Assembly (NCBI GenBank): GCA_014859835.1
Contig: JACZKW010000047.1
Span: 2,723-66,722 of the forward strand
Reading direction: 5' to 3'
Source: Thermoplasmata archaeon
Lineage (GTDB): Archaea; Thermoplasmatota; Thermoplasmata; UBA10834
Length of the DNA stretch: 64,000 nucleotides
The notes beneath the pieces are model-generated. The model had not been told where the DNA came from. It did no database searches and saw nothing but the letters and a program-made list of their open reading frames with translations. This document shows, in pieces, positions 1 through 64,000 of this stretch; position 1 is the first letter of the stretch, and every line of letters begins with the position of its first letter. The position numbers were made by a program, and so were the translations under genes.

Positions 1-2
1 TG

Positions 3-734
3 ACCCCTGAGGAGAAGCTGGTCCTCAGAATCGTGAAGGACCAGCAACCGATCCGTCGGGACAGGGCGCTCACAATATCGCCATTGGGTACTGAGGATAC
101 GACAGAGGCGCTCAAATCATTGTATTCCTCCTCCATGCTTTATCTCGATACCACCCGAGGATACGTCGCGACTCCTAAGACGCGACTCTCCCGAAGGTCT
201 GCTTGGATAAGGATAATCAGGCGCATGTTCCTCAGCTATGGCATATGCTCGGCCGAGGCGCTCTCCATGATGATCGGCTCGGAGATTCCCATGCGAGAAC
301 TGAGGGGTATCCTGAGATTCCTCGAAGGGGAGGGCACTCTGGTGAAGGGCCATCTGATCCGAGGCTCAACGACCATCTACTGGGCCACTGGGGACGCACA
401 CGCTCTCCTGGGCGAGGCGGCCCCGAGTGTATCGGCCGTGGTGGCTCCAGAAGACAACATCGTCGGATATCTTCGCGCTGGCTTCAGAGACTCCCTGCCG
501 GAGACCGGAAGATACGCGGTCTATTCGGGATCCAAACTGATCGGCTCATTCATCGGGCGTATAGTACAGAACAAGCTCGTGGTGGACGATCTTCAGAGCG
601 AGGATGACTGCGCAGAGGTCATGGCGTCTTTCGCGAAGAGGCTGGGTGTTGCCCTTTCAGATAGGGCGGAGAGCAGCCTGTCCGAATGGGAGATCATGGA
701 ATTCTACAGGAAGAGCCACCCTGGGATGGGTTGA
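3..734 (+). CDS. hypothetical protein, 5'-partial (reading frame is open to the window edge)
   Basis: ORF frame continues upstream of the first Met to position 3 with no stop; no recognisable motif; downstream neighbour is convergent. Confidence 0.4.
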   Translation, partial: TPEEKLVLRIVKDQQPIRRDRALTISPLGTEDTTEALKSLYSSSMLYLDTTRGYVATPKTRLSRRSAWIRIIRRMFLSYGICSAEALSMMIGSEIPMRELRGILRFLEGEGTLVKGHLIRGSTTIYWATGDAHALLGEAAPSVSAVVAPEDNIVGYLRAGFRDSLPETGRYAVYSGSKLIGSFIGRIVQNKLVVDDLQSEDDCAEVMASFAKRLGVALSDRAESSLSEWEIMEFYRKSHPGMG

Positions 735-747
735 TTCCATCCTGCCA

Positions 748-1629
748 TCATCCCTGATCTTGTGCGCATCTTGAGAATTCGCAGCCGCTGCTCTTTGCCA
801 AGGTCCTCTCATTGAAGTAGAGGTACTCCTGCGCATAACCCGCGAAATCCCCCCATCTCTGGGTCGCGAACCCTCTGATCGCCTTGTACGATCCTTCGAG
901 ATTGAACAATCGTGAGATCGCACGTTCTATCCAGACGTCGATCGGGAACGCATCCAGTTTGCCGAAACCGAACAGAGAAACACAATCAGCGACCTTCTCT
1001 CCGACCCCCGGCAGGGTCATCAGCTCTCTCTGCAGGTCCTGGTACTCGAGCAGCTTCAATCGCCTGATCTCCGCTCGATCAATACATCTGGAGATGGAGT
1101 GGAGATATTTCGCTCTGTATCCAAGCCCGCACTTCTGTAGTTCTCTCACACTGGCTTCTCTTAGGTCGGAAGGTGATGGGAACGAATGCACCCCATCCAC
1201 GATTTCGTGGCCGAACCGCATGGAGACCTCGTCGATCATCTTCGCGATCCTAGGGATGTTCGCGTAGGTTGCCAACACATAGCTCGCCAGGCATTCCCAT
1301 TCATCCATCTTGACGATTCTGAGTCCCCTGAACCGTTCGAGCCCAGAGGACAGCACAGAATCACCGGAAAGCGTCGATTGGATCTCCATGATGTCATCCG
1401 ACGCCCTCAGAAACTCGGAGACTCGGGCAGGCATTCTAGTTTCTCCAGGATGAGCACTGACGGACAATCGGTCGTTCTCCCATCCTAGAGTGACCAGATG
1501 TTTCCCGAGAGGACCGATCCAATCGCCCCTACCCGTCCTGGACCATCTGAACACCTGTCCACATCCAAGGGTCAGGTCCAGGTCCAGAGGCTCGATTTCT
1601 AGCGTGAATCTCATGATGGCATCTTCCAA
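748..1629 (-). CDS. ogg: 8-oxoguanine DNA glycosylase / N-glycosylase-DNA lyase (Ogg family, HhH-GPD)
   Basis: N-terminal LDLDLTLGCGQVFRW (OGG N-domain) and HhH-GPD signature LPGVGEKVADCV. Confidence 0.8.
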   Translation of the reverse strand: MEDAIMRFTLEIEPLDLDLTLGCGQVFRWSRTGRGDWIGPLGKHLVTLGWENDRLSVSAHPGETRMPARVSEFLRASDDIMEIQSTLSGDSVLSSGLERFRGLRIVKMDEWECLASYVLATYANIPRIAKMIDEVSMRFGHEIVDGVHSFPSPSDLREASVRELQKCGLGYRAKYLHSISRCIDRAEIRRLKLLEYQDLQRELMTLPGVGEKVADCVSLFGFGKLDAFPIDVWIERAISRLFNLEGSYKAIRGFATQRWGDFAGYAQEYLYFNERTLAKSSGCEFSRCAQDQG

Positions 1630-1636
1630 TCACCAA

Positions 1637-2119
1637 TCATCTCTTGTATCCGAACTTGCGGAGAAGGGCCTTCCTATCGTCCGCATCTTTCTCGGTCTCC
1701 ACGCCTTTTGGTCTTTCGCCGTCGATCACTCCAATGACCCCTCTTCCCCTCTCGTTCTCGACCACGACCACGTCCAAAGGGTTCGCGGTGGCGCAGAATA
1801 TAGTGCATATCTCCTGCACATCACGAAGCCTGTTCATGATGTTGATTGGATACGAATCCCTCAATATGATGACGAAAGTGTGTCCCGCGCCGATGCTCAT
1901 CGCATTCTCGGATGCCGATTTCATCAGGTCTTCATCATTTCCGTCTACTCTCACCAGGCATGGACCCGAAGCCTCGCAGAACGCGACCCCGAACTTGGCC
2001 TGTGGGACCGTACTGACTATCACCTCATAGATGTCCTCCACCGTCTTGATGAAATGACTCTGCCCTATCACGACATTCGCATTGTCTGGGAGCACGACCT
2101 CGACTGATTGCATCTTCAT
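1637..2119 (-). CDS. adenosine-specific kinase family protein (PF04008-like)
   Basis: MKMQSVEVV...GQSHFIKTVEDIYE...AKFGVAFCEASGP...GAGHTFVIILRDSYPINIMNRL...CATANPLDVVVVE...LRKFGYK matches the archaeal adenosine-specific kinase family; ORF-track start at 2236 looks over-extended, in-frame ATG at 2119 gives the family-typical ~160 aa. Confidence 0.55.
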   Translation of the reverse strand: MKMQSVEVVLPDNANVVIGQSHFIKTVEDIYEVIVSTVPQAKFGVAFCEASGPCLVRVDGNDEDLMKSASENAMSIGAGHTFVIILRDSYPINIMNRLRDVQEICTIFCATANPLDVVVVENERGRGVIGVIDGERPKGVETEKDADDRKALLRKFGYKR

Positions 2120-2301
2120 GACAGCAAACCCATTTGGCGAGAAGGTCGATCGTCGGGAAAAATCTTTCTCCGCATGGCTGGCGGACGCATTGGGGTTTCG
2201 CCACCCTCCTCCCAAGTTATCGTCAGTCGGAATCAAAATGGTTAACTATTTATCCAGGCATACCGTAGACTTGTAAATCATGTCTGAGGAGGCACTGCGA
2301 G

Positions 2302-4011
2302 TTGCCAGATTCTAGCGGGGACAAACTCTGCCCCATCTGCGATTCTCCACTCCAGCCCGGATCGAAGAAGTGCGGGTTCTGTGGGACAGATTTGTCCATA
2401 TTCGATATGGATGTCGAAGAGCCTGTTCAGCCCATGCCTAGCGCTTCGGCTCCAAAGAAATCAATCGATACGATGGTTCGCGAGATCTTATCGGCTCCTC
2501 GCAATGAGCCCGAGGTCCCTGAGACCCCCAAGACCGAGGTCTCTGATGAATCCGCCGCGACTGCCGCTTCGCTGTTCTCGCAATCCCTATCTGATACCGG
2601 TCCTGAAACGGAGGAACCGGCAGCTGTCGAGGAAGAGGCCACTCCCAAGACACAAGTGACCGAGCCCGCCCAAGAGGACCAATTCGCATGTCCCGAGTGC
2701 GACGCAAGAGTGAGCATCACCGCATCCTCCTGTTCGAATTGCGGTGTTATCTTCTCAGACGAAGGCACAGAAGTATTCCAATGTCCTGCATGTAACACGC
2801 TCGTCAATATCGCCGCCAAGACCTGCCCTGGTTGTGGCGCTATGTTCGTCGAATCCGAGGAGGAAGCGGCTGCGTCAGTGGAACCTCAGCAAGAGCTCGA
2901 GCCGCCGATCGCTGAAGTCCCGGCCGTAAGCGAGACCCCAATCGTGAATGTGGAGGTCGAACCCGAGGATGCCGAGGAACCATCTTTTGATGAGGAGGAA
3001 GCGCCTGAGAAGGCTGCTCCTAAGGAGAAGAAGACCCGCTCACCATTCGGCTGGCTGAAGAAGCGCAAGAAGGACGATGCCCAAGAAGAGGCGGAGCTAG
3101 AGCAAGAACCCGAACCTCTGGACAAGCATGACCACGTCGAGGCCGGGCCATTGCGCCATCTAAAGGAAGAGCCGCAGCCAAGGATACACGAACCGGAGTC
3201 CACCAGACCTGCTCCAGTCCCGAAGACCACTCCCATGAATGTGGATCTGAAGGACAAAGGGAAGGAGCTTGCGAGGATGGTGGCGGAGATGAAGCCACTC
3301 CTGTCCCTGGCCATGCAGAATGAGATCGAGATATCCGAGAGTAAGCAGCTCATCGATGACGCGGCCATAGCTGGACGAGAGAGGCAGCTCGAGAAAGCCC
3401 TTGAGCTCGTTAACACCGCACGCGCGTCCCTCGTGGATTCAATAGACGAGAGGCTGGCCGAGACGCTCGATCAACTGAGGGAAGAGGCCCAAGTAGCCGA
3501 GGAGCTCGGCGGCGAGGTATCTCGATCGAAGACATACATAAGCGAGATGGAGAAGGCCAAATCCAGTGGTGATGTGGAGGCCGCTTTCATCTATTCAGAC
3601 AAGGTCTCGAACGAGCTCCTTCCGATCACGGGCAGATACAACGAAGCGAAGAAGAAACTCAAATCATTGAAATCATTGCTTTCGGATTGCGAGATGCTCA
3701 TACTCGATACAAGGGAGGCACGTGCATCTTTCGTCGAGGCCAACAAGGCCTTTGATTCCAGGGACTTCGATAAGGCCGAGATGCTCATCACGCAGACGAA
3801 CGAGCGCCTCAACGCGGCCATCCCTGAGCGACTCACCGAAGAGATCAAGAACGCTCGTCACCTGCTCGTTGATGCGAAGATCCGAAACGTGAACATAACG
3901 CCTATGCTGACGATATTGAAGTCGGTGACCAACCTGACGAAATCGAAGGACTATTCGCAGGCGCTCAGAGAGTTGAGGGAATTCAAAGAGATGTCGAAGA
4001 AGACCATGTGA
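2302..4011 (+). CDS. triple C4 zinc-ribbon (DZR-type) protein with acidic/Pro-rich linker and C-terminal coiled-coil domain
   Basis: CPICDSPLQPGSKKCGFCG, CPECDARVSITASSCSNCG, CPACNTLVNIAAKTCPGCG; long E/P-rich linker; alpha-helical C-terminus; TTG start with GGAGG 11 nt upstream. Confidence 0.6.
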   Translation: MPDSSGDKLCPICDSPLQPGSKKCGFCGTDLSIFDMDVEEPVQPMPSASAPKKSIDTMVREILSAPRNEPEVPETPKTEVSDESAATAASLFSQSLSDTGPETEEPAAVEEEATPKTQVTEPAQEDQFACPECDARVSITASSCSNCGVIFSDEGTEVFQCPACNTLVNIAAKTCPGCGAMFVESEEEAAASVEPQQELEPPIAEVPAVSETPIVNVEVEPEDAEEPSFDEEEAPEKAAPKEKKTRSPFGWLKKRKKDDAQEEAELEQEPEPLDKHDHVEAGPLRHLKEEPQPRIHEPESTRPAPVPKTTPMNVDLKDKGKELARMVAEMKPLLSLAMQNEIEISESKQLIDDAAIAGRERQLEKALELVNTARASLVDSIDERLAETLDQLREEAQVAEELGGEVSRSKTYISEMEKAKSSGDVEAAFIYSDKVSNELLPITGRYNEAKKKLKSLKSLLSDCEMLILDTREARASFVEANKAFDSRDFDKAEMLITQTNERLNAAIPERLTEEIKNARHLLVDAKIRNVNITPMLTILKSVTNLTKSKDYSQALRELREFKEMSKKTM

Positions 4012-4026
4012 CCTCGATCGATGAGG

Positions 4027-6255
4027 TCAGGTCAGGTTCAGAACCTCCATCTCCCTCTCCATTATCGATATCTCCTGCTCCTTCATGGTCTCAGGACTTA
4101 TCGAGACTGCGAATATGCATTTCGATTCTGACACTTCATCGATTATGCTCCTCAGGAATCTGAGTACTGAATCGAAATTGGTGTTGCTGATAAGGTATTG
4201 TATGCCATCGAGGACGACCATGCTGTTCCCCTCCTCCGACATGAACTCCTGGATCTTGTGAATGATCATCTCCAGTGATGGTGGGACCGTCTTCTCCATC
4301 GAACTATCCTTGTCCGTAAGCCAGAGTATCCGTGGGTCATTTACGAAAGCATCTCTGATCCTCTTTGGGTTCATCCTCGTTATTATGAGCCCTCTGTAGT
4401 TCTCGGCCATCATTCGTTCCATCAGGACATTGCTGTAGGTCGGTTTCTCTTCCTCTATCAGGTAGCAATGGCCAGGCTGGATATTGACCTCCTTCATAAT
4501 CTCCTTCCTAGTCTCTTGCACGGGGGCGAGCGGCTTGAGTATGTCTGAGATGAGGGTCATGTCGATTTCCATCTTCATTATGGTGGAGAACGCGACGACC
4601 TTGTTCAGCGTGCTCTCTATCTCACGGACATTCTGAGTGACCTTTTCGGCGATGTACTTGACTATCTCATCGCTGAGCTTCAACTTCTTCTCATGAGCCT
4701 TCACCCTGACGAGTTTGATCCTGGTGTTCTCGTCTGGCGGCAGCAGATCGACGGTCAATCCCTTCTGGATCCTGGCATTCAACCTGTCGCTGAAGCCTGG
4801 GATCGCTGTGGGTAGCCTGTCGCTAGCAAGCACGACCTGCTTTCCGGAGTCGATGAGCGAGTCGATGATGTGTACCATCTCACCCTGAGCCTGTTCATTG
4901 GCTCCTAGGAACTGCATGTCGTCGACAAGCAGGAGTTCGGCGTGGTTCAGCTCCTCCCTCAGCTTCTTGATGGCATCTGAAGTCGCACTGTGCTCGACCG
5001 CGTCGACTAGCTTGTCGGCCGGCGCGTACAGGACGGCCAATTCTCTGTTCTTGTTCAGTATGTGGTTTCCGATGGCTGACAGAAGATGTGTCTTTCCCAG
5101 GCCAGTCGCACCGAATATCAGGAGCGGGTTGTATGCCTTGCCTGGATTCTCAGCTACCGCGACCGCGGTCGCTGCCGAGAACTTCGAACCTGGTCCTATC
5201 ACGAAGTTGTCGAATCTCATCTCTGGCGGGAATGACCTGGTGAACCTCTGCTCCTTCTCGCACTTGCCGCACTGTCCATCTTCCATCTCCCTGCCGCAGA
5301 TGGGGCACTTCTCGCCTTTCACTGCCTCCTCACCATCGGGTGTTGTCTGGTACTTGAGGATCAAGTCGTATACATCCGACGCCTTCTCATCCCTCTTCTT
5401 ACGTTCCATCTCCTGCTTTATCGAATCCTCTTCTGCCTTCCTCTTCTGTATCTTGCGGCGGATCTTCTCCTGCAGGAACTCGATGTCCGATTCTATCTCC
5501 GCGATACGAGTGCAATCGTTCAGTTTCGTTCTTATCTCCGCAATCTCCGGCTCGAGTCCGAGTATCGGGAAATTGTTCAGGATCGTCTCGAACTGCCTGA
5601 GCTTGTTCGTATCGCGCTCGAAGCTGGTCAGTTCCTTGGAGATCTCCTGGACACCTTGCTCCCTCGCCGTCTCAAGAGTCTCCACCTTGTACCCCTTCCT
5701 GCGCCATTGCTCTATCTTCTCCGCATACGGGTCGATTTCCGCCTCTTCCTTGACCTTCGCTTCGTCTCGGGCCTTAGGGGTCGGTTTGGGGGCGACTCTT
5801 CCAGCGATGTAGGCGTCGGGGAACCGGCGTTCGAATTCCTCTTTGGGGACACGACTGTGGAGCTCGATGTTGGACTCCTTGTCCTGCGAGTCCTCGAGTA
5901 TGAATCTCAGCGACTTCTCTCCGGTGTATATCCTCCGCAGCTCCCTGGGTTTCGATTTCTCAAACTCGTAGATCGCCATGACAGGCGTCCCAAGCTCCAC
6001 CACTATGTAACCCGTGGAGTTCATCATGGACTTCTCGAGCGTGACCTTCAGGTAACCAGTGAAACTGTATTGTTTCAGGTCCGACAGTATGCCTTTTAAT
6101 GAATCAAGGCCTCCTTTGGCGGTCCTTACGATTATCCCCTCAGGGATTCGGAGATCACTAGCCATGTCTGGGTCCGCTCCGTGAATACTGTCGAAACCTA
6201 TTAACCCTTGTTGCTCGTCATAACCGCTGGCGTGGACCGATGCCGCCATTACCAT
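4027..6255 (-). CDS. multidomain DnaA/Hda-like AAA+ ATPase: DUF4388-like N-domain, coiled coil, zinc ribbon, DnaA domain III (incl. lid), C-terminal DUF835-like domain
   Basis: FDNFVIGPGSKFSAATAVAVAENPGKAYNPLLIFGATGLGKTHLLSAIGN (DnaA box VII/Walker A), LLLVDDMQFL (Walker B), VVLASDRLP (sensor), LTVDLLPPDENTRIKLV, NVREIESTLNKV (lid); CPICGREMEDGQCGKCE zinc ribbon; C-terminal PGHCYLIEEEKP...ILWLTD...VVLDGIQYLI DUF835-like; start moved to in-frame ATG at 6255 because ORF-track N-terminus (to 6411) overlaps a tRNA. Confidence 0.8.
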   Translation of the reverse strand: MVMAASVHASGYDEQQGLIGFDSIHGADPDMASDLRIPEGIIVRTAKGGLDSLKGILSDLKQYSFTGYLKVTLEKSMMNSTGYIVVELGTPVMAIYEFEKSKPRELRRIYTGEKSLRFILEDSQDKESNIELHSRVPKEEFERRFPDAYIAGRVAPKPTPKARDEAKVKEEAEIDPYAEKIEQWRRKGYKVETLETAREQGVQEISKELTSFERDTNKLRQFETILNNFPILGLEPEIAEIRTKLNDCTRIAEIESDIEFLQEKIRRKIQKRKAEEDSIKQEMERKKRDEKASDVYDLILKYQTTPDGEEAVKGEKCPICGREMEDGQCGKCEKEQRFTRSFPPEMRFDNFVIGPGSKFSAATAVAVAENPGKAYNPLLIFGATGLGKTHLLSAIGNHILNKNRELAVLYAPADKLVDAVEHSATSDAIKKLREELNHAELLLVDDMQFLGANEQAQGEMVHIIDSLIDSGKQVVLASDRLPTAIPGFSDRLNARIQKGLTVDLLPPDENTRIKLVRVKAHEKKLKLSDEIVKYIAEKVTQNVREIESTLNKVVAFSTIMKMEIDMTLISDILKPLAPVQETRKEIMKEVNIQPGHCYLIEEEKPTYSNVLMERMMAENYRGLIITRMNPKRIRDAFVNDPRILWLTDKDSSMEKTVPPSLEMIIHKIQEFMSEEGNSMVVLDGIQYLISNTNFDSVLRFLRSIIDEVSESKCIFAVSISPETMKEQEISIMEREMEVLNLT

Positions 6256-6302
6256 GTCAAAAGGCTTAACTACAGAGACAATCTTCCCAACATTCCGTCT
6301 GC

Positions 6303-6406
6303 CACTGTAGCTCAGCGGTTGCGCCTGCGACCATGCAGGTGCCGCTAGAGAGCGGCAGTTTCGTAAACTGCAGGCCGGGGGTTCGAGACCCTCCAGTGGC
6401 TCCATA
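6303..6406 (+). tRNA. tRNA-Thr (anticodon CGU) with ~27-nt intron in the D-loop; CCA encoded
   Basis: Acceptor GCCACTG/CAGTGGC, D-stem GCTC/GAGC interrupted by TTGCGCCTGCGACCATGCAGGTGCCGC, anticodon arm GCAGT-TTCGTAA-ACTGC, T-arm GGGGG-TTCGAGA-CCCTC, discriminator T + CCA. Confidence 0.65.
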
Positions 6407-6461
6407 TCCACCCTCGTTGTCCAAGTGACAACTCTAATATGTCAGCGAGTCAATCGGCTTT

Positions 6462-7373
6462 TTGATGCCGGGCAAATCCGTTGTGTTCATCCCAGATTCC
6501 AAGTGCTCGAACTGCGGCACCTCCATCTCGGACTACTTGCAGGTCCAGGGTGATGGGAAAGCCACGTTCGTCTGCCCCAACTGCGGTAGTCCTGTTATCC
6601 GCGAGATCGTAGCCGGGGTTGCGCCTCCGACCCATCCTGACGAGGTTATCGAACTCGGGGGTGGCCAGACGACCAAGAGCCACTATCCTTGTCTCTACAT
6701 TCAACCCAGACACGCTCCACGATTCGACCTTCGGAACATGGTCCTGACATCGATCCGTCCGACCAAGTCCTTGACGAATCTGTATCTGTCCACCGATCTG
6801 AGACATGCGATCGCGATGGTCCTGGTATTCAGCGTGATCTCCACGATATTCAGTGTACTCATCACGCACGATATGGCTGAAGTGGTCGGTTACACTTCAA
6901 GGGATGCAGTCGGCATCGTCCTACAGGGGGTCGTGGGATGGATCGTCACCCTGTTATCGTTCCTCATATTCGGGGTCGTGGCTGCGCTTCTGTCCCACGA
7001 GATCTTCGGAGGGCGGGGAGACAAAGGATCGACCCTCACCCTGGTCGCTCATTGCTATCCCTGGTTCGTGGTCCTTTCGATAATCCTGCTGTCCCTCTTC
7101 GACTACGGGTTTGTAGGTCTCGACCTCGCGGGCGTCGATAGTTGGGCAGATGATGAGATTCAACAAGCCATGGTGTTCGGCGCGATATTCCTGGTCTTGG
7201 TCCTTGCTGGTTTGGTGTGGATCCTGCGCATCGTGAGCAAGGCGATTGGAGTAGCAAACGACATATCGACGGGTTCCGCAGCTCTGTGCGCCATCCTCGC
7301 AGGCGTCGCTGCAGGAATAATCGCACTCATCGTCGGCTCTTTCATGCGATTGCCGATAGGGATAAATTTCTGA
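6462..7373 (+). CDS. zinc-ribbon + polytopic membrane protein (Yip1-like topology)
   Basis: N-terminal CSNCG...(17 aa)...CPNCG ribbon followed by ~5 hydrophobic helices. Confidence 0.5.
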   Translation: MMPGKSVVFIPDSKCSNCGTSISDYLQVQGDGKATFVCPNCGSPVIREIVAGVAPPTHPDEVIELGGGQTTKSHYPCLYIQPRHAPRFDLRNMVLTSIRPTKSLTNLYLSTDLRHAIAMVLVFSVISTIFSVLITHDMAEVVGYTSRDAVGIVLQGVVGWIVTLLSFLIFGVVAALLSHEIFGGRGDKGSTLTLVAHCYPWFVVLSIILLSLFDYGFVGLDLAGVDSWADDEIQQAMVFGAIFLVLVLAGLVWILRIVSKAIGVANDISTGSAALCAILAGVAAGIIALIVGSFMRLPIGINF

Positions 7374-7379
7374 CGACCA

Positions 7380-8645
7380 TCATTCATCTAGGAGCCTGTC
7401 TACCATCCTCATCGCGCAGAGATCTCCACACATCGAACAGACATCGGGGGTCTTCGACTTGCGACGGTCTCTGTAAGCCTTTGCCTTCTCGGGATTGAAC
7501 GACAGTTCGAACATGGTGTCCCAATCGAAAGCCTTCCTGGCACATGACATCTTCCGATCCTTGTCGCCACCCCTGCCTCTTGCGAGGTCGGCGGAATGGG
7601 CCGCTATCTTGCTCGCGATGACACCTTCTCTGACATCGTCGACGGTCGGCAGTGAAAGGTGTTCCGACGGGGTGACGTAGCAGAGGAAGTCCGCACCGTG
7701 ATACGCAGCCAAGGCTCCACCGATCGCTCCGGCGATATGATCATAACCTGCGGCCACATCGCAAACGATCGGCCCAAGGACATAGAACGGCGCTCCCTTG
7801 CAGATGGTCTTCTCCGCCACGACATTCGCCTCTATCTGGTTCAGAGGCACATGTCCGGGCCCTTCGACCATGGCCTGAACGCCAGCTGCACGCGCTCTCT
7901 CGACGAGTTTCCCGAGGACGATCAGTTCATGGAGTTGCGGTCCATCGGTGGCATCGGCGGTCGACCCGGGTCTTAGTCCATCCCCCAGGCTCAGCGCGAA
8001 GCCATGTTCCTTTGCCATCTCCAGAAGGTAATCGTATTCCTCGTAGAGGGGGTTCTCCCGACCGTTCTCGTGCATCCATGCGACAAGGATCGCCCCTCCT
8101 CTGGATACGACGCCAGTCAGCCTCTTATGGCTTCTCAACGTGGAAACCGTCTCTTTGGTTATGCCGCAGTGCACGGTCATGAAATCGACACCATCCTTCG
8201 CATGCTTTTCGATGGTTTTGAAAAGATCATCGCTGGTCATCGACATCGGTCCGTCAGATTTCGATGTCCTACATATTGCTTCGTAGATCGGGACGGTCCC
8301 CACCGGAGCGTCGCACACTCCGATGACCTTCTTCCTTATTTCGTGAAGGTCTCCTCCAGTGCTGAGATCCATCACCGCATCAGCACCATATCGCAGAGCG
8401 ACCCTGACCTTCTCCAGCTCCTCGGGCAGGTCGATTCTGTCCTTGGAAGTGCCTATATTCGCGTTGACTTTGACCGTCAACCCTTCACCGATGGCTCTAG
8501 GTCGGAGGTTCTTATGTCTTGGGTTGGATGGGATCACCACTCTCCCGCCTTCGAACAATCTGGTCAACTTGTCTGGCGCGATTCCTTCCGCTCTGCAGAC
8601 CCCCTTCATTTCCAGTGGAGAATCGATTTTCTTTCTAGTCGCCAT
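7380..8645 (-). CDS. thiC: phosphomethylpyrimidine synthase
   Basis: Full-length ThiC: VEGPGHVP, radical-SAM-like C-terminal CSMCGDLC cluster motif. Confidence 0.95.
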   Translation of the reverse strand: MATRKKIDSPLEMKGVCRAEGIAPDKLTRLFEGGRVVIPSNPRHKNLRPRAIGEGLTVKVNANIGTSKDRIDLPEELEKVRVALRYGADAVMDLSTGGDLHEIRKKVIGVCDAPVGTVPIYEAICRTSKSDGPMSMTSDDLFKTIEKHAKDGVDFMTVHCGITKETVSTLRSHKRLTGVVSRGGAILVAWMHENGRENPLYEEYDYLLEMAKEHGFALSLGDGLRPGSTADATDGPQLHELIVLGKLVERARAAGVQAMVEGPGHVPLNQIEANVVAEKTICKGAPFYVLGPIVCDVAAGYDHIAGAIGGALAAYHGADFLCYVTPSEHLSLPTVDDVREGVIASKIAAHSADLARGRGGDKDRKMSCARKAFDWDTMFELSFNPEKAKAYRDRRKSKTPDVCSMCGDLCAMRMVDRLLDE

Positions 8646-8919
8646 CTGATACCACTGCTACAAAACGACCAATCAGTATAAAGCCTTTGATTGACAAGGC
8701 GATTCATGGTATCTGACAAGGGCTTCTGGCCACAGCCAATCGGTGGCCTTTCTTTTTCGACCTGTGACTTCTGGCTCACCTTGCGCGATTCGCCCTATCA
8801 TCGACCATTCCCCGCTCCATCGGCACCTGCCGATTTTTCGAGTGGAAACCAGTCGGATGAGTCGGCGATATGCTGCAATGGAAACGGAGGTGAGTTTTTG
8901 TCGTAGCCAGATAGTATTC

Positions 8920-8940
8920 TCAAAGATTTTATATACGCAG
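8920..8940. promoter_or_regulatory. palindromic TATA-like element (TTTTATATA) in the thiC/gyrB divergent intergenic region
   Basis: AT-rich ttttatatacgc centred ~8930 between divergently transcribed thiC and gyrB; could serve either direction. Confidence 0.3.
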
Positions 8941-8951
8941 GCTCCATTTAA

Positions 8952-10952
<2,001 letters not shown>

Positions 10953-10962
10953 GTGATCACTC

Positions 10963-13545
<2,583 letters not shown>

Positions 13546-13570
13546 CCAGGTGGATTTTTCAGCCATCTGG
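13546..13570 (+). terminator. hairpin CCAGGTGG-ATTTTTCAG-CCATCTGG immediately after gyrA stop
   Basis: 8-bp stem (one mismatch) with T5 in loop directly following TAG at 13543-13545. Confidence 0.3.
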
Positions 13571-13672
13571 CCCGCGTCTCACTCTTGATAACGACCCGCA
13601 AACCTTTATTAGTAGACAATCTATTGAAATCCGCAGAGGAGTCCGACTCGCTCGAACAGGGAGGGCTGCACT

Positions 13673-14386
13673 TTGTTTAGAGACTCGATACAAGGTCTGG
13701 AAAAGGTTTTCAAGAACGACATCGAGAGGCCCAAAGTCATACTCGTCACCGGCCCTCCAGGATCGATGAAGACGAGCTTCTGCTATTCTCTGATGTCGCA
13801 CTACCTGAGAGATAAGAACGAGTTCGGCCTCTACGCCACTCTCGAAGAGACGGTCGACAGTCACCTGAAGAACATGGAGAGCATGGGCGTGAAGCTCTCC
13901 GCGAAGATGCAGATATCGGATATGACCGACCTCAGGGAGATCGACCAGATCGACGAGGTCATCGGCGATTCGGCACAGACGGATTACGTGCTCTTCATAG
14001 AGAAGATGATACAGCGTTTCAGGAGGACTCATGGAGACAAGTTCTCGATATTCGTCCTCGACTCGCTGGGCGCGCTTTACTCTCTGATGGAGAACGCGGA
14101 GGACATGAGGAAGAAGATGTTCTATTTCTTCAAGATGCTAAGGGACAACAACCTCACATCATTCATAATCATGGAACGGTCGTTGACAGGTGAGTCGCAG
14201 CTTCTCGGAAACGAAGGCTTTCTCGCAGACGGCATCGTGATGCTGGGCCTTGACCGCCAGAGGGGTAAGCTGGTGAGATACCTCCAGGTTGAGAAGATGA
14301 GAGCTGCGGAGCACAGTATGGAGAAGCACGCCATCGAAGTCAACAACTCCGGGATGCAGGTGCTGGGCCCGTTGCTCAGCACTTGA
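13673..14386 (+). CDS. single-domain KaiC/RecA-superfamily ATPase (ArlH/FlaH-like size), degenerate P-loop
   Basis: SIQGLEKVF...VILVTGPPGSMKTSFCYSL, IFVLDSLGALYSL; Walker A reads GPPGSMKT (Gly before Lys replaced by Met). Confidence 0.7.
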   Translation: MFRDSIQGLEKVFKNDIERPKVILVTGPPGSMKTSFCYSLMSHYLRDKNEFGLYATLEETVDSHLKNMESMGVKLSAKMQISDMTDLREIDQIDEVIGDSAQTDYVLFIEKMIQRFRRTHGDKFSIFVLDSLGALYSLMENAEDMRKKMFYFFKMLRDNNLTSFIIMERSLTGESQLLGNEGFLADGIVMLGLDRQRGKLVRYLQVEKMRAAEHSMEKHAIEVNNSGMQVLGPLLST

Positions 14387-14505
14387 CGATGCGACATGGC
14401 CGACGCGGCTCGTGTTGCGTGAAACCCTACGAGTACGCGCCATCCATCCCACTGGGATTTGGCGCGTATCACGAATGACATTGTCAACAAGGAGAGGGAT
14501 CGGCG

Positions 14506-15513
14506 ATGACAGAAGACCAGAGCATTTCGCAGATAATCGAAGACGCGGTCAAGAGCCTTAGGACCCAGGAAGCCGAGGTCCGCAAGAAGGACCAGGACGT
14601 TCAGACCCAGAAGTCCGAACTTCAGAAGATGAAGGCAGAACTGGAGTCCAGCGAGCAGAGGCTCCGTGAGAATGAAGATTCCTTGAGGGAGAAAGAATCG
14701 TCCCTCGAGATCAAGGTTGCGGAGATCACAGCCCGTGAGGAGTCCGTCCAGACTAGCGTAGCTCAGGTGGATGCGAAGAAGGCCGAGATCCTGAAACTCG
14801 AGGAACAATCGAAGGTTGCACTCGCGAGCGCGGAGGCGAGGGAGCTGGAAGCCGTGACCTCGTTATCGGAATCGTCGCGCGCCCAGGCCGAGGCGACGCA
14901 AAAACGCAAGGCCCTCCTCGATCGGGAAGATCAGATGAAGAAGTCCGAGGAGGAACTCCAGAGACTTATGGAACAAGTGGCATCGAGGCGTGATGCGCTA
15001 ATATCGCGTGAGCGTTCCCTGGCAGCAGAGGAGGAATCCATCCGGAATGATCGCGAGAGACTCTCGGAAGATGCCAGAAAACTCCTCAGTAGGCAGACCG
15101 AAGTGATTGAGAACGCCTCTATGGAGCAGGCCGATGCCATGGAAACGGCCAAGCCCGATCTTGGCGACGATGAGACCGAATGTCCACGGTGCAGGACCGT
15201 CATAAGCAAGGATGCCATAATGTGCTATTCATGCGGCCACCAGCTGAGGGATGTCGAGCCAGAGGAGATGTCTGAGGCGCCATCTGACCAAGAGGCCGAT
15301 GCCGAATCATCCGAGGAGGATGAGGTGTCCTGTCCGAAGTGTAAGACGCTGGTCAGCAAGAGTGCGATAATGTGCTACGCCTGCGGCTCCGATCTGAGGG
15401 GGGCACAACCCGCGGCGGATGGAGAAGGGAGTCGCGACGAGGCGAAGGTCCCCGAGGAACAGAAGAAACCGCAGGTCTTTGTCAAGAAGATCGTCAAGAA
15501 AAAGGTTGCTTAG
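14506..15513 (+). CDS. coiled-coil protein with C-terminal tandem zinc ribbons (DZR)
   Basis: ~220 aa heptad-rich E/K/R/Q sequence then CPRCRTVISKDAIMCYSCG and CPKCKTLVSKSAIMCYACG. Confidence 0.6.
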   Translation: MTEDQSISQIIEDAVKSLRTQEAEVRKKDQDVQTQKSELQKMKAELESSEQRLRENEDSLREKESSLEIKVAEITAREESVQTSVAQVDAKKAEILKLEEQSKVALASAEARELEAVTSLSESSRAQAEATQKRKALLDREDQMKKSEEELQRLMEQVASRRDALISRERSLAAEEESIRNDRERLSEDARKLLSRQTEVIENASMEQADAMETAKPDLGDDETECPRCRTVISKDAIMCYSCGHQLRDVEPEEMSEAPSDQEADAESSEEDEVSCPKCKTLVSKSAIMCYACGSDLRGAQPAADGEGSRDEAKVPEEQKKPQVFVKKIVKKKVA

Positions 15514-15554
15514 CCAGCATCTGCTCAAACCCTTCTTTGTCATGAAAATGTGGC

Positions 15555-15572
15555 AAATAGCTTTTTATATAG
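15555..15572 (+). promoter_or_regulatory. archaeal TATA box/BRE-like element upstream of the adhesin gene
   Basis: aaatagcTTTTTATATAgcc ~45 bp upstream of ATG 15612. Confidence 0.45.
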
Positions 15573-15611
15573 CCGAACTGCTTACTTTGATTCGCAATAC
15601 CCAGCATCTGG

Positions 15612-18600
15612 GTGGGTGAACTTATGGAACACAGAGCTGGCCCTCTTCAGGCCAACAGATCTCTGAGCGCATTGATTGTCGCCACATTCGTGCTGTCGGC
15701 GTTCGCCGGGCTATTCGTGATGTCGAATCCTGCGCCTACCGCTGCACAGACACCAATCGGTGACCTGATTGTAACCGCCGGCACATACACAGTCGAGAAT
15801 GTGAACCAACCTGTAGATGGTGATGTTCTCGTCAGTGGTGGGGAGCTGATAATACGGAACGCTGCTTTGCTGGTGATCAGCAACGTGGGTGTTCAGCGAA
15901 CGGTGACGATTGAAACCGGCGGAACCATGATTCTTGAGCGTGGCACTCTCACCACCTATCTGAACCAGATCGATCCATGGCCGTTCCTGATTGTAGACAT
16001 CGATGGAGGGACTCTCATAGCCTCGGAGAGGTCGCTATTGAGTTTCCCCGGCACAATCACCGTACAGAACGGTGGCGAGCTCATACTATATGACAGCACC
16101 ATCGAGCCGCTACCCGCAGGTGATATATCCCTGTACATTTCCGGGTCCCCTACAGTCGTCATTGACGCCGCGGATGATGGGCCAGCGATCTCAGTCATTG
16201 ACGGTTCAATAATGATGTTCGACTCCGAGATCACGAGTCTTCCGGAATATCCTTCGCTAGGTCTTGTCGCCAGCAATCTCACGCTGAGTGGAGAATCTAC
16301 TCTGCTGGCAGTCAACAGCTACATCAGTGTTGACTTCGGACCTAACGTCAGCGCATCTGATTGGTCCACCCATAATATGCTGGTCTTGTCGGATTCTTCA
16401 AAAGCCCATCTTTACGGAACATATTTCGATGAGTATTCTGGTAGCTATTCCGCAAGATCATCTGCCATCCTTGCTGACGGCGAAAGCTACATTGCATTGC
16501 CTGCTTCCTCTGGACCAGAAGATACTACGACGGGACAGTCTTACACTGATCTTGTGGCCAGCAATGAAGGTTCAACATATCACGTCGCTCCTGGGGATGT
16601 AATGGCCATCGACACTTTTAGTGCAGGTCCTCCTGCGACAGTTGATGAAGCAACACTATACGTGAGATATCTCGTAGACGCGGGATATAACGGTGCGAGA
16701 TCATTTACATGGCGCCTTGAAGGAGGAACTGCTGCATCGACTGGAATCACTCCCTTGCCATCTGAGACTTCCTTCGTAGAGAAGAGCTTCGATTTGCGTG
16801 ATGCGGGAGTAACCACCACTGGCGACCTCGCTGATTTGGACATCAACTTCATACACGATGGATCGACAGGCGATGTCCAAGTGGACAGCATGTCCATTGT
16901 AATCTCTTTGGGGCCAGAAGCCTACATATATAGATGGATCAACCTGACTGTCGGCGATGAATACGGCGTGCCGATTCCTGACTGTGACATTTCATCGACA
17001 TTTACGGGGTCTTTGACGTTCTCTGATCAGCCATCATTCTACTTCGGGCTGGGTGAGGGGAGTTCATCTGTTCCACCACAAGTTGTACTTGACTACATGG
17101 ATGAGACTGCTGAATCATTTGGTGTCACAGGCCCACTTGGTGCCGCGACCATACCACTACTGACTGATTTGGTGTCTGGTGGCCAATCTCCCAACTCTCT
17201 GTTTGTCGGAAGTTACAGTATTACTGGAACCGTCATACAGGATGCAGTGGAGCATGCATCAAACGAAACCTTCTCATTCCCTGCATACCCTGCGATGTCG
17301 ATTACAGATCAGCAATTCGATATGACGGTCGATGTCCAAGGCATATCTGCCGAGAGTCCTGACCCATCCAAGTGGTTGGTTGTTCCGCCAAACCTAACGA
17401 TTGAAAACATGAGCTACTATCACGCGGGTGATGTCATAGTGGCGTCTGATGGGAATCTCACATTGAGGAATGCGATATTTGAGTTGGTCCAATCAACTGC
17501 GAATGAGAGAACCGTCTATGTCGATGGAACCGCCAACTTCGTGATCGAGGACTCTCAGGTGAACAGCGCACTCGCGATTGATATCATAGTGAAGGGTCAT
17601 GGGACGCTCGAAGTCAACAGATCAGTTCTGAACGGCGTGAACATAGTGGCGATGGACGACGCACTTGTGATTCTCAGAGATACTGACTTCGATGGTACGA
17701 TAACCACTTCATGGGACTCATCGGCCAGAATCGTGGTCGTCGATTCCGTACTTGCTCAGGCACCAGTACTATCTGGCAACGCATTAGGAGAGTTTACGAA
17801 TTCGAGTGTTCCATCAATCGTGGTAACGGAAGACGCAAGAGCATTGATATACAGATGGATTCACGTGACCGTTCTGGATGGTGGCGACAACCCCCTGCCA
17901 GGAGCGTCTGTCTCGGCATGGTTCTTTGTGAACAGTACATACTGGTCGAGTGCACCCAGCGACGAATCGGGAATAGCACAGATCAAATCCCTTGGGACAA
18001 TACTGACATCCGACGGCTCGACGTTCATCGGCAATTACAAGATCAACTCGACGTACATGAGCGACGGAGACCTGCATTTCTCTGATCAGACGATATCCAT
18101 AGGTGTGATGCCGTATACCGAGCCCCTGACTGAAAACGCAACATACGCCGTGTTGAGAATGTCCACCGTCGTACTTCCCGATCTTAGCGTGAGGCCCGGT
18201 TATATTTGGACCGAGCCAACGGATGTCGTGTACAACTCTACATGTACGATCTTCGCCCTAATCGAAAACACCGGAGATAAGGTCGCGGAAGATGTCATGG
18301 TTGAGTTCTTGATAGGGGAGGATATCGAGACGGCAACTCTTCTGAATTCGACCGTGATTTCAACGATAAATCCGGACAGTCAGGTGACTGCTGATGTAGG
18401 ATGGATACCCGACAGTATCGGGACATTCACGGTATGGGTCCGGGTCAACGGTGGGCTCGACGGAACACCGGATTTCAATGAGCTTTCATTCATTGACAAC
18501 CAGGAATGGGTCTACATCCGAGTATTGGACTATGCTGACCTCTCGTTAAATGCGATTGAATTCCTGGCCGGCGACCCGTCGGTCATCGTGTCAAGCGTAC

Positions 18601-20414
18601 CTGGTGGACAGACCGTGTATGTTCGCTCAGTGCTGTACAACGACGGTGAGGCTCCTGTCTTGAACCCTGTAGTATCATTGACTGTGAACTATAGCGACTC
18701 AGAGACCGAGTTTTTCAATCAGACACTGTATGGTGTTCTTTATGAGGGCTCTCAATTCGCGGTTGAGTTCGTGTATTCCGCACCATTTGTGATGAACAAC
18801 ACTGTTTTCACTTTCACCATGGACGCGAACCGCTATGGGGCAGTGACGGAGACGGACCTGACAAACAACGTAGTGACGGATACGCTCACCGTCCTTGATA
18901 TCCGCGAGGACTTCAAAGTCGGCGTAGATGACATCTCTGTGGACGACGGCTCGAATGCTCATGAATTCGGGAGACTGATCACGATCACGGCCAACATCTA
19001 CAACCTGGGTGGGACAGACCCCGGAAGTGTGAGCATCAGATTCAACCTCACATTCGGGTCTCTGGAGTATGAGATCGGCATAAGGGCGACAAACATACCT
19101 TGGGGTATGATGACGCCTGTCTTCATGCCGTATATGATAAACCAGACGATTGGTGGAACATATTCCATATCCGTATACGTCGACTATGATGACAACTATT
19201 CGAATGAGAAGAACGAGGAGAACAACGAAGCAGCGATTGATTTCGAAATCGTCGATCTCGTGTATCACATCTCCATGACTACGAACGCCGACACGGGCGA
19301 GTATAAGGCGGGCGACAACGCCTTCGTGACCTTGTATGTCTTCTATGGCGCGACTGCGCCGGATGTTGGTAGCGAAGAAGCGGTATCTGGACTGCCAGGC
19401 GTTTCCGTGAACCTCGTGAGCCCCGATAGCATAGTCCTCGTGCGCGCCGATCCGATTTCGACATCCGCTACAGGCCAAGCATCATTCACAGTGGTGCTCC
19501 TGACAAGTCTAGAGACTGGTCAGTACACGCTGGTCCCAGTGATTCTTGAAGACGAGCAGCCTAGCTTCTCGCTTACGATAAGCATAGATGGCGAAGTCTC
19601 TGGACGTGGCATCGCGTTGTGGGTCTGGCTCGTAATAATCGGCGTGATCGTCGGATCCGTCCTCGGTGTCACTGCTTATATCTATTTCAGAGGTCTCGGC
19701 AAACTGGTCGAGTGTGGAGAATGCGGCGCATTCATCCCGGCTGGGAACAAGAGATGCCCGAAGTGTGGAGTTGAGTTCGAAGTCGGCACGATGAAATGCT
19801 CTGAGTGCGGAGCATGGGTGCCTGCGGAATCGACCGAGTGCCCCAACTGCGGCGTGAAGTTCGTCGGCGAGGAGATTGGCGAGGAGGATTACCTCGAGAA
19901 GATGAGGCGCGAGTACGATGAGATGGTCTCGAAGTACCGTGAGTTGGCAAAGCCCGAACTCGGCAAGAAGTTTAGCGACAAGAAGTTCGAAGAGTGGTGG
20001 GCAACCCAGCCGACATATATCTCATTCGATGATTGGCTCGCAAAGGAAGAGGAGAAGCGGAAGGAGGGGCCGGTACCATGCCCTGTCTGTGGCACGATGA
20101 ACCCGAAGGAATCGACTGTATGTCACAAGTGTGGCACGGTCTTCGGAGTCGAGACGGAAGTGCCTCCCGGAAAGCAGCCTCCCACCCCACCGTCCTCAGG
20201 CGAGGCGTTGCCAGAATCGTCTGGAGTCGAGCCTGCCCTGTCAGGCGAGAAAGCTTCAGAACAACCGCGCCCTCCCCAGGCTGCAGCACCGAAGATGGTC
20301 ATCAGAAGGCCCATCGACCGAAAGGTGGTCCCGAAGAAGATCATCAAGACTCCTATAGCCAGGGATTCGAATAACGAAGGCAACGGATCCTACAACGACG
20401 AGGATCAGCAGTAG
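15612..20414 (+). CDS. giant cell-surface adhesin-like protein (N-terminal signal/anchor, beta-rich repeats incl. CARDB-like modules, C-terminal TM, cytoplasmic triple zinc-ribbon + Pro-rich tail)
   Basis: N-terminal hydrophobic LSALIVATFVLSAFAGLFV; CARDB-like VRPGYIWTEPTDVVYNSTCTIFALIENTGDKVAEDV; TM GIALWVWLVIIGVIVGSVLGVTAYIYF; then CGECGAF..CPKCG, CSECGAW..CPNCG, CPVCGT..CHKCG. Confidence 0.8.
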   Translation: MGELMEHRAGPLQANRSLSALIVATFVLSAFAGLFVMSNPAPTAAQTPIGDLIVTAGTYTVENVNQPVDGDVLVSGGELIIRNAALLVISNVGVQRTVTIETGGTMILERGTLTTYLNQIDPWPFLIVDIDGGTLIASERSLLSFPGTITVQNGGELILYDSTIEPLPAGDISLYISGSPTVVIDAADDGPAISVIDGSIMMFDSEITSLPEYPSLGLVASNLTLSGESTLLAVNSYISVDFGPNVSASDWSTHNMLVLSDSSKAHLYGTYFDEYSGSYSARSSAILADGESYIALPASSGPEDTTTGQSYTDLVASNEGSTYHVAPGDVMAIDTFSAGPPATVDEATLYVRYLVDAGYNGARSFTWRLEGGTAASTGITPLPSETSFVEKSFDLRDAGVTTTGDLADLDINFIHDGSTGDVQVDSMSIVISLGPEAYIYRWINLTVGDEYGVPIPDCDISSTFTGSLTFSDQPSFYFGLGEGSSSVPPQVVLDYMDETAESFGVTGPLGAATIPLLTDLVSGGQSPNSLFVGSYSITGTVIQDAVEHASNETFSFPAYPAMSITDQQFDMTVDVQGISAESPDPSKWLVVPPNLTIENMSYYHAGDVIVASDGNLTLRNAIFELVQSTANERTVYVDGTANFVIEDSQVNSALAIDIIVKGHGTLEVNRSVLNGVNIVAMDDALVILRDTDFDGTITTSWDSSARIVVVDSVLAQAPVLSGNALGEFTNSSVPSIVVTEDARALIYRWIHVTVLDGGDNPLPGASVSAWFFVNSTYWSSAPSDESGIAQIKSLGTILTSDGSTFIGNYKINSTYMSDGDLHFSDQTISIGVMPYTEPLTENATYAVLRMSTVVLPDLSVRPGYIWTEPTDVVYNSTCTIFALIENTGDKVAEDVMVEFLIGEDIETATLLNSTVISTINPDSQVTADVGWIPDSIGTFTVWVRVNGGLDGTPDFNELSFIDNQEWVYIRVLDYADLSLNAIEFLAGDPSVIVSSVPGGQTVYVRSVLYNDGEAPVLNPVVSLTVNYSDSETEFFNQTLYGVLYEGSQFAVEFVYSAPFVMNNTVFTFTMDANRYGAVTETDLTNNVVTDTLTVLDIREDFKVGVDDISVDDGSNAHEFGRLITITANIYNLGGTDPGSVSIRFNLTFGSLEYEIGIRATNIPWGMMTPVFMPYMINQTIGGTYSISVYVDYDDNYSNEKNEENNEAAIDFEIVDLVYHISMTTNADTGEYKAGDNAFVTLYVFYGATAPDVGSEEAVSGLPGVSVNLVSPDSIVLVRADPISTSATGQASFTVVLLTSLETGQYTLVPVILEDEQPSFSLTISIDGEVSGRGIALWVWLVIIGVIVGSVLGVTAYIYFRGLGKLVECGECGAFIPAGNKRCPKCGVEFEVGTMKCSECGAWVPAESTECPNCGVKFVGEEIGEEDYLEKMRREYDEMVSKYRELAKPELGKKFSDKKFEEWWATQPTYISFDDWLAKEEEKRKEGPVPCPVCGTMNPKESTVCHKCGTVFGVETEVPPGKQPPTPPSSGEALPESSGVEPALSGEKASEQPRPPQAAAPKMVIRRPIDRKVVPKKIIKTPIARDSNNEGNGSYNDEDQQ

Positions 20415-20449
20415 GTTGCTGCCATCCTCAAAACTCACAAACCCTTTGA

Positions 20450-20519
20450 CGGTTTTTCATTTCTCATGTTTCAATGCCATTAATGCGTATTGTATCGAGC
20501 CGCGGCTCATTGCAATACA
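20450..20519. terminator. bidirectional terminator-like element between convergent genes: T5 run plus palindrome TGTATCGAGCCGCGGCTCATTGCAATACA
   Basis: perfect 12-bp core palindrome GAGCCGCGGCTC flanked by TGTAT/ATACA; sits between stop of 15612..20414 (+) and stop of 20550..22304 (-). Confidence 0.4.
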
Positions 20520-20549
20520 TGATGTCTATCGAGAACGGGATTATCGAAA

Positions 20550-22304
20550 TCAGGTTCGCTGAGGAGGTCCGGTCTCTGCCAGTTTCGCCCGGACCTCTTT
20601 CATCACCTTGTCAGGATCCTTGTAATATGCAGATATGATGGTGGCAACCTTCCTGTGATTGTCGATGCTCATCTTCTTCATGTACTCGAGGATGTCGACA
20701 CGCCTCTTGATCTCCCTTTCCATCTCGCGAGGTGCCCAGTTTCTGGCCATTCTGACCTTCTCGTACACGTAGCTGTGACCGCTGTAGTTGAAAGTGTCAT
20801 CTGCTGGATTCCACGTGTAGACGGAGTTTGTGATCAGCTCATCGGTCTCGGGGTCGATGCCGACGATCTCCGTCAGTGACTTGACTCGTCTGGTCATCTT
20901 GGTCCCGACCTTGACCTGAGCCTGCAATAGCACGATATTGAGGGCGGTTATCAATGCCCTGGGCAGGTTGATGGGGTCGTTCTCCATCCTGTGAACCATC
21001 GCCTGGACATCCTCTGCATGGAAAGTGGAATAGCAGGTCTTGCCAGTTGCCATGGCCTGGAACACGACATACGCTTCCTTGCCTCTGACCTCACCGACCA
21101 TCAGATACTGAGGCCTCTGTCTCATGGCTGCCGTGAGCAAGTCGAACATGTCTATCTCACCGGAAGATCTTCCAGTGATCATGCTCTTCCCGCCGAAGCC
21201 TTCTCGGGTCAGACCCGGGACCCAGTTCTCATGTGGTAGGTTGAGCTCCCTGGTGTCCTCGATGGAGACGATCTTCATCTGCGGGGGGATGAAAAGGAGA
21301 ACGGCGTTCAAGGTCGTGGTCTTTCCACTCGCGGTACCTCCACACACGAGCATCGACTCTCCATGCTCGATGCCTATCCAGAGGTATGCCATCATCTCCG
21401 TGCTCATCGTCTTGAATTTGAGTAGGTCGAGCGGGGTGAAAGGATTCTCCTTGAACCGTCTGATTGTGAATGACGAACCCCTCTTCGTGACATGCTTCCC
21501 GAGGGTCGCCTGCAATCTGGAGCCGTCCGGGATCGTAGCGTCCAGAAGTGGGCTCGCAACCGAGATGTGCTTGCCGCACTTCTGGGCAAGCCATACAACG
21601 AAACCATCGAGTTCCACCTCCTTCTCGAACCTGAGATTGGACCTTATTGAGCCGTATTTCCTGTGATAGATGTACAGCGGGACGTCGACTCCATCGCACG
21701 AGCAGTCCTCTACATTGGGTTCGGCCATCATCACGTCGATGACGCCGTAGCCGAGGAAATCCCTGAGGAGATAGTACATCACCCTCTCCTTGGATACTGG
21801 ATGCAACGAGATGCCCAGCTGGTCCATGAGCTCCTCGATGATCCGTCTGAGGTACTTCTCCTTCTCGGAAGGTTCCTCCTCGGTCATCTTCTCGACAGAT
21901 GCGATGAGGGTCTCTTTCAGCAGAGCGAGCACAGCTGCCTCGTCCCCCAGCAGCTTAGGCTCGATCACCTCGTATGTGTACTCGTTGGCCTTGTTGTCGT
22001 ACCTTATCCTGACATATGAATAATTCTGTTTGACCGGGATCATCTCGACCTCGTCGATATTCGACTCGGTCAGCTTTGGTATCTCCGTGATCTGGCTGAT
22101 GTCGACCTTCACCTCGTTCTTGGTGATCGCGATCATCGCAGGTCTGGGCTTTATCTTCATAAGGAAACCGTAGTACGCTGCGAAAAAGCCTCCGCTCTTC
22201 GCCTTCTCCTCCTCTGGTGGGGGAGTCTCATCTGCTTCAGGCGCGTTTGGCTGCGGTTCTTCCGTTTCTATCTTGGCCTGCTCGGTTTCAGACATCTCAA
22301 TCAC
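20550..22304 (-). CDS. FlaI/TadA/VirB11-family secretion-pilus ATPase (paralogue B)
   Basis: LVCGGTASGKTTTLNAVLLFIPP Walker A, Asp/His boxes, FlaI-like N-domain; no archaellum accessory genes nearby. Confidence 0.85.
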   Translation of the reverse strand: MIEMSETEQAKIETEEPQPNAPEADETPPPEEEKAKSGGFFAAYYGFLMKIKPRPAMIAITKNEVKVDISQITEIPKLTESNIDEVEMIPVKQNYSYVRIRYDNKANEYTYEVIEPKLLGDEAAVLALLKETLIASVEKMTEEEPSEKEKYLRRIIEELMDQLGISLHPVSKERVMYYLLRDFLGYGVIDVMMAEPNVEDCSCDGVDVPLYIYHRKYGSIRSNLRFEKEVELDGFVVWLAQKCGKHISVASPLLDATIPDGSRLQATLGKHVTKRGSSFTIRRFKENPFTPLDLLKFKTMSTEMMAYLWIGIEHGESMLVCGGTASGKTTTLNAVLLFIPPQMKIVSIEDTRELNLPHENWVPGLTREGFGGKSMITGRSSGEIDMFDLLTAAMRQRPQYLMVGEVRGKEAYVVFQAMATGKTCYSTFHAEDVQAMVHRMENDPINLPRALITALNIVLLQAQVKVGTKMTRRVKSLTEIVGIDPETDELITNSVYTWNPADDTFNYSGHSYVYEKVRMARNWAPREMEREIKRRVDILEYMKKMSIDNHRKVATIISAYYKDPDKVMKEVRAKLAETGPPQRT

Positions 22305-23284
22305 GCAAACAGTATTCTGAGGGAAACAAATCCTGCGACCAACATGATGAAGCTGTGCCTCATCCCTATGGGTATGCTCCCCTTCTGGATGACACCAGCT
22401 AGCAGCCCATCCCCAACCGCATGCACCACTATCGCAAGTAGGAATATGAATGAGATATCGTCGATGAGGGCGACCTTGATGTTGACTCCCGGAATCTCCT
22501 GTAATCCCATATCCTGAGCCGCATCGTTCACCGTCGTTCCCGCCTCCTCCATCTTAGGGAGGAACTGCAGGTCGAGGATCAATATTGTCGCAATGAACAC
22601 GAAGAATGAAATGTAGACGACCATCACATAGGTCGACATGGTCACGTTCCTCTCCTCCTGTGTGAGGATGGATTCCTTGGCATCATGGGACACCATAGTG
22701 AGGACATCGGCGACGTTGCCACCCGCGTCGTTGGCCTTCCTGATTATCGATGTCATTCTTACGACCAGAGGTGTCTTGACCCTTTCCGAGAACAATCTGA
22801 TGGCCTCAGATGCGGGCACACCCCATTCTATCTGCGCAGCCATCTTCTTGATTTCCGGAGTCAATCGGCCATATCTGCCGGACGATGCGATGACGATCGA
22901 GTCCGCCAAAGTCATGCCGAACCTTCCGGCCTCCGCCACATCTCTGAGGAAATCGGGTAGTCTGGTCTCGATCTCCCTGATATGCTTCTCCTTCGCCGAT
23001 GTGTAGAATCCGTAGGGGGCAAGGAATGCCAATATCCCAAAGATGACGTAATCGATCGGTTCGAACGGGAGCGAAAGGCTGCCTATCCCATCTATGATCG
23101 CCAAGAACACGCATATGCCCACAGCGGCGAACGAACCTGCTAGGATGGTTCTAGTCTTATCGGACTTCTCAGTGGCAAGGATCTTCTTGATCGCCCTCTC
23201 CTGTTCTGCCTGACTGAGCTTCTTCGTTGCCATCCTACATCGCCCCTTCCTGTGACATGTTCCAAATGACAAATATGAATCCAA
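22301..23284 (-). CDS. FlaJ/TadC-like platform membrane protein (half-size, part B)
   Basis: 327 aa, polytopic, T2SSF-like cytoplasmic domain; overlaps neighbours by 4 and 50 bp. Confidence 0.65.
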   Translation of the reverse strand: MDSYLSFGTCHRKGRCRMATKKLSQAEQERAIKKILATEKSDKTRTILAGSFAAVGICVFLAIIDGIGSLSLPFEPIDYVIFGILAFLAPYGFYTSAKEKHIREIETRLPDFLRDVAEAGRFGMTLADSIVIASSGRYGRLTPEIKKMAAQIEWGVPASEAIRLFSERVKTPLVVRMTSIIRKANDAGGNVADVLTMVSHDAKESILTQEERNVTMSTYVMVVYISFFVFIATILILDLQFLPKMEEAGTTVNDAAQDMGLQEIPGVNIKVALIDDISFIFLLAIVVHAVGDGLLAGVIQKGSIPIGMRHSFIMLVAGFVSLRILFA

Positions 23285-24278
23285 ACTGCGAGATCGGGAT
23301 CATCCCCAGGACGATCAGGTACAGGAGCGTGACCATCATGTCGGAGTCACCTCCACCGACGATTGCCATGATCGCCATGATGAGAACAAGGAATAGGGGG
23401 AAAGCAACGACGACAGTGACGAAGGATTCGGCGAGCATGCCAAGTGTCTCCATCTGGGACTTCATGGCGAGCTTGTTCTCCTTCTGGTATTCATCCGCCT
23501 TGAGCAGGAAGTACGGCTTGAGTTGCCCACCTGATGTGGAAGTGGTGACGACACCCTGCAAGAACTCCTGGAACTTGGCCGAGGGTGACCTCTTCGAAGC
23601 CTTCTTGATGGCGGTCAGGATATCCGATCCCAGTAGTTCCGTGTCACGCGTGATCCACGAGGACTCCTCCGAGATCTCACCGTAGACCTTCTGCCTCGAG
23701 AGTTCCTTGAATATGACATCTATGTTGACATCCGCCGACGCCATGGCAGAGATGAAGCCCATCGCAGCCGCGATCCTCTTGTCGATATCCCTGCCCCTGG
23801 ACTTGGCCTTGGAGGCCGGTGATCCCATGAGCATCATGAACGCCATCATGGGTAACAGACCAATCGCTATGCCTGATATCATGATCCTAACCATTATCGA
23901 TACGCCGAGCACCCCGAAGAGGATGATGCCGACGACCACTGCTATGACCACTCCTATGGCGAATGCGATGATAGTGCTCATGAGTACATAGGCATAGTAT
24001 TCTTCGACCCGTATCCTCATATGGGCCTTGTTGAGTGATTCCTCAAGGGCCTGGTTGTTGGCGCTGGTCATCTTATCGCTCGCGAACTTGCCCATTATGC
24101 GCCAGGACAAATCCTGAAACTTGGTCAGGCTGACGTAGTCGGGGACGGCGCCCTTGGTCAATCGGACTCCATGAGGTCCGATGTCCTCCCCTCTCTGGGT
24201 CAGCTTCGTCTTGAGGTACTCTCCCTTCTTGGTCTCGACCCTCTCGAAGACATCGGAGACTTCAGGCAGAGTCGACAC
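23235..24278 (-). CDS. FlaJ/TadB-like platform membrane protein (half-size, part A)
   Basis: 347 aa, polytopic, T2SSF-like; 17-bp overlap with upstream ATPase. Confidence 0.65.
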   Translation of the reverse strand: MSTLPEVSDVFERVETKKGEYLKTKLTQRGEDIGPHGVRLTKGAVPDYVSLTKFQDLSWRIMGKFASDKMTSANNQALEESLNKAHMRIRVEEYYAYVLMSTIIAFAIGVVIAVVVGIILFGVLGVSIMVRIMISGIAIGLLPMMAFMMLMGSPASKAKSRGRDIDKRIAAAMGFISAMASADVNIDVIFKELSRQKVYGEISEESSWITRDTELLGSDILTAIKKASKRSPSAKFQEFLQGVVTTSTSGGQLKPYFLLKADEYQKENKLAMKSQMETLGMLAESFVTVVVAFPLFLVLIMAIMAIVGGGDSDMMVTLLYLIVLGMIPISQFGFIFVIWNMSQEGAM

Positions 24279-26022
24279 CTCCTGTCGGCATCTTCAAACC
24301 GCTCTGGGAGGCTGCCGGGTACATTTCCTTTCGAGCCATTTCCGCCACTCCCTTCGGGTCCTTGTAATATGATTTGATGATGTTCCAGATGTCCACATGG
24401 TCAGACATGTCCTTCGATACCATGTATTTCACGATATCCACACGGCGCTCGAATTCCTCCAGCAGTTCCTCGTGTGTCAGGTTCTTCATTTCCATGATCT
24501 TGTCAAACAGGAAACTGTGGCCCTTGAAGATGAACTTGTCCGTGGCCTGATCCCATTCGTAGACCGTGTTGCTGATGAGCTCGTTCGTTTCGGGTTCGAA
24601 ACCGACGATTTCGATGAGCTGCTTGATTCTCCTGACCATGTCCATTCCTACTCTTGCATGTGTCTGGATGATGACATTCCTGAGGGCAGTGAGCAGAATT
24701 CTGGGACAATTGATCGGTGGGTTCTCAAGCCTGTTGACCATGCCCTTGACAGAATCCGCGTGCATGGTCGAGAAGGTCGTGTGACCGGTCGCCATCGCTT
24801 GGAACATGGTGTAGGTCTCCTTTCCTCTCACCTCTCCGACGATGATATAGTTCGGCCTCTGTCTCAACGCGGCCCTGACGAGGTCGTACATATCTATCTC
24901 ACCCGCGGCCTTTCCGTCCGGCCCTCGCTCACCTGAGCCAGATCTTGTCGTGGCGGGAATCCAGTTCTCATGAGGTAGGTTGATCTCTCTTGTATCCTCC
25001 ATGGTGACGATTTTGGCACCAGGGGGTATGAATAGTGACATGGCGTTGAGCGTCGCCGTCTTTCCACTAGCCGTGCCTCCGGCTATGATGGCCGACTCTC
25101 CATGCTCCACACCGAGCCACAGATACGCGACTATCTCTGGTGATGCCGTGCCGTACTTGATCAGTTCGACCGGCGTGAACGGTTTCTCCTTGAATCGTCT
25201 GATTGTGAACGAGGCACCCCTCGTGGTCACTTCTCTCGCATAGGTCGCCTGGACTCTGTGCCCTTCCGGCGTAGTACCGTCTAGTATGGGGTTCGAGACG
25301 GAGAGCTGCTTCCCACATCTCTGGCCAAGCGATATGACGAACGAGTTGAGGTCATCCTCATCCTCGAACACGACATTGGTCTTGATGGATTCGAACTTGC
25401 TATGGAACAGGAACAGTGGGATGCCTACGCCATCGCAGGATACGTCTTCGACATGAGTGTCGCTAATCATTGCATCTATGGGACCATATCCGACGAAATC
25501 CCTCGTGATGAAGTACTTCACCTTGTCTTCCGAGATCGGTTCGAGTCTGATACCCCTCGACTTGATGTAGCTGTCCACGCTCCTCTCCAGGTAGGTCTTC
25601 TTGTTCATGTGGTCGAGCTTCGCCCACTCGTAATCGAGGATCATCTCGAAGGTGGCCTTGATCTTCTTCAACAACGCATCTTCGTCTTCGGTCAGCACCG
25701 GCTCGATCACGCTCATTATGTAATCGCTAGTGGCTGCGTTGTAAGTAACCCTCACATAGCTGAACGGATCAACCACTGGATAGAATGCCATCTCCTGGAT
25801 ATCAGGATCCGTTATGGGGGGGATCTCGGTGTACGGTGACCCCTTCCCGTCCTTCCACTGCTTCCTCCTAGCAGCTGCACCCTTCGCGGATTTGATTTTG
25901 ATGGGTTCGGATTTGAGCCTGCTCACAGCGTTGATGTATCCATGCCAGATGCGAGCGCCTATTGGCTGCTTAGGGACTTTAACGGGTATGTCATATTCAA
26001 TTTTCGCATCTGCCTCAGACAA
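24262..26022 (-). CDS. FlaI/TadA/VirB11-family secretion-pilus ATPase (paralogue A)
   Basis: IIAGGTASGKTATLNAMSLFIPP Walker A, GEVRGKE, His box; clearly paralogous to 20550..22304. Confidence 0.85.
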   Translation of the reverse strand: MSEADAKIEYDIPVKVPKQPIGARIWHGYINAVSRLKSEPIKIKSAKGAAARRKQWKDGKGSPYTEIPPITDPDIQEMAFYPVVDPFSYVRVTYNAATSDYIMSVIEPVLTEDEDALLKKIKATFEMILDYEWAKLDHMNKKTYLERSVDSYIKSRGIRLEPISEDKVKYFITRDFVGYGPIDAMISDTHVEDVSCDGVGIPLFLFHSKFESIKTNVVFEDEDDLNSFVISLGQRCGKQLSVSNPILDGTTPEGHRVQATYAREVTTRGASFTIRRFKEKPFTPVELIKYGTASPEIVAYLWLGVEHGESAIIAGGTASGKTATLNAMSLFIPPGAKIVTMEDTREINLPHENWIPATTRSGSGERGPDGKAAGEIDMYDLVRAALRQRPNYIIVGEVRGKETYTMFQAMATGHTTFSTMHADSVKGMVNRLENPPINCPRILLTALRNVIIQTHARVGMDMVRRIKQLIEIVGFEPETNELISNTVYEWDQATDKFIFKGHSFLFDKIMEMKNLTHEELLEEFERRVDIVKYMVSKDMSDHVDIWNIIKSYYKDPKGVAEMARKEMYPAASQSGLKMPTGGVDSA

Positions 26023-26032
26023 AAGCTCACCT

Positions 26033-27223
26033 CTAAGGGGCCACCTCGCCCAGTGTTACCAGGATCGTCGCGTGCGTGTGGTCCAAAACGTTCACATCCT
26101 TGATCGTGACTGTCAATGTGTAGTAATCGTTCTGGGTGCCTTCCGAATCATGTAGCGTGAGAGGTCCTATTGAGAAGTCAGTATCGTATGTCAAGCCCGC
26201 CATCGAGTTGTTGAGCGCCTTGTTGAAATAGGTCAGCCAAGCGTTTCCGTGCTTGCTCACTATCGTGAACGTGAGGTCAGCTCCCACATCGCTTTCGTAT
26301 ACATTGGTGTTGGCATAGAGGAGATCAACGTATATCCCCTTCGTGCCAGTCCCACCCACGGTCTTGTCCAGGCCTAGCATCGAGACCTGTGTAAGCTTGA
26401 CAACTCGGCTCGTGTCAACCCCTGCAACGATATTCGTGACCGAGAACTGAAGCCCCGCTATGATATATTCTCCATCTGACTGGTTGAGTATCAGGGCACC
26501 GCAATCATAGGTCAGGTGCTGCTCGACATAATACCTGTTAGGTGCATAGAAGTCGATGTATCCGCCAGCGTGTCCGTCATCGCTTGTGCTCAATGTCTGC
26601 TCGTCGCCTACGAATGTCGCATTGAACGATGGATACCCGGTGGTGGATTGAGAACCGAACTGTAATATTCCAGCTGTCGGTGCAGCGAATATCGGTATGC
26701 CCTGGGCATGTAAAGTTATCGGGACGAAAACGGGAGTAGGGGCCAGAAGGCTGTTCGAATAATCCGCGACCAGCCCGTCGACCTGGGACTTGAGGTAGAT
26801 CATCTGCTGGACAACTGTCGCCATATGCGCGCTCTCGTTATCGCTCATCCAGACAGGGACGAACTGGTTGGTGAACATGCCCATGAACGTAAGGAACACA
26901 AGCAGCGACATGATGGTGCCGATTGTAGAGGCAACCCCCTCATCATCGTTCCATCTCGGCGATCGCTTAATACGGCCAATAACGGAGTTTCCAGAATAGC
27001 TATTTCGAATTTCTGACAAGTCCATCCTACCACCGAAGGGGGGTTTCTGAAGCAACCTAATCAGCGTCTGAAGCATATTTAAAGTCTTCGTTTCTGGTAT
27101 CGTCTGGAATACACCTTTTTTTGCCACCCCAGATCGATCGGATTCGCCTGGTCGTATGGACCATCGATGTTGATCAATCTCGTCCGACCCCCTCATCGAT
27201 ACCGTCGATTTCAGTTCTTGCAC
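26033..27223 (-). CDS. signal-anchored extracellular beta-rich protein, first gene of the pilus-like operon (pilin-like/pilus-associated candidate)
   Basis: single N-proximal hydrophobic segment VASTIGTIMSLLVFLTFMGMF preceded by charged RIKRSPRWNDDEG, then Thr/Ser/Asn-rich beta-type sequence; GTG start at 27223 (in-frame ATG at 27196); 10-bp gap to ATPase A. Confidence 0.4.
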   Translation of the reverse strand: MQELKSTVSMRGSDEIDQHRWSIRPGESDRSGVAKKGVFQTIPETKTLNMLQTLIRLLQKPPFGGRMDLSEIRNSYSGNSVIGRIKRSPRWNDDEGVASTIGTIMSLLVFLTFMGMFTNQFVPVWMSDNESAHMATVVQQMIYLKSQVDGLVADYSNSLLAPTPVFVPITLHAQGIPIFAAPTAGILQFGSQSTTGYPSFNATFVGDEQTLSTSDDGHAGGYIDFYAPNRYYVEQHLTYDCGALILNQSDGEYIIAGLQFSVTNIVAGVDTSRVVKLTQVSMLGLDKTVGGTGTKGIYVDLLYANTNVYESDVGADLTFTIVSKHGNAWLTYFNKALNNSMAGLTYDTDFSIGPLTLHDSEGTQNDYYTLTVTIKDVNVLDHTHATILVTLGEVAP

Positions 27224-27245
27224 TCCGCATGATGCGAATCACCGA

Positions 27246-27258
27246 AGATTTAATACCG
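27246..27258 (-). promoter_or_regulatory. TATA-like element (GGTATTAAATC on minus strand) ~25 nt upstream of pilus-operon start
   Basis: AT-rich box between tRNA-Phe and start of 26033..27223. Confidence 0.3.
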
Positions 27259-27289
27259 AGTTCCGCCTAACTGCCCTTCCCAGCATCGA

Positions 27290-27365
27290 GCCGTGGTAAC
27301 TCAGTTGGGAGAGTGCAAGACTGAAGATCTTGAAGTCGCTGGTTCGAGTCCGGCCCACGGCACCA
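27290..27365 (+). tRNA. tRNA-Phe (GAA), CCA encoded
   Basis: GCCGTGG-TA-ACTC..GAGT-G-CAAGA-CTGAAGA-TCTTG-AAGTC-GCTGG-TTCGAGT-CCGGC-CCACGGC-A-CCA. Confidence 0.9.
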
Positions 27366-27475
27366 TTCCCTTGTCCAGGGTGGTCGAGGTGTTGCCCCTC
27401 GATCTGCAACCCTTTATTGGAATAGATTCATGTCCTTGGTACGTCCTATACGCGACAGGACGGAGGAGAACAAGA

Positions 27476-27913
27476 ATGCCGATCAAATCATTCGAACTAG
27501 TGTCGCTCGATGCGAAGAGATTCACGAAATTGGGGGAACGGGTTCCTCAGCTCAGGGTCGATCACAATACTTCAGTGACGAGCATATCGGCGATGTCCGA
27601 GAAGGATGCCATGGTGGAATTCACATTCACCGTCAGCTATGTCGGCGTCGGGATAATCAAGATCGAAGGTAAAGTCGTATGGGACGGGGAAGCCCAAACA
27701 ATCGCGTCCCAATGGGCCAACAAGAAGGAGCTCCCTCAGACTGTATTCAACCCTATCCTGAACGCGATCTTCGCGAACTGCATGCCCGCAACCGTCACCG
27801 TGGCGCGGGACATAGGCCTGCCACCGCCGTTGCCGCCTCCGCAAGTCGCGATGAAGCGGAACGCCAAGATGCCGGGCGGGAAGGACCATAAATCGTCGAT
27901 GGAAGTGGCCTGA
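27476..27913 (+). CDS. hypothetical protein (145 aa, Pro-rich C-terminus)
   Basis: ORF-track start 27293 overlaps tRNA-Phe; in-frame ATG at 27476 has GGAGG 10 nt upstream. Confidence 0.45.
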   Translation: MPIKSFELVSLDAKRFTKLGERVPQLRVDHNTSVTSISAMSEKDAMVEFTFTVSYVGVGIIKIEGKVVWDGEAQTIASQWANKKELPQTVFNPILNAIFANCMPATVTVARDIGLPPPLPPPQVAMKRNAKMPGGKDHKSSMEVA

Positions 27914-27928
27914 TAGGCCTACGTTCTC

Positions 27929-30310
27929 TCATCTTATGTGGTCAAGCGAGAACGATCCGATGTTCAGTCCGGATTTGGTGAAAGAGTATCTTATGAAGGC
28001 TCTTGACTGAACCTCGCAGATACCCTTCACCGATAGGAACATGTTCAGGTTCTCGAGTTTGAACTCGATCATGCCGTCCATGAGCGATCCGAGCATCTGG
28101 ATCTCCTGATCTCCATGGACGCCCTTCTCGATCGTGTACATCGAGACCGCCTTGTCTCTCTTCCTTCTGCCGGCGACTGGACTGAGGAATCTGAATGCTG
28201 TGTTCGGGTCCAGATACGCTATGAGTGTGGAGATCGATCTGAACGCCATCCTATAGTATTCGTGGTCTTTCTTGAACCCTTTGGCGGCCTTCTCCAGCGC
28301 CTTCTGGATCGATTCATAATCAGTTGGCGCCTCGACGTATTCAGTGTACGGGTCCTCGGTCTCGTCACCCATGCTCCGGGAATAAGTGTCCACGTATCTG
28401 ACGAGCCCCCTGCTCTCATATTCCTCGTATCCTGAGAGCACGAACATCATCTCGTTCCTGATCTCCTTAGGTGATTTCTCGGTGATGACCCATATCGCAG
28501 GGATGCCTTTCTTCAACCCCTCTGCGATGAATGAATTCATGAGTACTTCCTTGCCCGTGAAGGGCGGACCATAAATCAGCATGTTCGACCCGAAGGGCGC
28601 GCCGCCCAGAAGCAGATCATCGAGTCTGGTGGTCCCAGTCTTGACCTTCTCCTGCTTGAGTTCGATGAGCCTGTCCTGCTCCCTCTTCTCAATCTCATCT
28701 GTTATGAGCCCCTGCTCCCTCGCACGGAGTTCGTCCTCCTTCATCGAGAAGTACTTCTCCTTGTTCCTAATCTCCTCTTCCTTCTCGGTGATCTGCCCCT
28801 GCAACTCTTCGAGGCGTTGCTTCGTGGTTAATTCGTCAGTGTTCATGAGGCTGGCTTTCTGCTGGGAGGCCCTCTTCAGTTCCTCCTCCAGGAGCCTCTC
28901 CCTGAACATCAGGTCTTCCTCTCGGCGGATCATCTCCTGCTCTTTGTAGGCCAACGGTTCCTTGAGCTTCCTCGTCTCGTCGTCTCGTATCCTCAACTCT
29001 TCCTTCAGCTTCTCGATCTCTTGCTCTCTCAGAGCGAACGACCGCTCGAGGTTCTGGGCCTGTTCCAACCTCTTCATCAGCTCCGGGTCCAGCACGGAAC
29101 CCTTCATCTCTGATATCTTCGCTTTCTCTTCCAGATGCTTCATGTCGAATTCTGTCCGGGAGAGCTTCGCCTCCAATCCGTGTATCTGCTCGTTGAGCTC
29201 GCGTTCCTTGGCGGAGGACTCCTCCAGCTCCTTGATGCGTTCTTCACTGTCCGAAGGCCCTCTGCCATAGGACATTATGCCTTCCTGGAGCGTGTTCTCC
29301 TTGGCCTTGAGCTGTAACTCATAGGCATCGATCTGTGCCATCCTCTGCGATAGCTCGATCTCCTGGCGCTTGAGGGTCTGTGCATCCACTGGCATCTCGG
29401 CGATACCCTTCTCCGTCTTTTCCCTGAAATCCCTCAGTTGGCTCTCGAGCTCCATGACTTTCAGTTCGAGATCCTCCTTCCGGGCCATCTCGGACGCGAG
29501 CTTGTCCGCGAGGTTCTCCGCATCAGCTGGCGCCCCCTGTTGCTTCTTGATGAACTTGATGACTGCGATACTTCCGCGTTTGACGTTCTCCAGCTCCTCC
29601 TCCAGTTGTTTCCTGTGAACGCGCTCGGCCTCGACTTCGCTCTTCGTGTGGGCTAATTGTTCAAGGACGGCCTGAGGATTGAACCCATCCGTCTCGAACT
29701 GCTTCAGCGTCTGTCTCAGTGTTTCGCGGAGTTGTGTGATCTCCTCTCCGTGCTCGAGCATCTCCTCGGGCACGCTCTTCTTAGGTATGGAGGCGCTCTT
29801 GATCTTGGGCTCATCGAGCCATGACTCAAGCCCCTCCTCGGTGCCAGCGAGCCATTTGGCCAGTGAATCATCATGGGTGAGTCCCGGTTCGGTCGTGGCC
29901 ACCGCTTCCTTCTCCTCATGGTTCTCGCCAGAGATCCATGCGGACAGACCTTCGTCCTCCCCAGCCAGCCAATGGGCGAGTTCCTTGTTCTCAGGGTTCA
30001 CCTGCGATCGGGCACCCTTGAGTATCTTTGCGGCTAATTTGTCCCCAATGCCTTTGATCCCGGCCAGTTCGCCAAGGTCTGCATTCTGCAGGTCATTGAC
30101 ATTCCTATAGCCGGCTTTGAGCAATAAATGAGCCTTTGCCTCGCCGACTCCCGGGACCGACATAAGTCTCTCGACGTCCCCCTCGCCCGAAGGAGAATCC
30201 TCTACCAAGGGGGCAGCACAGTGCTCACAACTGCCCTCGGAAACGGAAGACTCCTGCCCGCAATTCGGACATAAGGCGTGTCGCTTTTCCGCGTCATCTT
30301 TTTTCGGCAT
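27929..30310 (-). CDS. zinc ribbon + helix-hairpin-helix + long coiled coil + C-terminal KaiC-like RecA-fold domain (degenerate Walker A)
   Basis: CPNCGQ...CEHCAAPL; HhH GVGEAKAHLLLKAGYRNVNDL...IKGIGDKLAAKI; ~400 aa E/K/R/L/Q heptad region; TRLDDLLLGGAPFGSNMLIYGPPFTGKEV (KaiC-like, Ser/Thr of P-loop replaced by Glu). Confidence 0.75.
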   Translation of the reverse strand: MPKKDDAEKRHALCPNCGQESSVSEGSCEHCAAPLVEDSPSGEGDVERLMSVPGVGEAKAHLLLKAGYRNVNDLQNADLGELAGIKGIGDKLAAKILKGARSQVNPENKELAHWLAGEDEGLSAWISGENHEEKEAVATTEPGLTHDDSLAKWLAGTEEGLESWLDEPKIKSASIPKKSVPEEMLEHGEEITQLRETLRQTLKQFETDGFNPQAVLEQLAHTKSEVEAERVHRKQLEEELENVKRGSIAVIKFIKKQQGAPADAENLADKLASEMARKEDLELKVMELESQLRDFREKTEKGIAEMPVDAQTLKRQEIELSQRMAQIDAYELQLKAKENTLQEGIMSYGRGPSDSEERIKELEESSAKERELNEQIHGLEAKLSRTEFDMKHLEEKAKISEMKGSVLDPELMKRLEQAQNLERSFALREQEIEKLKEELRIRDDETRKLKEPLAYKEQEMIRREEDLMFRERLLEEELKRASQQKASLMNTDELTTKQRLEELQGQITEKEEEIRNKEKYFSMKEDELRAREQGLITDEIEKREQDRLIELKQEKVKTGTTRLDDLLLGGAPFGSNMLIYGPPFTGKEVLMNSFIAEGLKKGIPAIWVITEKSPKEIRNEMMFVLSGYEEYESRGLVRYVDTYSRSMGDETEDPYTEYVEAPTDYESIQKALEKAAKGFKKDHEYYRMAFRSISTLIAYLDPNTAFRFLSPVAGRRKRDKAVSMYTIEKGVHGDQEIQMLGSLMDGMIEFKLENLNMFLSVKGICEVQSRAFIRYSFTKSGLNIGSFSLDHIR

Positions 30311-30627
30311 TCTTGTTCTCCTCTGAGCTTCGAATGGGTCGGACTTGTGAAATCAACTCTAGGGGTTATCATTAATCCCAATATAGCACGTTTTCCCATA
30401 ATGTGCCCCATGTAGTGCATTCGAGACTATGAATATGCTAAATAACCTGGTCTCCATATATATACTTGCTCGGCCCGTGTTCGGAGGCCAGTTATTCTGA
30501 ATTCATCTATCGGTTACTTCAGGCTAGACACATCGTATCGCGTGGTTATAGGTCGGTCCGTACCTCGCACTCCTCTATAGACTCGACCAAAAGGCCAATA
30601 ACCCACGCATTGATTCTTAGATGCAAA

Positions 30628-33039
30628 ATGACTGGAGACAGGGGTACGAAGGACAAGAAGGAACGGATCGGAGTCTATGTGTGTCACTGTGGCACTAATA
30701 TAGGTGGCACGGTGGACTGCAAGCTGGTGACGGACTATGCCGGCACTCTGGATGATGTAGTGGTCAGTAGGGATAACATCTACACATGCTCCGAGCCGGG
30801 CCAGAATCAGATAGCCGAAGATATCAAGAAACATGGTCTCACGAAGGTCGTTGTCGCATCATGCTCTCCGAAGATGCACGAGAAGACCTTCAGGAAGACC
30901 CTCCAGGACGCAGGTCTGAACCCGTACGTCCTTGAGGTGATCAACCTGAGGGAACAATGCTCATGGGTGCACAAGGACAAAGCAGAGGCGACCAAGAAGG
31001 CCAAGGACCTCGTGCGCGGCGGCGTGTCTCGTGCGGCCCACCTGGAAGGTCTCAATCCCAAAGAGATTGAGCTCTCCAAGGATGTGCTTGTCATCGGCGG
31101 CGGGATCGCGGGGATATCATCCGCCCTCCAGCTGGCAAATTCTGGATATCAGGTCCATCTGATCGAACGGAACCCGAGCATTGGTGGGAGGATGGCTCAG
31201 CTCAGCAAGACCTTCCCCACCCTCGACTGTGCTCCGTGCATCCTCAGCCCGAGAATGGTCGACATTGCATCGCATCCGAGGATTGCGCTGTACACAAGGT
31301 CTGAGGTCATATCCGTATCCGGTTCTCCAGGCAACTATTCCGTACGAGTGAGGGTGGCGCCGAGGGGCGTAGATCTAAAGAAATGCATCGGGTGCGCGAA
31401 GTGCGAGAAGGTGTGCCCGGTGAAGGTCCCCGACGAATTCGAGGAAGGATTGTACGAGCGCAAAGCGATCTACAAACCGTTCCCGCAGGCAGTCCCTGCG
31501 GCTTACGTGGTCGATTTCGACAACTGTAAGGAGTGCGGAGCATGCGAGAAGGTCTGCTCCGCCCATGCGATAGATCTGGATGAGAAGGAGCGATTCGAGG
31601 ACCTCGAGGTAGGTGCGGTCGTGATCGCAACGGGCTTCGACCTCTTCGATGTCAGGAAGCTCGGAGAATACGACACGTCGATTCCCGATGTCATCACAGC
31701 GACCCAGATGGAGCGGCTGATGATCAACGAGTGCGGAGCTGGGATGGTCCTCAAACGCAAGACCGATGGCAACAGGGTGAAGAAGGTCGCCCTCGTACTA
31801 TGTGCAGGTTCGCGGACGCGCAAGGTAGGCATGCCATATTGCAGCAAGATATGCTGCAACTATGCGATCAAGCAGGCCGTGATTCTCAGGAAGACCTTCC
31901 CATACATGCAGGTTTACATCTACTATATAGACATCCGATCGGCTGGCCGCGGGTTCGAGGAGTTCTATGTCCGCTCACAGGAGGAATTCAATGTCAAGTA
32001 CATGCACGGCCGTGTTTCCGACATCCAGAAGGGTAAGAACGGCATCATGGTCCGAGCGGAGGATGTCACTCTCGGAGAGGTCATAGAGAACGAATTCGAC
32101 ATGGTCGTCCTATGCACCTCGATGATGCCTTCGGAAGGGACTGACACACTGGCGCGCACACTCAAGGTACCTCTCGGGGAAGACGGGTTTGTATCAGAGA
32201 AGCATCCAAAGCTCGACCCTGTGTCCTCGCACCGGTCAGGCATTTTCGCTGCGGGTGCGATTCTGGGGCCAAAAGACGTTCGGGACAGTGTCGTGGATGG
32301 GAGGAGCGCCGCTGCCCATGTGATCGAGTTCCTCGGGTCCGGGAAGATGCTGCTCGACCCAGTCAAAGCTCTGATTGTGGATGCGAGCAGGTGCATTCAG
32401 TGTGGGGCATGTGAGTTAATCTGTCCTGTACATGCGATAACCGTCAGCGACATGCCTCTGATCGATCAGATCGCATGCATCGGTTGTGGCGCCTGCGTAT
32501 CCGAGTGTCCTACACATGTGTTCGATCTCGCGCACTACACTGACGCGCAGGTCGATGCCGAAGTCCGCGGCCTTTTGGCAGAACCGTCAGAAGATGTGAG
32601 GATAGTCGGCTTCTTCGGTGACATCCTGGCATACGTCGCAGCCGACTCGGCCGGTACTGCACGCATGGAATATCCGACCACCTTGAGAATTCTTAGGGTG
32701 CCTTCTGCAGCCAGAGTTGCGCGGAGGGAGATACTGTTGACATTCGCAAACGGTGCGGACGGCGTCATGCTGTCCGATGAGGAAGGGGGCGAGGTGGCGG
32801 AGATCGTCGAGCGCCGCGTGAAGGCGCTCATCCCAGAATTGGACCAGCTTGGGATTGGCAAGGAACGCCTAACCTTCGTCCCGATGCTCCTGCCGATCTA
32901 CAAGGTCCTGCCGAAGTTCGTGGACACTTTCGACAAGAAGATCAAGCAGCTGGGCCGACTTTCGAAAGAGGCGAGGAAGAACGCTCTCGAAGCCGCAGAA
33001 GAGCAATATAATCCCGTGTTCAAGAAGCGCCCTGAATAG
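30628..33039 (+). CDS. hdrA: heterodisulfide reductase subunit A-like flavoprotein fused to MvhD-like domain
   Basis: VYVCHCGTNIGG, FAD-binding VLVIGGGIAGISSALQLA, 4Fe-4S ferredoxin motifs CKECGACEKVC/CIQCGACELICP/CIGCGACVSECP, C-terminal MvhD-like region; start moved to ATG 30628 (MTGDRG...). Confidence 0.8.
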   Translation: MTGDRGTKDKKERIGVYVCHCGTNIGGTVDCKLVTDYAGTLDDVVVSRDNIYTCSEPGQNQIAEDIKKHGLTKVVVASCSPKMHEKTFRKTLQDAGLNPYVLEVINLREQCSWVHKDKAEATKKAKDLVRGGVSRAAHLEGLNPKEIELSKDVLVIGGGIAGISSALQLANSGYQVHLIERNPSIGGRMAQLSKTFPTLDCAPCILSPRMVDIASHPRIALYTRSEVISVSGSPGNYSVRVRVAPRGVDLKKCIGCAKCEKVCPVKVPDEFEEGLYERKAIYKPFPQAVPAAYVVDFDNCKECGACEKVCSAHAIDLDEKERFEDLEVGAVVIATGFDLFDVRKLGEYDTSIPDVITATQMERLMINECGAGMVLKRKTDGNRVKKVALVLCAGSRTRKVGMPYCSKICCNYAIKQAVILRKTFPYMQVYIYYIDIRSAGRGFEEFYVRSQEEFNVKYMHGRVSDIQKGKNGIMVRAEDVTLGEVIENEFDMVVLCTSMMPSEGTDTLARTLKVPLGEDGFVSEKHPKLDPVSSHRSGIFAAGAILGPKDVRDSVVDGRSAAAHVIEFLGSGKMLLDPVKALIVDASRCIQCGACELICPVHAITVSDMPLIDQIACIGCGACVSECPTHVFDLAHYTDAQVDAEVRGLLAEPSEDVRIVGFFGDILAYVAADSAGTARMEYPTTLRILRVPSAARVARREILLTFANGADGVMLSDEEGGEVAEIVERRVKALIPELDQLGIGKERLTFVPMLLPIYKVLPKFVDTFDKKIKQLGRLSKEARKNALEAAEEQYNPVFKKRPE

Positions 33040-33043
33040 CCTT

Positions 33044-33110
33044 CATGCGTGCATATGCGCATGCGCCCGGCAATGACGAGTGCGCATGGACGTGAGCCTG
33101 CGCATGCGTG
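33044..33110. repeat. three copies of palindromic TGCGCATG(CG) within ~55 bp in the hdrA 3' / small-ORF 5' intergenic region
   Basis: tgcgcatgcgc at 33056-33066, tgcgcatg at 33081-33088, tgcgcatgcg at 33099-33108; GCATATGC palindrome adjacent; TATA-like ATTTATAT at 33131-33138. Confidence 0.45.
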
Positions 33111-33193
33111 ACTCCAGCCTGAGTAAACCTATTTATATCCAGATTTCCCATAGGAATCTATACTCCTCGCCTGGCCGAGCGCAGAGGTGTACT

Positions 33194-33361
33194 ATGCAGA
33201 AAAGGGTTCTGATTAAGATAAAGAAAGACGGCACAGAGCTCAGCCTGCGCGAGGTGCTCGAGAAGATCAAGGAGCTGCAGGACCAGAACCCTGATCTGGA
33301 TGTTTTCTTCGACGGGGACGAATATGCGATTTGCAGCAGACCAAGGGACGCTTCCCAATAA
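33194..33361 (+). CDS. small hypothetical protein (55 aa)
   Basis: ATG preceded by GAGGTG and a TATA-like box ~60 bp upstream; ORF-track version (33080) starts inside the repeat region. Confidence 0.3.
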   Translation: MQKRVLIKIKKDGTELSLREVLEKIKELQDQNPDLDVFFDGDEYAICSRPRDASQ

Positions 33362-33419
33362 CCGTGATCCGGCCGGCCATCGATGCCTCTCCCGGCTTCT
33401 GCACGAGGATGTGTGACAC

Positions 33420-33950
33420 ATGCCTGGGCGAGTCACGATCGGTCTCTTCAATTCCTACGACCCAGTGAAGTTCCGTGAGGCTCACAGGCGCGTCTTGGCA
33501 AGAGCCGGGCCGCTCGCGCTTGCATTCGATTGCAACCTCGCCACGTTCGGTTTCCCTTACGATATGGAGCTGTCAACCCCGGTCGAAATAGCCAAATGGG
33601 TCTCGACCACGACTACCATCGGGGAGAGTGGGGGATATCTCGTGGAACTCTCGGAGAAGGGTAGATTCTCGTGCTTCGATTTCCCAAAGAAAGGCTTCCC
33701 TCCACAGATGGGTGAAGTGATCATCACCACAAGGAAACCGCAGCCTGCGAATGCAGCGTCGACCGCTCAGGTGAGGTCTATGGTCGCATCTGGGAAATCA
33801 GCGTTGCTCGTATTCGGTCTGGGCCCTCATGGGTTGCCAAAAGATGTGTTCAACATGGCTCGCATGCACATGGACATCACTGGCCGCGGTTTATCTCTGG
33901 AAACTTGCACCGCATTAGGAGCCGTCATCGGATCGCTTCTAGGCAGATGA
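33420..33950 (+). CDS. SPOUT-like putative RNA methyltransferase-family protein
   Basis: C-terminal ALLVFGLGPHGLPKDV...DITGRGLSLETCTALGAVIGSLLG resembles SpoU/TrmH knot region. Confidence 0.35.
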   Translation: MPGRVTIGLFNSYDPVKFREAHRRVLARAGPLALAFDCNLATFGFPYDMELSTPVEIAKWVSTTTTIGESGGYLVELSEKGRFSCFDFPKKGFPPQMGEVIITTRKPQPANAASTAQVRSMVASGKSALLVFGLGPHGLPKDVFNMARMHMDITGRGLSLETCTALGAVIGSLLGR

Positions 33951-33970
33951 TGATCGAAACGGTGATTCAA

Positions 33971-34981
33971 TCAATATACGGTGTATTCGAGTTCCAATTC
34001 CGGGACAATGACACTCCCGCTCTTGGTCACGCGACCTATGATCTTGGCACCTTTGCCTGCAGTCCTCAGAACATCGTCGGCTTCCTTTCCCCTGACCACG
34101 ATACAGAATCCCATGCCCATGTTGAATGTCTGATACATCTCCTGGTCAGTGACATTCCCCAGCTCCTGGAGCACTTCGAACACAGGATTCGGGGTGATCG
34201 GATCCGTTATCTGGAACCCTACCCCGTTCTTCAGCCTCAAAAGATTCCGCAATCCGCCACCGGTAATGTTTGCCATTCCTTTGACTTGGTGCTTCCCGAT
34301 GATCTTCAGGACCTGTTTGACATAGATCGTGGTCGGTTCCAGGAGTTCAAGACCGATCGGTCTCGCGAGTCCCTTGACTCTCTTCCGATATCCAATCCCG
34401 TTCCTCTCGATTATCTTCCTGGCGAGTGCCAATCCATTCGAATGGATCCCTGAGCTCGGCAGTCCTATGAGTGCGTCACCAGGCCTTATCCCCGCGCCTG
34501 TTATGATGCGTTTCTTGTCAACGATCCCAAGGCACGTCCCTGCAAGGTCGAGCCCATTCACGAGTTCTGGGAGGACCGCGATCTCGCCGCCAACTATGGT
34601 CATGTTGGACATGCGCGCGCCTTTCTCTAGCCCCTTACCTATCTCGGAGGTGACCCTGGCGTCTGGTCGGTCGATCGCTATGTAGTCTACGAATGCGATC
34701 GGTTCAGCGCCGACGCAGATGGTATCGTTCACGTTCATCGCTATGCAATCGATTCCGATCGTGTCCCATTTCTTCAGCGCGTCTGCAATTAGCAGCTTGG
34801 TGCCGACCCCATCCGTGCACAGTGTGAGCGCTCGGTCCCCAAGGTCGAGCAATCCTGCAAAATGACCTGGAATGTCGAGAGGCTTCCCGACGCCTTTTCT
34901 CTTGTACTTCAGATGCTCGACAAGGGCGTTTATGCTGCTCGATTTCTTGTCTATATCGACTCCAGCCTGCGCATAGGTCAT
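33971..34981 (-). CDS. purM: phosphoribosylformylglycinamidine cyclo-ligase (AIR synthetase)
   Basis: MTYAQAGVDIDKK..., GGLRNL; start set to ATG 34981 (family-typical N-terminus), ORF track extends to 35020. Confidence 0.9.
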   Translation of the reverse strand: MTYAQAGVDIDKKSSSINALVEHLKYKRKGVGKPLDIPGHFAGLLDLGDRALTLCTDGVGTKLLIADALKKWDTIGIDCIAMNVNDTICVGAEPIAFVDYIAIDRPDARVTSEIGKGLEKGARMSNMTIVGGEIAVLPELVNGLDLAGTCLGIVDKKRIITGAGIRPGDALIGLPSSGIHSNGLALARKIIERNGIGYRKRVKGLARPIGLELLEPTTIYVKQVLKIIGKHQVKGMANITGGGLRNLLRLKNGVGFQITDPITPNPVFEVLQELGNVTDQEMYQTFNMGMGFCIVVRGKEADDVLRTAGKGAKIIGRVTKSGSVIVPELELEYTVY

Positions 34982-35081
34982 ACCTTTTGGCACTGGGTTC
35001 GCCTCTAATCTGCATTGCATACCACTTCTATACTTTTTGCCTTCCCGGTGGGAATCAATAAATCCGATCGAGGGAATGGGG

Positions 35082-35714
35082 ATGGTCGTGTCGAAGCAAT
35101 GGCGGGCCCAGCGTAAGAGGGATTATTACTACCGCAAGGCCAAGGAGGAGCAATATAGGAGCAGGGCGTCCTACAAGCTTCTGCAGTTGAACGAACGCTT
35201 CGGGATGATCCATCCTGGCGACACGGTGGTCGACCTCGGGGCCTCTCCTGGAGGTTGGTCACAGGTGGCGGTCGAGCTCGTAGGCGAGGGATCGAGAGTG
35301 TTCGCTCTGGATATGGACCGCTTTGTTCCGATTGATGGGGTCACATTCATACGAGGGGACATCCGAGATGCCGATGTCGTCGCTGGCCTTCTCGAACTCA
35401 TACCTGAGGGTGTGGATGTCGTGATATCTGATATGGCGCCAAACATAAGTGGCAACTATTCATACGACCACGCCCGATCGATCGAACTATGCGAACACGC
35501 TCTCAGGTTCGCCTCCACAGTACTGAAACCGAACGGCAATTTTGTTGCGAAGATGTTCTTCGGGGATCTAAGCAAGGATTATGTCGCGTCCGTGAAACGC
35601 TTGTTCTATAGTGTGAACGTCCATCATCCACGCGCTTCTAGAAAGACGAGCTCAGAGGTCTATGTCATCGGCCTGGGGTCAAGGAAACCGCGGTCTAATC
35701 CCAGAACCTCTTAG
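35082..35714 (+). CDS. rlmE: 23S rRNA (uridine-2'-O)-methyltransferase RlmE/FtsJ
   Basis: SRASYKLLQLNERFGMIHPGDTVVDLGASPGGWSQV, DMAPNISG; GAGGG 7 nt upstream of ATG 35082. Confidence 0.85.
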   Translation: MVVSKQWRAQRKRDYYYRKAKEEQYRSRASYKLLQLNERFGMIHPGDTVVDLGASPGGWSQVAVELVGEGSRVFALDMDRFVPIDGVTFIRGDIRDADVVAGLLELIPEGVDVVISDMAPNISGNYSYDHARSIELCEHALRFASTVLKPNGNFVAKMFFGDLSKDYVASVKRLFYSVNVHHPRASRKTSSEVYVIGLGSRKPRSNPRTS

Positions 35715-38439
35715 TCCTGGCATAGGTTATCTCCGCCGCCAGGAGGTCTCTTAGGAATTCGTACTCCTCCATGTGACATCGAGCGAGTATCCTCGCTGCC
35801 GTGTCCACACCCACTCCTCTTCCTACGAGGGCCATCACCGCCTTCTTCCCATGAGCCGTGACCAAGTTGGCGTTCTTGTATATCCTCTTCAGAGTCTTCC
35901 GATCCTCTTCACTCGCGGTCCCTTTCTTGAGTATCTTCAAATCCTTCTTCACGTATGGCTGTATCGCAGCGATGACGACTCCACCGCATTTGCTGCACGA
36001 GATTCTTTCAGGAAGGTTTGCGACCTTTCCCTTCCGTTGACTCCTGCAATTCATGCAGACCATCACGATCTCCTCGGCCTGCAATCTGTCACTCAGTGCT
36101 ATCAGCACGGTCTTGTCTGCCCTCTGCGGCTGGACGATATGCCTTCTCTCGCCTATGGCCTCGAACCCCATCGGCGACAGCTTGCCGGTGACCAGCTCTA
36201 TCGCCCCCTCTTGGATGCGTTTGAGCACGGTCGCCGTGCCTTCGACATCCATGTTCTCCCATAGGGTCTTGGCGATCGCCTCCTCGAACATCGGCGAGTA
36301 TTCGAACACGTCGACCAGCTTCGAAACGTTGAGCATTTTATAGTCAGCATCCTTCCGAACCGCGCCGAACTTCTTGGCTACATGTACGAACTGCCAACGC
36401 AGATCGGAAGAGTTCCTGACGATCAGCCTCATCAGCTGGTGCAGGGTCGATACGTCTGTCTCCTTGATCACTCGGACCACGTCGCTCACTCCTAGTCCTC
36501 TCGGTGTCTCAAGCACGATGGAATATGGCTCCGTGTTCACACCGATGCTCTCACCGAACCGCGCTGCAAGCAATGCGGTGATCAGCTTCGCGATGGTCTC
36601 ATTGACCTTGGTGCCGAAGCAGCAGTTGATGACTATCACACCGTCTCCCTGTTCGATCGTGATCAACTTATCGCTCGGAACGACATGGTCCTTCTGACCA
36701 GACACCCATTTGGTGATCTCCTTCTTGGTCGTCTCGTCAGCCGGATATATGTCCAGCGGCAGGAGCCGCCGCATGGCACCGACCTCTTGCGCGATTTCAT
36801 ATGGGACCGGTATCTCTTCGCCTATCCAGGATGGGGTCGCCCCGATCTCGTTGATCTGCTCAACGATGACTTCATCCTCTCCGACCTCCACCACCCTCCA
36901 AGTCCTTCCCCTCGCGACGAATGTGGCATATGGTTCAGCGTAGCTGGCAACGAAACTCTCATCGAGGGTTCCGATGATACTTCTCGAGGATACGTCTCTG
37001 ATCTTGTAGGTGCGCTCATCTGGTATCATAGAGATGTTGTCGAAGAAATGTCTCATCCCTGTGGTCTTGCGGCGGAATTGGTTTTCGTCGTTCCAGATGA
37101 TGTGCAGCTCTCCCAATAGGCGCAGCACCTCGTCAAAATCCTTTCTTATGAGGTTCCTGAATGGGTAAGCTCTCCGGACGGTCGTGTACGCCCATTCCTT
37201 GTCCACCTTCGGTTCGGTCATCGTCATAGCGACGATCTGATTGGCCAGGACGCTGAGTGGATTCTGCCTTATCCGATAGCGCTCGAGCTCCTCTACCATC
37301 GCCTTCCTCGCTATCACCATGCTCTCCGCGGTTTCCGAAGGTGTCGTCGTTATGATCTTGCCAAAGGAGACGGCATCGTGTCGGTGTCCCGACCGGCCAA
37401 CTCTCTGGATCAGCCTCGTGACCTGTCTCGGGGAGTTGAACTGTAGCGTGAAATCGGCGGAGCCCACGTCAATCCCGAGTTCGAGCGACGATGTGCATAT
37501 CAATGCCTTGAGCTTCTGCGATTTGAAATCGTCCTCCATCTGCACTCGAATGTCTTTCGACAGAGAACCGTGATGCACGCCCACAGTGAACGACTCGTCC
37601 CAAAGGTGGTATCTGACTCCCAATGCCTCTGCGTAGTCTCTCGTGTTGACGAAGAATAGGGTGGAAGTGTTCTCCTCTACCAGTTGCCTGCTTCTCTTCA
37701 TGCAGGCCACATGCTTCTGATCGGTCTGAAGCCGGTCCGCCAGCGATTTGTCGCCGTCCTCCACGGCCGGGCTTTCGACGGATATCCTCATATCCTTCAT
37801 GGCCGAGATCCTGAGTGAAGTGACCGTCCTTCCCTCTCCCGCGAGGTACGCTGATATCTCATCCACTGAACCTACGGTTGCCGAGAGTCCGATCCGCTGG
37901 AACTCCCCCGCGAGGTGCGCGAGCCTCTCCAGGGCAACCGACAGTTGAGCACCCCTTTCGTCCTCCGCGAGTTCGTGTATCTCATCGATTATGACGTGCT
38001 TTACGCCGCCCAGATGCTTTCTCAGGTTGCGGCCAGTGAACATTATTTGGAGTGTCTCGGGCGTGGTTATGAGAACATCTGGAGGATTCTTCGATTGCGC
38101 CGTCCGTTCAGATTGTGAAGTGTCGCCGTGCCTCACAGCGACCTTGAGTCCGACGGCATCACCTATCTCCTCAAGGCGCTTGAGAAGATCCCGATTGAGA
38201 GCTCTGAGGGGTGTCACGTATACGCACCTGATGCCCTCCCTCTTCCCCGTACTGAGCATGTGCAGTATGGGAAGCATCGCAGCCTCGGTTTTCCCTATGC
38301 CCGTTGGGGCAACGAGCAACACGTGCTCTCCTGCAAGGATCGGAGGTATCGCCTTCGTCTGCGGCTCAGTGGGCGCGAGGAACCCTCGATTCGCGAGAAG
38401 ATCCTGGATCCTCCTATCCAGTCTCTGGAAGACGTTCAT
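35695..38439 (-). CDS. lhr: Lhr-family large ATP-dependent helicase (DEAD/DEAH box)
   Basis: TEPQTKAIPPILAGEHVLLVAPTGIGKTEAAMLP, DEIHEL, ~900 aa with Lhr-type C-terminal extension. Confidence 0.85.
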   Translation of the reverse strand: MNVFQRLDRRIQDLLANRGFLAPTEPQTKAIPPILAGEHVLLVAPTGIGKTEAAMLPILHMLSTGKREGIRCVYVTPLRALNRDLLKRLEEIGDAVGLKVAVRHGDTSQSERTAQSKNPPDVLITTPETLQIMFTGRNLRKHLGGVKHVIIDEIHELAEDERGAQLSVALERLAHLAGEFQRIGLSATVGSVDEISAYLAGEGRTVTSLRISAMKDMRISVESPAVEDGDKSLADRLQTDQKHVACMKRSRQLVEENTSTLFFVNTRDYAEALGVRYHLWDESFTVGVHHGSLSKDIRVQMEDDFKSQKLKALICTSSLELGIDVGSADFTLQFNSPRQVTRLIQRVGRSGHRHDAVSFGKIITTTPSETAESMVIARKAMVEELERYRIRQNPLSVLANQIVAMTMTEPKVDKEWAYTTVRRAYPFRNLIRKDFDEVLRLLGELHIIWNDENQFRRKTTGMRHFFDNISMIPDERTYKIRDVSSRSIIGTLDESFVASYAEPYATFVARGRTWRVVEVGEDEVIVEQINEIGATPSWIGEEIPVPYEIAQEVGAMRRLLPLDIYPADETTKKEITKWVSGQKDHVVPSDKLITIEQGDGVIVINCCFGTKVNETIAKLITALLAARFGESIGVNTEPYSIVLETPRGLGVSDVVRVIKETDVSTLHQLMRLIVRNSSDLRWQFVHVAKKFGAVRKDADYKMLNVSKLVDVFEYSPMFEEAIAKTLWENMDVEGTATVLKRIQEGAIELVTGKLSPMGFEAIGERRHIVQPQRADKTVLIALSDRLQAEEIVMVCMNCRSQRKGKVANLPERISCSKCGGVVIAAIQPYVKKDLKILKKGTASEEDRKTLKRIYKNANLVTAHGKKAVMALVGRGVGVDTAARILARCHMEEYEFLRDLLAAEITYARTKRFWD

Positions 38440-38688
38440 CTACTCTGACTCAGTCCACATTTGGGTATAAAACCTTCCGCCTTAGGTGGATGAATATCCC
38501 TCGTCTTGCTTCGATAATTATCGCTTCGGCAATGGTCTAATCGCATGGAATGCACTCCCTCGGGTTCATCCACATTTGCGAACGTAACTCTTATGTATAT
38601 TCTTTGATCCGTCAGTATAGTTCTAATCTTGTACCAAAACGACTATCTATCGCTACTTTCGATTTGCGACCAACGAGGGGGAAAAACC

Positions 38689-39984
38689 TTGAGAAGGAGA
38701 ATATCTGGAATAGCTGTATCTATGCTCATGCTGATTGCTGCCATATCCATGGCAAGCATTGCTGGGCTTGCGAAACCTGACTTCATGAACAAAATGATGG
38801 CTGGGCCATCCGATGACGTAGCCGAGTGGACTATAATGGTCTACTTGGACGGTGACAACAATCTTCAGCCCGACGCATTGAACGATCTCGCAGAGATGGA
38901 AGTCGTCGGATCGGTCGGTGATGTCAACGTGATCGTCATGATGGATACCTTTGATGCTATCGAGGGCACGCACTGGTACTTCATCGAAGCTGGCAGTGAT
39001 CATGTCAATGTCGAAGAGGGGATAAATGCCTGCGAATGCGAAGCGATAGCTGGCGGATGCCCGGGCGAGCTCAACATGGGTGATCCCGCGACGCTCACTC
39101 ACTTCCTCGAGACTGCCGTCGCATATGCACCTGCCGATCATTACATGCTCGACCTATGGGACCACGGCGGTGGCTGGTGGGGCGTCTGCTATGACGACAG
39201 CTCCGTATCTGAGATTGGCTACAAAGACCGGTTGATCATGGATGAAGTTGCGAACGCTGTCGAGGCATCGGGCGTGCATCTCGATATCATCGGATATGAT
39301 GCATGTTTCATGGGAATGGTCGAGATAGCCTATGAGAACAGGAACATCGCGGATTACATGGTCGCATCGATCACCACCGTACCTGGTCTCGGTTGGGATT
39401 ACACTGGATTGTTGAACTCGATTCAGGCGCTGGATGAGAAGACTGCTGAGGCGGTCTCAAATTCGACCGTTGATGCGTACATAACATCGTACGAGATCTG
39501 CGCCGGCAGCGGAATCGCAGGTTATCCGTATGTCAGCGCGTCGGTGTTCGACTTGTCGAAGGTCAATGACCTCGCGGTTTATGGTATCGATCCATTGGCC
39601 GAGGCGCTTCTGGATTTCGCGGACGACTACTACCTGAGAGGAGCTATTGAATCTTCTGAATCACGGACGCCTCAGCTGCAGTTCGCGGGCGAGCAATTCC
39701 CGTTCGTGGACATCGGTTGGTTTGTTACGCTCATGGCCGACAAGATACCAGGCCTGGAAGCACTCTGTGACAATACCTTCGCGCTGCTCGACGAAGCGGT
39801 CGTTCATGTGAGCTCGGTCACATCAGATTACGGCGGTGTCCTTGACACCTACGGCATGTCGATCTACTTCACATGCTCGTGGGACAAACTGTACGAGAAC
39901 TACTTGACCAGCAATCTCGACCTTGTTGACGACACGCTCTGGGACGAGTTCCTGTTCGCGTTCTCGATGGTATACGTCGAGTGA
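38689..39984 (+). CDS. secreted clostripain-like (peptidase C11) cysteine protease
   Basis: MVYLDGDNNL, DLWDHGGGWWG (His region), IGYDACFMG (Cys); N-terminal signal/anchor; probable TTG start at 38689 preceded by GAGGGGG. Confidence 0.7.
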   Translation: MRRRISGIAVSMLMLIAAISMASIAGLAKPDFMNKMMAGPSDDVAEWTIMVYLDGDNNLQPDALNDLAEMEVVGSVGDVNVIVMMDTFDAIEGTHWYFIEAGSDHVNVEEGINACECEAIAGGCPGELNMGDPATLTHFLETAVAYAPADHYMLDLWDHGGGWWGVCYDDSSVSEIGYKDRLIMDEVANAVEASGVHLDIIGYDACFMGMVEIAYENRNIADYMVASITTVPGLGWDYTGLLNSIQALDEKTAEAVSNSTVDAYITSYEICAGSGIAGYPYVSASVFDLSKVNDLAVYGIDPLAEALLDFADDYYLRGAIESSESRTPQLQFAGEQFPFVDIGWFVTLMADKIPGLEALCDNTFALLDEAVVHVSSVTSDYGGVLDTYGMSIYFTCSWDKLYENYLTSNLDLVDDTLWDEFLFAFSMVYVE

Positions 39985-40065
39985 TTCTGTCCAGGATCGA
40001 CGAAACCTCTTAATCAATTCATTTCCCGGGAGGGCAAAGCCTCCAACCTACCGGGCTTTTCGTGA

Positions 40066-41448
<1,383 letters not shown>

Positions 41449-41839
41449 TCTCGTCTACCAGGGTTCTGCAATCCGTGCTCGCGAGAGCTCGATCATACTT
41501 TTGATGTCGATAGCGGAAGCCTGCCTCCGAATTCGAGAGAATTCGAAATTCATATGAACACTATATTGGTGCAAGAGTGGGCAATCGTCATTTATCAAAG
41601 TCATATTCGCGACATACAATCTATATATTGCAAGAAGAATGGGCATAATGATAATCATGGGATTGGGCACTTTCCCGTGACGCAACCAGCCACTCCCGAG
41701 GTCGTTTGTCCTTATCGAAGGATGGAAACGCTGACCAAGTGGAATGGCCAACCTGCGCTGTCGAATCGAGGTGATCTATGTGAATGCGAAAGACAGAACG
41801 ACCATTGGATCGAACAATGGCTCCTGTGGGAATGATGGA

Positions 41840-43093
41840 ATGCATGCTGGAACGAATTCTGTTGGCTCAGGGAGTCCTCGTCTCGGGGAAGTGCGCATCG
41901 TCGACACCACTTGCCGCGACGGAGAGCAGATGCCAGGAGTCGCATTCACAGGTGATGACAAGTTGATGATCGCCGGCGGGTTGCAGCAGATAGGGGTTGA
42001 ACAGATCGAGACATTCGCGACCTACAACGACAGCGACAGGAAATGCGCGAAGCAGCTCCGGGCACAGATGGGAAGCATATCGATAATGGGCTGGAACAGG
42101 CTCGTCAAGACCGATATCTCCGATTCCATCGGCCACGATGTCGATGCGGTCTCCATATCTACAGATACTTCCGACATCTCGCTATCGACAAAGCTCAAGA
42201 TCACCAGGGAGCAACAGCTCTCTCGTCTGGTCGATTGCATCGAGTTCGCGAAGGGTCATGGAGTATACGTCTGCTTCAATGCTGGAGATGCTACGAGGAC
42301 GGATCTGAGTTATCTCATCGAATTTGCAGAGACTGGGCTGGATGCGGGTGCCGATCGGTTCAGAATATGCGATACAATCGGCATCCTAACACCTTCGACT
42401 TCAGCAAGGCTCGTCCATTCTCTCATGTCACGTGTTGATATCGATTTGGAATTCCACGCTCACAATGATTTCGGACTCGCCGTCGCAAATGCACTCTCCG
42501 CATGCGAGGCTGCTTCAGCCTTTGATGGTCGTCGGATATGGATATCGACGACGATCAATGGTCTGGGTGAGCGTGCGGGGAATGTCCCACTCGAGGTGCT
42601 GGTGATGAACCTGAGAACACATTATGGCCTAGCGAAGTACAACGCGGAACACATAGTGCCTCTTTGCAGGAGCGTCGAGCACGCCAGCGGTCTCCGCATC
42701 CCACTGAACTATCCGATCGTGGGTGGAAACATGTTCACCCACAAGTCCGGGATACACGTCGATGGCATTCTGAAAGACCCTCACCTCTACGAGGCATTCG
42801 ATCCATCCATCCTCGGCGTCTCGAGACAAATCGTCATAGGCAAGCACTCTGGCAGTGCGTCCATCAAACACAAGCTTAAGCTGCTTGAGCTGGACGCTTC
42901 AGCTGATGCAGTGGAACGGATTCGGATAGAGGTCAATCGAGTAGGGGAGCTCAAGAAGGACAATCTTTCTGATTCCGAGCTGATTGCGATTTACAGAAGC
43001 ATCGTGGAGGATGGCGCGTTCAGGGACTCTACCCACGCCGACATTGAGAAGCGGATTTCCGCAGTCGATGCTAACATCGAGTGGAAACACTGA
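41840..43093 (+). CDS. LeuA/CimA/NifV-family 2-oxoacid:acetyl-CoA condensing enzyme, short form without regulatory domain
   Basis: VRIVDTTCRDGEQ, HAHNDFGLAVANAL; ~417 aa lacking the LeuA C-terminal regulatory domain. Confidence 0.8.
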   Translation: MHAGTNSVGSGSPRLGEVRIVDTTCRDGEQMPGVAFTGDDKLMIAGGLQQIGVEQIETFATYNDSDRKCAKQLRAQMGSISIMGWNRLVKTDISDSIGHDVDAVSISTDTSDISLSTKLKITREQQLSRLVDCIEFAKGHGVYVCFNAGDATRTDLSYLIEFAETGLDAGADRFRICDTIGILTPSTSARLVHSLMSRVDIDLEFHAHNDFGLAVANALSACEAASAFDGRRIWISTTINGLGERAGNVPLEVLVMNLRTHYGLAKYNAEHIVPLCRSVEHASGLRIPLNYPIVGGNMFTHKSGIHVDGILKDPHLYEAFDPSILGVSRQIVIGKHSGSASIKHKLKLLELDASADAVERIRIEVNRVGELKKDNLSDSELIAIYRSIVEDGAFRDSTHADIEKRISAVDANIEWKH

Positions 43094-43110
43094 CAGGAGT
43101 ATGATGACGC

Positions 43111-44367
43111 ATGGGGAAGACCATCGCTGAAAAGGTACTGTCATCTCATTCTGGGTCGGATTGCCGTCCGGGGGATATAGTGGTCGCGGATGTCGACTTC
43201 TGCATGTCCCAGGACGGGACCTCGTCGATGATGATGAGTGAACTCCATTCGATGGGGTTCGTTTCTCCGAAAACGAAGCGCGGAATGGCCATGGTGATAG
43301 ATCACAATTCACCATGCCCATCAGCGGATGTCTCTGTGATCCACAAAGCCATCCGTAGCTTTGCGGATTCTCATTCAATCCCTCTGCATGATGTCGGGGA
43401 GGGAGTCTGTCACCAGGTCGTTTTGGAGCAGGGGAAGGTGCTCCCGGGGGACCTCGTGATCGGGGCGGATTCTCACACATGCACCTACGGTGCATTGAAC
43501 GCCTGCTCCACTGGGCTCGGGTCAGCCGATGTTGCCGCGGCTGCTTACACTGGCAAACTCTGGTTCAAGGTCCCTGAAACAATGGTCCTTCGAGTGGATG
43601 GAGACTTCGGTCTGATGGTCGGGGCAAAGGATCTCATACTTACCATAATCGGGAAACTCACAGCAGATGGTGCGACGTACAAATCTCTCGAGTTCAAAGG
43701 TACCGCAATAGATTCCATGTGCATGGACAGCAGGATGACCGTCGCTAATATGGTGGTTGAGATGGGGGCCAAGTTCTGTCCGTTCGAGTTCGACTCTACC
43801 ACCGCCAAATGGTTCTCCGAACGGGGTATCCACGCAGAACACGGTCTGTCTTGTGATCCCGATGCACGAGTCGAGAGCGAGATGGATTTCTGCACAGACG
43901 ACATCGTCCCCATGGTTGCGAGACCGCACAGTGTGGATAATGTGTGCCCAGCATCCGAACTCGCAGATGTCCTCGTGCACCAGGTCTTCATCGGCACCTG
44001 CACGAATGGGAGATTGGGTGATCTAGAGGCTGCGGCGCGAATTCTGAAGGGCAGGACCGTGAAGAGGGGGATGCGACTGATCATCGCCCCTGCCTCGAGA
44101 GCGATATTGTTGGATGCCATCGATGCCGGCATCATGCATCAATTGATCAAATCAGGCGCTGTCGTGGTCTCTCCGGGATGTGGGCCTTGTGTCGGCACAC
44201 ATGCTGGCGTACCATCGGATGACGAAACGGTCCTATCTACCGCGAACAGGAACTTCAAAGGACGGATGGGCAACAACAAAGGTGTCAATATCTATCTCTC
44301 TTCTCCGGAGACCGCCGCGGCGACCGCAATCAGAGGTACGATAACGGATCCCAGGGAGGTGATGTAG
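43111..44367 (+). CDS. leuC: 3-isopropylmalate dehydratase / homoaconitase-type large subunit
   Basis: aconitase-family large subunit, Cys ligands (CTNGRL, GCGPCVG). Confidence 0.85.
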   Translation: MGKTIAEKVLSSHSGSDCRPGDIVVADVDFCMSQDGTSSMMMSELHSMGFVSPKTKRGMAMVIDHNSPCPSADVSVIHKAIRSFADSHSIPLHDVGEGVCHQVVLEQGKVLPGDLVIGADSHTCTYGALNACSTGLGSADVAAAAYTGKLWFKVPETMVLRVDGDFGLMVGAKDLILTIIGKLTADGATYKSLEFKGTAIDSMCMDSRMTVANMVVEMGAKFCPFEFDSTTAKWFSERGIHAEHGLSCDPDARVESEMDFCTDDIVPMVARPHSVDNVCPASELADVLVHQVFIGTCTNGRLGDLEAAARILKGRTVKRGMRLIIAPASRAILLDAIDAGIMHQLIKSGAVVVSPGCGPCVGTHAGVPSDDETVLSTANRNFKGRMGNNKGVNIYLSSPETAAATAIRGTITDPREVM

Positions 44368-44892
44368 TTGACGATTCTTCGCGGGCGAGTGCATAGGTTC
44401 GATCCGAACGACAACATCAACACCGACTACATCATCTCGGGGAGATACAAGTTCAAGATAGACGACATCCAGAAGCTGGCCGAGCATGTGATGGAAGACA
44501 TCGACCCTGATTTCGCGAGCAGGATCGAGAAAGGCGACATCATCGTGGCAGGTCGCAATTTCGGATGCGGTTCGAGCCGAGAACAGGCTCCCAGAGCTCT
44601 CAAGGCTGCCGGAGTGTCCGTGATCATAGCAGAGTCTTTCGCACGCATATTCTACAGGAGCGCGTTCAACATCGGTCTTCCTCTGTTGACATGCGAAACT
44701 GGTTGGGTGCGCAGTGGTGACATGATCGAGGTAGACCTGTCGAAAGGCGAGGTTCGCCGGGGATCGACTGGCACAGTCATGTCCACTTCCAGAATCCCGC
44801 AGGTCATGCAGATTCTGTTGTCCGATGGCGGTCTCACGTCTCACATAATGAAACACAATGGTTTCTCATTGGAGACGGATAAGATGGAGTGA
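44368..44892 (+). CDS. leuD: 3-isopropylmalate dehydratase / homoaconitase-type small subunit
   Basis: aconitase swivel domain; TTG start abutting leuC stop. Confidence 0.8.
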
Positions 44893-44898
44893 TGATGA

Positions 44899-46071
44899 AT
44901 GCCTTCTGAGGACAGGGAACTGCTCGTGCCATTCATCCCAGGTGATGGGATCGGTCCAGATATCACAATAGCTGCCCAGACCGTGATCGAAGCGGCCATC
45001 AACAAGGCCACCGACAATCGGGTCAGGGTCAAGTGGGAACATCTAATGGCTGGACAGGAATCCTTCGATATTACTGGCGAATGGCTGCCTCGCGCGACAA
45101 TAGACAGGATAAAAGCGGTCGGAATCGCGATCAAAGGTCCACTGACGACGCCTGTGGGCGGGGGAATAAGGAGCCTGAACGTCGTCCTCAGGCAAGTGTT
45201 AGATCTCTATTCATCTGTCCGGCCGGTTCGTCACTTCCGCGGGGTTCCTAGCCCTGTTAAGAATCCCGAGAAGATGAACATGGTGATATTCCGTGAGAAC
45301 ACGGAGGACGTTTACAAGGGTCTGGAGTGGAAGCGCGGCTCAGAGGAAATTGGCAGATTGAGGCAGTTCCTCCGATCTGACCTGGGCGTAGATATCTCTG
45401 AGGATTCCGGCCTCGGTCTCAAACCTATATCTGAATTCGCCTCGAAGAGGCTGATCCGAGCAGCCATGGTGCATGGTATCCGACATCATAGGAAGTCGGT
45501 AACGCTCGTCCACAAGGGGAATATAATGAAGTACACTGAAGGGGCCTTCCGCGACTGGGGATACGAACTCGCGAGGGACGAATTCTCGGACGTGACGATA
45601 TTCGAAGGAAAAGACGGAGATGCCACAGATATCGATGGCAAGATTCTGTTGAACGACCGGATAGCGGACAACATGTTCCAACAGATACTGACTCGGCCAG
45701 ATGAGTACTCCGTGCTGGCCGCCCCGAACCTCAACGGTGACTATCTCGCCGACGCGTGTGCCGCCCAAGTCGGGGGTCTGGGGTTCGCTCCAGGCGCGAA
45801 CATCGGCGATGGTGTCGCAGTGTTCGAACCTGTCCACGGGACGGCGCCCAAGTATGCAGGGAAGGACATTGCGAACCCAAGCGCTCTGATTCTCTCCGGC
45901 GCGATGATGCTGGATCATATCGGATTTGCAGAAGCTGCCAGGTCGATAGAAAAAGCTCTTGAGATGACAATATCCGATGGGTTTGTGACCTGGGACGTGG
46001 CGCGGCAGATTGGATCAAGCAGCTATGTTGGCACGAGGAAGTACGCCGCGGAAATCGTTGCGAGGATATGA
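44899..46071 (+). CDS. icd: isocitrate dehydrogenase-type beta-decarboxylating dehydrogenase (bacterial NADP-Icd-like)
   Basis: GDGIGPDIT, AIKGPLTTPVGGGIRSLNVVLRQVLDLYSSVRPVRHFRGVPSPVKNPEKMNMVIFRENTEDVY closely parallels bacterial Icd including the Ser of the IRSLN substrate loop. Confidence 0.75.
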   Translation: MPSEDRELLVPFIPGDGIGPDITIAAQTVIEAAINKATDNRVRVKWEHLMAGQESFDITGEWLPRATIDRIKAVGIAIKGPLTTPVGGGIRSLNVVLRQVLDLYSSVRPVRHFRGVPSPVKNPEKMNMVIFRENTEDVYKGLEWKRGSEEIGRLRQFLRSDLGVDISEDSGLGLKPISEFASKRLIRAAMVHGIRHHRKSVTLVHKGNIMKYTEGAFRDWGYELARDEFSDVTIFEGKDGDATDIDGKILLNDRIADNMFQQILTRPDEYSVLAAPNLNGDYLADACAAQVGGLGFAPGANIGDGVAVFEPVHGTAPKYAGKDIANPSALILSGAMMLDHIGFAEAARSIEKALEMTISDGFVTWDVARQIGSSSYVGTRKYAAEIVARI

Positions 46072-46077
46072 GGGAAA

Positions 46078-47382
46078 TCATGCTTTTGTCAATCTCTTCC
46101 TCAGTTCCTTTCTCTGTCTGCTATCGATACCCTTCTCAGTTATGACGCTGAAGATCGTGGTCAGGAGTGTAGTCCCGAATATCACGATGAGCGTGGTGTT
46201 AAGGATTAGCACACCGAGAGCGGGATCCCATATGGCCGAATCTGCCAGGACAACAGCCGGCAACGTGGCTAGTACCGCAGCCGCCAATCCCCTCGGCATG
46301 CTGGCGAAGACCGTTTCGGCATCCTCTATGTTGAGATTCCCCAACTTCCACGCGAGCATTGCAGCTATCCATCGAATGAGGACTATGACGCTTATCATCA
46401 GCAGGCCAGCGATCAGGTGTATCTCTGTGAAAGTGCTGAACCTGAACAGCAATCCGAGGTAGACGAAGAAGAAAGTCCTGACAAAGAAAGTGATCTCAGA
46501 ATGGAATTGTTGTATCTGCACATTAGAGGATAATGTGAGTGATATGTTGGACAGCCGTCTTTTAATGAACTGACGGTTCCCTACGGCTAGGCCAAACGCG
46601 AGAGCGGCGACCGCTCCAGAGCTGCTGATGGGTGACAGCTCGACCGTCCCTGCAACTATGAACAATGCTGCGATCGTGATCATATATGACAGCGGTTGAT
46701 TCTGAAGCTTCTGTAGCACGAAGAGCCATAGTATTCCTGCCACGAAACCAATGACCCCTCCGAGCAGGAACTTCGATGCAAGGTCCCTTGTTATCAATAC
46801 CCAATTCAAATCCTCAGTCAGTATCACACGGATCAGGGACAGGGAGATGACTATGACGAGCACATCCGTTGTTATGCTCTCCATTATCAGCATAGCCTTT
46901 GTCTGCGGTCTTATCCTCATCTTGCTGACGATGGGTATCACGATCGCCCCGCTCGTGCCACCGACTATGGCACCCATGGTCAAGGAAAGGAGGATGTCGA
47001 TGTTCATCAGGAAGTGGAGTGCGAGGGCGATGGTCACGAATGTGAGGAAGAAAGCCACGATGGACATGAATGCGGATAGCCGCATAGATTCAACGACGGA
47101 TTTTATGTCTAGGCTCAATCCACCATCGAAGAGGATTATCACGAGCGCTGCCGAAAGGAACAGCTCTTTGAAATTGTCGATGGCCGCTAGGGCGTCATGG
47201 CTGACTAGATTGAACCGTTCACCGAATATATCTGGGCCGATGACCATGCCAAGGATTATGAGAATCAGTACATCTGGTATCCTGTATCTAGTGAAGATCA
47301 CATTCCCGAAGAATCCTAGGAATATGATGGAGCCGATTGCCATGAATGCCGTTATCGTCCCCGTATCCATATCCATGCACAC
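46078..47382 (-). CDS. Na+/H+ antiporter, NhaP/CPA1 type
   Basis: 12-13 TM helices, N-terminal FTRYRIPDVLILIILGMVIGP motif. Confidence 0.8.
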   Translation of the reverse strand: MCMDMDTGTITAFMAIGSIIFLGFFGNVIFTRYRIPDVLILIILGMVIGPDIFGERFNLVSHDALAAIDNFKELFLSAALVIILFDGGLSLDIKSVVESMRLSAFMSIVAFFLTFVTIALALHFLMNIDILLSLTMGAIVGGTSGAIVIPIVSKMRIRPQTKAMLIMESITTDVLVIVISLSLIRVILTEDLNWVLITRDLASKFLLGGVIGFVAGILWLFVLQKLQNQPLSYMITIAALFIVAGTVELSPISSSGAVAALAFGLAVGNRQFIKRRLSNISLTLSSNVQIQQFHSEITFFVRTFFFVYLGLLFRFSTFTEIHLIAGLLMISVIVLIRWIAAMLAWKLGNLNIEDAETVFASMPRGLAAAVLATLPAVVLADSAIWDPALGVLILNTTLIVIFGTTLLTTIFSVITEKGIDSRQRKELRKRLTKA

Positions 47383-47561
47383 CGTGAGTGATTGTCTTCT
47401 CTGACGGAAATCTGTCTTACAATCCGAAATATCTCGACATTCGGAGAAACGCCCAGGTTAGTATTTTATTGTATTGGCCTCGCAGCCATCAGGCACGGAT
47501 ATCTCATTGCTCATATTGGATGGCCCAATCGTTATTTATCATGCACTCGATGCACGTCGTG

Positions 47562-48527
47562 ATGACAATCGAGGGCGTTTCCTCAGATTCCTCGGATATC
47601 AGTCCTCAGGAATTCGACGTCGTGATCATTGGTGCAGGTCCAGCGGGACTAGCCGCTGGAATATATGCCAAACGAGCCGGCTTGAACTGTATCATCTTGG
47701 AGAAAGGAGTTCCTGGAGGCCAGGTCCTCACCAGTCCGATGATCGAGAACTATCCCGGGTTTCCTGAGATTGAAGGCATGAAGCTGATGGACATAATGGC
47801 CGAGCACGCGAGAAGGTATGTCGATATTAGAGAAGGTGAGGACGTTCTGCGCGTGCGCAGCGGAGAGCGGTTCCAACTCTCGACCACATCCTCGAAATAT
47901 ATTTCCAGAGCACTCATACTGGCAACCGGGGCCACTCACAGAAAGCTAGGCGCGCCCGGTGAGAATAAGTTGGCGGGCAGGGGCGTAAGCTATTGCGCGA
48001 CTTGCGACGGGTTCTTTTACAAGACGAAGGAGGTCGTCGTCATCGGGGGCGGAAACACCGCATTGACCGACGCACTGTACCTTCATTCGATCGACTGCAA
48101 GGTGACTTTAATACACCGTAGGGGATCGTTCAGAGCGGACAAACACCTTCAGGACAGCATTGCGGAAAGGAAGATCCAGGTGCTATTCGATACTGTAGTG
48201 GACGAGATACTGGGAGAGAACGGGGTGACTAGCGTTAAGCTGAGGGATCTGAAAACCGGGGTCACGCAGGAGATGGTGGTCAGCGGCGTTTTCGTGGCGA
48301 TCGGTGAAGTCCCCAGCAGCCAGCTCGCATCCGAGCTGGGGTTGAACCAGGACCCAGGTGGCTTCATAATCGTGGACCAGTCATTCCGGACGAGCGTGCC
48401 TTTTGTCTATGCTGCGGGGGATGTGTCAGGAGGTATCCGACAGATCGTCGCGGCAGTGCACGGAGGAGCGGCGGCTGCTCTATCCTGCTTTGAAGATCTG
48501 GTCAACCCATACTATAGGAAGACCTGA
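47562..48527 (+). CDS. trxB: thioredoxin-disulfide reductase
   Basis: DVVIIGAGPAG, CATCDG redox centre, second GGGNTA Rossmann motif; start set to ATG 47562. Confidence 0.9.
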   Translation: MTIEGVSSDSSDISPQEFDVVIIGAGPAGLAAGIYAKRAGLNCIILEKGVPGGQVLTSPMIENYPGFPEIEGMKLMDIMAEHARRYVDIREGEDVLRVRSGERFQLSTTSSKYISRALILATGATHRKLGAPGENKLAGRGVSYCATCDGFFYKTKEVVVIGGGNTALTDALYLHSIDCKVTLIHRRGSFRADKHLQDSIAERKIQVLFDTVVDEILGENGVTSVKLRDLKTGVTQEMVVSGVFVAIGEVPSSQLASELGLNQDPGGFIIVDQSFRTSVPFVYAAGDVSGGIRQIVAAVHGGAAAALSCFEDLVNPYYRKT

Positions 48528-48582
48528 AACCACTCGTGTCAGGGTCCGCGATGATTGCCGTCGACAAGCCATTTCCAACAGT

Positions 48583-49371
48583 CTATCTCTCTCCGATGTC
48601 CAACTGCAAATAGTGTATTTCCGAGTCGTGAAGCTCCTCCATGACCAGCAGACCCTTGTCCGCGAACCCCTTCTTCTCGAACCAGCTCGATGGACCATTG
48701 GGGAACACGCCCTTCTTGGCAGCGGCCACTGAAACCCTTTCGAATCCCCAGTTCCTGAGGTCAGCTATCAGGCGTTCCAATGGTTGGGTCTTATAATCTA
48801 AGGTCTCATGCGACAGATACACGCATGTGAGGAACGCATCACCGTCTTCCTTGTCCAGAATCGGGTACGGTACCGCCGTTGAGGGCAGGAATTCTGCACC
48901 TCCGATGCAGGAACCGTCGTGGAAGTGCATGTACCCTATGTGATTCAGACGGTGAGTCTGGAGTATTCCTGCCGTCCACTCTGCCTTGCCTCTGCAGAGT
49001 CCTATGTCTTGAGTATTGGTGCAGGGTTCGCATGTTGATAGGACCGATTCGGGTGTTATCATCACTAGATCGCCTCGGACCACACTGTCCCCTTGTTCGA
49101 TATTCGAAGGTGACGAATCCACAATGTCATCATCGAGCAATTGCAGAACTCGCTCCTTGGTGAAGGGACCATGCAGACGATACCGGTCATTGACTATGAG
49201 CATCTGAGGGGAGAACACCCTGTATTCCTCACACGCTGACCTGTCCTCTGAGATGTCGAACAGCTCAAGCTGCACACCCTCCTTCCAGGCGATGGTCTTG
49301 ATTCGAGCCAGCAGATAGCCGTTACGAGGGCACTGGTTGCCGAAGTAGAAGAACTTGATACTCCTAACCAA
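48583..49371 (-). CDS. hypothetical protein with N-terminal thioredoxin/glutaredoxin-like fold
   Basis: KFFYFGNQCPRNGYLLARIKTIA; remainder unassigned. Confidence 0.4.
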   Translation of the reverse strand: MVRSIKFFYFGNQCPRNGYLLARIKTIAWKEGVQLELFDISEDRSACEEYRVFSPQMLIVNDRYRLHGPFTKERVLQLLDDDIVDSSPSNIEQGDSVVRGDLVMITPESVLSTCEPCTNTQDIGLCRGKAEWTAGILQTHRLNHIGYMHFHDGSCIGGAEFLPSTAVPYPILDKEDGDAFLTCVYLSHETLDYKTQPLERLIADLRNWGFERVSVAAAKKGVFPNGPSSWFEKKGFADKGLLVMEELHDSEIHYLQLDIGER

Positions 49372-49584
49372 TCTTACCCGTCCATCTTCTCAACGCCGGA
49401 TGGTAGATACATGCCTTCCGGCGATTTTCTCGAAAAACATGGAACATCGATGGCCATGGTCTTTTCGGAGCCGTTTTGCTCGTTAATCGCCGTATTATCA
49501 CTGTTACGGTCGCTGGATCACGGCGGGGACGACTACAAATGCCTATGAACACAAAATCTGGGTTGGCGCAAATCATATATTATA

Positions 49585-49836
49585 GTGGTTAAGGTCATGG
49601 TGGTTTCATACCGGGCTGATCACACAGTTCGGGAACATATAATGGAGGTAGTCCAAATGGACGACAGACCACGCAGACAGAACCGCGACGGATTCGATTC
49701 CCGCCCACGTGAAATGCACAACGTGAAGTGTTCTGACTGTGGTGCCGACACACAGGTCCCCTTTAAGCCGACTGAGGGCCGACCAGTGTACTGCAAGGAA
49801 TGTTATCAGAAGCACAGACCACCACGCCGATTCTAA
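49585..49836 (+). CDS. small C4 zinc-ribbon protein
   Basis: VKCSDCGADTQVPFKPTEGRPVYCKECY; true start may be an internal Met. Confidence 0.45.
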   Translation: MVKVMVVSYRADHTVREHIMEVVQMDDRPRRQNRDGFDSRPREMHNVKCSDCGADTQVPFKPTEGRPVYCKECYQKHRPPRRF

Positions 49837-49998
49837 GCCTATCGACTGGTCTGACTGCTAGATATCAAATCCACAAACCCGATCCTTTTCATATACACCC
49901 CTTATTAGGGGCCTCTCCGCAGATGATCGACCCTCACGCGGCGGGGAAATGTTTATTCGACCCAGACCGCTTAGACCTCCTATCTGGAGGTGAGAAAT

Positions 49999-50118
49999 GT
50001 GGTGAAGGGAAAACTTGGCAAGACATATCACTGTGATATCTGTGGTCAGGACGTGAAGGTCACAAAGGAAGGTGTCGGAGTCCTGGTGTGCTGCAACAAG
50101 CCTATGAACGAAATGTGA
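49999..50118 (+). CDS. desulforedoxin-like mini-rubredoxin (39 aa), absent from ORF track
   Basis: VKGKLGKTYHCDICGQDVKVTKEGVGVLVCCNKPMNEM parallels D. gigas desulforedoxin YKCELCGQVVKV..GGTLVCCGEDM; GTG start, GGAGG 8-11 nt upstream. Confidence 0.6.
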   Translation: MVKGKLGKTYHCDICGQDVKVTKEGVGVLVCCNKPMNEM

Positions 50119-50195
50119 GCACCCAGTCGCCGTCAGCTGCCCTCCATGCGGAATGTGGGAGCCAGCGCTGCCTTTTATGATTCTATTAGATTGAG

Positions 50196-50292
50196 TGGGC
50201 CCGATCGGATTTGAACCGATGACCAACTGGTCTCTCAGGGAATTTTTATTCCCGTATGAGCCAATCGCTCCGCCGGACTAAGCTACGGGCCC
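50196..50292 (-). tRNA. tRNA-Met (CAU) with ~23-nt canonical intron after position 37; CCA not encoded
   Basis: GGGCCCG-TA-GCTT..GAGC-G-ATTGG-CTCATA[CGGGAATAAAAATTCCCTGAGAG]A-CCAGT-TGGTC-ATCGG-TTCAAAT-CCGAT-CGGGCCC-A. Confidence 0.8.
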
Positions 50293-50374
50293 GTGTGATT
50301 GCTCCTAATCGCCCGATTACATATTAGGATTTCTGTGCCGTTCGCTTCCTTGACTACGGTCAGGCACTCGAACT

Positions 50375-50932
50375 TCAGTACCTGTAAGTCCTCGTCTTGC
50401 CGGTCTCCAATTCTACGCCCAGTCCCAGAGAGACTCTGTTGGAGAAGTTGAAGTAGCTCGCAATCAGGTTCGCTCGAAGGATCTCCTGGTCGGTCAGTCC
50501 AGCATCCCTTAGGTCCACTATGTCATCGGCCGTGATGTCCTTCGGGTCAAGAGTAAGCTTCGCGGCATATGCCAGGAGTGACTTGTTCCTGGGAGTCTCA
50601 TGTTTCGAGGCATATTCCGCAAGAAGGCTCTTCAGAGCGCCAGGGTCTTTATCTACGCACTCGAGCGCTTCCGAATGGTGCACGACACCATAGGCGCACT
50701 TGTTCGCCGCCGAGACCACGACAGCGATCATCTCCCTCTCCTCCCTCGAAAGAGGCCCAGGGCCCATCATCAGTTGCTCGTAAATATCGATTTGATGCGA
50801 AAGGACGTCTGGCTCCATCCCCTCCGCTCTGAATATGTTGGCTAGGTGTCCCCGTTCCTTCACTATTCTCTCATAGACTTCCTTCGTCCTGTCCGTCGCT
50901 TCTAGGGGGTCTATTGTCCTTATCCAAGCCAT
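50375..50932 (-). CDS. carboxymuconolactone decarboxylase / AhpD-like peroxidase-related protein
   Basis: CMD-family fold with CAYGVVHH-type motif. Confidence 0.75.
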   Translation of the reverse strand: MAWIRTIDPLEATDRTKEVYERIVKERGHLANIFRAEGMEPDVLSHQIDIYEQLMMGPGPLSREEREMIAVVVSAANKCAYGVVHHSEALECVDKDPGALKSLLAEYASKHETPRNKSLLAYAAKLTLDPKDITADDIVDLRDAGLTDQEILRANLIASYFNFSNRVSLGLGVELETGKTRTYRY

Positions 50933-51055
50933 GTCAAACCGTCTCCTGTCTTCTAGGGTTCTTCGAATTCAGTGTACTGACGAGGGCTGGTTATAAGCCT
51001 TGTCCTCGGCCTCTTGTGCTGCAGAGGTTAATATCCATTCCGTCAGTACGCGGGC

Positions 51056-52030
51056 GTGTTCAGCGAGAAAGGACGGGCTATCTGGTTCCTCGCACTCTTG
51101 TCTCCAATCACTGTCGAGCTCCTTTCAGGCTCGTCTCCACCCATCGAGTTCTTCCACCCATTCGGATTCCTGCTCCTCCTCGGTATGTATGGTGCAGGAG
51201 TCCTGCTGATCCGTGAGCTCACTGTGATCTGGCGGAAGGGTTGGGCGACCACGATCGTGCTCGGTTTCGCGTATGCCGTGGCCGAGGAAGGTGTCGCGGT
51301 CAAGAGCTTCTTCGATCCTGGCTGGGCCGATCTGGGAGCGCTTTCTGAATTTGGACGCTTCGCCGAGGTGAATTGGATATGGGCGACCTGGTTGAGCATC
51401 TTCCATTCAATGATCAGTATCTGCCTGCCGATATTGATCTTCAACCTCTGGTATCCCCATCTCAGGGAAGAACGGATTCTGGTCCCGAGGCGATTCAAGC
51501 TGGTCGGCGCGATATATCTCATAGACCTCGCATTCGCTGCGATTGTGTTCGTGTCGATTCAGGACTACTACCCTCCGCCTCTGCAGTACGTCGCGTCCAT
51601 TCTCATGACCATCATCTTCGTGCTCATCGCTAGAGAGTTTCCAATCGATCTGGTGAGCGCCAGGCACGAGTTGCCAACATGGAGTCCGTGGCGATTCATC
51701 GCATTTGGGTTCACACTCATACTCCTGGACTTCATCATCGCATCTTCGGCACTGTCCGCCATGCCAGCTATAGTGGCCATCGTGACCATTTTGATGGTGA
51801 ACGCGGCCGCTCTGTTGCTGCTCCAACATAAGCTCGGCAGGTGTCAGAACTCATTGCACAAGGCGAACCTCGCGCTCGGGTTCGTCCTATTCTTTATCGT
51901 CCTGGCCCCGATCCATGAGGTGTCCGATGGGATGATCGGCATGTCTGTTGTTGGTGTATGCTATCTGATGTTCATGATCGCTCTGATCAAGAAGGTGCGG
52001 CCCAGGGTCGAAAGTGTCAACCCTTTCTGA
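51056..52030 (+). CDS. polytopic membrane protein, function unknown
   Basis: 8+ hydrophobic helices; no motif recognised. Confidence 0.5.
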   Translation: MFSEKGRAIWFLALLSPITVELLSGSSPPIEFFHPFGFLLLLGMYGAGVLLIRELTVIWRKGWATTIVLGFAYAVAEEGVAVKSFFDPGWADLGALSEFGRFAEVNWIWATWLSIFHSMISICLPILIFNLWYPHLREERILVPRRFKLVGAIYLIDLAFAAIVFVSIQDYYPPPLQYVASILMTIIFVLIAREFPIDLVSARHELPTWSPWRFIAFGFTLILLDFIIASSALSAMPAIVAIVTILMVNAAALLLLQHKLGRCQNSLHKANLALGFVLFFIVLAPIHEVSDGMIGMSVVGVCYLMFMIALIKKVRPRVESVNPF

Positions 52031-52049
52031 GAGATCGATGAGAAACATG

Positions 52050-52125
52050 TGGCGCCGTCGAACGGGTTCGAACCGTTGACCTTCCGCTTAACAGGCGGAC
52101 GCTCTACCGACTGAGCTACGACGGC
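52050..52125 (-). tRNA. tRNA-Asn (GUU), CCA encoded
   Basis: GCCGTCG-TA-GCTC-AGTCGGTA-GAGC-G-TCCGC-CTGTTAA-GCGGA-AGGTC-AACGG-TTCGAAC-CCGTT-CGACGGC-G-CCA. Confidence 0.9.
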
Positions 52126-52229
52126 ATGCTTGGCTCGCAGGCGCAGTTAACCTGACCAGTTTAATAAGCCTTTTGCCACTGGGGCCGTCTCGGACACGTT
52201 CAGAACCATTGCGCGGGAGCATGGACCGA

Positions 52230-52547
52230 CTATTCGATGGACACTCGCAGCTCATTGACGGTAGAGCTCATCGTCTCCAGGATGTCCTTCAGGTGGTCGA
52301 GAAAGTCCTGTATCTTGTCGGTCGTGATCGCCCCGTCCGGCGAAGGTTCGATCAATCCCTCTTGCTCCAGGATCCTGAGAGAATACCTGACCTTGTGCTG
52401 TGGATACTCTAGCATCTCCGCCAAGCGTATGATGCCTATGGGCTCGTTGTCCATGATCGCCTTGAGCATCGCAACATGCCTCTGGAGCAAATCTATCTCG
52501 GCCTCGATCTTGCTCGTCAGAACAGATTTGCCTGCCTTTCCTTTCAT
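52230..52547 (-). CDS. winged-helix transcriptional regulator-like protein
   Basis: IIRLAEMLEYPQHKVRYSLRILEQEGLIE HTH. Confidence 0.5.
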   Translation of the reverse strand: MKGKAGKSVLTSKIEAEIDLLQRHVAMLKAIMDNEPIGIIRLAEMLEYPQHKVRYSLRILEQEGLIEPSPDGAITTDKIQDFLDHLKDILETMSSTVNELRVSIE

Positions 52548-52691
52548 TTGGATTCCTTCCAGCGATAATCAGACACGACTTGTCGTGCTACATGATAACA
52601 CTTGAGTACCTTAAAGCGTCGGAAGAAACCACCGAGTTGGTAACGGCGCGACCAAACTTGATATAAGTTCTAATGGATAACTCCGGCCACG

Positions 52692-53423
52692 ATGGCTGTT
52701 ATAGACGCAAAAGACCTGGTGATGGATTTTGGCGGAATGAAAGCCCTAAATCTGGTCTCGCTTACGGTCGAGAAAGGCGACCTCTATGGTTTCTTCGGAC
52801 CGAATGGTGCAGGCAAGACCACATTGATCCGGATACTGACCGGTCAGTTGAAACCCACATCGGGGACGGTCGATGTGCTGAGGGTGGATGTGGTCAAGAA
52901 CCCTATCAAGGCCAAAGAACTGGTCGGCATCGTTCCGGAGGTGGAGAGTCCTCCGACCTATTTGACCGCCTATGAGTACCTTTATTTCGTGGGAAAGGTC
53001 CGGAAAGTCGACAATCTAGAGGATCGTATTGACAAGTGGTTGTCCTTCTTCGATCTGGAGAGTAAGAAGGGGACGATCTGCAAGGATATGTCGAAGGGTA
53101 TGCGCCAGAAGCTCATGCTCGCATCGGCATTCATGCATGAGCCAGAGCTTCTCCTCCTCGATGAACCCTTCATAAACCTCGACCCGATCTATCAGAAGCT
53201 GCTCAGGGAACATCTCGAAGAATATGTGTCGAAGGGGGGGACCGTGTTCCTCTGCTCACACATCCTCGAGATAGCCGAGAGACTGTGCAACAAGCTGGCG
53301 ATAGTGAATCTCGGAAGGGTCGTCGTGCAGGGCAGGAAGGATGAACTGGTCAAAGAAGATGACGACCTCGAACGCCTGTTCATGCGTGTGATCGGAGGGG
53401 ATACTCTACGAAGACCCTCCTGA
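52692..53423 (+). CDS. ABC transporter ATP-binding protein
   Basis: GFFGPNGAGKTT, LSGGMRQK-like signature, Walker B LLLDEP. Confidence 0.9.
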   Translation: MAVIDAKDLVMDFGGMKALNLVSLTVEKGDLYGFFGPNGAGKTTLIRILTGQLKPTSGTVDVLRVDVVKNPIKAKELVGIVPEVESPPTYLTAYEYLYFVGKVRKVDNLEDRIDKWLSFFDLESKKGTICKDMSKGMRQKLMLASAFMHEPELLLLDEPFINLDPIYQKLLREHLEEYVSKGGTVFLCSHILEIAERLCNKLAIVNLGRVVVQGRKDELVKEDDDLERLFMRVIGGDTLRRPS

Positions 53424-53428
53424 AACTG

Positions 53429-54874
53429 ATGCTCAAAGAGGAGTTCCGGACACACACATCCTATTCCGGTCAGGACAGGTTCCTCAGCTTCCCTATCTTC
53501 GTGTTCTTCCTCGCATCGGTAGTCGCGCTCACCCTGGATAGGATGCTCGAGACCGTCTCGTTCAGGCAGATGATTGATCTCGCGCACCTTTCAGCATTCA
53601 TATATGGCCTCAGCGTCGGCACATTCGGCATGATGGGGCGGCAGTACCTAGAAAGACGTTATGGCCGGAGCAACTACCTGATCGCCATGCCGTTCCTTCT
53701 TCCGATCTCCTTCAAGAAAACCTTCCTAGGAATATACCTCCGCGATGCCATCTTCTATATCGTCCTTCTGCTGATCCCTGCGACATGCGGCTTGCTCCTG
53801 GCGTCACCGGTGATGGGATATTCATACGTGAGCATCGGCCTCTTCTTCTCGGCGATCTTGATGACTTTCCTGCTCGGCCTTTCGATGAGTTTTCTGGCGT
53901 CCGTAATCTACATCCGGAGCATCAGATGGTTCGTCGCCTTCACCTGCCTGATAGTCTTCCTCTTCTCACTTCACGGGGCCTTCAGGCTGTTGCCTCTTGA
54001 GGTGTTGATCCCATCCCTGGGCTTCCAAACGTCTGTTCAGCCATTCGGTTCGGAAATCGGCTCGGCTGCGATATTTGCGGCAGCATCCATTCTCGCGACG
54101 GTGGTCATGACCGTGCTATCGTACACCCTGGTCGAGATCAGGATGACCATGTCAACGCAATCATATCCTGAGACGCTGCCCAGATATCACAATCGAATCC
54201 CGTTCTTCAAGGGACTTTCTCGTACACTCGCTGCAAAGGAGTTCGTGGACCTCCGCAGGAGCGGAACTCTCGCCAAAATGACATTCTCTTTCATCCTTCC
54301 ATTGCTCTTCCTCTCGTTCACGGCCTGGTTCGTGAACTACGGTCTCTCCATACCCGTAGGATTCAACACTGTGTTCTACGCCGCAATGGTAGGATTCATA
54401 GGAGTGCTGATGTATAGCTGGCTCAATAACATCGACCTAGCCGAATATTACTCTCTGATCCCCGTGACCGTTCCTCAACTGATCCGCGTGCGGGTCGCAG
54501 TCTTCCTCATCCTGACCTTGGGGATCTCCGCCGTGTTCGTCGTCGCCATCGCCATATTGAACCATGAGACCAGATATCTCTGGCTCGCTCTGATAGTCAT
54601 GTTCGTGACCTCCTTGTACATGGTATTGGTCCTGGCATATCTCACAGGACTCAAGACGAACACATTCCTCTTCGATACAAAGATCCTGGCCAGATTCAGC
54701 ATAATGTCATTCATGCCGGACGTGTGCCTCGCCATACTGTCCTTCAGCATCGCCTACGATTGGACCGTGGCCTTGGCGGGCCTTTCCTTGGTGCTTTCCT
54801 CGATGTTCATAACTTCGTTGATCCTCTACAAAGGGATCGAGTCGAAATGGTCAGGCACGCCTTTCGGTGAATGA
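53429..54874 (+). CDS. ABC-transporter-associated polytopic permease-like membrane protein
   Basis: 6-bp gap after ATPase; ~12 TM helices. Confidence 0.6.
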   Translation: MLKEEFRTHTSYSGQDRFLSFPIFVFFLASVVALTLDRMLETVSFRQMIDLAHLSAFIYGLSVGTFGMMGRQYLERRYGRSNYLIAMPFLLPISFKKTFLGIYLRDAIFYIVLLLIPATCGLLLASPVMGYSYVSIGLFFSAILMTFLLGLSMSFLASVIYIRSIRWFVAFTCLIVFLFSLHGAFRLLPLEVLIPSLGFQTSVQPFGSEIGSAAIFAAASILATVVMTVLSYTLVEIRMTMSTQSYPETLPRYHNRIPFFKGLSRTLAAKEFVDLRRSGTLAKMTFSFILPLLFLSFTAWFVNYGLSIPVGFNTVFYAAMVGFIGVLMYSWLNNIDLAEYYSLIPVTVPQLIRVRVAVFLILTLGISAVFVVAIAILNHETRYLWLALIVMFVTSLYMVLVLAYLTGLKTNTFLFDTKILARFSIMSFMPDVCLAILSFSIAYDWTVALAGLSLVLSSMFITSLILYKGIESKWSGTPFGE

Positions 54875-54927
54875 AGCAAGAGTTATGACCCGCTCATTCG
54901 ATAACGGTGTCGCAACGGGGTACTTGA

Positions 54928-55500
54928 ATGGATAAATGGGGACTCCTGAGACGGACAATTCATCTGATGATCGGGTTCACACCGTTGTATTATGCCCTAC
55001 CAGACGAACTGCCCATCATAGGAACCGATCATTGGGTAATCCTCTTCATTGGATTGCTTATGGTGGCTGTGATCGAGGGCGTGCGCCTTTCTTTCGGGTT
55101 GATGTTTCCGGGGCTGCGTCCATATGAACGCCACCAGGTAGCCTCGTACGTCTGGGCGTCCGTGGGAGTACTGGTGGCACTCTGGCTCATGCCATCTGAA
55201 GTGGGTACTGTCTGCATAGTCGGCATGGCGGTCACGGACCCCATCGCGGGCGAGCTCCGGAAGCGTTACAGGACACCCATGGCGTCGATACTTCCGCCAA
55301 TAGCGATCTACGGCGCGATATGCCTGACAATAATGGTTCAAATGACTTCCTGGACGTGGGAGTTGATACTGATCATGTGCGCCGTAGGATCAGTCTCGGC
55401 CATCCTGTCTGAACGCTGGAAGACGAAGTACCTCGACGATGATTTCCTCATGATCGTGGTACCTGGTATACTGATGACCGCGCTCGCACTCACCTTATGA
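54928..55500 (+). CDS. small polytopic membrane protein, possibly CTP-transferase/CDP-archaeol-synthase-like (DUF46)
   Basis: ~190 aa, 5 TM, VTDPIAGELRKRY resembling the GDxxExxxKR motif; weak. Confidence 0.3.
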   Translation: MDKWGLLRRTIHLMIGFTPLYYALPDELPIIGTDHWVILFIGLLMVAVIEGVRLSFGLMFPGLRPYERHQVASYVWASVGVLVALWLMPSEVGTVCIVGMAVTDPIAGELRKRYRTPMASILPPIAIYGAICLTIMVQMTSWTWELILIMCAVGSVSAILSERWKTKYLDDDFLMIVVPGILMTALALTL

Positions 55501-55536
55501 AGAAAAGAATGCCTTCGGTGTGTGCGCGCCGCAAGA

Positions 55537-55830
55537 TCAGAGCACTTCTAGTTTCCCGTACTTGCCAGCGCTCACTTGGAGCTTATCCTTGTACGCGGAT
55601 GCCCAGCCGTTGGTGATCTTTATCCGGGAGTTGACCTCGACCTTGTCAATGTCATCATTCCAGAGCGTGAGGCTGACCGTGTCGCCGTTCTCGTCCTGGC
55701 CGACAGCATCGCAGACCTTACCTCCGGTTCCACTCCAGTTCGACTTCCACTCTCTTGGCTCACTCTTTTCGACGACGGTGACTGTCAATTCGTCGACTTT
55801 CGCCTTATCTTTGAGGTCTTTTGCCAACAT
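55537..55830 (-). CDS. single OB-fold nucleic-acid-binding protein (RPA/SSB-like)
   Basis: TVSLTLWNDD...RIKITNGWASAYKDKLQVSAGKYGKLEV; start set to internal ATG (ORF track to 55917). Confidence 0.5.
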   Translation of the reverse strand: MLAKDLKDKAKVDELTVTVVEKSEPREWKSNWSGTGGKVCDAVGQDENGDTVSLTLWNDDIDKVEVNSRIKITNGWASAYKDKLQVSAGKYGKLEVL

Positions 55831-56018
55831 TGAAGCACGCCTCTCATCGATGCGAAGTTGCTCCCCATACTTAAACCTCACTCTGATTCTTGGGTGCGGT
55901 CGACTTATACTACACATCTGTGCCTTGCCGGCGTTTTAGGCATTAGCCAGCTCTATCTCGGAACCTACGTTTCGACTCCAATTAGCCTTATATTCTTGCA
56001 CTCAGATAGGGGCCGTCC

Positions 56019-56516
56019 ATGACTAGGATTAAGGTCATAACCGAGCCGGCAGAACTAGTACCGATGTTCCGGGCGGTAGACACAAAAGTAAAGAGGGAGG
56101 TCTTAAAACTAGTCACCCTCGAATGGCACACTATCCGAGATATAGAGAAGCAGTTCGGCCTTGCAGGAAGAGACGCCCTGCAGTTCTTTGAGAAGATGAA
56201 GCTCGTTGAGACAAGATGGCAGACTTCCGAGAGCCAACAGCCAGAGAAGGCCTACCATACTTACTATACATCTTTTCACATTAACGCATCCTGGCCAGTG
56301 TATGAGATCAGCGATGTCTTGGCAGCCGCGGTGATGGAAGAGAAAGAGTTTACGAAGATCGAGAAACAGATCTTCGACCTCGTGGGCGCCCAAGGCAAGT
56401 TCGCCGGGGACGTGGCGGAGATCCTAGGCGTGACTTTCACGATGCTGAAGAGCCTAGTGAAACGTAGTACCAAGCTCGACTACCGCGGTCACAGGATCGA
56501 GCGCGTGAAAGAATGA
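56019..56516 (+). CDS. hypothetical winged-helix protein
   Basis: ArsR-like wHTH KLVTLEWHTIRDIEKQFG. Confidence 0.4.
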   Translation: MTRIKVITEPAELVPMFRAVDTKVKREVLKLVTLEWHTIRDIEKQFGLAGRDALQFFEKMKLVETRWQTSESQQPEKAYHTYYTSFHINASWPVYEISDVLAAAVMEEKEFTKIEKQIFDLVGAQGKFAGDVAEILGVTFTMLKSLVKRSTKLDYRGHRIERVKE

Positions 56517-56548
56517 TTCCCATTGGCGTATGAGGTTGAGGTGGCAGG

Positions 56549-57091
56549 ATGATTGTCGTCCTGAGGCTGGGCCATCGCCCCGAGCGTGATCAGAGGGTGA
56601 CTACGCATGTTGCACTCACAGCGAGAGCCCTGGGCGCAGACGAGATATGGGTCTCTACCGAAGATCATGATCTTGAGAAATCCGTGCGCGGCGTCGTGAG
56701 CAGGTTCGGCGGGAATTTCTCGATAAAGACCGGTGTGGAATGGCGAAAGGCGATACGGTCCTGGAAAGGCACCGTCGTTCACCTTACCATGTATGGGGAG
56801 CGGCTATCCGATGCCCTGCCCACGCTCAGGGACCAGGATCTCTTGATCGTGGTGGGGGCGGAGAAGGTTCCTCGAGCGGTCTATGATCTTGCTCACAGGA
56901 ACATATCGGTGGGCAGTCAGCCGCATTCCGAGATTGCCGCACTCGCAATCCTGCTTGATCGGCATTTTAGTGGCAAAGCCCTTAACGAGGACTTCGGTGG
57001 ACCGATGAAGATCGTTCCTAATCCAAGGGGGAAGACTGTAATTGACAGCAGAGACGAGGTCAAGGCCCGTAATCCTTCCAAGCAGGGATGA
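56549..57091 (+). CDS. trm56: tRNA (cytidine56-2'-O)-methyltransferase aTrm56
   Basis: MIVVLRLGHRPERDQRVTTHVALTARALGAD, HLTMYG, IVVGAEKVPRAVYDLA, GSQPHSEIAALAILLDR. Confidence 0.85.
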   Translation: MIVVLRLGHRPERDQRVTTHVALTARALGADEIWVSTEDHDLEKSVRGVVSRFGGNFSIKTGVEWRKAIRSWKGTVVHLTMYGERLSDALPTLRDQDLLIVVGAEKVPRAVYDLAHRNISVGSQPHSEIAALAILLDRHFSGKALNEDFGGPMKIVPNPRGKTVIDSRDEVKARNPSKQG

Positions 57092-57587
57092 ATGCATCTC
57101 CCTCCTTCGAAGTAACGGTTGCAGCGAGGATGTGGTAGAGCACTGCATCGCGGTATCTAATCTGGCTGTCAAGATTGCGCGGAGGTGCGATGCCGATGAA
57201 TGTTTGGTCGAATCTGGAGGCCTGCTGCATGATATCGGAAGATGCCGCACGCACGCCATCAACCACGGGGTCGAGGGTGCGAAGCTTGCTCGAAAGCTGA
57301 AGCTACCTATACCGCTCATCCAGATTATTGAAAGACATGTCGGAGCAGGTATCGACAGGGCTGAGGCCAGACGATTGGGGTTGCCTAAGAAGGATTACTC
57401 TCCAAAGACTCTCGAAGAGATGATTGTGGCACATGCCGACAATCTCATAGATGGGACCAAGAGGATAACTGTCAAGGAATCGGTAGCCTCGATGGTGCGC
57501 AAGAATCTGCATGATCAGGCATCTCGCATTCTCGCTCTCCACAGAGAGTTGTCTGAACGATGTGGCCTTGATGTCGATAGTGTCTGA
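57042..57587 (+). CDS. HD-domain phosphohydrolase
   Basis: LLHDIGR...H..G, overlaps trm56 3' end by ~50 bp. Confidence 0.7.
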   Translation: MTAETRSRPVILPSRDECISLLRSNGCSEDVVEHCIAVSNLAVKIARRCDADECLVESGGLLHDIGRCRTHAINHGVEGAKLARKLKLPIPLIQIIERHVGAGIDRAEARRLGLPKKDYSPKTLEEMIVAHADNLIDGTKRITVKESVASMVRKNLHDQASRILALHRELSERCGLDVDSV

Positions 57588-57592
57588 TGGAT

Positions 57593-58141
57593 TCACCATC
57601 TCTGATAGTGGACTATCTCCGACAGCTCTTTCCGGTTGGCGCTTCCGACGACCCTCTTGGTTACTCTAGCCATGAGACTGTCCTTCTCAGCTGGATATCC
57701 CACAGGCACGAGTGCCACCACCTTGATGCCATCCGGTATGCCCAGAGCGCTCCTGACCTTGTCTTCCTTGAACGCGCCTACCCAGCATGTACCGAGCCCC
57801 TGCTCCCACGCTTCCAGAACGAAATGCTCGGTCGCAATGGCCACATCCACTAGATAGTACTGCTTCCCCTCGCGTTCCCCGCTCTTTGCCGGGTCGCCGC
57901 AGGCTGCGAGGAGCGCGGGGGTGTTCTTGATGGGTGCGGGAACTATGCCAAGGCTTGCGATCTCATCCTTGCCGATCACCAGGACGAACTGCCAACATTG
58001 TTTGTTGGCCCACGATGGCGCCAGTCTAGCAACTTCCAGGCATCGTTCCAGTTTATCTTTCTCTATCGGGGCGCCATCAAAAGTCCTGATGCTCTTACGG
58101 GTGGTTATCGCATCCCAGACCGTCAAGGCTCGTGTATCCAT
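57593..58141 (-). CDS. nitroreductase-family protein
   Basis: ITTRKSIRTFDGAPIEKDKLERCLEVARLAPSWANKQCW. Confidence 0.85.
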   Translation of the reverse strand: MDTRALTVWDAITTRKSIRTFDGAPIEKDKLERCLEVARLAPSWANKQCWQFVLVIGKDEIASLGIVPAPIKNTPALLAACGDPAKSGEREGKQYYLVDVAIATEHFVLEAWEQGLGTCWVGAFKEDKVRSALGIPDGIKVVALVPVGYPAEKDSLMARVTKRVVGSANRKELSEIVHYQRW

Positions 58142-58195
58142 CGTTCAATCATCGCCGTCCGGCATAATCAAAGATGCGCCGTTTGTGTTTCGAAC

Positions 58196-58750
58196 TCAAT
58201 GCTTGTATCTAGCGAACTCGCCGCGTTTGTGAGCGTCCCTCAACTTGTGATACTCCTCGGCGTTTCTCTTGGCCGCTTCTTTGAGCGTGGCGTCACCTTC
58301 CTTGACTATCTTGGCAGGGACCCCTACCACTAGACTGCCTGAAGGCACCTTCATGCCGGCCTTGACGAGTGCATTAGCCCCTATTATCGAGCCGCTACCG
58401 ACCTCAGCACCATCGAGCACGGATGAATTCATTCCGATGATCACATAATCCCCTATCTTCGCCGCATGTACGATCGCCCCATGGCCCATCGAGACATTCT
58501 TCCCAATGATGGTCGGCTTGCCGGGATTGCCATGGATCTGACAATGCTCTTGAACACTCGACCCCTCCCCTATCCTGACCTCGGATAGGTCCGCTCGGAT
58601 GACTGCGTAGGGCCAGATGCTGCAACCTCTTTCTATGACGACGTCACCGATTATGACCGATTCCGGCGCGACGTAGCAGGTAGGGTCTACTCGTGGTTCT
58701 GACACAGACGAGTTGAGGGCTCGCAGAGGATAAATGCCTTGCGAAAACAA
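58196..58750 (-). CDS. gamma-class carbonic anhydrase-like hexapeptide-repeat protein
   Basis: left-handed beta-helix repeats, His ligand pattern of CamH/PaaY family. Confidence 0.85.
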   Translation of the reverse strand: MFSQGIYPLRALNSSVSEPRVDPTCYVAPESVIIGDVVIERGCSIWPYAVIRADLSEVRIGEGSSVQEHCQIHGNPGKPTIIGKNVSMGHGAIVHAAKIGDYVIIGMNSSVLDGAEVGSGSIIGANALVKAGMKVPSGSLVVGVPAKIVKEGDATLKEAAKRNAEEYHKLRDAHKRGEFARYKH

Positions 58751-58754
58751 CGAT

Positions 58755-59033
58755 TTACTTGTTGGACTTCTCGGTCTTCTTGGAGCCCCTCTTTAGTGCC
58801 ACCCTCTTTGGGAAGTACTTCAGAATGACTATGTCACCGACTGAATTGATCCATCTAAACGGAACATTCACCGATTTGGACCCCTCGACCAACAGCGGGT
58901 TAGTGCTGCTAATGAACAGCCCTTGAACCTTGTTTTCGTCGACCTCAACTACGAGGTTCGAGATGTTCCCTAGATAGATACCCTGATTTGTATAGACCTG
59001 CAATCCGATAAGCTCAGAAGCTTCTGAAAGCAT
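58755..59033 (-). CDS. PRC-barrel domain protein
   Basis: ELIGLQVYTNQGIYLGNISNLVVEVDENKV. Confidence 0.6.
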   Translation of the reverse strand: MLSEASELIGLQVYTNQGIYLGNISNLVVEVDENKVQGLFISSTNPLLVEGSKSVNVPFRWINSVGDIVILKYFPKRVALKRGSKKTEKSNK

Positions 59034-59204
59034 CCTGCATCCCTATCGACCGTATCGTGCTATTCCGGTTAAATAGTTTCTCTTGGTCCAGTATTCTCCT
59101 CTCAAGACTCTGTCTTGAGCATGAAACACACAATTACGTGACAATGATTAAGTATTCATCACACAATCGGTATTGTAGAAGAATGGCACAAGTGTGCAAC
59201 CACG

Positions 59205-59627
59205 GTGGAATACATGTCATCCGAACTCGAAGAGATACGACAGAAGAAGATGCAAGAACTGATTAAGACAACTAGCTCCACGCAATCAGGAGGAAATGGC
59301 TTCCCCAGTGCACCGGTCGTGGTGACGGACGAGAACTTCGAAGAGACGATCAAGAAGTATCCAAACGTCGTCGTCGATTGCTGGGCTCCGTGGTGCGGCC
59401 CATGCAGGACGCTCTCGCCGACGATCGACGCCATGGCCAAGGACTACACTGGGAAAGTCGTCTTCACGAAGCTGAACACTGATGAGAACATCAATGTAGC
59501 GAGCAAGTTCAGGATAATGAGCATACCGACCCTGCTCTATTTCAAGAACGGTTCTTTGGTCGATAAGACCGTTGGCGCTCTCCCAAGGCCGATGCTTGAA
59601 TCACAACTGAAGAAACACTTGGCGTGA
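59205..59627 (+). CDS. trxA: thioredoxin
   Basis: VVDCWAPWCGPCRTLSP. Confidence 0.9.
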   Translation: MEYMSSELEEIRQKKMQELIKTTSSTQSGGNGFPSAPVVVTDENFEETIKKYPNVVVDCWAPWCGPCRTLSPTIDAMAKDYTGKVVFTKLNTDENINVASKFRIMSIPTLLYFKNGSLVDKTVGALPRPMLESQLKKHLA

Positions 59628-59744
59628 GACCAAGACTAAACTCAGGATAACCAACTTCCCCCCATTCTTTTTATTTCCAGCGAATAGCGACAGCTCATAT
59701 GGGATATTATAAATCCGGAATATCCTCTAGCCAATCCGATCAAG

Positions 59745-60158
59745 ATGGATTTCGAGACTACTGTGGAGTTCACCGGCGATTTCCCAGGAACGATGCGCTG
59801 TCAGAATGGCATGGTCATCGAGTACTCACCACCCGTGGAACTCAACGGAATGAAAGGCCCCATGACGCCTGAGGATGCGTTCATTGGTGCGGCCAATATG
59901 TGTTACCAGATAGTCTTCAGGTCGATTGCAGCTGGATTGGGGCTCAAAGTGCTCAGCTACAAGTGCAGGGCCGTCGGTGATCTGCAAACCGTCGAGGGTT
60001 CCAAGGGGTTCGTCAGGATTACGATGTATCCGGAGATATCATTTGAGCAGGGTTCGAACATGGCGAACCTAGAAAAAGCTCTGGAGACAACCAAGCGAAA
60101 ATGCCTTGTCACCAATTCGATATCGTGCGAAGTAAGAATCGAACACCGTGTGATCTGA
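59745..60158 (+). CDS. OsmC/Ohr-family peroxiredoxin-like protein
   Basis: OsmC fold with two Cys (ANMCYQ..., KRKCLVTN). Confidence 0.7.
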   Translation: MDFETTVEFTGDFPGTMRCQNGMVIEYSPPVELNGMKGPMTPEDAFIGAANMCYQIVFRSIAAGLGLKVLSYKCRAVGDLQTVEGSKGFVRITMYPEISFEQGSNMANLEKALETTKRKCLVTNSISCEVRIEHRVI

Positions 60159-60162
60159 GTCA

Positions 60163-60918
60163 TTGGACGAGGTGAATTCAATGTGCAGAATGATTGGTGG
60201 TGTGTTCAGAGACAAGTTCCCGATCGGGGCCCTGAAGGATCTTCAGCATGTGTCTGAACTTGGGGAAGTGCCAGATAGAGGGACCGAAGAACTTGGTCAT
60301 AGGGATGGCTGGGGGATTGTCACATTCTCATCTGGGTCTTCGAAACTCTTGGGCAAGAGCGAGCGACCTATGCATTTGGACCCATCGTTCGATGCAGCCC
60401 TCGAGGACGTTGCTAAGCTGGAAGGCCCGAACATTCTGATCGCTCATGCTCGTAGAGGTTCCGAAGGCAGTCTATCGTTGGCAAACACGCATCCGTTCAT
60501 ATCTGATGGTATCGTCTTCGCCCATAACGGCACCATCAAGAAATTCCATCCGAACACCTCGAGGAATCCGTTGGGTCAGACGGACAGCGAGCGGGTGTTC
60601 ATGACTCTCCTCGATCGCTTGGATGAAAAGAAATCCATGACATCCGCGATCGAAACCCTGGTCAAGGAAGACGTCAGAGGCCACGAATTCACCGGTCTGA
60701 TGCTGTTGATATCCGATGGTAAGAAACTATATGGCTACAGGGGGTACTCGCAGGAAAAGGACTCATGGTACTATACCATGAATGTCTCGAAATGCCCTGA
60801 TGAAGTGATAGTGTATCAGCAGACGCATATGGGATACGCGCCTCCGATCGATGAGGTCAAGAACGGTGAATTGGTCACGGTGGACCTCGACCTGAACGTG
60901 GAGATCATTCATCTCTAG
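60163..60918 (+). CDS. class II (Ntn) glutamine amidotransferase-like protein, YafJ type
   Basis: N-terminal MCRMIGG (Cys2 nucleophile), IAHARRGSEGS...NTHPF. Confidence 0.7.
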   Translation: MDEVNSMCRMIGGVFRDKFPIGALKDLQHVSELGEVPDRGTEELGHRDGWGIVTFSSGSSKLLGKSERPMHLDPSFDAALEDVAKLEGPNILIAHARRGSEGSLSLANTHPFISDGIVFAHNGTIKKFHPNTSRNPLGQTDSERVFMTLLDRLDEKKSMTSAIETLVKEDVRGHEFTGLMLLISDGKKLYGYRGYSQEKDSWYYTMNVSKCPDEVIVYQQTHMGYAPPIDEVKNGELVTVDLDLNVEIIHL

Positions 60919-61469
60919 TTTTTCGACTTCCGCGCGGCAAGCCGGATTGCTTCTGTGACACTGTCCCTCGGCATGATAGTCGCTATCGGAATATCCACGA
61001 CCTTCTCTATCGTATAGCTTACGATTGGTGCACAGACGACGGCTATCGCGCCATCTCTCTCCGCTCTTATCGCTGCGACGATTGCATCCTCTACCGTCGA
61101 TGCGGGGTATTCTCTGACCCTCACACTCCCAGTGCCTATTTGGACCGACCGTTCAACGACCTCTTCCAGTACGTGCCTCGCGGCTATGACTGCGATGAAT
61201 TTTCCCGCCTTTCTGCCATCTGCCTCTCTGACGGCCGATAAGATCCGTCTGAGGACATCCAGGCTCGGTGCACGGTCCTCGTTGACGATCTTGTAGATTG
61301 TGCTTGGAGATACCCCTGCTCGCCTTGAGAACTCCTGAACTGTCAAGCCTATAACTTCCAGTACCTCGGCCAATTCTTTTCTGAGCGCATCGTCCGACTG
61401 CATAGATGCGGACAGCAGTCTCCTGTAATTGTCCATGTATTGTCCTAATTGTAGTAATATTCGAGTCAA
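60915..61469 (-). CDS. HTH (XRE-type) domain regulator with C-terminal uncharacterised domain
   Basis: GLTVQEFSRRAGVSPSTIYKIVN. Confidence 0.5.
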   Translation of the reverse strand: MTRILLQLGQYMDNYRRLLSASMQSDDALRKELAEVLEVIGLTVQEFSRRAGVSPSTIYKIVNEDRAPSLDVLRRILSAVREADGRKAGKFIAVIAARHVLEEVVERSVQIGTGSVRVREYPASTVEDAIVAAIRAERDGAIAVVCAPIVSYTIEKVVDIPIATIMPRDSVTEAIRLAARKSKN

Positions 61470-61554
61470 TATTTATACAATTGTATCATCTATGTGGTAC
61501 AATGGTGGGAAATGATTAATATCTCGCTATCAATCTCATTACAAGGACGATACT

Positions 61555-62664
61555 ATGGACAGGAAGATCATAATCGCCATGGCAATTGCAGTGATAGTGG
61601 TGATTGGAATAGTCGGAGCGACCCTGCTCTTTAGCAACAAAGCCTCGGGGTCGGTCTATTACATCACACTTGCTCCAAGCAACATGAAGGCCGCATTGGC
61701 ATCCGGACAGATTGATGCATACATAGCTTGGGAGCCATATGTTTCCGACTCGGTCGTAGGTGGTGTAGGCGAGATACTGCTCCTGTCTGAAGACATGATG
61801 CCGAACCATCCCTGTTGTGTAGTCGCGGTGTCGAATGATTTCCTAGGGTCGACGGACGGTACGGAATTATCCGAGCGGTTCTTGAAAGCGCACATGGACG
61901 CGACGGACTGGATGGTCGACGCCTTGGAGAATCCTGAGGGCGAGAATTATACTCTACTGGTATCTCTCGCCATGGATTTCACGTTGAGGAACGAATCGGT
62001 AGTGAAAGCTGCGCTGGATCACATGATCTATGGTTATGCGATGGGGGCGACCTTCACTTCAGCGCTTGAGGAATTCACACAGATGTACATCGACACTAAC
62101 ATGACGACTGATGCCGCCCTCGAGGAGCAGGGATACTCTTCCGTGAGCGACTTCGTAGACGAATATGTCGATCAATCATTGCTCGAAGGCGCAGCTGACA
62201 TCGAACCGAGTTCAACCATCATGAATCCAGACTCGCCGATTAGGCTCGGATTCCTGAACGGTGATCTGCACCAGCTCGCACAATTCGTTGCTCAGGACAT
62301 ACGCGTGCTGGGTGACCAGACCATGTTCGAGATGTATGGTGTCAACGTGGTCAATGCGACCGGTGCACCATTCGCCAACGGCGGCGCGGTGATGACACAA
62401 TTCGCGGCTGGTAATGTGGATGTCGGCTACCTAGGCGCTCCGCCAGCTCTGCTGCAGCACCTGAATGCGGGCGTCGACATAACGATAATATCGCAGGCTA
62501 ACAGCGAAGGAAGCGGCCTTGTGGTCAAGGCAGGCTCAGGCATAACGAGCGTTAAGGACCTGATCAACCGGACGGTTGCCACTCCTGGTGAGTCTTCCAT
62601 ACAGTTCCTTCTCCTGAAGATAACCTTGCAGAAGGAGGGTTTGGATCTGGAGATACGGACCTGA
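61555..62664 (+). CDS. ABC transporter substrate-binding protein (NitT/TauT/NMT1-like)
   Basis: N-terminal anchor, IDAYIAWEPY..., GNVDVGYLGAPPALL. Confidence 0.7.
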   Translation: MDRKIIIAMAIAVIVVIGIVGATLLFSNKASGSVYYITLAPSNMKAALASGQIDAYIAWEPYVSDSVVGGVGEILLLSEDMMPNHPCCVVAVSNDFLGSTDGTELSERFLKAHMDATDWMVDALENPEGENYTLLVSLAMDFTLRNESVVKAALDHMIYGYAMGATFTSALEEFTQMYIDTNMTTDAALEEQGYSSVSDFVDEYVDQSLLEGAADIEPSSTIMNPDSPIRLGFLNGDLHQLAQFVAQDIRVLGDQTMFEMYGVNVVNATGAPFANGGAVMTQFAAGNVDVGYLGAPPALLQHLNAGVDITIISQANSEGSGLVVKAGSGITSVKDLINRTVATPGESSIQFLLLKITLQKEGLDLEIRT

Positions 62665-62688
62665 TTCCCAAACTTCTATCTCCATGCA

Positions 62689-63540
62689 TTGTATCACTCT
62701 AAATCTGGGGGCTATATGGAGAACATCCTGTCGCAGATTACGAAGATGCTCCGAGAAAATGGGAAGACGATAGTCCTAGGTCTCCTGTCGATCTGCGTAT
62801 TCATCCTCGCCTGGCACACACTTGCTTGGTATCTCAAAGATACAGGGTCCAGTGTCGCATATCTGATGCCTTATCCTGCGGAGGTCGCAGAAGCATTCAT
62901 CGATTCCTTCATGTCTCGGGACCCGGCGACCCATCTCTACATGCACGACCATATCATCTCAAGTCTCAAGCGGATCGTCCTTGGATTCATGCTCGCTCTC
63001 GTCATCGCTCTCCCTGCAGGCATGCTGATGGGCGCTATGAAGGGTGCTGAAGCAATAGGTAAACCGATAGTCGAGATATTCAGACCGATCCCACCGCTTG
63101 CCTGGATCCCACTGTCCATGCTGATGTTTGGCATAATCTGGGGGCCGATATGGATAGTCTTCTTGGGCATATTCTTCCCGATTCTTCTCAGTGTCATGTT
63201 CGGTGTGAGGAGCGTCGATACGGTGCTTATCGATGCTGCTAAGACATTGGGTGCGAGGAGAACGGACGTATTCACCAAGGTGATACTTCCGTACACGCTG
63301 CCTTACCTGATGACTGGAATCAAGGTTGGCCTGGGCATAGGATGGATGTGCATTGTCGCGGCCGAGATGATGGGCGCGGTCGGCGGAGGTGTTGGCTACT
63401 ACATCTGGGCATCTTCCACCGTTGGAAGATACGAGTACATGTACGCTGGAATGGCCGTGATCGGTTTGGTCAGCGTTCTCACGACCGGCATCGCTGGTCA
63501 GATTGAAAGGAGGGTCTACAAATGGATGGGCATGAAGTAA
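62689..63540 (+). CDS. ABC transporter permease (NitT/TauT family)
   Basis: 6 TM with EAA-like loop VDTVLIDAAKTLGARR. Confidence 0.85.
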   Translation: MYHSKSGGYMENILSQITKMLRENGKTIVLGLLSICVFILAWHTLAWYLKDTGSSVAYLMPYPAEVAEAFIDSFMSRDPATHLYMHDHIISSLKRIVLGFMLALVIALPAGMLMGAMKGAEAIGKPIVEIFRPIPPLAWIPLSMLMFGIIWGPIWIVFLGIFFPILLSVMFGVRSVDTVLIDAAKTLGARRTDVFTKVILPYTLPYLMTGIKVGLGIGWMCIVAAEMMGAVGGGVGYYIWASSTVGRYEYMYAGMAVIGLVSVLTTGIAGQIERRVYKWMGMK

Positions 63541-64000
63541 ATATCCTCCTCAATCACCTGTCCAAGGAGTTCCTAAAGAACAAGGACAGGGTCGTCGCAG
63601 TCTCAGATTTTAGCCTTGAGGTGGATGAAGGGGAGTTCGTGTGCCTTCTCGGGCCATCTGGTTGTGGGAAGACCACTGTGCTTAGAATCGTGGCTGGTCT
63701 CGAATCGAAAACATCTGGAAGCGTGAGGATAAACGACAAAGAGGTCACGTGCGCTGGCTCCAATCGGGGTATGGTGTTCCAGGAATTCGCTCTGTTCCCC
63801 TGGAGGAGCGCAAGGAAGAACATCGAGTTCGGACTGGAGGTGAAGGGCATTCCGGAGGAGAAGAGGGAGGAGATTTCCACGCGCCTTCTGAATCTTGTAG
63901 GTCTCAGAGGATTCGAGGACGCTCATCCCAATCAGCTGTCCGGTGGAATGAAGCAGAGGGTGGCTATAGCCCGCGCACTGGCCAACGATCCAGATGTGCT
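63522..64000 (+). CDS. ABC transporter ATP-binding protein, 3'-partial (runs off window; not in ORF track)
   Basis: ATG 63522 overlapping permease end; LLGPSGCGKTT, LSGGMKQRVAIARAL. Confidence 0.85.
   Translation, partial: MDGHEVNILLNHLSKEFLKNKDRVVAVSDFSLEVDEGEFVCLLGPSGCGKTTVLRIVAGLESKTSGSVRINDKEVTCAGSNRGMVFQEFALFPWRSARKNIEFGLEVKGIPEEKREEISTRLLNLVGLRGFEDAHPNQLSGGMKQRVAIARALANDPDV

Follow-up and report, generated by a model that had tools for sequence, protein, structure and literature searches.

The closest described counterparts of the ribbons in this locus are the Pfam families DZR (PF12773), Zn_ribbon_3 (PF13248) and Zn_Ribbon_1 (PF13240), which have the same CxxC knuckles placed 10 residues apart. 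The DZR-type ribbons often read CPxCG...CxxCG followed by a hydrophobic residue, and the same pattern is seen here. These are ribbon-only families with no assigned function. A signature of two C(P)XCG motifs is also found in the haloarchaeal proteins HVO_2753, HVO_0758 and Brz; proteins of this type are mostly stand-alone micro-proteins of less than 70 aa. Several genes for C(P)XCG zinc-finger proteins of Haloferax influence swarming and biofilm formation, both surface or filament phenotypes, as seen on their deletion (PMC6562870, PMC11241148), and zinc is not always bound by the motifs (PMC11241148). Archaeal type IV pilus loci recurrently contain KaiC-family ATPases and coiled-coil and Zn-ribbon proteins as accessory genes (PMC4858521). 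The coiled-coil and Zn-ribbon proteins listed by Makarova et al. 2016 are arCOG07264, arCOG06883 and arCOG07564, and HP0958 (FlgZ) of Helicobacter pylori was invoked as an analogue for the coiled-coil proteins of these archaeal loci (PMC4858521). HP0958 consists of a coiled-coil hairpin and a Zn ribbon and is required for flagellum formation.

The window, a stretch of 64,000 nucleotides from a Thermoplasmata archaeon, contains ribbons with the same spacing and the same two-motif signature, but here they are domains in specific conserved contexts of multidomain proteins with lengths of 300-1600 aa, and the phylum is not that of the haloarchaeal micro-proteins. As in the ArlH/FlaH-type archaellum and pilus loci, KaiC-like genes are located beside a FlaI/PilB-TadC operon. 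However, the scores against the ArlH model are far under the cut-off, and no archaellins are present at the locus. We found no published account of a giant adhesin whose cytoplasmic tail bears ribbons, of a protein built as ribbon-HhH-coiled-coil-inactive-KaiC, or of a DnaA-AAA+/DUF835 fusion.

C4 ribbons in six neighbouring proteins

A regular-expression scan of the six-frame translation for CxxC-x(6-20)-CxxC identified exactly six ORFs between positions 2302 and 30310, with 11 C4 ribbons (44 cysteines) after removal of overlapping matches between adjacent knuckles:

2302..4011 (+), protein A, 569 aa: three C4 ribbons (nt 2329-2382, 2689-2742 and 2782-2835; C10/C24, C130/C144 and C161/C175), an acidic disordered linker and a helical-repeat rod
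4027..6165 (-), protein D, about 712 aa from M83: one C4 ribbon (nt 5260-5307; C369/C381), a DnaA-type AAA+ domain (nt 4747-5220) and DUF835 (nt 4048-4446)
6462..7373 (+), protein F, 303 aa: an N-terminal C4 ribbon (nt 6504-6584; C15/C38, 19-residue spacer), then a five-TM Yip1 membrane domain
14506..15513 (+), protein B, 335 aa: an N-terminal coiled coil, two tandemly duplicated C4 ribbons (nt 15181-15234 and 15331-15384; C226/C240 and C276/C290) and a basic C-terminal peptide
15612..20414 (+), protein E, 1600 aa: a signal/anchor segment, a CARDB/Ig-like ectodomain, a TM helix and a tail with a double ribbon (nt 19713-19766 and 19797-19850; C1368/C1382 and C1396/C1410) and a third ribbon (nt 20079-20132; C1490/C1504)
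27929..30310 (-), protein C, 793 aa: an N-terminal ribbon (nt 30218-30271; C14/C28), HhH_5 (nt 30008-30172), a coiled coil and a C-terminal KaiC-like domain (nt 28052-28645)

The ORF of protein D was called from 4027 to 6411, but its first 82 codons are spurious and antisense to a tRNA (6301-6401); the true start is M83 at 6165.

The six ORFs, and the counts of 3, 1, 1, 2, 3 and 1 ribbons in the order listed, are the same as in the first-pass annotation, which had also argued that the recurrence is not random. Shuffling of residues within each of the 59 called proteins gave a mean of 0.03 and a maximum of 1 motif-bearing proteins, as compared to the eight observed, which excludes chance occurrence. 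In the alignments, which comprise 18-65 orthologues per family, each of the 44 cysteines is 100% conserved. The spacing had been described as 9-14 residues, but it is 10 residues in nine of the ribbons, 8 in the DnaA-like protein D and 19 in the Yip1 protein F. The description as double zinc ribbons is correct for A2-A3 and E1-E2, the only tandem double ribbons, while all others are single. Likewise, the near-constant association with long coiled coils holds for four of the six proteins, which have long helical or coiled-coil segments; F has none, and the E tail has only a short helical stretch.

Pfam models for DZR, Zn_ribbon_3 or Zn_Ribbon_1 score above the gathering threshold in A, B and E and below it in F and C, and protein D has no match to any Pfam zinc-ribbon model. 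The ribbons of F and B show weak matches to the NCBIfam families HVO_2753 and HVO_0416. Profile comparisons show that ribbons within one and the same protein are close relatives, such as B1 and B2 with a mutual score of 56-57 bits, while the similarity between proteins is at the level of the generic class. The ribbons belong to the ordinary DZR/Zn_ribbon_3 class of archaeal “C(P)XCG” ribbons, and all 11 probably bind zinc.

The motif is present in 6 of the 21 genes in this region and in 2 of the 38 genes in the remainder of the window (p=0.02). In families sampled from 130 related loci, which are largely syntenic with the window, it occurs in 2 of 69 multi-member families and in 3 of 206 families in total (p=0.002 to 2e-5). 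Within the DNA that was sampled, the motif is thus concentrated locally. For the cluster to be unremarkable, at least 8-10% of all proteins would have to contain the motif; in Haloferax volcanii it is present in only 0.6% of the proteins longer than 100 aa (PMC11241148, Table 1). Two more zinc-binding proteins are encoded in the window outside positions 2302-30310, an Lhr protein (35695-38439) and an 83-aa zf_Tbcl_2 protein (49585-49836).

An adhesin, a pilus operon and KaiC-like proteins

The neighbourhood comprises at least two modules, with ThiC and the gyrase genes (GyrB, GyrA) located between them. Module 1, which holds most of the ribbons, consists of a KaiC-like protein, B, E, a convergent pilus operon and C, and may represent an envelope or adhesion machine. 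In addition to B, E and C, it contains the following features:

13673..14386 (+), KaiC-like protein, 237 aa, directly upstream of B
20550..27223 (-), type-IV-filament (Tad/PilB3/FlaI-like) operon, convergent with E; Pfam T2SSE, T2SSF and PilB3_C
26033-27223 (-), operon gene 1, pilin-like protein with the N-terminus ...DDEGVASTIGTIMSLLVFL
24262-26022 (-), operon gene 2, T2SSE ATPase
23235-24278 and 22301-23284 (-), operon genes 3 and 4, T2SSF/TadC
20550-22304 (-), operon gene 5, second T2SSE ATPase
27476..27913 (+), conserved protein of about 145 aa, between the pilus operon and C

The KaiC-like protein matches the Pfam KaiC ATPase (8e-34) and NCBIfam KaiC_arch_4 (2e-21), with a weak match to ArlH (7e-6), and its Walker A motif, GPPGSMKT, is deviant yet invariant. 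It is followed by B in 22 loci, and this order is also kept in L130 and L133, two of the distant loci. Residues 8-202 of B match SMC-like coiled coils, the ribbons match Zn_ribbon_3 (1e-14) and DZR (6e-10), and the basic C-terminal peptide PQ(I/V)FVKKIVKKK (nt 15469-15510) is invariant. In its overall design B resembles HP0958: a C4 ribbon comes after a long coiled coil, and a filament-assembly system is encoded nearby. However, searches of Pfam and NCBIfam gave no sequence match between B and the HP0958 family, and B differs in having two ribbons and a basic C-terminal peptide, and in belonging to another domain of life and another filament system. Distant orthologues of B have one ribbon or none in an unchanged gene context, suggesting that the ribbon is an add-on that is dispensable for the core function of B.

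Protein E matches CARDB (5e-15), DZR (7e-9) and Zn_Ribbon_1 (5e-8) in Pfam. A TM scan places the TM helix at about nt 19614-19682, and the tail that follows it probably lies in the cytoplasm. In this near-invariant cassette, a helical segment separates the double ribbon from the third ribbon, and a variable Pro-rich spacer precedes a basic invariant peptide, PKMVIRRPIDRKVVPKKIIKTP (nt 20289-20354), so that B and E have a second feature in common, a basic peptide at the C-terminal end. At E<=1e-30, at least 165 clusters (50% identity) contain the tail cassette, which is always located at the C-terminal end of proteins of 1000-4499 aa.

The genes of the pilus operon overlap or abut in 18-30 loci, and the operon scores 430 bits against the NCBIfam FlaI model, which is under the cut-off of 550. 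No pilin model in Pfam or NCBIfam matches the pilin-like protein; its N-terminus is shared with the homologue in locus L128, MKKMYRRKEEGIASTVGTIFALMIF. The protein of about 145 aa has no Pfam match even at E<=1, and its 60 orthologues always adjoin C. The 5' extension of its ORF overlaps a tRNA-Phe gene (27290-27365).

Protein C matches KaiC (2e-17), DUF7504 (2e-14) and HHH_5 (5e-14), and it also contains two WLxG(E/D)(E/D)xLxxWL peptides, followed by a coiled coil of about 350 aa. Its ribbon cysteines are conserved in 65 sequences, including homologues of 42-45% identity. The P-loop, GPPFTGKE, is degenerate, with a Walker A motif that lacks S/T, and the Walker B acid is absent; the C-terminal KaiC-like domain is predicted to be inactive.

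A DnaA-type AAA+ protein and its neighbours

Module 2 consists of the DnaA-type AAA+/DUF835 protein D, flanked by A and F. Protein A has 241 homologues, all annotated as hypothetical and confined to this lineage. Its Pfam scores are 37 bits for Zn_ribbon_3, 35.9 for DZR and 35.8 for UPF0547, each above the cut-off, and the acidic disordered linker contains a conserved KGxFGWFKxxKKE peptide. The C-terminal rod covers about 260 aa (nt 3220-4008), and an AF2 model of residues 307-569 (pLDDT 90.8) predicts nine helices in a long-short-long repeat, for which no fold match was found in PDB at E<0.001.

Protein D starts with an alpha/beta domain, followed by a long helix, the ribbon, the AAA+ domain and DUF835. 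It matches Bac_DnaA (2e-50) and DUF835 (5e-29), and the Walker A and B motifs are canonical. No match to Bac_DnaA_C was obtained in Pfam, and the DNA-binding domain IV of DnaA is absent. DUF835 has been described as iKaiC (PMC5847659) and is an inactivated KaiC-like domain. There are at least 1284 homologues of D, the best 120 of which are 62-100% identical, and 17 sequences show no variation at C369, P370, C372, G373, G379, C381 and C384. Protein F matches Yip1 (4e-9), has five TM segments in a hydropathy scan, and its ribbon cysteines are kept in 38 orthologues.

Conservation of gene order

About 25 metagenome loci have the order C-145aa-pilin-like-ATPase-TadC-TadC-ATPase-E, among them a group in which C is only 43-45% identical and the flank on the other side is different. 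Furthermore, the orthologue of the ATPase at 20550 is convergent with or near an E-type tail protein in all six distant loci examined, and GyrA-KaiC-B-E is retained in two of the distant lineages. These data show that the pairing of E and the pilus operon is deep, and the linkage is good for B, E and C. The order A-D-F-ThiC-GyrB-GyrA-KaiC-B is kept in about 40 genomes in which D is 60-98% identical, and F adjoins D in 33 loci. Since the whole region is syntenic across the lineage, housekeeping genes included, adjacency is weak evidence for the A-D-F group. The first-pass annotation had proposed a family of interacting scaffold or adaptor proteins. Scaffold-like traits are indeed present (a helical rod, coiled coils, disordered acidic linkers and conserved short peptides), and B, E and C belong to one module, but the six proteins are not a single family or unit.

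Possible roles of the ribbons

The N-terminal zinc-binding domain of ClpX and the TFIIB ribbon are small C4 docking modules, located near an ATPase or flexibly tethered, that recruit adaptors or dock onto a larger machine. As a functional analogy only, and not as homology, we propose docking of this kind as the working principle for the ribbons of D, C, A, B and E. Our tentative interpretation, to which we give somewhat less than an even chance, is that the eleven motifs, which are genuine and conserved C4 ribbons, lie on the cytoplasmic side of the two modules, both of them conserved, and act there as docking pieces. They would serve as small rigid knobs on rods, coiled coils or flexible acidic linkers, through which the scaffolds and the adhesin tail may engage partner proteins at the membrane. 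We infer all of these partners, for which we consider the KaiC-like or AAA+ rings and the pilus ATPase/TadC platform as candidates. In this manner, the surface adhesin and filament assembly could be coupled to ATPase-like switches. The ribbons are the best-conserved parts of A and of the E tail, as expected for specific interfaces: the identity outside the cysteines is 0.92 in ribbon 1 of A as compared to 0.63 for the whole protein, and 0.86-0.93 in the E tail ribbons as compared to about 0.5 in the ectodomain. In C and D, by comparison, only the Cys, Pro and Gly residues of the ribbon are kept; the non-Cys identity of 0.50-0.60 is under the protein averages, and these two ribbons hence look structural rather than interface-like.

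This last observation would also agree with unrelated occurrences, that is, with generic zinc-stabilised structural mini-domains placed on many large non-enzymatic proteins, the proximity of which reflects a conserved order of modules. So would the class-level similarity between proteins, the variation between 0, 1 and 2 ribbons in B among lineages, and the ThiC, GyrB, GyrA, OGG and adenosine kinase genes, which interrupt the cluster and are equally syntenic. We nevertheless consider this explanation rather unlikely, given that few of about 200 other families from this lineage contain the motif, that conservation is much higher in ribbon 1 of A and in the tail ribbons of E than in the remainder of the two proteins, that the linkage between E and the pilus operon persists across wide divergence, and that B and E share the basic C-terminal peptide.

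Docking onto proteins can also be weighed against binding of nucleic acids by the ribbons, the HhH of C and the AAA+ domain of D, either for tethering of the chromosome to the membrane or for DNA transfer or uptake via the type-IV-filament machine. Zinc ribbons bind nucleic acids in many proteins, HhH_5 of C resembles the N-terminus of RadA and has a weak match to ComEA, the AAA+ domain of D is of the DnaA type (2e-50), and the block contains gyrase, two Lhr-type helicases and OGG. The ribbons also show weak PDB matches to the ribosomal proteins L32 and L40e, but these are not significant (E>=0.05). The ribbon segments are on average neutral to acidic (-2.6 to +0.9), which favours binding to proteins over binding to nucleic acids, D lacks the DNA-binding domain IV, and four of the ribbons belong to membrane proteins, three to the tail of the adhesin and one to the Yip1 protein, all of which makes a role in nucleic-acid binding doubtful. 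We regard as very improbable that the tetracysteine sites are thiol or zinc switches for redox or metal sensing that report to the KaiC-like and AAA+ proteins, like Hsp33 or the ZAS anti-sigma factors. Each site has four invariant cysteines, some of the Haloferax C(P)XCG sites contain no metal or bind other metals (PMC11241148), and HdrA-MvhD, thioredoxin and OsmC genes are present in the window. However, searches of Pfam and NCBIfam detected no features specific to known redox-switch families, the redox genes are located outside the conserved modules, the flank on the HdrA side is replaced in the distant group, and structural zinc is the more economical explanation for eleven sites of one simple ribbon type.

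Distribution of the ribbon motif

C(P)XCG-type zinc ribbons are among the commonest uncharacterised modules of archaeal proteomes, and to our knowledge their binding targets are almost never known. In the window, 59 genes were called by greedy ORF selection and all were scanned with Pfam. The features are as follows.

OGG glycosylase, then adenosine kinase: first genes of the neighbourhood (2302-30310), ahead of A
2302-4011 (+): ribbon protein A
4027-6411 (-): ORF of ribbon protein D
6462-7373 (+): ribbon protein F, followed by ThiC, GyrB and GyrA
13673-14386: 237-aa KaiC-like protein, after GyrA and before B
14506-15513 (+): ribbon protein B
15612-20414 (+): ribbon protein E, a giant CARDB adhesin
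20550-27223 (-): operon with a pilin-like gene, a T2SSE ATPase, two T2SSF/TadC proteins and a second T2SSE ATPase
Between operon and C: 145-aa protein, no assigned family
27929-30310 (-): ribbon protein C
30-64 kb: housekeeping metabolism (HdrA-MvhD, PurM-like, FtsJ, Lhr, enolase, leucine/TCA-type enzymes, transporters, thioredoxin)

Within the neighbourhood, the pattern CxxC-x(6-20)-CxxC was found in exactly the six proteins, A to F, in which the first-pass annotation had seen recurrent ribbons. The numbers it gave were also recovered once overlapping regex matches spanning adjacent knuckles had been discarded: eleven ribbons in total, with three each in A and E, two in B, and one each in D, F and C. 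Outside this range, the same pattern occurs in Lhr (35695-38439) and in an 83-aa protein. The latter (49585-49836, +) is a treble-clef finger (Pfam zf_Tbcl_2, 1e-20; CSDCG...VPFKP...RPVYCKEC), a type unrelated to the DZR-class ribbons. The annotation had also held that the repetition was not random, and since eight motif proteins were observed against a mean of 0.03 (maximum 1) in within-protein residue shuffles, chance is excluded.

The CxxC-x10-CxxC spacing is shared by nine of the eleven ribbons, the spacer being x8 in D and x19 in F. All eleven have two CxxC knuckles, with CPxC and/or CxxCG in most of them, and thereby agree with the definition of haloarchaeal zinc fingers by two C(P)XCG or C(P)XCG-like motifs (PMC11241148). 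However, unlike the stand-alone haloarchaeal C(P)XCG micro-proteins (under 70-100 aa), the hosts in this neighbourhood are multidomain proteins of 303-1600 aa. The assignment to Pfam zinc-ribbon families held for only part of the set. Scores were above the gathering thresholds in A (Zn_ribbon_3 37.0, cut-off 27; DZR 35.9, cut-off 27.3), B (Zn_ribbon_3 53.6; DZR 39.5) and E (DZR 36.1; Zn_Ribbon_1 32.9; Zn_ribbon_3 29.7), but below them in F (Zn_ribbon_3 19.6 versus 27) and C (DZR_2 16.2 versus 27), while D matched no Pfam zinc-ribbon family at E<=0.01. The C4 pattern and the invariant cysteines nevertheless point to ribbons of the same general kind in D, F and C.

The local concentration of ribbons that had been suspected is real within the DNA sampled. 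The motif is present in 6 of the first 21 genes of the window versus 2 of the other 38 (Fisher p=0.02). When the window and 122 fetched loci were pooled and their ORFs of 100 aa or more grouped into 212 families, only 3 of the 206 families other than these six carried it (Lhr, a TiaS-like protein and one fragment), and among the families with at least two members the proportion was 2 of 69. The enrichment p values against the sampled families range from 2e-5 to 0.002, the sampled loci being largely syntenic with the window. By a binomial estimate, 6 of 21 would be unremarkable only if the motif occurred in at least 8-10% of all proteins. In the curated annotation of Haloferax volcanii, C(P)XCG motifs are listed for 2.2% of the proteins overall and for 0.6% of those longer than 100 aa (PMC11241148, Table 1).

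Conservation and kinship of the ribbons

All 44 cysteines of the eleven ribbons were invariant when 18-65 orthologues of each family were aligned. Identity at the non-cysteine positions is 0.92 in the first ribbon of A versus 0.63 for the whole protein, and 0.86-0.93 in the tail ribbons of E versus about 0.5 in the ectodomain. In the ribbons of C and D it is 0.50-0.60, and beyond the cysteines, prolines and glycines little is kept.

A profile built for each ribbon from its orthologues was scored against every ribbon in the window, with cysteine-preserving shuffles of the targets as a control. With the ribbons numbered from the N-terminus, those of the same protein are clear duplicates (56-57 bits for B1/B2, 31-45 for A2/A3 and 35-38 for E1/E2; z = 9-18), while ribbons of different proteins share the class consensus only (z about 1-7). 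This class-level similarity places all ribbons in one common class, as the first-pass annotation had supposed, but close kinship is confined to copies inside one protein. The profile scoring of the eleven ribbons gave no sign of recent ribbon exchange between proteins.

Gene order and the two modules

A scan of one genome per species with a 17-sequence alignment of D retrieved 44 loci, in which D is 60-98% identical. The order Lhr-like (1793 aa)-OGG-AdoK-A-D-F-ThiC-GyrB-GyrA-KaiC-like-B is found in essentially every D locus that is long enough, and the number of motifs per ribbon protein is unchanged there. The close relatives are Thermoplasmata MAGs without exception. A scan of metagenomes with C gave 78 loci. 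These have in common the order C-145 aa-pilin-like-ATPase-TadC-TadC-ATPase-E, which is also kept where C is only 43-45% identical and the opposite flank of C differs.

The suggestion that the neighbourhood encodes one family of interacting proteins is best revised to two modules. A functional link within the first module (the KaiC-like protein, B, E, the pilus operon and C) is well supported by its conservation across wide divergence. The evidence for linkage of A, D and F in the second module is weaker, as it is drawn from adjacency in a region that is syntenic throughout. Protein C is kept in the wider lineage at least.

Architecture of the ribbon proteins

The three ribbons of protein A are accompanied by a linker, acidic and disordered, and by a rod of 260 aa in which nine helices form a long-short-long repeat (AF2 pLDDT 90.8). 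The 241 homologues of A are all hypothetical and lineage-restricted. The rod had no match in a Foldseek search of PDB at E<0.001, and a PDB sequence search with A gave no significant match. Protein F has a ribbon followed by a five-TM Yip1 domain.

Protein D begins with an alpha/beta domain, followed by a long helix and the ribbon. Next come an AAA+ domain of the DnaA type, whose Walker motifs are canonical, and finally DUF835 (5e-29), which has been described as an inactivated KaiC-like domain (PMC5847659). The AAA+ region corresponds to domain III of DnaA (Bac_DnaA, PF00308, 171.6 bits, 2e-50). A true DnaA initiator was considered and rejected: there is no match to Bac_DnaA_C (domain IV), the C-terminus is DUF835, and the TIGR00362 score of 275.3 is below the cut-off of 343.9. 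For the N-terminal domain, a Foldseek search of PDB with the fragment gave no match at E<0.001 and a lenient Pfam scan (E<=1) nothing usable.

The order dnaA...gyrB-gyrA is found at bacterial origins. Across more than 100 clusters, with at least 1284 homologues, the fusion of AAA+ and DUF835 keeps over 60% identity, and it always lies about 3 kb from a bacterial-type gyrB-gyrA pair. In the window the pair is at 9015-13545, a placement near D that recalls the bacterial origin order. By this analogy, it is conceivable that D and gyrB-gyrA were co-acquired from bacteria.

Protein B joins a coiled coil to two ribbons and ends in PQ(I/V)FVKKIVKKK, which is invariant. An identical protein is present in the NCBI MAG GCA_004525325.1. 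A homology search with B gave no match at E<=0.001 although the identical sequence was in the database, probably through the filtering of coiled-coil bias. Among the orthologues collected from the fetched loci, there is no ribbon in locus L130 (2331-3401), one in locus L133 (6684-7973) and two in the lineage of the window. Those in L130 and L133 keep the N-terminal coiled coil, the basic C-terminal peptide and the GyrA-KaiC-B-E context. B resembles the coiled-coil zinc-ribbon type of HP0958/FlgZ in architecture only, as this family was absent among its Pfam and NCBIfam matches at E<=0.01.

In protein C, a ribbon and an HhH_5 domain precede two WLxG(E/D)(E/D)xLxxWL peptides, after which come a long coiled coil and a KaiC-like domain with the degenerate P-loop GPPFTGKE. 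The two peptides, at aa 114-131 and 153-170 (about 29800-29970 in the window), are located after the HhH domain and ahead of the coiled coil. This peptide is kept even in the most distant homologues (locus L125), where the HhH domain is apparently missing.

KaiC-like proteins and the filament operon

KaiC/RecA-type domains were identified in the 237-aa protein at 13673-14386 (PF06745, 8e-34) and in C (PF06745, 2e-17; DUF7504, 2e-14). Neither has a canonical Walker A motif (GxxxxGK[ST]): the 237-aa protein has an invariant GPPGSMKT instead, and in C GPPFTGKE is invariant and the Walker B acid is absent.

The operon at 20550-27223 encodes both the ATPases and the platform proteins of a filament system, with two T2SSE (1e-31, 4e-34), two T2SSF (1e-16, 3e-12) and PilB3_C matches. 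The ATPase at 20550-22304 is PilB3/FlaI-like. An archaellum was considered and rejected: the scores for FlaI (430 versus a cut-off of 550 bits) and ArlH (26 versus 215 bits) are too low, and the scans showed no archaellin family.

The product of the first operon gene (26033-27223, -) and its homologue in locus L128 (12965-14470) have a short charged leader and EG(V/I)AST(I/V)GTI followed by a hydrophobic helix, from which the product would be an unusually large pilin-like subunit. It matched no pilin model in Pfam or NCBIfam, including a lenient Pfam scan at E<=1, and the Pfam scan revealed no prepilin peptidase (peptidase A24) gene within the window. Proteins encoded by the first operon gene are 290-500 aa long, and the copy in L128 has a Laminin_G_3 domain as well. 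A supposed resemblance of the 145-aa protein to SecB was dropped, as a lenient Pfam scan (E<=1) gave nothing usable.

The adhesin and its tail cassette

Protein E starts with a hydrophobic segment; its ectodomain, rich in CARDB/Ig domains, is followed by a single TM helix and the tail. A lenient Pfam scan (E<=1) of the N-terminal 630 aa gave nothing usable. A search with the tail (155 aa) against 1.84 billion representative proteins identified 165 clusters at E<=1e-30, and a PDB sequence search gave no significant match. The full cassette is always near the C-terminus, in proteins of 1000-4499 aa, and in the retrieved sequences it follows the order TM helix, GLGK-VECGECG double ribbon, helical segment, third ribbon and variable spacer, closed by one or more basic peptides of the (V/I)(V/I)KK(V/I)(V/I)KKP type. 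It is kept on ectodomains of 1,000 to 4,500 residues in many Thermoplasmatota lineages.

In all six distant loci for which the gene context was retrieved, an orthologue of the ATPase at 20550 (63-85% identical) is convergent with the adhesin gene, in one of them 7 kb off behind an insertion. The adhesin and the dual-ATPase/dual-TadC operon therefore form a conserved core, to which the KaiC-like protein and B are a frequent addition.

Besides the ribbons, a conserved basic-hydrophobic end peptide is a second feature common to B (15469-15510, FVKKIVKKK) and the tail of E (20289-20354, VVPKKIIKTP). Distant E-like proteins (P0390, P0366, P0352 and P0387) have up to three or four repeats of the KKVVIKKP type. 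This peptide could bind the membrane or a partner protein.

Possible role of the ribbons

We infer binding, zinc occupancy and partners alike, and the ribbons most likely serve as docking knobs that are stabilised by zinc and carried by rods, coiled coils and the adhesin tail. This role is suggested by the extreme conservation of the ribbons in A and E, by the charge of the ribbon segments, which is neutral to acidic, and by findings from other archaea. At the type IV pilus loci of archaea, KaiC-like ATPases, coiled-coil proteins and Zn-ribbon proteins are reported to be recurrent accessory genes (PMC4858521), and mutants of haloarchaeal C(P)XCG proteins show swarming and biofilm phenotypes (PMC6562870, PMC11241148). 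The class-level similarity between proteins and the weak conservation in C and D would sit more easily with unrelated structural ribbon domains that are merely placed in adjacent modules, and the conservation in A and E less so; we regard this explanation as rather unlikely. One might suspect from the HhH domain, from the AAA+ domain of the DnaA type and from the gyrase and helicase genes nearby that the ribbons bind nucleic acid, which, set beside their charge, seems less probable still. A role as redox or metal switches, to which the invariant cysteines would be suited, is very improbable. Of 14 C(P)XCG-type proteins, 5 have been reported to be zinc-free (PMC11241148).

A broader extension of the docking role is speculative and improbable as a whole. 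The adhesin tail might form a cytoplasmic plaque under a type-IV-filament machine, together with the ribbon proteins that have coiled coils and with the degenerate proteins of KaiC-like and AAA+ type. Such a plaque would be analogous to integrin or focal-adhesion complexes, and in it ribbons and basic peptides would provide a modular docking code by which information passes between the surface and ATPase-like switches.

The ribbon type is already known, and so is the general tendency of archaeal pilus loci to be associated with KaiC-like, coiled-coil and Zn-ribbon proteins. In the literature searched, we found no description of a giant adhesin that bears a conserved cassette of ribbons in its tail and is tied to a dual-ATPase filament operon, of a protein combining ribbon, HhH, coiled coil and inactive KaiC domain, or of a DnaA-AAA+/DUF835 fusion. 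The locus offers a concrete and deeply conserved setting for finding what C(P)XCG ribbons bind, with a tail far better conserved than the ectodomain, a PilB3/FlaI-TadC operon with which the tail is always paired, and often KaiC-like proteins and a coiled-coil partner alongside. If the ribbons dock, a function would be gained for giant surface proteins of archaea, a large family so far only "hypothetical", and there would be a first handle on how adhesion is coupled to intracellular control in uncultured sediment Thermoplasmata. The proposal that KaiC-like proteins serve archaea as signalling hubs would also receive a testable instance. If they are only structural, this is an ordinary case of a common domain.

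Flanking genes and RNA genes

Directly adjoining C, at 30466-33039 (+), is an HdrA-like flavoprotein fused to MvhD/FlpD and several 4Fe-4S domains. It is placed outside the conserved module because this flank is swapped in a distant group of loci. At the other end, the window starts within a gene for an Lhr-like helicase of about 1793 aa on the minus strand, with DEAD, Helicase_C, WH_Lhr, DEAD_assoc and AlkZ-like domains (flanks compared in loci L005-L044). This gene is additional to the ordinary 914-aa Lhr at 35695-38439, and the plus-strand ORF at 33-734 is probably spurious.

The spacer between the divergent ThiC and GyrB genes (8646-9014) is unusually long, about 370 bp. An Rfam scan of it revealed no riboswitch, including TPP, or other RNA family. 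The 110-aa ORF within it (8673-9005) is probably not a gene, with only one homologous ORF among the fetched loci. In the whole window, the Rfam matches were four tRNAs only.

6301-6401 (+): tRNA gene
27290-27365 (+): tRNA gene
50196-50292 (-): tRNA gene
52050-52125 (-): tRNA gene

ARAGORN misses those at 6301-6401 and 50196-50292, which are about 100 nt each and probably contain introns. The ORFs at 4027-6411 and 27293-27913 are mis-started, since their 5' extensions overlap the tRNAs at 6301-6401 and 27290-27365, respectively. The first 82 codons of the former are an artefact antisense to the tRNA, and every homologue of D starts at the equivalent of M83.

Follow-up and report, generated by a model that had tools for sequence, protein, structure and literature searches.

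A strict bulge-helix-bulge intron in the D-loop of tRNA-Thr(CGU) of Methanomassiliicoccales-related Thermoplasmata

We have analyzed a 64,000-nt stretch of contig JACZKW010000047.1 from a Thermoplasmata archaeon (the window), in which the plus-strand segment 6301–6404 is very probably a functional tRNA-Thr(CGU) gene, expressed from a promoter as a 104-nt precursor from which a 29-nt intron, located between U20 and A21 in a strict hBHBh′ motif, would be spliced by EndA and a ligase. The gene, including the intron and an encoded 3′ CCA (6402–6404), was located with Rfam model RF00005 and with ARAGORN on spliced forms. The 5′ exon (6301–6319) consists of the acceptor 5′ strand GCCACUG, U8 and A9, the 5′ strand of the D-stem (GCUC, 6310–6313) and the start of the D-loop (A14, G15, C16, G18, G19 and U20, 6314–6319). 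The 3′ exon (6349–6401) continues with A21, the 3′ strand of the D-stem (GAGC, 6350–6353), the anticodon arm with the anticodon CGU at 6362–6364, a variable loop AGGCC, the T-arm GGGGG/UUCGAGA/CCCUC (T-loop 6382–6388) and the acceptor 3′ strand, which completes the stem GCCACUG/CAGUGGC ahead of the discriminator U (6401). All of these elements lie on the plus strand.

RF00005 matches 6301–6401 (+) with 55.6 bits (E = 2.8e-9) against a gathering score of 29, which places the locus in the tRNA family. The alignment spans the full model (positions 1–71 of 71) and contains a single 30-nt insertion in the D-loop, following GGU. The in-silico spliced gene is called tRNA-Thr(cgt) by ARAGORN and forms a clean cloverleaf, but there is no such call when the insert is left in: the default mode misses the gene and the intron mode mislabels it tRNA-Gly(gcc) and places a false intron, i(32,8). 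The pre-tRNA folds with a z-score of −4.0 relative to shuffled sequences. A permissive Rfam scan of the whole window returned nothing besides four tRNAs. The initial annotation had proposed a tRNA-Thr(CGU) with a D-loop intron, and this reading is borne out by the covariance model, by the BHB fold described below and by the cloverleaf obtained on removal of the insert. The acceptor stem, CGU anticodon, T-loop UUCGAGA and encoded CCA that it named are all present in the sequence, and the covariance model, which it had considered might expose a pseudogene, scored the locus well above threshold. Its interval for the gene, 6303–6406, was set 2 nt too high.

The D-arm segment 6310–6353 folds as a helix, a 3-nt bulge, a second helix, a 3-nt bulge on the opposite strand and a third helix. 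The energy of this hBHBh′ fold, −23.2 kcal/mol, equals the minimum free energy of the segment. The 4-bp D-stem, which is invariant, serves as helix h. The central helix H (4 bp) is formed by A14, G15, C16 and G18 of the D-loop (6314–6317) with CGCU at the 3′ end of the intron (6343–6346), giving AGCG/CGCU. The outer helix h′ (8 bp) pairs GCGCCUGC at 6321–6328 with GCAGGUGC at 6335–6342 and is closed by the loop GACCAU (6329–6334). The 5′ bulge B1, G19 U20|U, occupies 6318–6320 with a predicted cut at 6319/6320, and the 3′ bulge B2, A G|A21, occupies 6347–6349 with a predicted cut at 6348/6349. The intron (6320–6348, tRNA position 20/21) thus reads U, the h′ helix with its loop, CGCU and AG, and its extent is supported by the minimum-energy fold, by covariation and by intron-less orthologues. 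Two 3-nt bulges on opposite strands are separated by a 4-bp helix and flanked by both h and h′, so that none of the relaxed forms (HBh′, hBH or BHL, in which a bulge or a flanking helix is missing or disrupted, and which require a broad-specificity EndA) describes the motif. The intron is therefore non-canonical in position only; its motif is a strict hBHBh′. It lies between nucleotides 6 and 7 of the 7-nt D-loop, the same relative place as 37/38 in the anticodon loop.

The register of the cuts was set by an internal control, the window's own tRNA-Met(CAU) (50196–50292, minus strand; Rfam 52.6 bits, ARAGORN -i), which carries a 23-nt intron at the canonical position 37/38. Its motif is a perfect hBHBh′ in which the anticodon stem is h, H is CUCA/UGAG (loop nucleotides 32–35 with the 3′ end of the intron), and the bulges are U36 A37|C and A G|A38. 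Placing each cut behind the second bulge nucleotide reproduces 37/38 in this gene, and the D-arm register follows from the same rule, consistent with the published BHB, in which the 4-bp helix lies between 3-nt bulges and includes anticodon bases 1 and 2 (PMC4090602). The two introns share an identical architecture and register, with the first four loop nucleotides in H, loop nucleotides 5–6 and 7 in the bulges, and a 3′ bulge AGA in both. They differ in the host arm, which is the D-arm with a 4-bp stem in tRNA-Thr and the anticodon arm with a 5-bp stem in tRNA-Met; a precursor that hosts the motif in its D-arm cannot form the D-loop/T-loop core before splicing. The tRNA-Met(CAU) gene has no encoded CCA and is also missed by the default mode of ARAGORN.

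The initial annotation had placed an intron of about 27 nt at 6319–6345. The D-loop insert itself stands, and the CCUGC/GCAGG hairpin that it described is present at 6324–6328/6335–6339, but the supported boundaries are 6320–6348. A strict BHB folds at the junctions, where it had asked for such a motif. Splicing at 6319–6345 gives a cloverleaf that ARAGORN accepts, but the ends do not coincide with the bulge positions. ARAGORN accepts a splice at 6321–6347 equally and thus does not discriminate between the two; both are rejected by covariation, energy and the intron-less orthologues.

To place the gene among its relatives, one genome per species was scanned for tRNA-Thr(CGU) with any D-loop insertion of 12–42 nt, which yielded at least 119 loci. 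An interruption of the gene at this site is shared by at least 85 Methanomassiliicoccales/Thermoplasmata genomes (counted at species level), and 78 distinct archaeal genes with an insert at the identical site are found among the matches listed. The metagenome-assembled genomes (MAGs) that carry these 78 genes are nearly all titled Methanomassiliicoccales, Methanomassiliicoccaceae, Methanomassiliicoccus, Thermoplasmata, Thermoplasmatota, or the umbrella Methanobacteriota/Euryarchaeota, these labels being submitters' titles rather than phylogeny. The closest representatives examined, two loci titled ‘uncultured Thermoplasmata archaeon’ (L014 and L060), are 91% and 90% identical to the window over 8 kb. 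Intron lengths range from 13 to 32 nt, and the introns fall into several unrelated sequence families. As these families track the exon variants, the distribution indicates that the intron is old and has been inherited vertically within Methanomassiliicoccales and related Thermoplasmata. The scanned viral contigs contain no intron-bearing copy of the gene.

The geometry of two 3-nt bulges and a 4-bp helix is kept in all 78 distinct orthologues. The exons are near-invariant across this set, and the introns diverge with compensatory changes. Within H, G15–y5 is paired in 100% and G18–y7 in 99% of the sequences, N16–y6 is paired throughout (CG 76, GC 1, UA 1), and A14–y4 is A-U in 55 and A·G in 23. 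The first pair of the intron helix, x3–y8, is never broken (GC 58, AU 14, GU 4, CG 2). The 3′ bulge begins with A in 77 of the 78 sequences, and A21 is invariant (78/78). The exonic bases at the cuts are constrained, x1 being always U or C and y1 always A, and the adjoining intronic positions are free. In a fixed-register alignment of 57 distinct rows, from which the central part of the intron and four very short introns were omitted, 97.8% of cells are paired in the full structure, compared to 37–55% when the partners are slid by 1–3 columns. Cells changed on both sides number 114 against 32.6 expected, and none of 500 shuffles reached the observed covariation score. Each of the five h′ pairs examined in these 57 sequences has changes on both sides. 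Only the parts of the intron that the motif requires are constrained.

A metagenome scan for intron-less alleles that carry the exon-2 signature of the clade identified 25 loci (L122–L146). In all 25, the D-loop is AGCGG-UA, exactly the predicted spliced product, and excision of the 29-nt intron from the window gene restores a canonical tRNA with the identical 7-nt loop. The acceptor stem of the intron-less tRNAs is GCCACCG/CGGUGGC, the body is near-identical and CCA is not encoded; compared with some intron-containing variants, they differ only by one compensated acceptor pair. The DnaA/DUF835-like neighbour of the window gene is kept where the contigs are long enough (31–37% identity), and ThiC and GyrB are not nearby. 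The near-identical tRNA and the shared neighbour identify the intron-less genes as orthologues, from what the sequences place as a more distant sister lineage.

The most serious competitor is the same intron read one base off, as a 27-nt intron at 6321–6347, which would leave a mature D-loop AGCGGUUGA and place the intron at 20a/20b. Its motif would have H as GCGG/CCGC and bulges UU|G and UA|G. The four H pairs of this register are standard in 97–100% of the sequences, G19–y8 is GC in 42 and GU in 15 rows of the 57-row alignment with none unpaired, and the A·G pair found in 23 of 78 genes is sidestepped. Yet it requires an invariant A14·A21 mismatch between h and H and is weaker by 2.3 kcal/mol (−20.9 compared to −23.2 kcal/mol). 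It leaves the covariation of x3–y8 (AU 14, CG 2) unexplained, and its own pair G19–y8 merely drifts between GC and GU, with G·G in two sequences. It would also place the freely varying x2 and y2 in an otherwise almost invariant mature tRNA, and implies a 9-nt loop where all 25 intron-less orthologues have AGCGGUA. The 29-nt register is favoured by the x3–y8 covariation, by the energy and the A·A mismatch, by the constraint at the cut sites, and by the 25 intron-less alleles and their orthology; we therefore consider the shifted register unlikely.

It is conceivable that the insert is retained, so that the mature tRNA would carry an extra hairpin arm in its D-loop. The insert does always fold into a stable hairpin. 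However, the feature conserved at any length between 13 and 32 nt is precisely the BHB arrangement, with its 4-bp spacing of the two 3-nt bulges, and not a particular arm. The motif moreover ties up A14, G15 and G18, which are required for the tRNA core, and the intron-less orthologous genes work with a 7-nt D-loop. Retention is thus very improbable, and the 29-nt insert is best regarded as an intron.

The surroundings of the gene fit an active locus. A putative archaeal promoter is located at 6258–6272 (+), spanning −43 to −29 relative to the 5′ end of the mature tRNA, and consists of a BRE-like purine-rich CAAAAGG (6258–6264) followed by a TATA-like CTTAACTA (6265–6272). The position profile of 87 distinct upstream regions contains an A-rich block at −42 to −36 and an A/T-rich block (77–95% A+T) at −35 to −29. 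This conserved profile and the consensus layout suggest that CAAAAGG-CTTAACTA is a BRE/TATA-type promoter. The 3′ CCA is genomically encoded in 85 of the 89 distinct downstream sequences, where a pyrimidine-rich tract comes next. A gene for a DnaA-like AAA+/DUF835 protein is divergent from the tRNA at 77 loci; ThiC is near at 79 loci and GyrB at 55.

In the window, the DnaA/DUF835-like gene (4027–6255, minus strand) encodes 742 residues, which include an AAA+ domain of the bacterial DnaA type (PF00308) and, at the C terminus, a DUF835 domain (PF05763). It is separated from the divergent tRNA gene by 45 bp and lies near gyrB/gyrA; the mechanical open reading frame, 4027–6411, crosses the tRNA, but the start was called at 6255. 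Among the neighbours of the tRNA it is the best conserved, being present at the 77 intron-containing loci and in the intron-less sister lineage. Next to it, an ORF of 569 residues (2302–4011, plus strand) contains several zinc-ribbon-like repeats of the form CxxC...CxxC, an acidic middle region of low complexity and a C-terminal part that is coiled; its position beside the DnaA/DUF835-like gene is conserved in the intron-containing as well as the intron-less lineages.

The reading of the locus as a decaying pseudogene, or as a tRNA gene broken by a random or mobile insertion, has in its favour that ARAGORN misses or mislabels the gene and that the Rfam score is ∼10 bits below that of the intron-less orthologues, but it is not tenable and has a negligible probability, given the near-invariant exons of 78 distinct genes around an insert that diverges with compensatory changes, the conservation of promoter, CCA and synteny, the absence of the gene from the viral contigs, and the size of the insert. 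The ribozyme core of a group I or group II intron, as described by models of the RF00028/RF00029 type, exceeds 200 nt. The insert measures only 29 nt, too short for either class; it matches no group I or group II model even at E ≤ 1, nor any other Rfam model.

We propose that the BRE/TATA promoter would direct the synthesis of a 104-nt precursor, in which the D-stem (h), the first four D-loop bases with the 3′ end of the intron (H) and the 8-bp hairpin (h′) may stack as one long arm, interrupted on opposite strands by the two 3-nt bulges. EndA would cut after the second nucleotide of each bulge, and an RtcB-type ligase would join the exons, after which the D-loop AGCGGUA would be free to form the normal tRNA core. 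The EndA and RtcB steps are taken from established knowledge of archaeal tRNA splicing, and the participation of these enzymes, like the exact junction, is inferred. Neither the window nor 0.94 Mb of related loci gave an EndA match in a tblastn search with M. jannaschii EndA as the probe (verified against PDB 1A79), and no ligase gene was found within the same sequences.

Archaeal EndA recognizes the BHB independently of the mature domain, and an α′2 enzyme of the Thermoplasmatales cleaves minimal BHB substrates (PMC8707768). The α′2 EndA of A. fulgidus, on the other hand, ‘hardly cleaved’ a strict BHB intron in the D-loop in vitro (PMC3241643). The host of the window would be assigned an α′2 EndA from the generalization that ‘Cluster II’ Euryarchaeota encode only this type (PMC5829648). 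Euryarchaeota with α4 or α′2 enzymes are described as having introns only at the canonical position (PMC4090602), and Korarchaeum as the only archaeon of the α2 type with non-canonical introns (PMC4033280). We can suggest only tentatively that the 20/21 intron is a clade-defining trait kept by selection and efficiently processed by an ordinary α′2 EndA without any specificity loop, a proposal that we regard as rather doubtful. If true, it would contradict the generalizations that archaea with α4 or α′2 enzymes have introns only at 37/38 and that Korarchaeum stands alone among those of the α2 type. One would then also have to ask why the intron is maintained: perhaps it delays the formation of the D-loop/T-loop core or the modification of the D-loop until splicing is complete, or alternatively protects the gene from integrating elements. 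In vitro, a D-loop BHB is hardly a substrate for the best-studied α′2 enzyme. A natural D-loop substrate with a strict and strictly conserved BHB, from a lineage assigned the ‘narrow’ α′2 type, offers a direct test of whether position matters for this enzyme class.

Introns in the D-loop are already known, and 20/21 is among the intron positions recorded in the review literature. A close precedent is the D-loop intron of pre-tRNA-Thr2(UGU) of Aeropyrum pernix, which also has a strict BHB and is removed by EndA alone, with no need of a guide RNA or modifications, although it was the A. fulgidus α′2 enzyme of the same study that hardly cleaved it (Hirata et al. 2011, PMC3241643). A. pernix is, however, a crenarchaeon whose broad-specificity (αβ)2 EndA has a Crenarchaea-specific loop, whereas the window host belongs to Thermoplasmata. 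The isoacceptors also differ (UGU compared to CGU), and the A. pernix intron is a single-species case for which conservation across a clade is not shown, in contrast to the clade-wide intron described here. In Methanopyrus kandleri, pre-tRNA-Glu(UUC) has an intron at 20b/21 (Kaneta et al. 2018, PMC5829648); like the window intron, it is euryarchaeal and occupies essentially the same D-loop site, just before A21. Its motif is a relaxed HBh′ and it occurs alongside a second, canonical intron, whereas the window intron is a strict hBHBh′ and the sole intron of its gene; the host EndA of M. kandleri is (αβ)2.

Table S7 of tRNAscan-SE 2.0 counts six non-canonical introns in three Methanomassiliicoccales genomes (Chan et al. 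2021, PMC8450103). These are bare numbers, with no position, isotype, motif type, conservation or link to the endonuclease type. The tRNA-Thr intron of the window type is very likely among those counts, and automated annotation has probably seen it. Apart from this supplementary-table count, we found no prior paper that describes the intron, its position or its conservation in Methanomassiliicoccales or Thermoplasmata. The new element, which we consider mildly notable, is conservation at one site in at least 85 genomes of a lineage that is assigned a narrow-specificity α′2 EndA. The expectation of the initial annotation that the intron would help in lineage placement is confirmed: it is a simple marker for Methanomassiliicoccales-related Thermoplasmata and not for Crenarchaeota, the best-known hosts of such introns, and the intron-less sister lineage brackets its gain or loss.

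The intron also affects annotation. Intron-less orthologues score 67 bits with Rfam and intron-containing ones 56–59 bits. Of 14 intron-containing orthologues surveyed, four were missed or only partly recovered under the default filters and gathering thresholds of Rfam: L015, L045 and L099 were unreported, and L003 appeared only as a partial match of 29.7 bits. All four genes are intact by pattern and pairing analysis. Thus, intron-containing copies can vanish silently in routine annotation, and the one tRNA devoted to decoding ACG may seem to be absent from MAGs of the clade.

In one MAG (Thermoplasmata archaeon PPR_0081), an intron-bearing tRNA-Thr(CGU) is found on each of two contigs, represented by L013 and L042. 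The two introns are different (22 and 29 nt), and ThiC is in the neighbourhood of both genes, a pattern that points to mixing of genomes in the bin more than to a real duplication. Very short inserts (∼12–18 nt) at the same D-loop site of tRNA-Thr(CGU) were also observed outside the main clade, in L046 (Rfam match 6816–6899, minus strand), L050 (2037–2126, plus strand), L102 (Rfam match 5289–5373, minus strand) and L108, whose MAG titles name Methanosarcinales, Nanoarchaeia, another Thermoplasmatota and Micrarchaeota. These inserts share CGCU or CGUU and an A-N-A 3′ end with the main clade, and the first intron-helix pair of L046 is C-G. They suggest that the intron is much older, or else that insertions have recurred at the site.

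About 27 bacterial matches, among those listed, were considered as possible D-loop introns and rejected, as in each of them a complete tRNA comes after the 5′ fragment of a tRNA. In Patescibacteria/CPR, a complete tRNA-Thr(CGU) is found inside a tRNA-like gene, in units of 164–200 nt, such as L010 (6968–7167) and L029 (7331–7515) on the plus strand. Homologous units are present in L033 and L075 on the minus strand and, truncated at the 5′ end, in L089. A complete unit begins with the outer acceptor 5′ strand, the 5′ strand of a D-stem and the start of a D-loop, followed by a spacer, the inner tRNA and 50–90 nt. Its 3′ part is a T-arm, replaced in L075 by a plain hairpin, and then an acceptor 3′ strand with 7 of 7 positions complementary to the outer 5′ strand. 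The two tRNA-Thr-like genes are nested in either order, depending on the genome; the units share the motifs GGTAGA-TTTACCC and hairpin-ATAAACTCC, and Rfam detects only the inner tRNAs. A 2026 paper on tRNA introns of Patescibacteria concerns group I introns and not nested units (PMC13011429). In the related CPR loci L107, L118 and L109, a tRNA 5′ fragment, ending in its D-loop, precedes a complete tRNA-Thr(CGU), and no matching outer 3′ acceptor strand was found within 400 nt. The complete tRNA lies between inverted repeats of 11–14 bp, which are near-perfect in L118 (1416–1540, plus strand) and L109 (minus strand) and perfect in L107 (3982–4100, plus strand; CCCCGCACCTTTTA ... TAAAAGGTGCGGGG).

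Follow-up and report, generated by a model that had tools for sequence, protein, structure and literature searches.

Gene order and conservation of the locus

In an uncultured Thermoplasmata archaeon, three co-directional genes for a KaiC-like ATPase, a coiled-coil protein with zinc ribbons and a giant membrane protein face a convergent pilus-assembly operon. Do these genes form a functional unit, and is this unit tied to the pilus, to the cell envelope or to signalling in general? The window analysed here is a stretch of 64,000 nt from contig JACZKW010000047.1, in which all three open reading frames lie on the forward strand at 13673-14386, 14506-15513 and 15612-20414, as the first-pass annotation had placed them.

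The KaiC-like protein is encoded in 293 GTDB species genomes and has about 800 homologues at 70-100% identity, all of them from Thermoplasmata. Synteny was counted in 80 fetched loci, with the loci long enough to judge as denominators. The coiled-coil/zinc-ribbon gene directly follows the KaiC-like gene in 67/67 loci, and a ribbon-tailed giant lies downstream of the pair in 30 of 34, so that the co-occurrence of the trio, on which the first-pass annotation had staked its reading, is confirmed in relatives. Further downstream, a convergent operon with a PilB3-like ATPase and a split TadC is present in 25/31 loci, second clade included, and no pilus operon occurs within 10 kb in the other six (6/31). 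The pair is found without nearby pilus genes in L059, L062, L075 and L077, and in L059 it is directly followed by an AlaRS gene.

Clade 1 genomes share a broad synteny that extends far past the locus (HdrA-like, DUF531, AIRS, FtsJ and Lhr genes are also kept); the co-occurrence counts therefore largely reflect shared descent, and the independent evidence for a link between trio and pilus rests on clade 2 and on one deviating locus, L068. The gyrB-gyrA synteny upstream has been lost in clade 2, where the pilus operon is still adjacent and the arrangement is kept despite the insertion of an MFS-like gene. As upstream gyrA is retained in just 34/63 loci, the link persists where that flank has been lost. 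In L068 the giant's place downstream of the pair is taken by a 2558-aa type IV pilus substrate with Pilin_N and CARDB domains. More distant relatives that share the P-loop variant are found in unrelated contexts, including PadR, sigma-70-like and REC-DUF835 genes, and a remote relative, P0217, adjoins a Pilin_N gene.

A KaiC-family NTPase with a variant P-loop

The 237-aa product of the first gene (13673-14386, forward strand) is a single-domain RecA-fold NTPase of the KaiC family, as seen from Pfam (KaiC, PF06745: 117 bits, cut-off 26.6), from its homologues, from an AF2 model (pLDDT 89) and from Foldseek, with KaiC-CI and PH0186 as best matches (E about 1e-16). Sequence and fold searches of the PDB return KaiC-CI, PH0186 (2ZTS), PH0284 (2DR3) and SSO2452 (2W0M) as best matches (phmmer E 1e-12 to 1e-23; TM 0.72-0.85), albeit at identities of only 20-26%. 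The CI domain of KaiC functions in the circadian clock. A likeness to ArlH/FlaH had been proposed and holds for the size and the general RecA fold, but the scores of the protein, 26 bits on the NCBIfam ArlH model and 28 bits on the FlaH model PRK06067, are below the respective cut-offs of 215 and 194, and ArlH structures are absent from its PDB sequence matches and its top 50 fold matches.

The Walker A motif reads GPPGSMKT (aa 27-34, nt 13751-13774, forward strand), with Met in the position at which the aligned KaiC sequences have the canonical Gly (GTGKT, GCGKT). The earlier description of this P-loop as degenerate gave the motif correctly but overstated its meaning: 119/120 homologues carry the variant, the second P-loop Gly is replaced by hydrophobic residues (Met/Leu) throughout a large single-domain subfamily, and K33, D130 and S131 are invariant and E58 nearly invariant among 61 diverse relatives. 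Judged by these alignments, GPPGSMKT is a conserved subfamily signature rather than decay. Because the P-loop Lys, the Walker B Asp (FVLDS, aa 127-131) and the Glu pair (LEET, aa 57-60) are all retained, the protein is likely to bind nucleotide. The change from Gly to Met probably alters its kinetics; conversely, it could abolish nucleotide binding.

Upstream of the gene we read a TATA-like box, TTTATTAG (13604-13611, forward strand), and a GGGAGGG (13659-13665, forward strand) before the TTG start. A block of the form CAAA-n2-TTTA[TA]TAG together with GGAGG is conserved in this region among clade 1 relatives.

The coiled-coil/double-ribbon partner

The second gene (14506-15513, forward strand) encodes 335 aa. 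Its product begins with a coiled coil (aa 1-205, 14506-15120), recognizable by heptad periodicity and the complete lack of Pro and Gly, and contains eight Cys arranged as four CxxC pairs, which make up two zinc ribbons (15181-15234 and 15331-15384; Pfam Zn_ribbon_3 and DZR), in agreement with the original description of this protein. It ends in a basic motif, VFVKKIVKK (15475-15501), conserved in all 70 homologues listed. The gene probably shares a transcript with the KaiC-like gene, because no TATA box was seen upstream of it.

A variable surface protein with a conserved cytoplasmic tail

The third gene (15612-20414, forward strand) encodes a giant type I membrane protein of 1600 aa and has a TATA box of its own, TTTATATA, exactly where the first-pass annotation had noted it (15564-15571, forward strand); the box and the flanking AAATAG...GAACTGCTTACTT are conserved in 12 relatives. 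An inverted repeat, CCCAG-CAT-CTGGG (15600-15612, forward strand), abuts the start codon, and in the 12 relatives its stem is kept while the loop varies from 3 to 7 nt. The start codon may be ATG 15624, with GGTGA upstream of it (15615-15619), instead of GTG 15612.

The giant possesses just two hydrophobic segments: an N-terminal signal or anchor (aa 16-40), and a transmembrane helix (aa 1336-1359, 19617-19688; Kyte-Doolittle peak 2.55) that is followed by R-G-L-G-K and is a helix in the AF2 model (model residues 7-31). A class III signal peptide was not detected on the protein of the window. The region between the two segments is acidic, contains 0.8% Lys, two Cys and 20 N-x-S/T sequons (12 +/- 2.9 in shuffles), and comprises beta-helix-like repeats and CARDB domains (Pfam CARDB, 56 bits). 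The region beyond the helix has 14% K+R, a Pro-rich stretch and 12 Cys in six CxxC pairs, which form three ribbons. The composition on either side of the helix supports a topology with the ectodomain outside and the ribbons in the cytoplasm, so that both the CARDB-like ectodomain and the cytoplasmic three-ribbon tail of the initial description are upheld.

The two sides of the membrane have evolved very differently. The ectodomain is hypervariable even among near-identical strains: compared with a strain that shares the KaiC-like protein at 100% identity, its blocks fall to 39-48%. Identity in the ectodomain is 25-50% compared with 44-97% in the tail, which is the best conserved part of the giant, as expected of a docking site in the cytoplasm. 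A role as adhesin is plausible in view of the CARDB domains, the beta-helix-like repeats and the hypervariability.

In the conserved core of the tail (19713-20132, forward strand), a double zinc ribbon immediately next to the membrane (aa 1368-1413) is followed by an aromatic unit of three helices (aa 1424-1484; AF2 pLDDT 94-96) and a third ribbon (aa 1490-1507); the Pfam matches are DZR (aa 1368-1414) and Zn_Ribbon_1 (aa 1490-1509). Its alignment across relatives has 39 invariant columns, among them all 12 Cys. A structure search of the core against the PDB returned nothing significant; a tail ribbon superposes on the ribbon of ArnA in the ArnAB complex (8s05_C) over 26 residues with an rmsd of 1.1 A and 31% identity, which is not significant (E about 1.2).

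Beyond the Pro-rich linker follow tandem basic repeats, PKMVIRRPIDRKVVPKKIIKTP (20289-20354, forward strand), of which the tails of relatives have two to four. Tail and coiled-coil protein thus end alike, with a ribbon, a linker and V-x-KK-[IV]-[IV]-K. In all six frames of the window this motif occurs twice, never outside these two proteins, and it is conserved in both clades. Rather than docking on a protein, it could bind membrane lipids or nucleic acid.

The convergent pilus arm

The operon that converges on the trio was correctly taken for pilus assembly: at 20550-26022 on the reverse strand lies a type IV pilus-like core, identified by Pfam (T2SSE, PilB3_C, T2SSF) and synteny, and retained even in loci whose other flank differs. 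Its genes encode a PilB3-like ATPase (T2SSE, 20550-22304) with PilB3 N- and C-terminal domains, the C-terminal (22301-23284) and N-terminal (23235-24278) halves of a TadC/ArlJ protein (T2SSF), both recognized by ArlJ models, and a second ATPase (T2SSE, 24262-26022). The two ATPases score 430 and 412 bits on the NCBIfam FlaI model, under its cut-off of 550. Being convergent, trio and pilus genes have no common transcript.

Next to this core, 26033-27223 (reverse strand) encodes a probable pilin-like protein, the true start of which is probably internal because a segment within it, DDEGVASTIGTIMSLLVFLTF, resembles an archaeal prepilin N-terminus. A Pfam search with the protein of the window gave no match, and the orthologue in L088 has a weak match to DUF7289. 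The arm ends with a 793-aa fusion (27929-30310, reverse strand) of a zinc ribbon, HhH, a long coiled coil and a degenerate KaiC-like domain (GPPFTGKE; DUF7504), which is conserved at about 800 aa with 57-97% identity and is found at the equivalent position in L087 and L088.

A KaiC-associated module of a pilus locus?

The explanation that we favour, and to which we give an even chance, is that the trio represents the left arm of a conserved Thermoplasmata locus of about 16.6 kb (13673-30310), a KaiC-hub module that serves a type IV pilus or surface locus of euryarchaeal kind in an accessory or regulatory role. In such a locus a type IV pilus-like machine with two ATPases (FlaI/PilB3-like), a split TadC and a pilin-like protein would be joined by accessory proteins that belong to the KaiC family or carry zinc ribbons. 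Observed here are the genes, the anatomy of their domains, the topology as judged by composition, the pattern of conservation, the synteny and the shared motif; from these we infer all physical interactions, the direction of signalling and the binding of nucleotide. The KaiC-type NTPase would act as a nucleotide-dependent switch or hub, in an obligate pair with the coiled-coil/double-ribbon protein. The giant would be a variable glycosylated surface protein, either an adhesin or a matrix or stator-like anchor, whose conserved tail brings a helical unit and its three zinc ribbons to the inner membrane face. Because they share the ribbon-linker-motif ending, tail and coiled-coil protein may bind one and the same partner in the cytoplasm, or be rivals for it; for this partner the KaiC-like oligomer or the pilus ATPases are the most economical candidates. 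The state of the surface protein could thereby be coupled to pilus assembly or activity, or the reverse.

The locus fits a known archaeal theme and adds a possible link across the membrane. According to Makarova 2016 (PMC4858521), as far as its main text goes, archaeal type IV pilus loci recurrently hold KaiC-family ATPases, coiled-coil and Zn-ribbon proteins, and the clade 2 euryarchaeal systems carry two tadC genes. The loci described there likewise have a KaiC-type single-domain ATPase beside VirB11/FlaI-like ATPases and two TadC-like genes, together with a large secreted adhesin or S-layer-like protein, a coiled-coil cytoplasmic protein and Zn-ribbon proteins; the Thermoplasmata locus differs in having two ATPases. 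Not described in the main text of that survey, to our knowledge, are the invariant pair of KaiC-like and coiled-coil/double-ribbon proteins, a giant with a ribbon tail, the basic motif common to tail and coiled-coil protein, and a P-loop with Met/Leu for Gly. The survey names HP0958/FlgZ and the coiled-coil arCOG07564 of halobacterial pilus loci as analogues, the common feature being a coiled coil in the cytoplasm that precedes a zinc ribbon and is connected to filament biogenesis (PMC4858521). Compared by architecture with HP0958/FlgZ, the coiled-coil protein here has two ribbons and a conserved basic C-terminal motif.

ArlH resembles the KaiC-like protein in consisting of one KaiC-type RecA domain, about 230 aa long, and in having genes for a FlaI-type ATPase and a membrane protein of the ArlJ type nearby. 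It modulates ArlI in a nucleotide-dependent manner (PMC8978795), and we propose by analogy that the KaiC-like protein may modulate an ATPase in the same way. In contrast to ArlH/FlaH, it has a variant P-loop and lies outside an arl operon, in a locus without archaellins. The Zn ribbon of ArnA, a Zn ribbon/FHA protein of the Sulfolobus archaellum regulatory network, is a protein-binding module in a motility regulator; the match is one of a generic small fold, and an FHA domain is missing from the tail and an ArnB-like vWA partner from the locus.

Alternative explanations

Alternatively, the trio may be a cell-envelope module independent of the pilus, which we regard as unlikely, though worth serious attention. 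The giant would then be a major surface protein of a wall-less cell (glycocalyx or S-layer substitute), anchored or organized by a scaffold beneath the membrane in which the KaiC-like NTPase and the coiled-coil ribbon protein join its tail, and the adjacency to the pilus would be inherited gene order. This is consistent with the separate promoters of pair and giant, which converge on the pilus genes rather than forming one operon with them, with the conservative gene order of clade 1, with the housekeeping-level conservation of the KaiC-like protein and with the four loci that have the pair without nearby pilus genes. Thermoplasmatales have a disordered layer of glycoprotein and no S-layer (PMC12448462), and the amphipathic basic C-terminus of the coiled-coil protein (FVKKIVKKKV) could target the membrane. 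However, the pilus operon stays adjacent in clade 2 despite a replaced upstream flank and an inserted transporter, a pilin-type giant takes the slot in L068, and a Zn-ribbon/coiled-coil/KaiC-like fusion lies inside the pilus arm.

It is rather improbable that the KaiC-like protein and its coiled-coil partner are a general signalling hub for gene expression, with zinc ribbons and basic motifs for binding transcription factors or nucleic acid. In that case the pilus genes and the giant would be regulated targets or mere neighbours, and the tail no more than a membrane-proximal sensor output. KaiC-like ATPases have been proposed as signal-transduction hubs in archaea (Makarova 2017, as cited in PMC8978795 and PMC5847659), and the coiled-coil/Zn-ribbon protein HP0958 of Helicobacter affects flagellar gene expression (as cited in PMC4858521). 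The KaiC-like CirA of Haloferax volcanii, encoded in the arl cluster in opposite orientation and thus, as here, beside genes for type IV-filament machinery, is a genetically shown regulator that governs arl transcription and represses motility genes (PMC10983859). The likeness to CirA is at superfamily level: CirA has a canonical Walker A, in which the Gly mutation G33E is disruptive, and neither a coiled-coil/ribbon partner nor a ribbon-tailed surface protein. The clustering of three KaiC-type proteins, including the DnaA-like/DUF835 protein described below and the HhH-containing fusion, would suit a hub, as would the PadR, sigma-70-like and REC-DUF835 neighbours of remote relatives. Yet the pair has no DNA-binding domain, nucleic-acid binding sits awkwardly with a motif that also occurs on a tail tethered to the membrane, the tail ribbons only weakly resemble protein-binding ribbons of the RanBP2, L40e and ArnA types (E about 1), and it is left unexplained why the pair goes so strictly with a huge surface protein.

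That the 237-aa protein is an ArlH orthologue in a divergent archaellum locus is highly improbable: ArlH size with a single RecA-like domain, and the FlaI and ArlJ matches, speak for it, but it is contradicted by the failing ArlH, FlaH and FlaI scores, the PilB3 domains at both ends of an ATPase, the absence of ArlH structures among the sequence and fold matches, and a locus in which no archaellin, ArlF/G or ArlC/D/E/X was found.

Other KaiC-type proteins of the neighbourhood

Upstream of the trio lies a conserved convergent pair (2302-6411, both strands), made up of a multi-zinc-ribbon and helical protein (2302-4011, forward strand) and a DnaA-like AAA+ protein with DUF835 (4027-6411, reverse strand). 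DUF835 has been described as an inactivated KaiC domain (PMC5847659), and in clade 2 a convergent pair of this type stands directly upstream of the KaiC-like gene. The conserved neighbourhood thus includes two further degenerate KaiC-type proteins, three KaiC-type proteins overall, and the 793-aa fusion joins in one chain the domain types that the KaiC-like and coiled-coil/ribbon proteins hold separately.

Conservation of the gene trio and its pilus neighbours

The three co-directional genes are present as the first-pass annotation described them: on the forward strand, a KaiC-like gene (13673-14386, 237 aa; TTG start with GGGAGGG ahead) and a coiled-coil/double-ribbon gene (14506-15513, 335 aa), hereafter the pair, are followed by a giant gene (15612-20414, 1600 aa) with CARDB and zinc-ribbon matches in Pfam. 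Upstream of this trio lie gyrB and gyrA; downstream, and convergent to it, come genes for two FlaI/PilB3-like ATPases together with two of T2SSF type, each of which encodes one half (N- or C-terminal) of an ArlJ/TadC-type platform protein. This confirms the pilus-assembly operon proposed beside the giant gene.

One genome per GTDB species was scanned, 293 genomes contained a relative of the KaiC-like protein, and 80 loci were analysed. Among loci with enough flank, the coiled-coil/ribbon gene follows the KaiC-like gene in 66/67 by tblastn (67/67 with the blastp ORF list), the ribbon tail of the giant protein is present in 30 of 34, and a convergent PilB3-like ATPase (T2SSE) in 25 of 31, including loci of a second clade; the expected co-occurrence of the three genes in relatives is thereby borne out. 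gyrA lies upstream in only 34 of 63 loci because it is lost in this clade 2 (KaiC-like identity 68-74%), which retains the trio and the pilus genes despite that loss and carries an MFS-like gene inserted between them. The genomes of clade 1, with gyrB-gyrA upstream, are syntenic far past this locus, so that much of the co-occurrence count reflects shared ancestry. A nearly identical locus is found in L001 (JAHIRF010000005.1).

We give an even chance to the reading that the trio serves a type IV pilus or surface locus as an accessory or regulatory KaiC-hub module, possibly linked across the membrane via the giant's tail. The alternative of an envelope scaffold independent of pili is possible but rather doubtful. 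Two divergent loci are informative: in L068 a 2558-aa protein with archaeal Pilin_N (33 bits) and CARDB domains but no ribbon tail comes after the pair, and in L059 AlaRS does.

The full convergent arm (20550 to 30310) is conserved in two further homologous loci, L087 and L088. In its core (20550-26022, reverse strand) the two ATPases are about 50% identical to each other and flank the split TadC/ArlJ gene; the first of them has an N-terminal coiled-coil extension in clade 2 of our loci. The PilB3_N/PilB3_C matches and the two tadC-like genes point towards clade 2 of the archaeal type IV pilus classification, whose systems often have two tadC genes (Makarova, Koonin and Albers 2016, PMC4858521). 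Next on the reverse strand is a probable pilin-like protein gene (26033-27223) with an internal DDEGVASTIGTIMSLLVF segment. Between it and the gene at the far end of the arm, a small conserved gene on the opposite strand (27293-27913, +), whose product has 144-146 aa in relatives, gave no family matches.

The giant surface protein

The giant protein has just two hydrophobic segments, aa 16-40 and aa 1336-1359. The ectodomain, as we call the intervening 1290 residues, is acidic, with 0.8% Lys and 2 Cys, and holds 20 N-x-S/T sequons compared with 12 +/- 2.9 in shuffles, while the last 240 residues are rich in K/R/E and contain 12 Cys arranged as six CxxC pairs. This contrast in composition, together with the R-G-L-G-K directly after the aa 1336-1359 helix, supports a predicted type I topology with a cytoplasmic ribbon tail, and backs the earlier placement of the ribbons inside the cell. 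The CARDB-like ectodomain and the three tail ribbons had likewise been recognised correctly: CARDB scores 56-59 bits in two stretches, placed outside the cytoplasm on compositional grounds, and the tail carries DZR (aa 1368-1414, 36.1 bits) and Zn_Ribbon_1 (aa 1490-1509, 32.9 bits), both above the Pfam cut-off. No Pfam family matches the N-terminal 700 aa, which resemble beta-helix-like repeats and are followed by the CARDB and Ig-like domains; a Pilin_N search of aa 1-700 at E<=0.1 (Pfam) and a regex scan for a class III signal peptide gave no match.

At 15657-15731 a motif [KR]-[SAT]-L-[ST]-x-L-[IV]-V, similar to a prepilin cleavage site, is conserved in homologues of the giant and opens the hydrophobic core, which is followed by an AxA-like site. 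An inverted repeat, CCCAG-(3-7 nt)-CTGGG, lies on the annotated GTG start at 15600-15612 and is conserved in 12 relatives; it is a possible translational control element. GGTGA at 15615-15619 and ATG at 15624 suggest an alternative start of the gene.

The ectodomain (15612-19616) is hypervariable among near-identical strains, most of all within aa 300-500 (about 16512-17111). Between the window and L001, 100-aa blocks of the ectodomain fall to 39-48% identity, against 99-100% in the tail, 100% in the KaiC-like protein, 98% in gyrA and 99% in T2SSE. Such a pattern resembles the outcome of cassette exchange, or of strong diversifying selection acting on a surface protein. The hypervariability suggests that attachment, viruses or both press strongly for diversity at the cell surface, a point of interest for the ecology of uncultured soil and sediment Thermoplasmata.

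A basic motif common to the coiled-coil protein and the tail

The coiled-coil protein fits its earlier description as well. Its aa 1-205 lack Pro and Gly, consist to 78% of E/K/R/Q/L/A/S and show a hydrophobic periodicity of 3.5/7 residues; two CxxC-x10-CxxC ribbons, separated by an acidic linker, come after the coil and are matched above cut-off by the Pfam families Zn_ribbon_3 (53.6 bits) and DZR (39.5 bits), the models used for paired CxxC motifs being PF12773 and PF13248. We found no TATA-like element ahead of the gene, which makes co-transcription with the KaiC-like gene probable; the latter has a conserved TATA-like box, TTTATTAG, at 13604-13611. The C-terminal end of the protein, KKPQVFVKKIVKKKVA, is kept in all 70 of the 70 homologues recovered: in clade 1 it takes the form ...KKPQ[IV]FVKKIVKKK.., and clade 2 has related basic endings, e.g. 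...VSVKKVLKKKVI.

In the giant's tail, the double ribbon borders the membrane directly (YGLGKLVECGECG). An alignment of tail homologues (A3) shows every Cys to be invariant, with strong conservation of an aromatic-rich segment as well, and the C-terminus carries 2-4 tandem basic repeats, VIRRP...VVPKK[IV][IV]K.P. An AF2 model gives the TM helix, two ribbons, a three-helix unit (pLDDT 94-96), the third ribbon and a disordered end. Foldseek found no significant PDB fold match to the tail; single ribbons weakly resemble RanBP2-type fingers, L40e and the ArnA ribbon (E about 1). A protein search with the tail returned mostly short-contig fragments, all from Thermoplasmata, and no new architectures.

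A six-frame search of the 64-kb window finds the core V-x-KK-[IV]-[IV]-K at exactly two places: 15475-15501, the end of the coiled-coil protein, and 20325-20351, in the giant's tail. In each case a zinc ribbon and then a low-complexity linker precede the copy, and the two clades keep both copies; the basic peptides of the locus read PQVFVKKIVKKKVA and RKVVPKKIIKTP. From this shared motif, the strongest internal hint at hand, we infer that the coiled-coil protein and the tail address the same partner, and the motif pinpoints where an interaction should be sought. Alternatively, it may bind membrane or nucleic acid.

We tentatively suggest, as a possibility with a modest chance of being right, that the ribbon tail truly couples across the membrane: through it the hypervariable giant would be wired to a KaiC-type switch and thereby to the pilus motor ATPases. 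The wiring would consist of the three zinc ribbons, the helical unit and the basic V-x-KK-[IV]-[IV]-K repeats, all cytoplasmic, and the soluble coiled-coil protein, bearing the motif too, would be a competitor or a scaffold. If true, the arrangement would be the archaeal analogue of integrin-like inside-out/outside-in signalling, or else of a stator anchor serving a filament machine in cells that lack an S-layer; KaiC-like switches with the Gly-to-Met/Leu P-loop would then make up a new functional class. The locus is an unusually clean and testable case, with an invariant gene pair and with a giant protein whose sole strongly constrained part is predicted to be cytoplasmic.

Comparison with known systems

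KaiC-like ATPases as well as coiled-coil and zinc-ribbon proteins are known companions of archaeal type IV filament systems; their mode of action is, to our knowledge, largely unknown. Proteins of coiled-coil, Zn-ribbon, adhesin-like and S-layer-like type are recurrent members of such pilus loci (PMC4858521). Within the Haloferax arl cluster the KaiC-like CirA lies in opposite orientation and represses motility genes (PMC10983859), and ArlH modulates ArlI (PMC8978795). Given these precedents, the trio locus is one of a known kind. Within the literature consulted, three features appear to be new: a P-loop-variant KaiC-like protein and a coiled-coil/double-ribbon protein are invariably paired, a hypervariable giant surface protein bears a conserved cytoplasmic tail with three ribbons, and this tail has a basic motif in common with the coiled-coil protein. 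The observation made in the first-pass annotation is confirmed, and its interpretation partly supported.

That the trio serves instead as a general expression-regulating hub seems unlikely to us; CirA provides a regulatory precedent from within a motility cluster. The gene contexts of remote relatives of the KaiC-like protein (40-63% identity), mostly on contigs of 2-4 kb, are mixed and weakly informative.

The KaiC-like protein

The KaiC-like protein is a single RecA/KaiC-like domain of 237 aa (about 230 aa for ArlH), matched by PF06745 over aa 6-231 with 117.4 bits (Pfam cut-off 26.6); KaiC-type models score 77-90 bits. Its AF2 model has a RecA-like fold (pLDDT 89.4), for which the best Foldseek matches are KaiC-CI (5yz8, 4tl7) and PH0186, with E values of 5e-17 to 1e-16 and TM scores of 0.76-0.85, and phmmer against PDB leads to KaiC, PH0186, PH0284 and SSO2452. 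The label 'ArlH/FlaH-like' therefore holds for size and RecA fold but not beyond: the ArlH model NF052589 reaches 26 bits (cut-off 215) and the FlaH model PRK06067 28 bits (cut-off 194), and ArlH structures are absent from the phmmer PDB matches and from the top 50 Foldseek matches. On model scores and fold ranking an ArlH orthologue is highly improbable. The gene is convergent to the FlaI-like genes rather than sharing their operon, and archaellin and ArlF/G/C/D/E/X gave no matches among the locus proteins.

The Walker A motif GPPGSMKT, called degenerate at first, is indeed present and does not match the canonical GxxxxGK[ST], but it retains Lys and Thr/Ser and shows no decay. It is exact in 101 of the 120 closest homologues, and 18 of the other 19 retain Met or Val at the second-Gly position plus Lys-Thr/Ser; at this position Met is found in 118/120 and Val in 1/120. 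An exhaustive search of 1.84 billion cluster representatives extends the replacement, by M/L/F/V/I, to nearly all of the roughly 100 nearest single-domain relatives, and the canonical GxxGxGK[ST] appears largely in lower-scoring proteins, mostly two- or three-domain KaiCs. The Walker B Asp (D130) and catalytic Glu(s) (LEET, aa 57-60) are present; G27, K33, D130, S131 and K208 do not vary among 61 diverse members of the family, and conservation of E58 there is at least 90%. Because relatives keep the variant P-loop and do not vary in the key catalytic residues, we reject a dead, decaying ATPase, and the protein looks like a functional variant with putative ATP binding rather than a pseudo-enzyme. 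Single-domain KaiC-like proteins with a hydrophobic P-loop residue form a large and apparently undescribed subfamily, which bears on the 'KaiC hub' hypothesis of archaeal signalling.

A large set of relatives of this protein (P0207-P0356) consists of single-domain proteins of about 230 aa with GxxGx[M/L/F/V/I]K[ST] in place of GxxGxGK[ST]. Many of them lack the Glu-Glu pair, and their gene contexts include PadR, sigma-70-like plus REC-DUF835, Pilin_N and TSP3 genes.

Two other assignments were rejected. A bona fide circadian KaiC is contradicted by the single domain and by PRK09302, which scores 90 bits (cut-off 408), and no KaiB-like neighbour of the gene was seen; an anti-phage defence system finds only marginal P-loop/coiled-coil matches of 16-20 bits for the trio proteins in PADLOC.

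Other KaiC-type and zinc-ribbon genes of the neighbourhood

The gene at the far end of the pilus arm (27929-30310, reverse strand) encodes a 793-aa protein that combines an N-terminal Zn ribbon and an HhH domain with a long coiled coil and with a KaiC-like domain of degenerate type (DUF7504), joining in one chain domain types that the pair bears separately. Proteins of this type, about 800 aa long, exist in many Thermoplasmata and hold the same position in L087 and L088. The KaiC-type domains of the 13673 and 27929 genes are about 21% identical, so a recent fusion of the pair is ruled out. The coiled coil of the 793-aa protein spans about 400 aa, and its KaiC-like motif reads GPPFTGKE, with no clear Walker B Asp.

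Upstream of the trio, a multi-zinc-ribbon/helical protein gene (2302-4011, +) is convergent with a gene for a DnaA-like AAA+ plus DUF835 protein (4027-6411, -; bacterial-type PF00308, 172 bits). This arrangement at 2302-6411 is conserved, and in clade 2 its counterpart is found immediately ahead of the KaiC-like gene. The literature treats DUF835 as an inactivated KaiC domain (PMC5847659); with these DUF835 and ribbon genes nearby, the neighbourhood is dense in KaiC-type and zinc-ribbon proteins. At 6462-7373 (+) a Yip1-domain membrane protein with N-terminal zinc-ribbon motifs is encoded, another membrane protein with cytoplasmic ribbons in this neighbourhood.

Follow-up and report, generated by a model that had tools for sequence, protein, structure and literature searches.

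A five-gene operon of a Thermoplasmata archaeon that very probably encodes type IV pilus machinery with two ATPases and a split platform

The window analysed here, 64,000 nucleotides of a Thermoplasmata archaeon (GCA_014859835.1, JACZKW010000047.1:2723-66722), carries a compact operon of ca. 6.5 kb on its minus strand. The five open reading frames reported there in an earlier note, made from the sequence alone, are all present, and run in the order pilin-like gene 1, ATPase A, platform N-half, platform C-half, and ATPase B. The operon, with its signals and junctions, is composed as follows:

27076..27083, minus strand: candidate archaeal TATA box TTTAAATA, read from the sequence, 51-58 nt upstream of ATG 27025
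27034-27026, minus strand: ribosome-binding motif GGTGGTAGG, read from the sequence, ahead of ATG 27025
26033..27025, minus strand: gene 1, 330-aa pilin-like protein (start codon evidence, N-terminal motif, AF2 model, profile match)
Junction of gene 1 and ATPase A: 10-nt gap with an AGGTGA motif
24262..26022, minus strand: ATPase A, 586-aa FlaI/GspE-family secretion ATPase (Pfam T2SSE; NCBIfam FlaI model)
Junction of ATPase A and platform N-half: 17-nt overlap
23235..24278, minus strand: platform N-half, 347 aa, one T2SSF domain, counterpart of CdiPFa (Pfam; ArlJ/UpsF alignment)
Junction of the two platform halves: 1-nt gap
22301..23233, minus strand: platform C-half, ca. 310 aa, one T2SSF domain, counterpart of CdiPFb (Pfam; the longest ORF starts at 23284)
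Junction of platform C-half and ATPase B: GTGA overlap
20550..22304, minus strand: ATPase B, 584-aa FlaI/GspE-family secretion ATPase (Pfam T2SSE and PilB3_C; FlaI model)

Gene 1 had been described as encoding 396 aa; the gene stands but not its length, the likeliest start being ATG 27025 (330 aa) and not GTG 27223. We place the start there because of the TATA-like box, the ribosome-binding motif, and the length of the homologues, which others annotated at 320-338 aa. The TTTAAATA box at 27083-27076, situated within the 264-bp gap that separates the operon from tRNA-Phe, would then be a promoter element of gene 1. For the platform C-half, the most probable start is ATG 23233, a single nucleotide beyond the stop codon of the N-half. 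Gene overlaps of 4-50 bp had been claimed; the tight packing is real, while the 50-bp overlap is an artefact of choosing the longest ORF. All four junctions are equally tight in 62-78 related loci (mostly -17 to +15 nt), which is far beyond chance, and the proposal of a single transcription unit is upheld by the tight junctions here and in the relatives.

Pfam recognizes a T2SSE domain in both ca. 585-aa proteins and one T2SSF domain each in the 347-aa and 327-aa (longest ORF) membrane proteins; a crude hydropathy scan predicts at least three membrane helices in the platform N-half. On the ArlJ profile (555 positions) the N-half aligns with positions 5-246 and the C-half with 259-536; on the UpsF profile (484 positions) the corresponding stretches are 29-225 and 274-437; and the BasF model divides the two membrane proteins in the same manner. 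BLASTP detects no similarity between them. Since they match different halves of ArlJ and UpsF, they are the N- and C-halves of a platform and not two copies of one half, so that the tandem duplication that the earlier note had held against its own reading is not what the alignment to FlaJ reveals. Together, the domains and the half alignments bear out the description of a type-IV-pilus-like operon in which two paralogous FlaI-family ATPases surround a split FlaJ/TadC platform. The symmetric gene order and the single T2SSF domain per membrane protein might also suggest two half-systems lying side by side, one made of ATPase A and a homodimer of the N-half-like protein, the other of the C-half-like protein and ATPase B. 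We regard this as highly unlikely, given that the two align with opposite halves of full-length platforms and that both are present in all 68 loci with enough sequence, neither ever alone, always adjacent, and usually within a few nucleotides of each other. Moreover, the TadB/TadC platform of the Epd system of Methanococcus and of bacterial Tad systems likewise occupies two genes, and such a pair is read there as one platform that underwent gene fission (Denise et al. 2019, PMC6668835).

ATPases A and B share 50% identity over 507 aa and thus are not the near-identical recent duplicates that would have spoken against the earlier description. The best PDB match of ATPase A is the Archaeoglobus fulgidus GspE (2OAP, 408 bits), to which ATPase B scores 434 bits; Sulfolobus acidocaldarius FlaI (4II7) follows with 311 bits for ATPase B and 282 bits for ATPase A. 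The catalytic motifs of ATPase A (Walker A, Asp box, Walker B, His box) are invariant in 77 orthologues, and those of ATPase B in ca. 59, except that 50 of 59 have Lys instead of the first His of the His box. The second His is retained by both clades, as are Walker A, the Asp box, and Walker B. From these intact motifs we propose that both ATPases are catalytically competent. In the alignment of A with B, 169 columns hold the same residue in both clades at a conservation of at least 90%, and 38 columns hold clade-specific fixed differences. The N-terminal tails differ as well, being basic in ATPase A (median net charge +9) and near-neutral in ATPase B (+1). Some long ATPase homologues with two matched stretches look like intein insertions, since the breaks recur at a few fixed sites, one of them directly behind the Walker A motif.

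Two features of an archaeal type IV pilus are in place: a FlaI/VirB11-family ATPase with all its motifs, and a T2SSF platform, here spread over two adjacent genes. An archaellum, already discounted in the earlier note, is ruled out: the NCBIfam FlaI model gives 412 bits for ATPase A and 430 bits for ATPase B at an equivalog cut-off of 550; the ArlJ models score 37-77 bits against the platform proteins at cut-offs of 400-570; and accessory Arl genes were not found: the scanned window ORFs (Pfam and NCBIfam, the former up to position 52030) include nothing that resembles an archaellin, ArlF, or ArlG, and the Pfam and NCBIfam scans of the neighbours yielded no ArlC/D/E, ArlX, or ArlH. A TadA/CpaF-type ATPase was rejected too, with CpaF matching at 143-147 bits versus 408-434 bits for afGspE, and with TIGR03819 scoring 139 and 147 bits at a cut-off of 373. 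Neither do the ATPases belong to the PilT/PilU family (TIGR01420, pilT_fam: 44 and 51 bits, cut-off 319). A major pilin, PilA-like or CdiPB-like, was not found among the window ORFs examined (CdiPB was also sought by tblastn), nor was a prepilin peptidase (PibD/FlaK/EppA) among those scanned with Pfam up to position 52030; for that reason we infer the filament itself. Overall, it is very likely that the operon encodes membrane machinery for a type IV pilus of the Thermoplasmata type.

The protein encoded by gene 1 starts with a short basic leader, followed by an invariant hydrophobic helix, G↓VA(S/A)T(V/I)GTIM...VPVWM, and a beta-rich domain; this N-terminal motif is kept in every orthologue with a complete N-terminus. 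Its AF2 model (pLDDT 76, pTM 0.73) presents a long N-terminal helix and then a beta sandwich, the family profile matches the N-terminal helix of the GspG pseudopilin at E = 0.03, and the homologues give weak matches to Pfam DUF7289. The gene was found in all 66 loci with enough upstream sequence, and it is the only one within the window to encode a class-III-like N-terminus. The claim that the operon lacks a canonical class-III-signal pilin and that the junction in gene 1 is non-canonical holds only in part: the oddity is there and chiefly concerns residue -2 to the putative cleavage site, usually acidic among the orthologues, but a pilin-like signal is not absent, for the class-III-like N-terminus is conserved. 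By these traits gene 1 probably encodes a pilin of the minor or priming kind, or else an assembly subunit anchored in the membrane.

The operon is flanked by the following features, for which any functional linkage is putative:

27290-27365: tRNA-Phe, between the operon and the SecB-like gene
27476..27913, plus strand: SecB-like-fold cytoplasmic protein of 145 aa, a possible accessory (AF2 pLDDT 84)
27929..30310, minus strand: 793-aa protein, a possible regulator, in a separate transcription unit (Pfam, NCBIfam)
15612..20414, plus strand: 1600-aa surface protein, a possible partner, convergent with the operon (Pfam, hydropathy)

The SecB-like gene is divergent from the operon, belongs to a family of ca. 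145-aa proteins, and is syntenic in most loci that reach far enough upstream. The 793-aa protein combines a Zn ribbon, an HhH domain, a long charged helical region, and a C-terminal KaiC-like domain (Walker A: GPPFTGKE); its gene is syntenic in most loci, and so are housekeeping neighbours. The 1600-aa protein, the gene of which is also syntenic in most loci, carries an N-terminal signal anchor, CARDB domains, a membrane helix (1333-1351), and a cytoplasmic Zn-ribbon tail; S-layer-like proteins are known to occur near euryarchaeal type IV pilus loci (Makarova, Koonin and Albers 2016, PMC4858521). Within 7 kb of the operon there are two genes for KaiC-superfamily ATPases, which are distantly related to FlaH. 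The nearby KaiC-like proteins were rejected as ArlH, scoring 16 and 26 bits at a cut-off of 215.

Such surroundings invite the thought that the cassette does not make a pilus at all but exports or anchors the 1600-aa surface protein, or bindosome-like binding proteins, with the SecB-like protein as chaperone. The giant convergent surface protein and the SecB-like protein are conserved nearby, the window yielded no major pilin, and there are weak matches to the bindosome BasE and BasF models. These matches nevertheless score far lower than those to FlaI, ArlJ, and UpsF and stay far short of their own cut-offs, and the synteny control revealed unrelated housekeeping genes to be conserved as neighbours to an equal degree. 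Furthermore, the cassette also occurs in the absence of those neighbours, namely in a Cuniculiplasma-like locus and in the distant loci L064 and L072-L074, and Cuniculiplasma makes true pili (PMC12448462), all of which renders export without a pilus highly improbable.

The two-ATPase, split-platform layout is already known from published work. In Cuniculiplasma divulgatum, the cassette ATPase/N-half/C-half/ATPase was noted in 2016 (Golyshina et al. 2016, PMC5155288) and was investigated in a later study as the CdiP pilus machinery (Gaines et al. 2025, PMC12448462), its operon consisting of CdiPE1, CdiPFa, CdiPFb, and CdiPE2 (CSP5_0712-0715). This archaeon makes type IV pili with such machinery, its pilins being encoded ca. 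500 kb away, and no twitching was observed (PMC12448462); its genome holds no archaellum operon. For Aciduliprofundum boonei, a member of the Euryarchaeal Clade 2 pili, two ATPases within a single locus were reported (PMC4858521). Among the related Thermoplasmatota loci that we examined, Methanomassiliicoccales included, all 80 carry the cassette, and in full wherever the contig extends far enough; ATPase B is present in 58 of the 59 loci whose contig permits the check. The arrangement thus is atypical, as the earlier note had it, for archaea in general, but within the Thermoplasmata it is the rule.

A Cuniculiplasma-like contig has the identical four-gene order, which is seen in the Cuniculiplasma-like loci L081-L083 and in L084. 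The platform N-half aligns with CdiPFa,b residues 37-304 (36% identity, E = 3e-40) and the C-half with residues 337-604 (29% identity, E = 2e-35). By BLASTP, the first Cuniculiplasma-like ATPase matches A better (441 bits) than B (387 bits), and the second matches B better (421 bits) than A (353 bits), compared with only ca. 315 bits for the two against each other. Clade-specific profiles give 553 (A) versus 476 (B) for the first and 463 (A) versus 503 (B) for the second. The four core genes thereby correspond gene for gene to the Cuniculiplasma-like cassette, albeit that an NJ tree did not recover the ATPase groupings and placed the Cuniculiplasma-like ATPases outside clades A and B, on long branches elsewhere. 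Because of that failure, the age of the duplication is judged from similarity and from profile scores, the latter ca. 1.7 SD from background; on these grounds the A/B duplication is probably old, with both copies under strong constraint. To the published accounts the window adds a pilin-like first gene, strictly conserved within its lineage and missing from the Cuniculiplasma-like locus, and the probably old duplication of two strongly constrained ATPases.

As to the mechanism, the two half-size membrane proteins would pair into one platform equivalent to full-length FlaJ/TadC/PilC, its split being a gene fission as in the Epd and Tad systems. Beneath it, both ATPases would hydrolyse ATP and so drive pilin subunits from the membrane into the filament, with the gene 1 product most likely acting as minor or priming pilin or as an anchor at the platform. 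Genes for the major pilins and for the prepilin peptidase would lie elsewhere in the genome, as they do in Cuniculiplasma. That the machinery assembles a pilus, that the platform halves form a heterodimer, and that gene 1 plays this role is what we infer.

Two readings may account for the presence of two motors. ATPases A and B may each form a homohexamer of its own, with tasks that are opposite or otherwise distinct, be it extension and retraction or the assembly of different pilin sets, and with A perhaps docked on the N-half and B on the C-half; to this reading, which refines the explanation as pilus machinery and does not replace it, we give somewhat less than an even chance. It agrees with old paralogues that are both strongly constrained and differ at the 38 fixed columns, with the unlike charge of their tails, with a mirror-image gene order that joins each ATPase tightly to one platform half, with an ATPase pair that is never lost where the contig permits the check, and with the use of PilB and PilT in bacterial T4aP (discussed in PMC12448462). 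It is weakened by the fact that neither paralogue is PilT-like, by the lack of twitching in C. divulgatum, and by single archaeal and Tad ATPases that are capable of both jobs (PMC12448462, PMC6920026, PMC11300603). A and B could instead assemble into one hetero-hexamer, e.g., A3B3, under the heterodimeric platform, an asymmetric motor matching an asymmetric platform. The strict co-occurrence of A and B in one operon (ca. 58 species) would fit such a ring, the 169 shared columns would be compatible with preserved ring contacts, and the Lys that most B copies carry is a hint that the sites are not equivalent. We nonetheless deem it rather unlikely, as no fused A-B protein was found among the homologues and the solved relatives afGspE, FlaI, and CpaF all are homohexamers. 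We lean towards two specialised homohexamers rather than one mixed ring.

A bolder reading, which we consider less likely than not, is a functionally obligate ATPase pair fixed before the Thermoplasmatales split from the other Thermoplasmata, each ATPase serving its own platform half (A the N-half, B the C-half). The pair could comprise an extension ATPase and a retraction or priming ATPase, or a mixed ring matched to the asymmetric platform, and gene 1 could be the dedicated primer or anchor in those lineages that have it. If true, the obligate pair would make this a two-motor pilus of archaea with an origin separate from that of bacterial PilB/PilT.

Among known systems, the Euryarchaeal Clade 2 pili (Makarova, Koonin and Albers 2016, PMC4858521) likewise combine a FlaI/VirB11-family ATPase with a TadC-like platform and a large beta-rich minor pilin with a class III signal (arCOG02911), often with an S-layer-like protein and KaiC-like ATPases nearby; their loci differ in that they mostly hold one ATPase and one full-length platform gene. 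A. fulgidus GspE (2OAP/2OAQ) and S. acidocaldarius FlaI (4II7/4IHQ), the closest solved relatives of A and B, have the same motifs, but they are single-copy and both keep the first His-box His that usually is Lys in ATPase B. The Epd and Tad systems share the two adjacent platform genes with one T2SSF domain apiece; they differ in having one ATPase, and the window ATPases are far nearer to afGspE and FlaI than to CpaF/TadA. Bacterial T4aP also uses two paralogous hexameric ATPases, PilB and PilT, for one pilus machine, whereas here neither ATPase is of the PilT family and the duplication is a separate one within the archaeal FlaI/GspE-like group. The CdiP machinery of Cuniculiplasma differs in sequence (28-43% identity only), and the Cuniculiplasma-like locus lacks gene 1, the SecB-like protein, the KaiC-HhH protein, and the giant surface protein; it is alike in gene order, in the split point, in the position-wise best matches of all four proteins, and in having its pilins outside the operon.

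All five open reading frames of the operon are confirmed on the minus strand, and their domain content matches: each of the two proteins of about 585 amino acids (aa) carries a T2SSE secretion-ATPase domain, and the 347-aa and 327-aa membrane proteins carry one T2SSF platform domain apiece (Pfam). The gene order is a pilin-like gene (gene 1), ATPase A, the upstream and downstream membrane proteins, and ATPase B. The earlier note, which read these five frames as an operon, was essentially correct; two of its gene models were artefacts, because the longest open reading frame had been taken. For its 396-aa first gene the most likely start is ATG 27025, which shortens the product to 330 aa; a candidate archaeal TATA box (TTTAAATA) lies 51-58 nt upstream of this ATG and a ribosome-binding motif (GGTGGTAGG) immediately ahead of it, and gene 1 homologues are 320-338 aa long as called by other pipelines. 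Likewise, its 50-bp overlap of the two membrane protein genes most likely gives way to a spacing of one base, the ATG at 23233 of the downstream gene following the stop codon of the upstream gene. At the remaining junctions, gene 1 and ATPase A lie 10 nt apart, with an AGGTGA motif in between, ATPase A and the upstream membrane protein overlap by 17 nt, and the downstream membrane protein and ATPase B share a GTGA overlap.

ATPase A has 343 relatives in a scan with one genome per species, and the best 80 of these were examined as loci. These best 80 of 343 belong without exception to the Thermoplasmatota: the top relative comes from a Thermoplasmatota MAG (98% identity), and Methanomassiliicoccales and Proteinoplasmatales are reached at 63-70% identity. 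The cassette of two ATPases around two membrane proteins is present in 80/80 of these loci, and the full five-gene order appears in every locus whose contig is long enough. Where the contig allows a check, gene 1 is found in 66/66 loci, both membrane proteins in 68/68, and ATPase B in 58 of 59, the exception being locus L076. Spacing at the four junctions is mostly -17 to +15 nt (62-78 loci). Evidently, the five genes form a strictly conserved operon; the two-ATPase, split-platform layout is the conserved norm across the Thermoplasmata, not a Cuniculiplasma oddity, and most lineages have an additional, conserved pilin-like first gene. L076 is the only locus in which ATPase B appears broken into overlapping pieces (about 8417-9882), which may reflect a pseudogene or a fault in the assembly. 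The complete cassette of five genes occurs in many MAGs of Methanomassiliicoccales and Methanomassiliicoccus (loci L037-L070); for the three genomes of Methanomassiliicoccus type available at that time, secretion ATPases had been reported to be entirely absent (Makarova et al. 2016, PMC4858521).

The two ATPases of the window share 50% identity across 507 residues, and their relatives fall into separate orthologue clades, A and B, with the following identities:

A orthologues versus ATPase A of the window: 61-98%
B orthologues versus ATPase B of the window: 65-99%
Any A versus any B: 46-54%

The 50% identity and the separate clades rule out a recent tandem duplication, and bear out the earlier reading of two paralogues that are not near-identical recent duplicates. 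For both proteins the top NCBIfam match is the FlaI equivalog model, at 430 bits for B and 412 for A, short of its cut-off of 550. Their nearest solved relative is Archaeoglobus fulgidus GspE (434 bits for B, 408 for A), followed by Sulfolobus acidocaldarius FlaI (311 and 282 bits); at about 145 bits CpaF comes next, and PilB and PilT are distant (about 30-40 bits). In the paralogue alignment (77 A and 60 B sequences) the Walker A (GGTASGKT), Asp box (EDTRE) and Walker B (VGEVRGKE) motifs are invariant in both clades, as is the second His-box histidine; 169 columns have the identical residue at no less than 90% conservation in both clades, and 38 columns hold clade-specific fixed differences. 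As the motifs are invariant and these shared columns conserved, both ATPases are evidently functional enzymes with stable divergence, both under strong constraint; that one is a degenerate, inactive or regulatory copy is ruled out by the invariant motifs. In ATPase B (20550-22304, minus strand) the first His-box histidine is replaced by lysine at residue 422, where ATPase A, A. fulgidus GspE and FlaI have TGH. Lysine stands here in 50/59 B copies; nine Methanomassiliicoccaceae keep the histidine, so that the exchange is not universal and does not define the paralogues.

The N-terminal tail is strongly basic in ATPase A (median charge +9) and near neutral in ATPase B. These distinct tails, together with the mirror-image gene order, would fit two specialised homohexamers, perhaps each docked on its own half of the platform, which we regard as a tentative possibility; that A and B join in one mixed ring seems to us rather unlikely. 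Among distant ATPase homologues, drawn from a search of 1.84 billion representatives in a set that carries no taxonomy, many are 1000-1500 aa long with two matched stretches (representatives P0231, P0249, P0274, P0285, P0293-P0295, P0309, P0312, and others). The breaks lie just past Walker A (query about 323-332) or near 344 and 401-434. Such breaks hint at inteins inserted at recurrent sites, and speak against these proteins being fused double ATPases.

Between the upstream and downstream membrane proteins no pairwise similarity is detectable. Their alignments to platform models cover different stretches:

Model positions covered by the two membrane proteins (NCBIfam)
ArlJ (555 positions): upstream protein 5-246; downstream protein 259-536
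UpsF (484 positions): upstream protein 29-225; downstream protein 274-437
BasF (656 positions): upstream protein 138-337; downstream protein 393-623

To judge from these alignments, the two proteins represent the N-half and the C-half of a single platform. The split platform that the earlier note had proposed is thereby upheld, and the option that both proteins correspond to the same half is ruled out. Relatives of CdiPFa (the Cuniculiplasma divulgatum counterpart of the N-half) of 535-538 aa, considered as unsplit platforms, are actually longer N-halves with a separate C-half next to them.

Gene 1 is read as a pilin-like subunit. All orthologues with a complete N-terminus have a short basic leader followed by the near-invariant G↓VA(S/A)T(V/I)GTIM..LVFL....VPVWM..N (arrow, putative cleavage site), which is similar to the N-terminus that processing gives the pilin CdiPB of Cuniculiplasma (KA↓VSPPIATILLIAITV) and is the sole class-III-like N-terminus detected in the 64-kb window. 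Position -2 is usually Glu or Gln, and Arg or Lys in several orthologues; the putative site thus looks class-III-like but atypical. Hence the earlier statement that the operon lacks a canonical class-III pilin and that the junction in gene 1 is non-canonical holds for the -2 residue, but a conserved class-III-like N-terminus is present. Gene 1 of the window matches no family in Pfam or NCBIfam, even at E = 10, while several homologues show a weak match to Pfam DUF7289. In its AlphaFold2 model (pLDDT 76, pTM 0.73) a beta sandwich follows a long N-terminal helix; a Foldseek search of the PDB retrieved nothing, and the family profile gave one near-significant PDB match, to the pseudopilin GspG in its N-terminal helix (E = 0.03). 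Because the helix is near-invariant, a machinery-associated role (minor or priming pilin, or anchor) is suggested over that of a fast-evolving major pilin. By description, gene 1 can be likened to the large beta-rich minor pilin of euryarchaeal type IV pili (Makarova et al. 2016, PMC4858521).

The surroundings of the operon contain the following features:

27290-27365, plus strand: tRNA-Phe (GAA), between the operon and the 145-aa and 793-aa genes
27929-30310, minus strand: 793-aa protein with N-terminal Zn ribbon, HhH domain, long charged helical region and C-terminal KaiC-like domain
13673-20414, plus strand: three-gene run convergent on the operon (237-aa, 335-aa and 1600-aa proteins)
6301-6401, plus strand: further tRNA of 101 nt (Rfam; missed by ARAGORN)
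50196-50292, minus strand: further tRNA of 97 nt (Rfam; missed by ARAGORN)

A 206-aa frame at 27293-27913 is discarded: its 5' part overlaps tRNA-Phe, its first 61 codons are non-coding, and the real gene encodes 145 aa. The 793-aa protein includes a region of about 450 aa that abounds in E, K, L and R and has a coiled-coil-like look, and its Walker A motif (GPPFTGKE) has Glu in the usual place of Ser/Thr; its gene is syntenic with the operon, yet a separate transcription unit. In the convergent run, the 237-aa protein is a single-domain KaiC-like ATPase (Walker A GPPGSMKT), the 335-aa protein has two Zn ribbons and an N-terminal region that looks charged and helical, and the 1600-aa surface protein has CARDB domains, a membrane helix (1333-1351) and a Zn-ribbon tail on the cytoplasmic side. 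The latter two are syntenic in many related loci, as are most of the neighbours named here in loci that extend far enough. The control genes, FtsJ and an AIR-synthase-related gene, are equally syntenic, and because of such housekeeping neighbours synteny is weak evidence that the KaiC-HhH (793-aa), SecB-like (145-aa) and giant surface (1600-aa) proteins belong to the system. Distant loci and the Cuniculiplasma-like locus retain the cassette alone. A functional link of the 145-aa, 793-aa, 1600-aa and other neighbours to the operon is possible. Farther away, the 101-nt and 97-nt tRNAs probably contain introns. The former overlaps the 5' end of a 794-aa frame (4027-6411, minus strand), placing the real start of that frame further downstream; in this large protein DUF835 occurs together with an ATPase domain of the bacterial DnaA type (Pfam Bac_DnaA, E = 2e-50), an unusual pairing in an archaeon, and the gene for it adjoins that of a 569-aa Zn-ribbon protein (2302-4011).

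We propose that the two half-proteins would pair into one heterodimeric platform, with ATPases A and B both acting as active motors and the gene 1 product as a platform-associated pilin-like subunit. The major pilins would come from elsewhere in the genome; neither a prepilin peptidase nor a major pilin was found among the window's frames scanned (Pfam scan up to 52030). For experiments on the need for two motors, the 38 fixed differences, the His-to-Lys exchange of most B copies and the N-terminal tail charges offer a comparative set.

The system of the window belongs to an already published kind, not to a new one. In C. divulgatum two TadC-like genes lie between two ATPases, CSP5_0712 and CSP5_0715, an arrangement likened to that of Aciduliprofundum (Golyshina et al. 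2016, PMC5155288), which has two distinct ATPases within one locus (Makarova et al. 2016, PMC4858521). Gaines et al. (2025, PMC12448462) named this machinery CdiPE1, CdiPFa, CdiPFb and CdiPE2, matched CdiPFa and CdiPFb to the N- and C-halves of AapF, and solved the pilus, whose pilins are encoded about 500 kb away; no twitching was observed, and the machinery was termed unique, its second ATPase unique and enigmatic. The split platforms of Epd and Tad systems have been ascribed to gene fission (Denise et al. 2019, PMC6668835). Against CdiPFa,b, the published sequence joining both Cuniculiplasma halves, which we rebuilt from the supplementary alignment of Gaines et al. (2025), the N-half of the window aligns to residues 37-304 (36% identity, E = 3e-40) and the C-half to residues 337-604 (29%, E = 2e-35).

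A CdiPFa query recovered Cuniculiplasma-like contigs (88% identity to CdiPFa) encoding an ATPase (525 aa), two T2SSF proteins (324 and 284 aa) and a second ATPase (529 aa). The first ATPase is nearer to A (441 bits versus 387 for B), the second nearer to B (421 bits versus 353 for A), and the two are just 33-36% identical to each other. Since this matching follows gene position and clade-specific profiles agree with it, the ATPase duplication probably predates the split of the Thermoplasmatales from the window lineage; in a neighbour-joining tree, clades A and B of the window lineage are sisters and the Cuniculiplasma-like ATPases lie elsewhere on long branches, a placement that speaks neither for nor against orthology and keeps this dating provisional. 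Homologues of gene 1 and of the remaining neighbours in the window are absent from the Cuniculiplasma-like locus; the same cassette occurs in a second Thermoplasmatales genome, where a Pilin_N gene lies 2 kb upstream of it. The layout called unique in Cuniculiplasma is thus standard in the Thermoplasmata, including Methanomassiliicoccales of anoxic habitats such as bioreactors and wetland soils, and our analysis indicates a conserved pilin-like subunit not encoded at the locus of the model organism.
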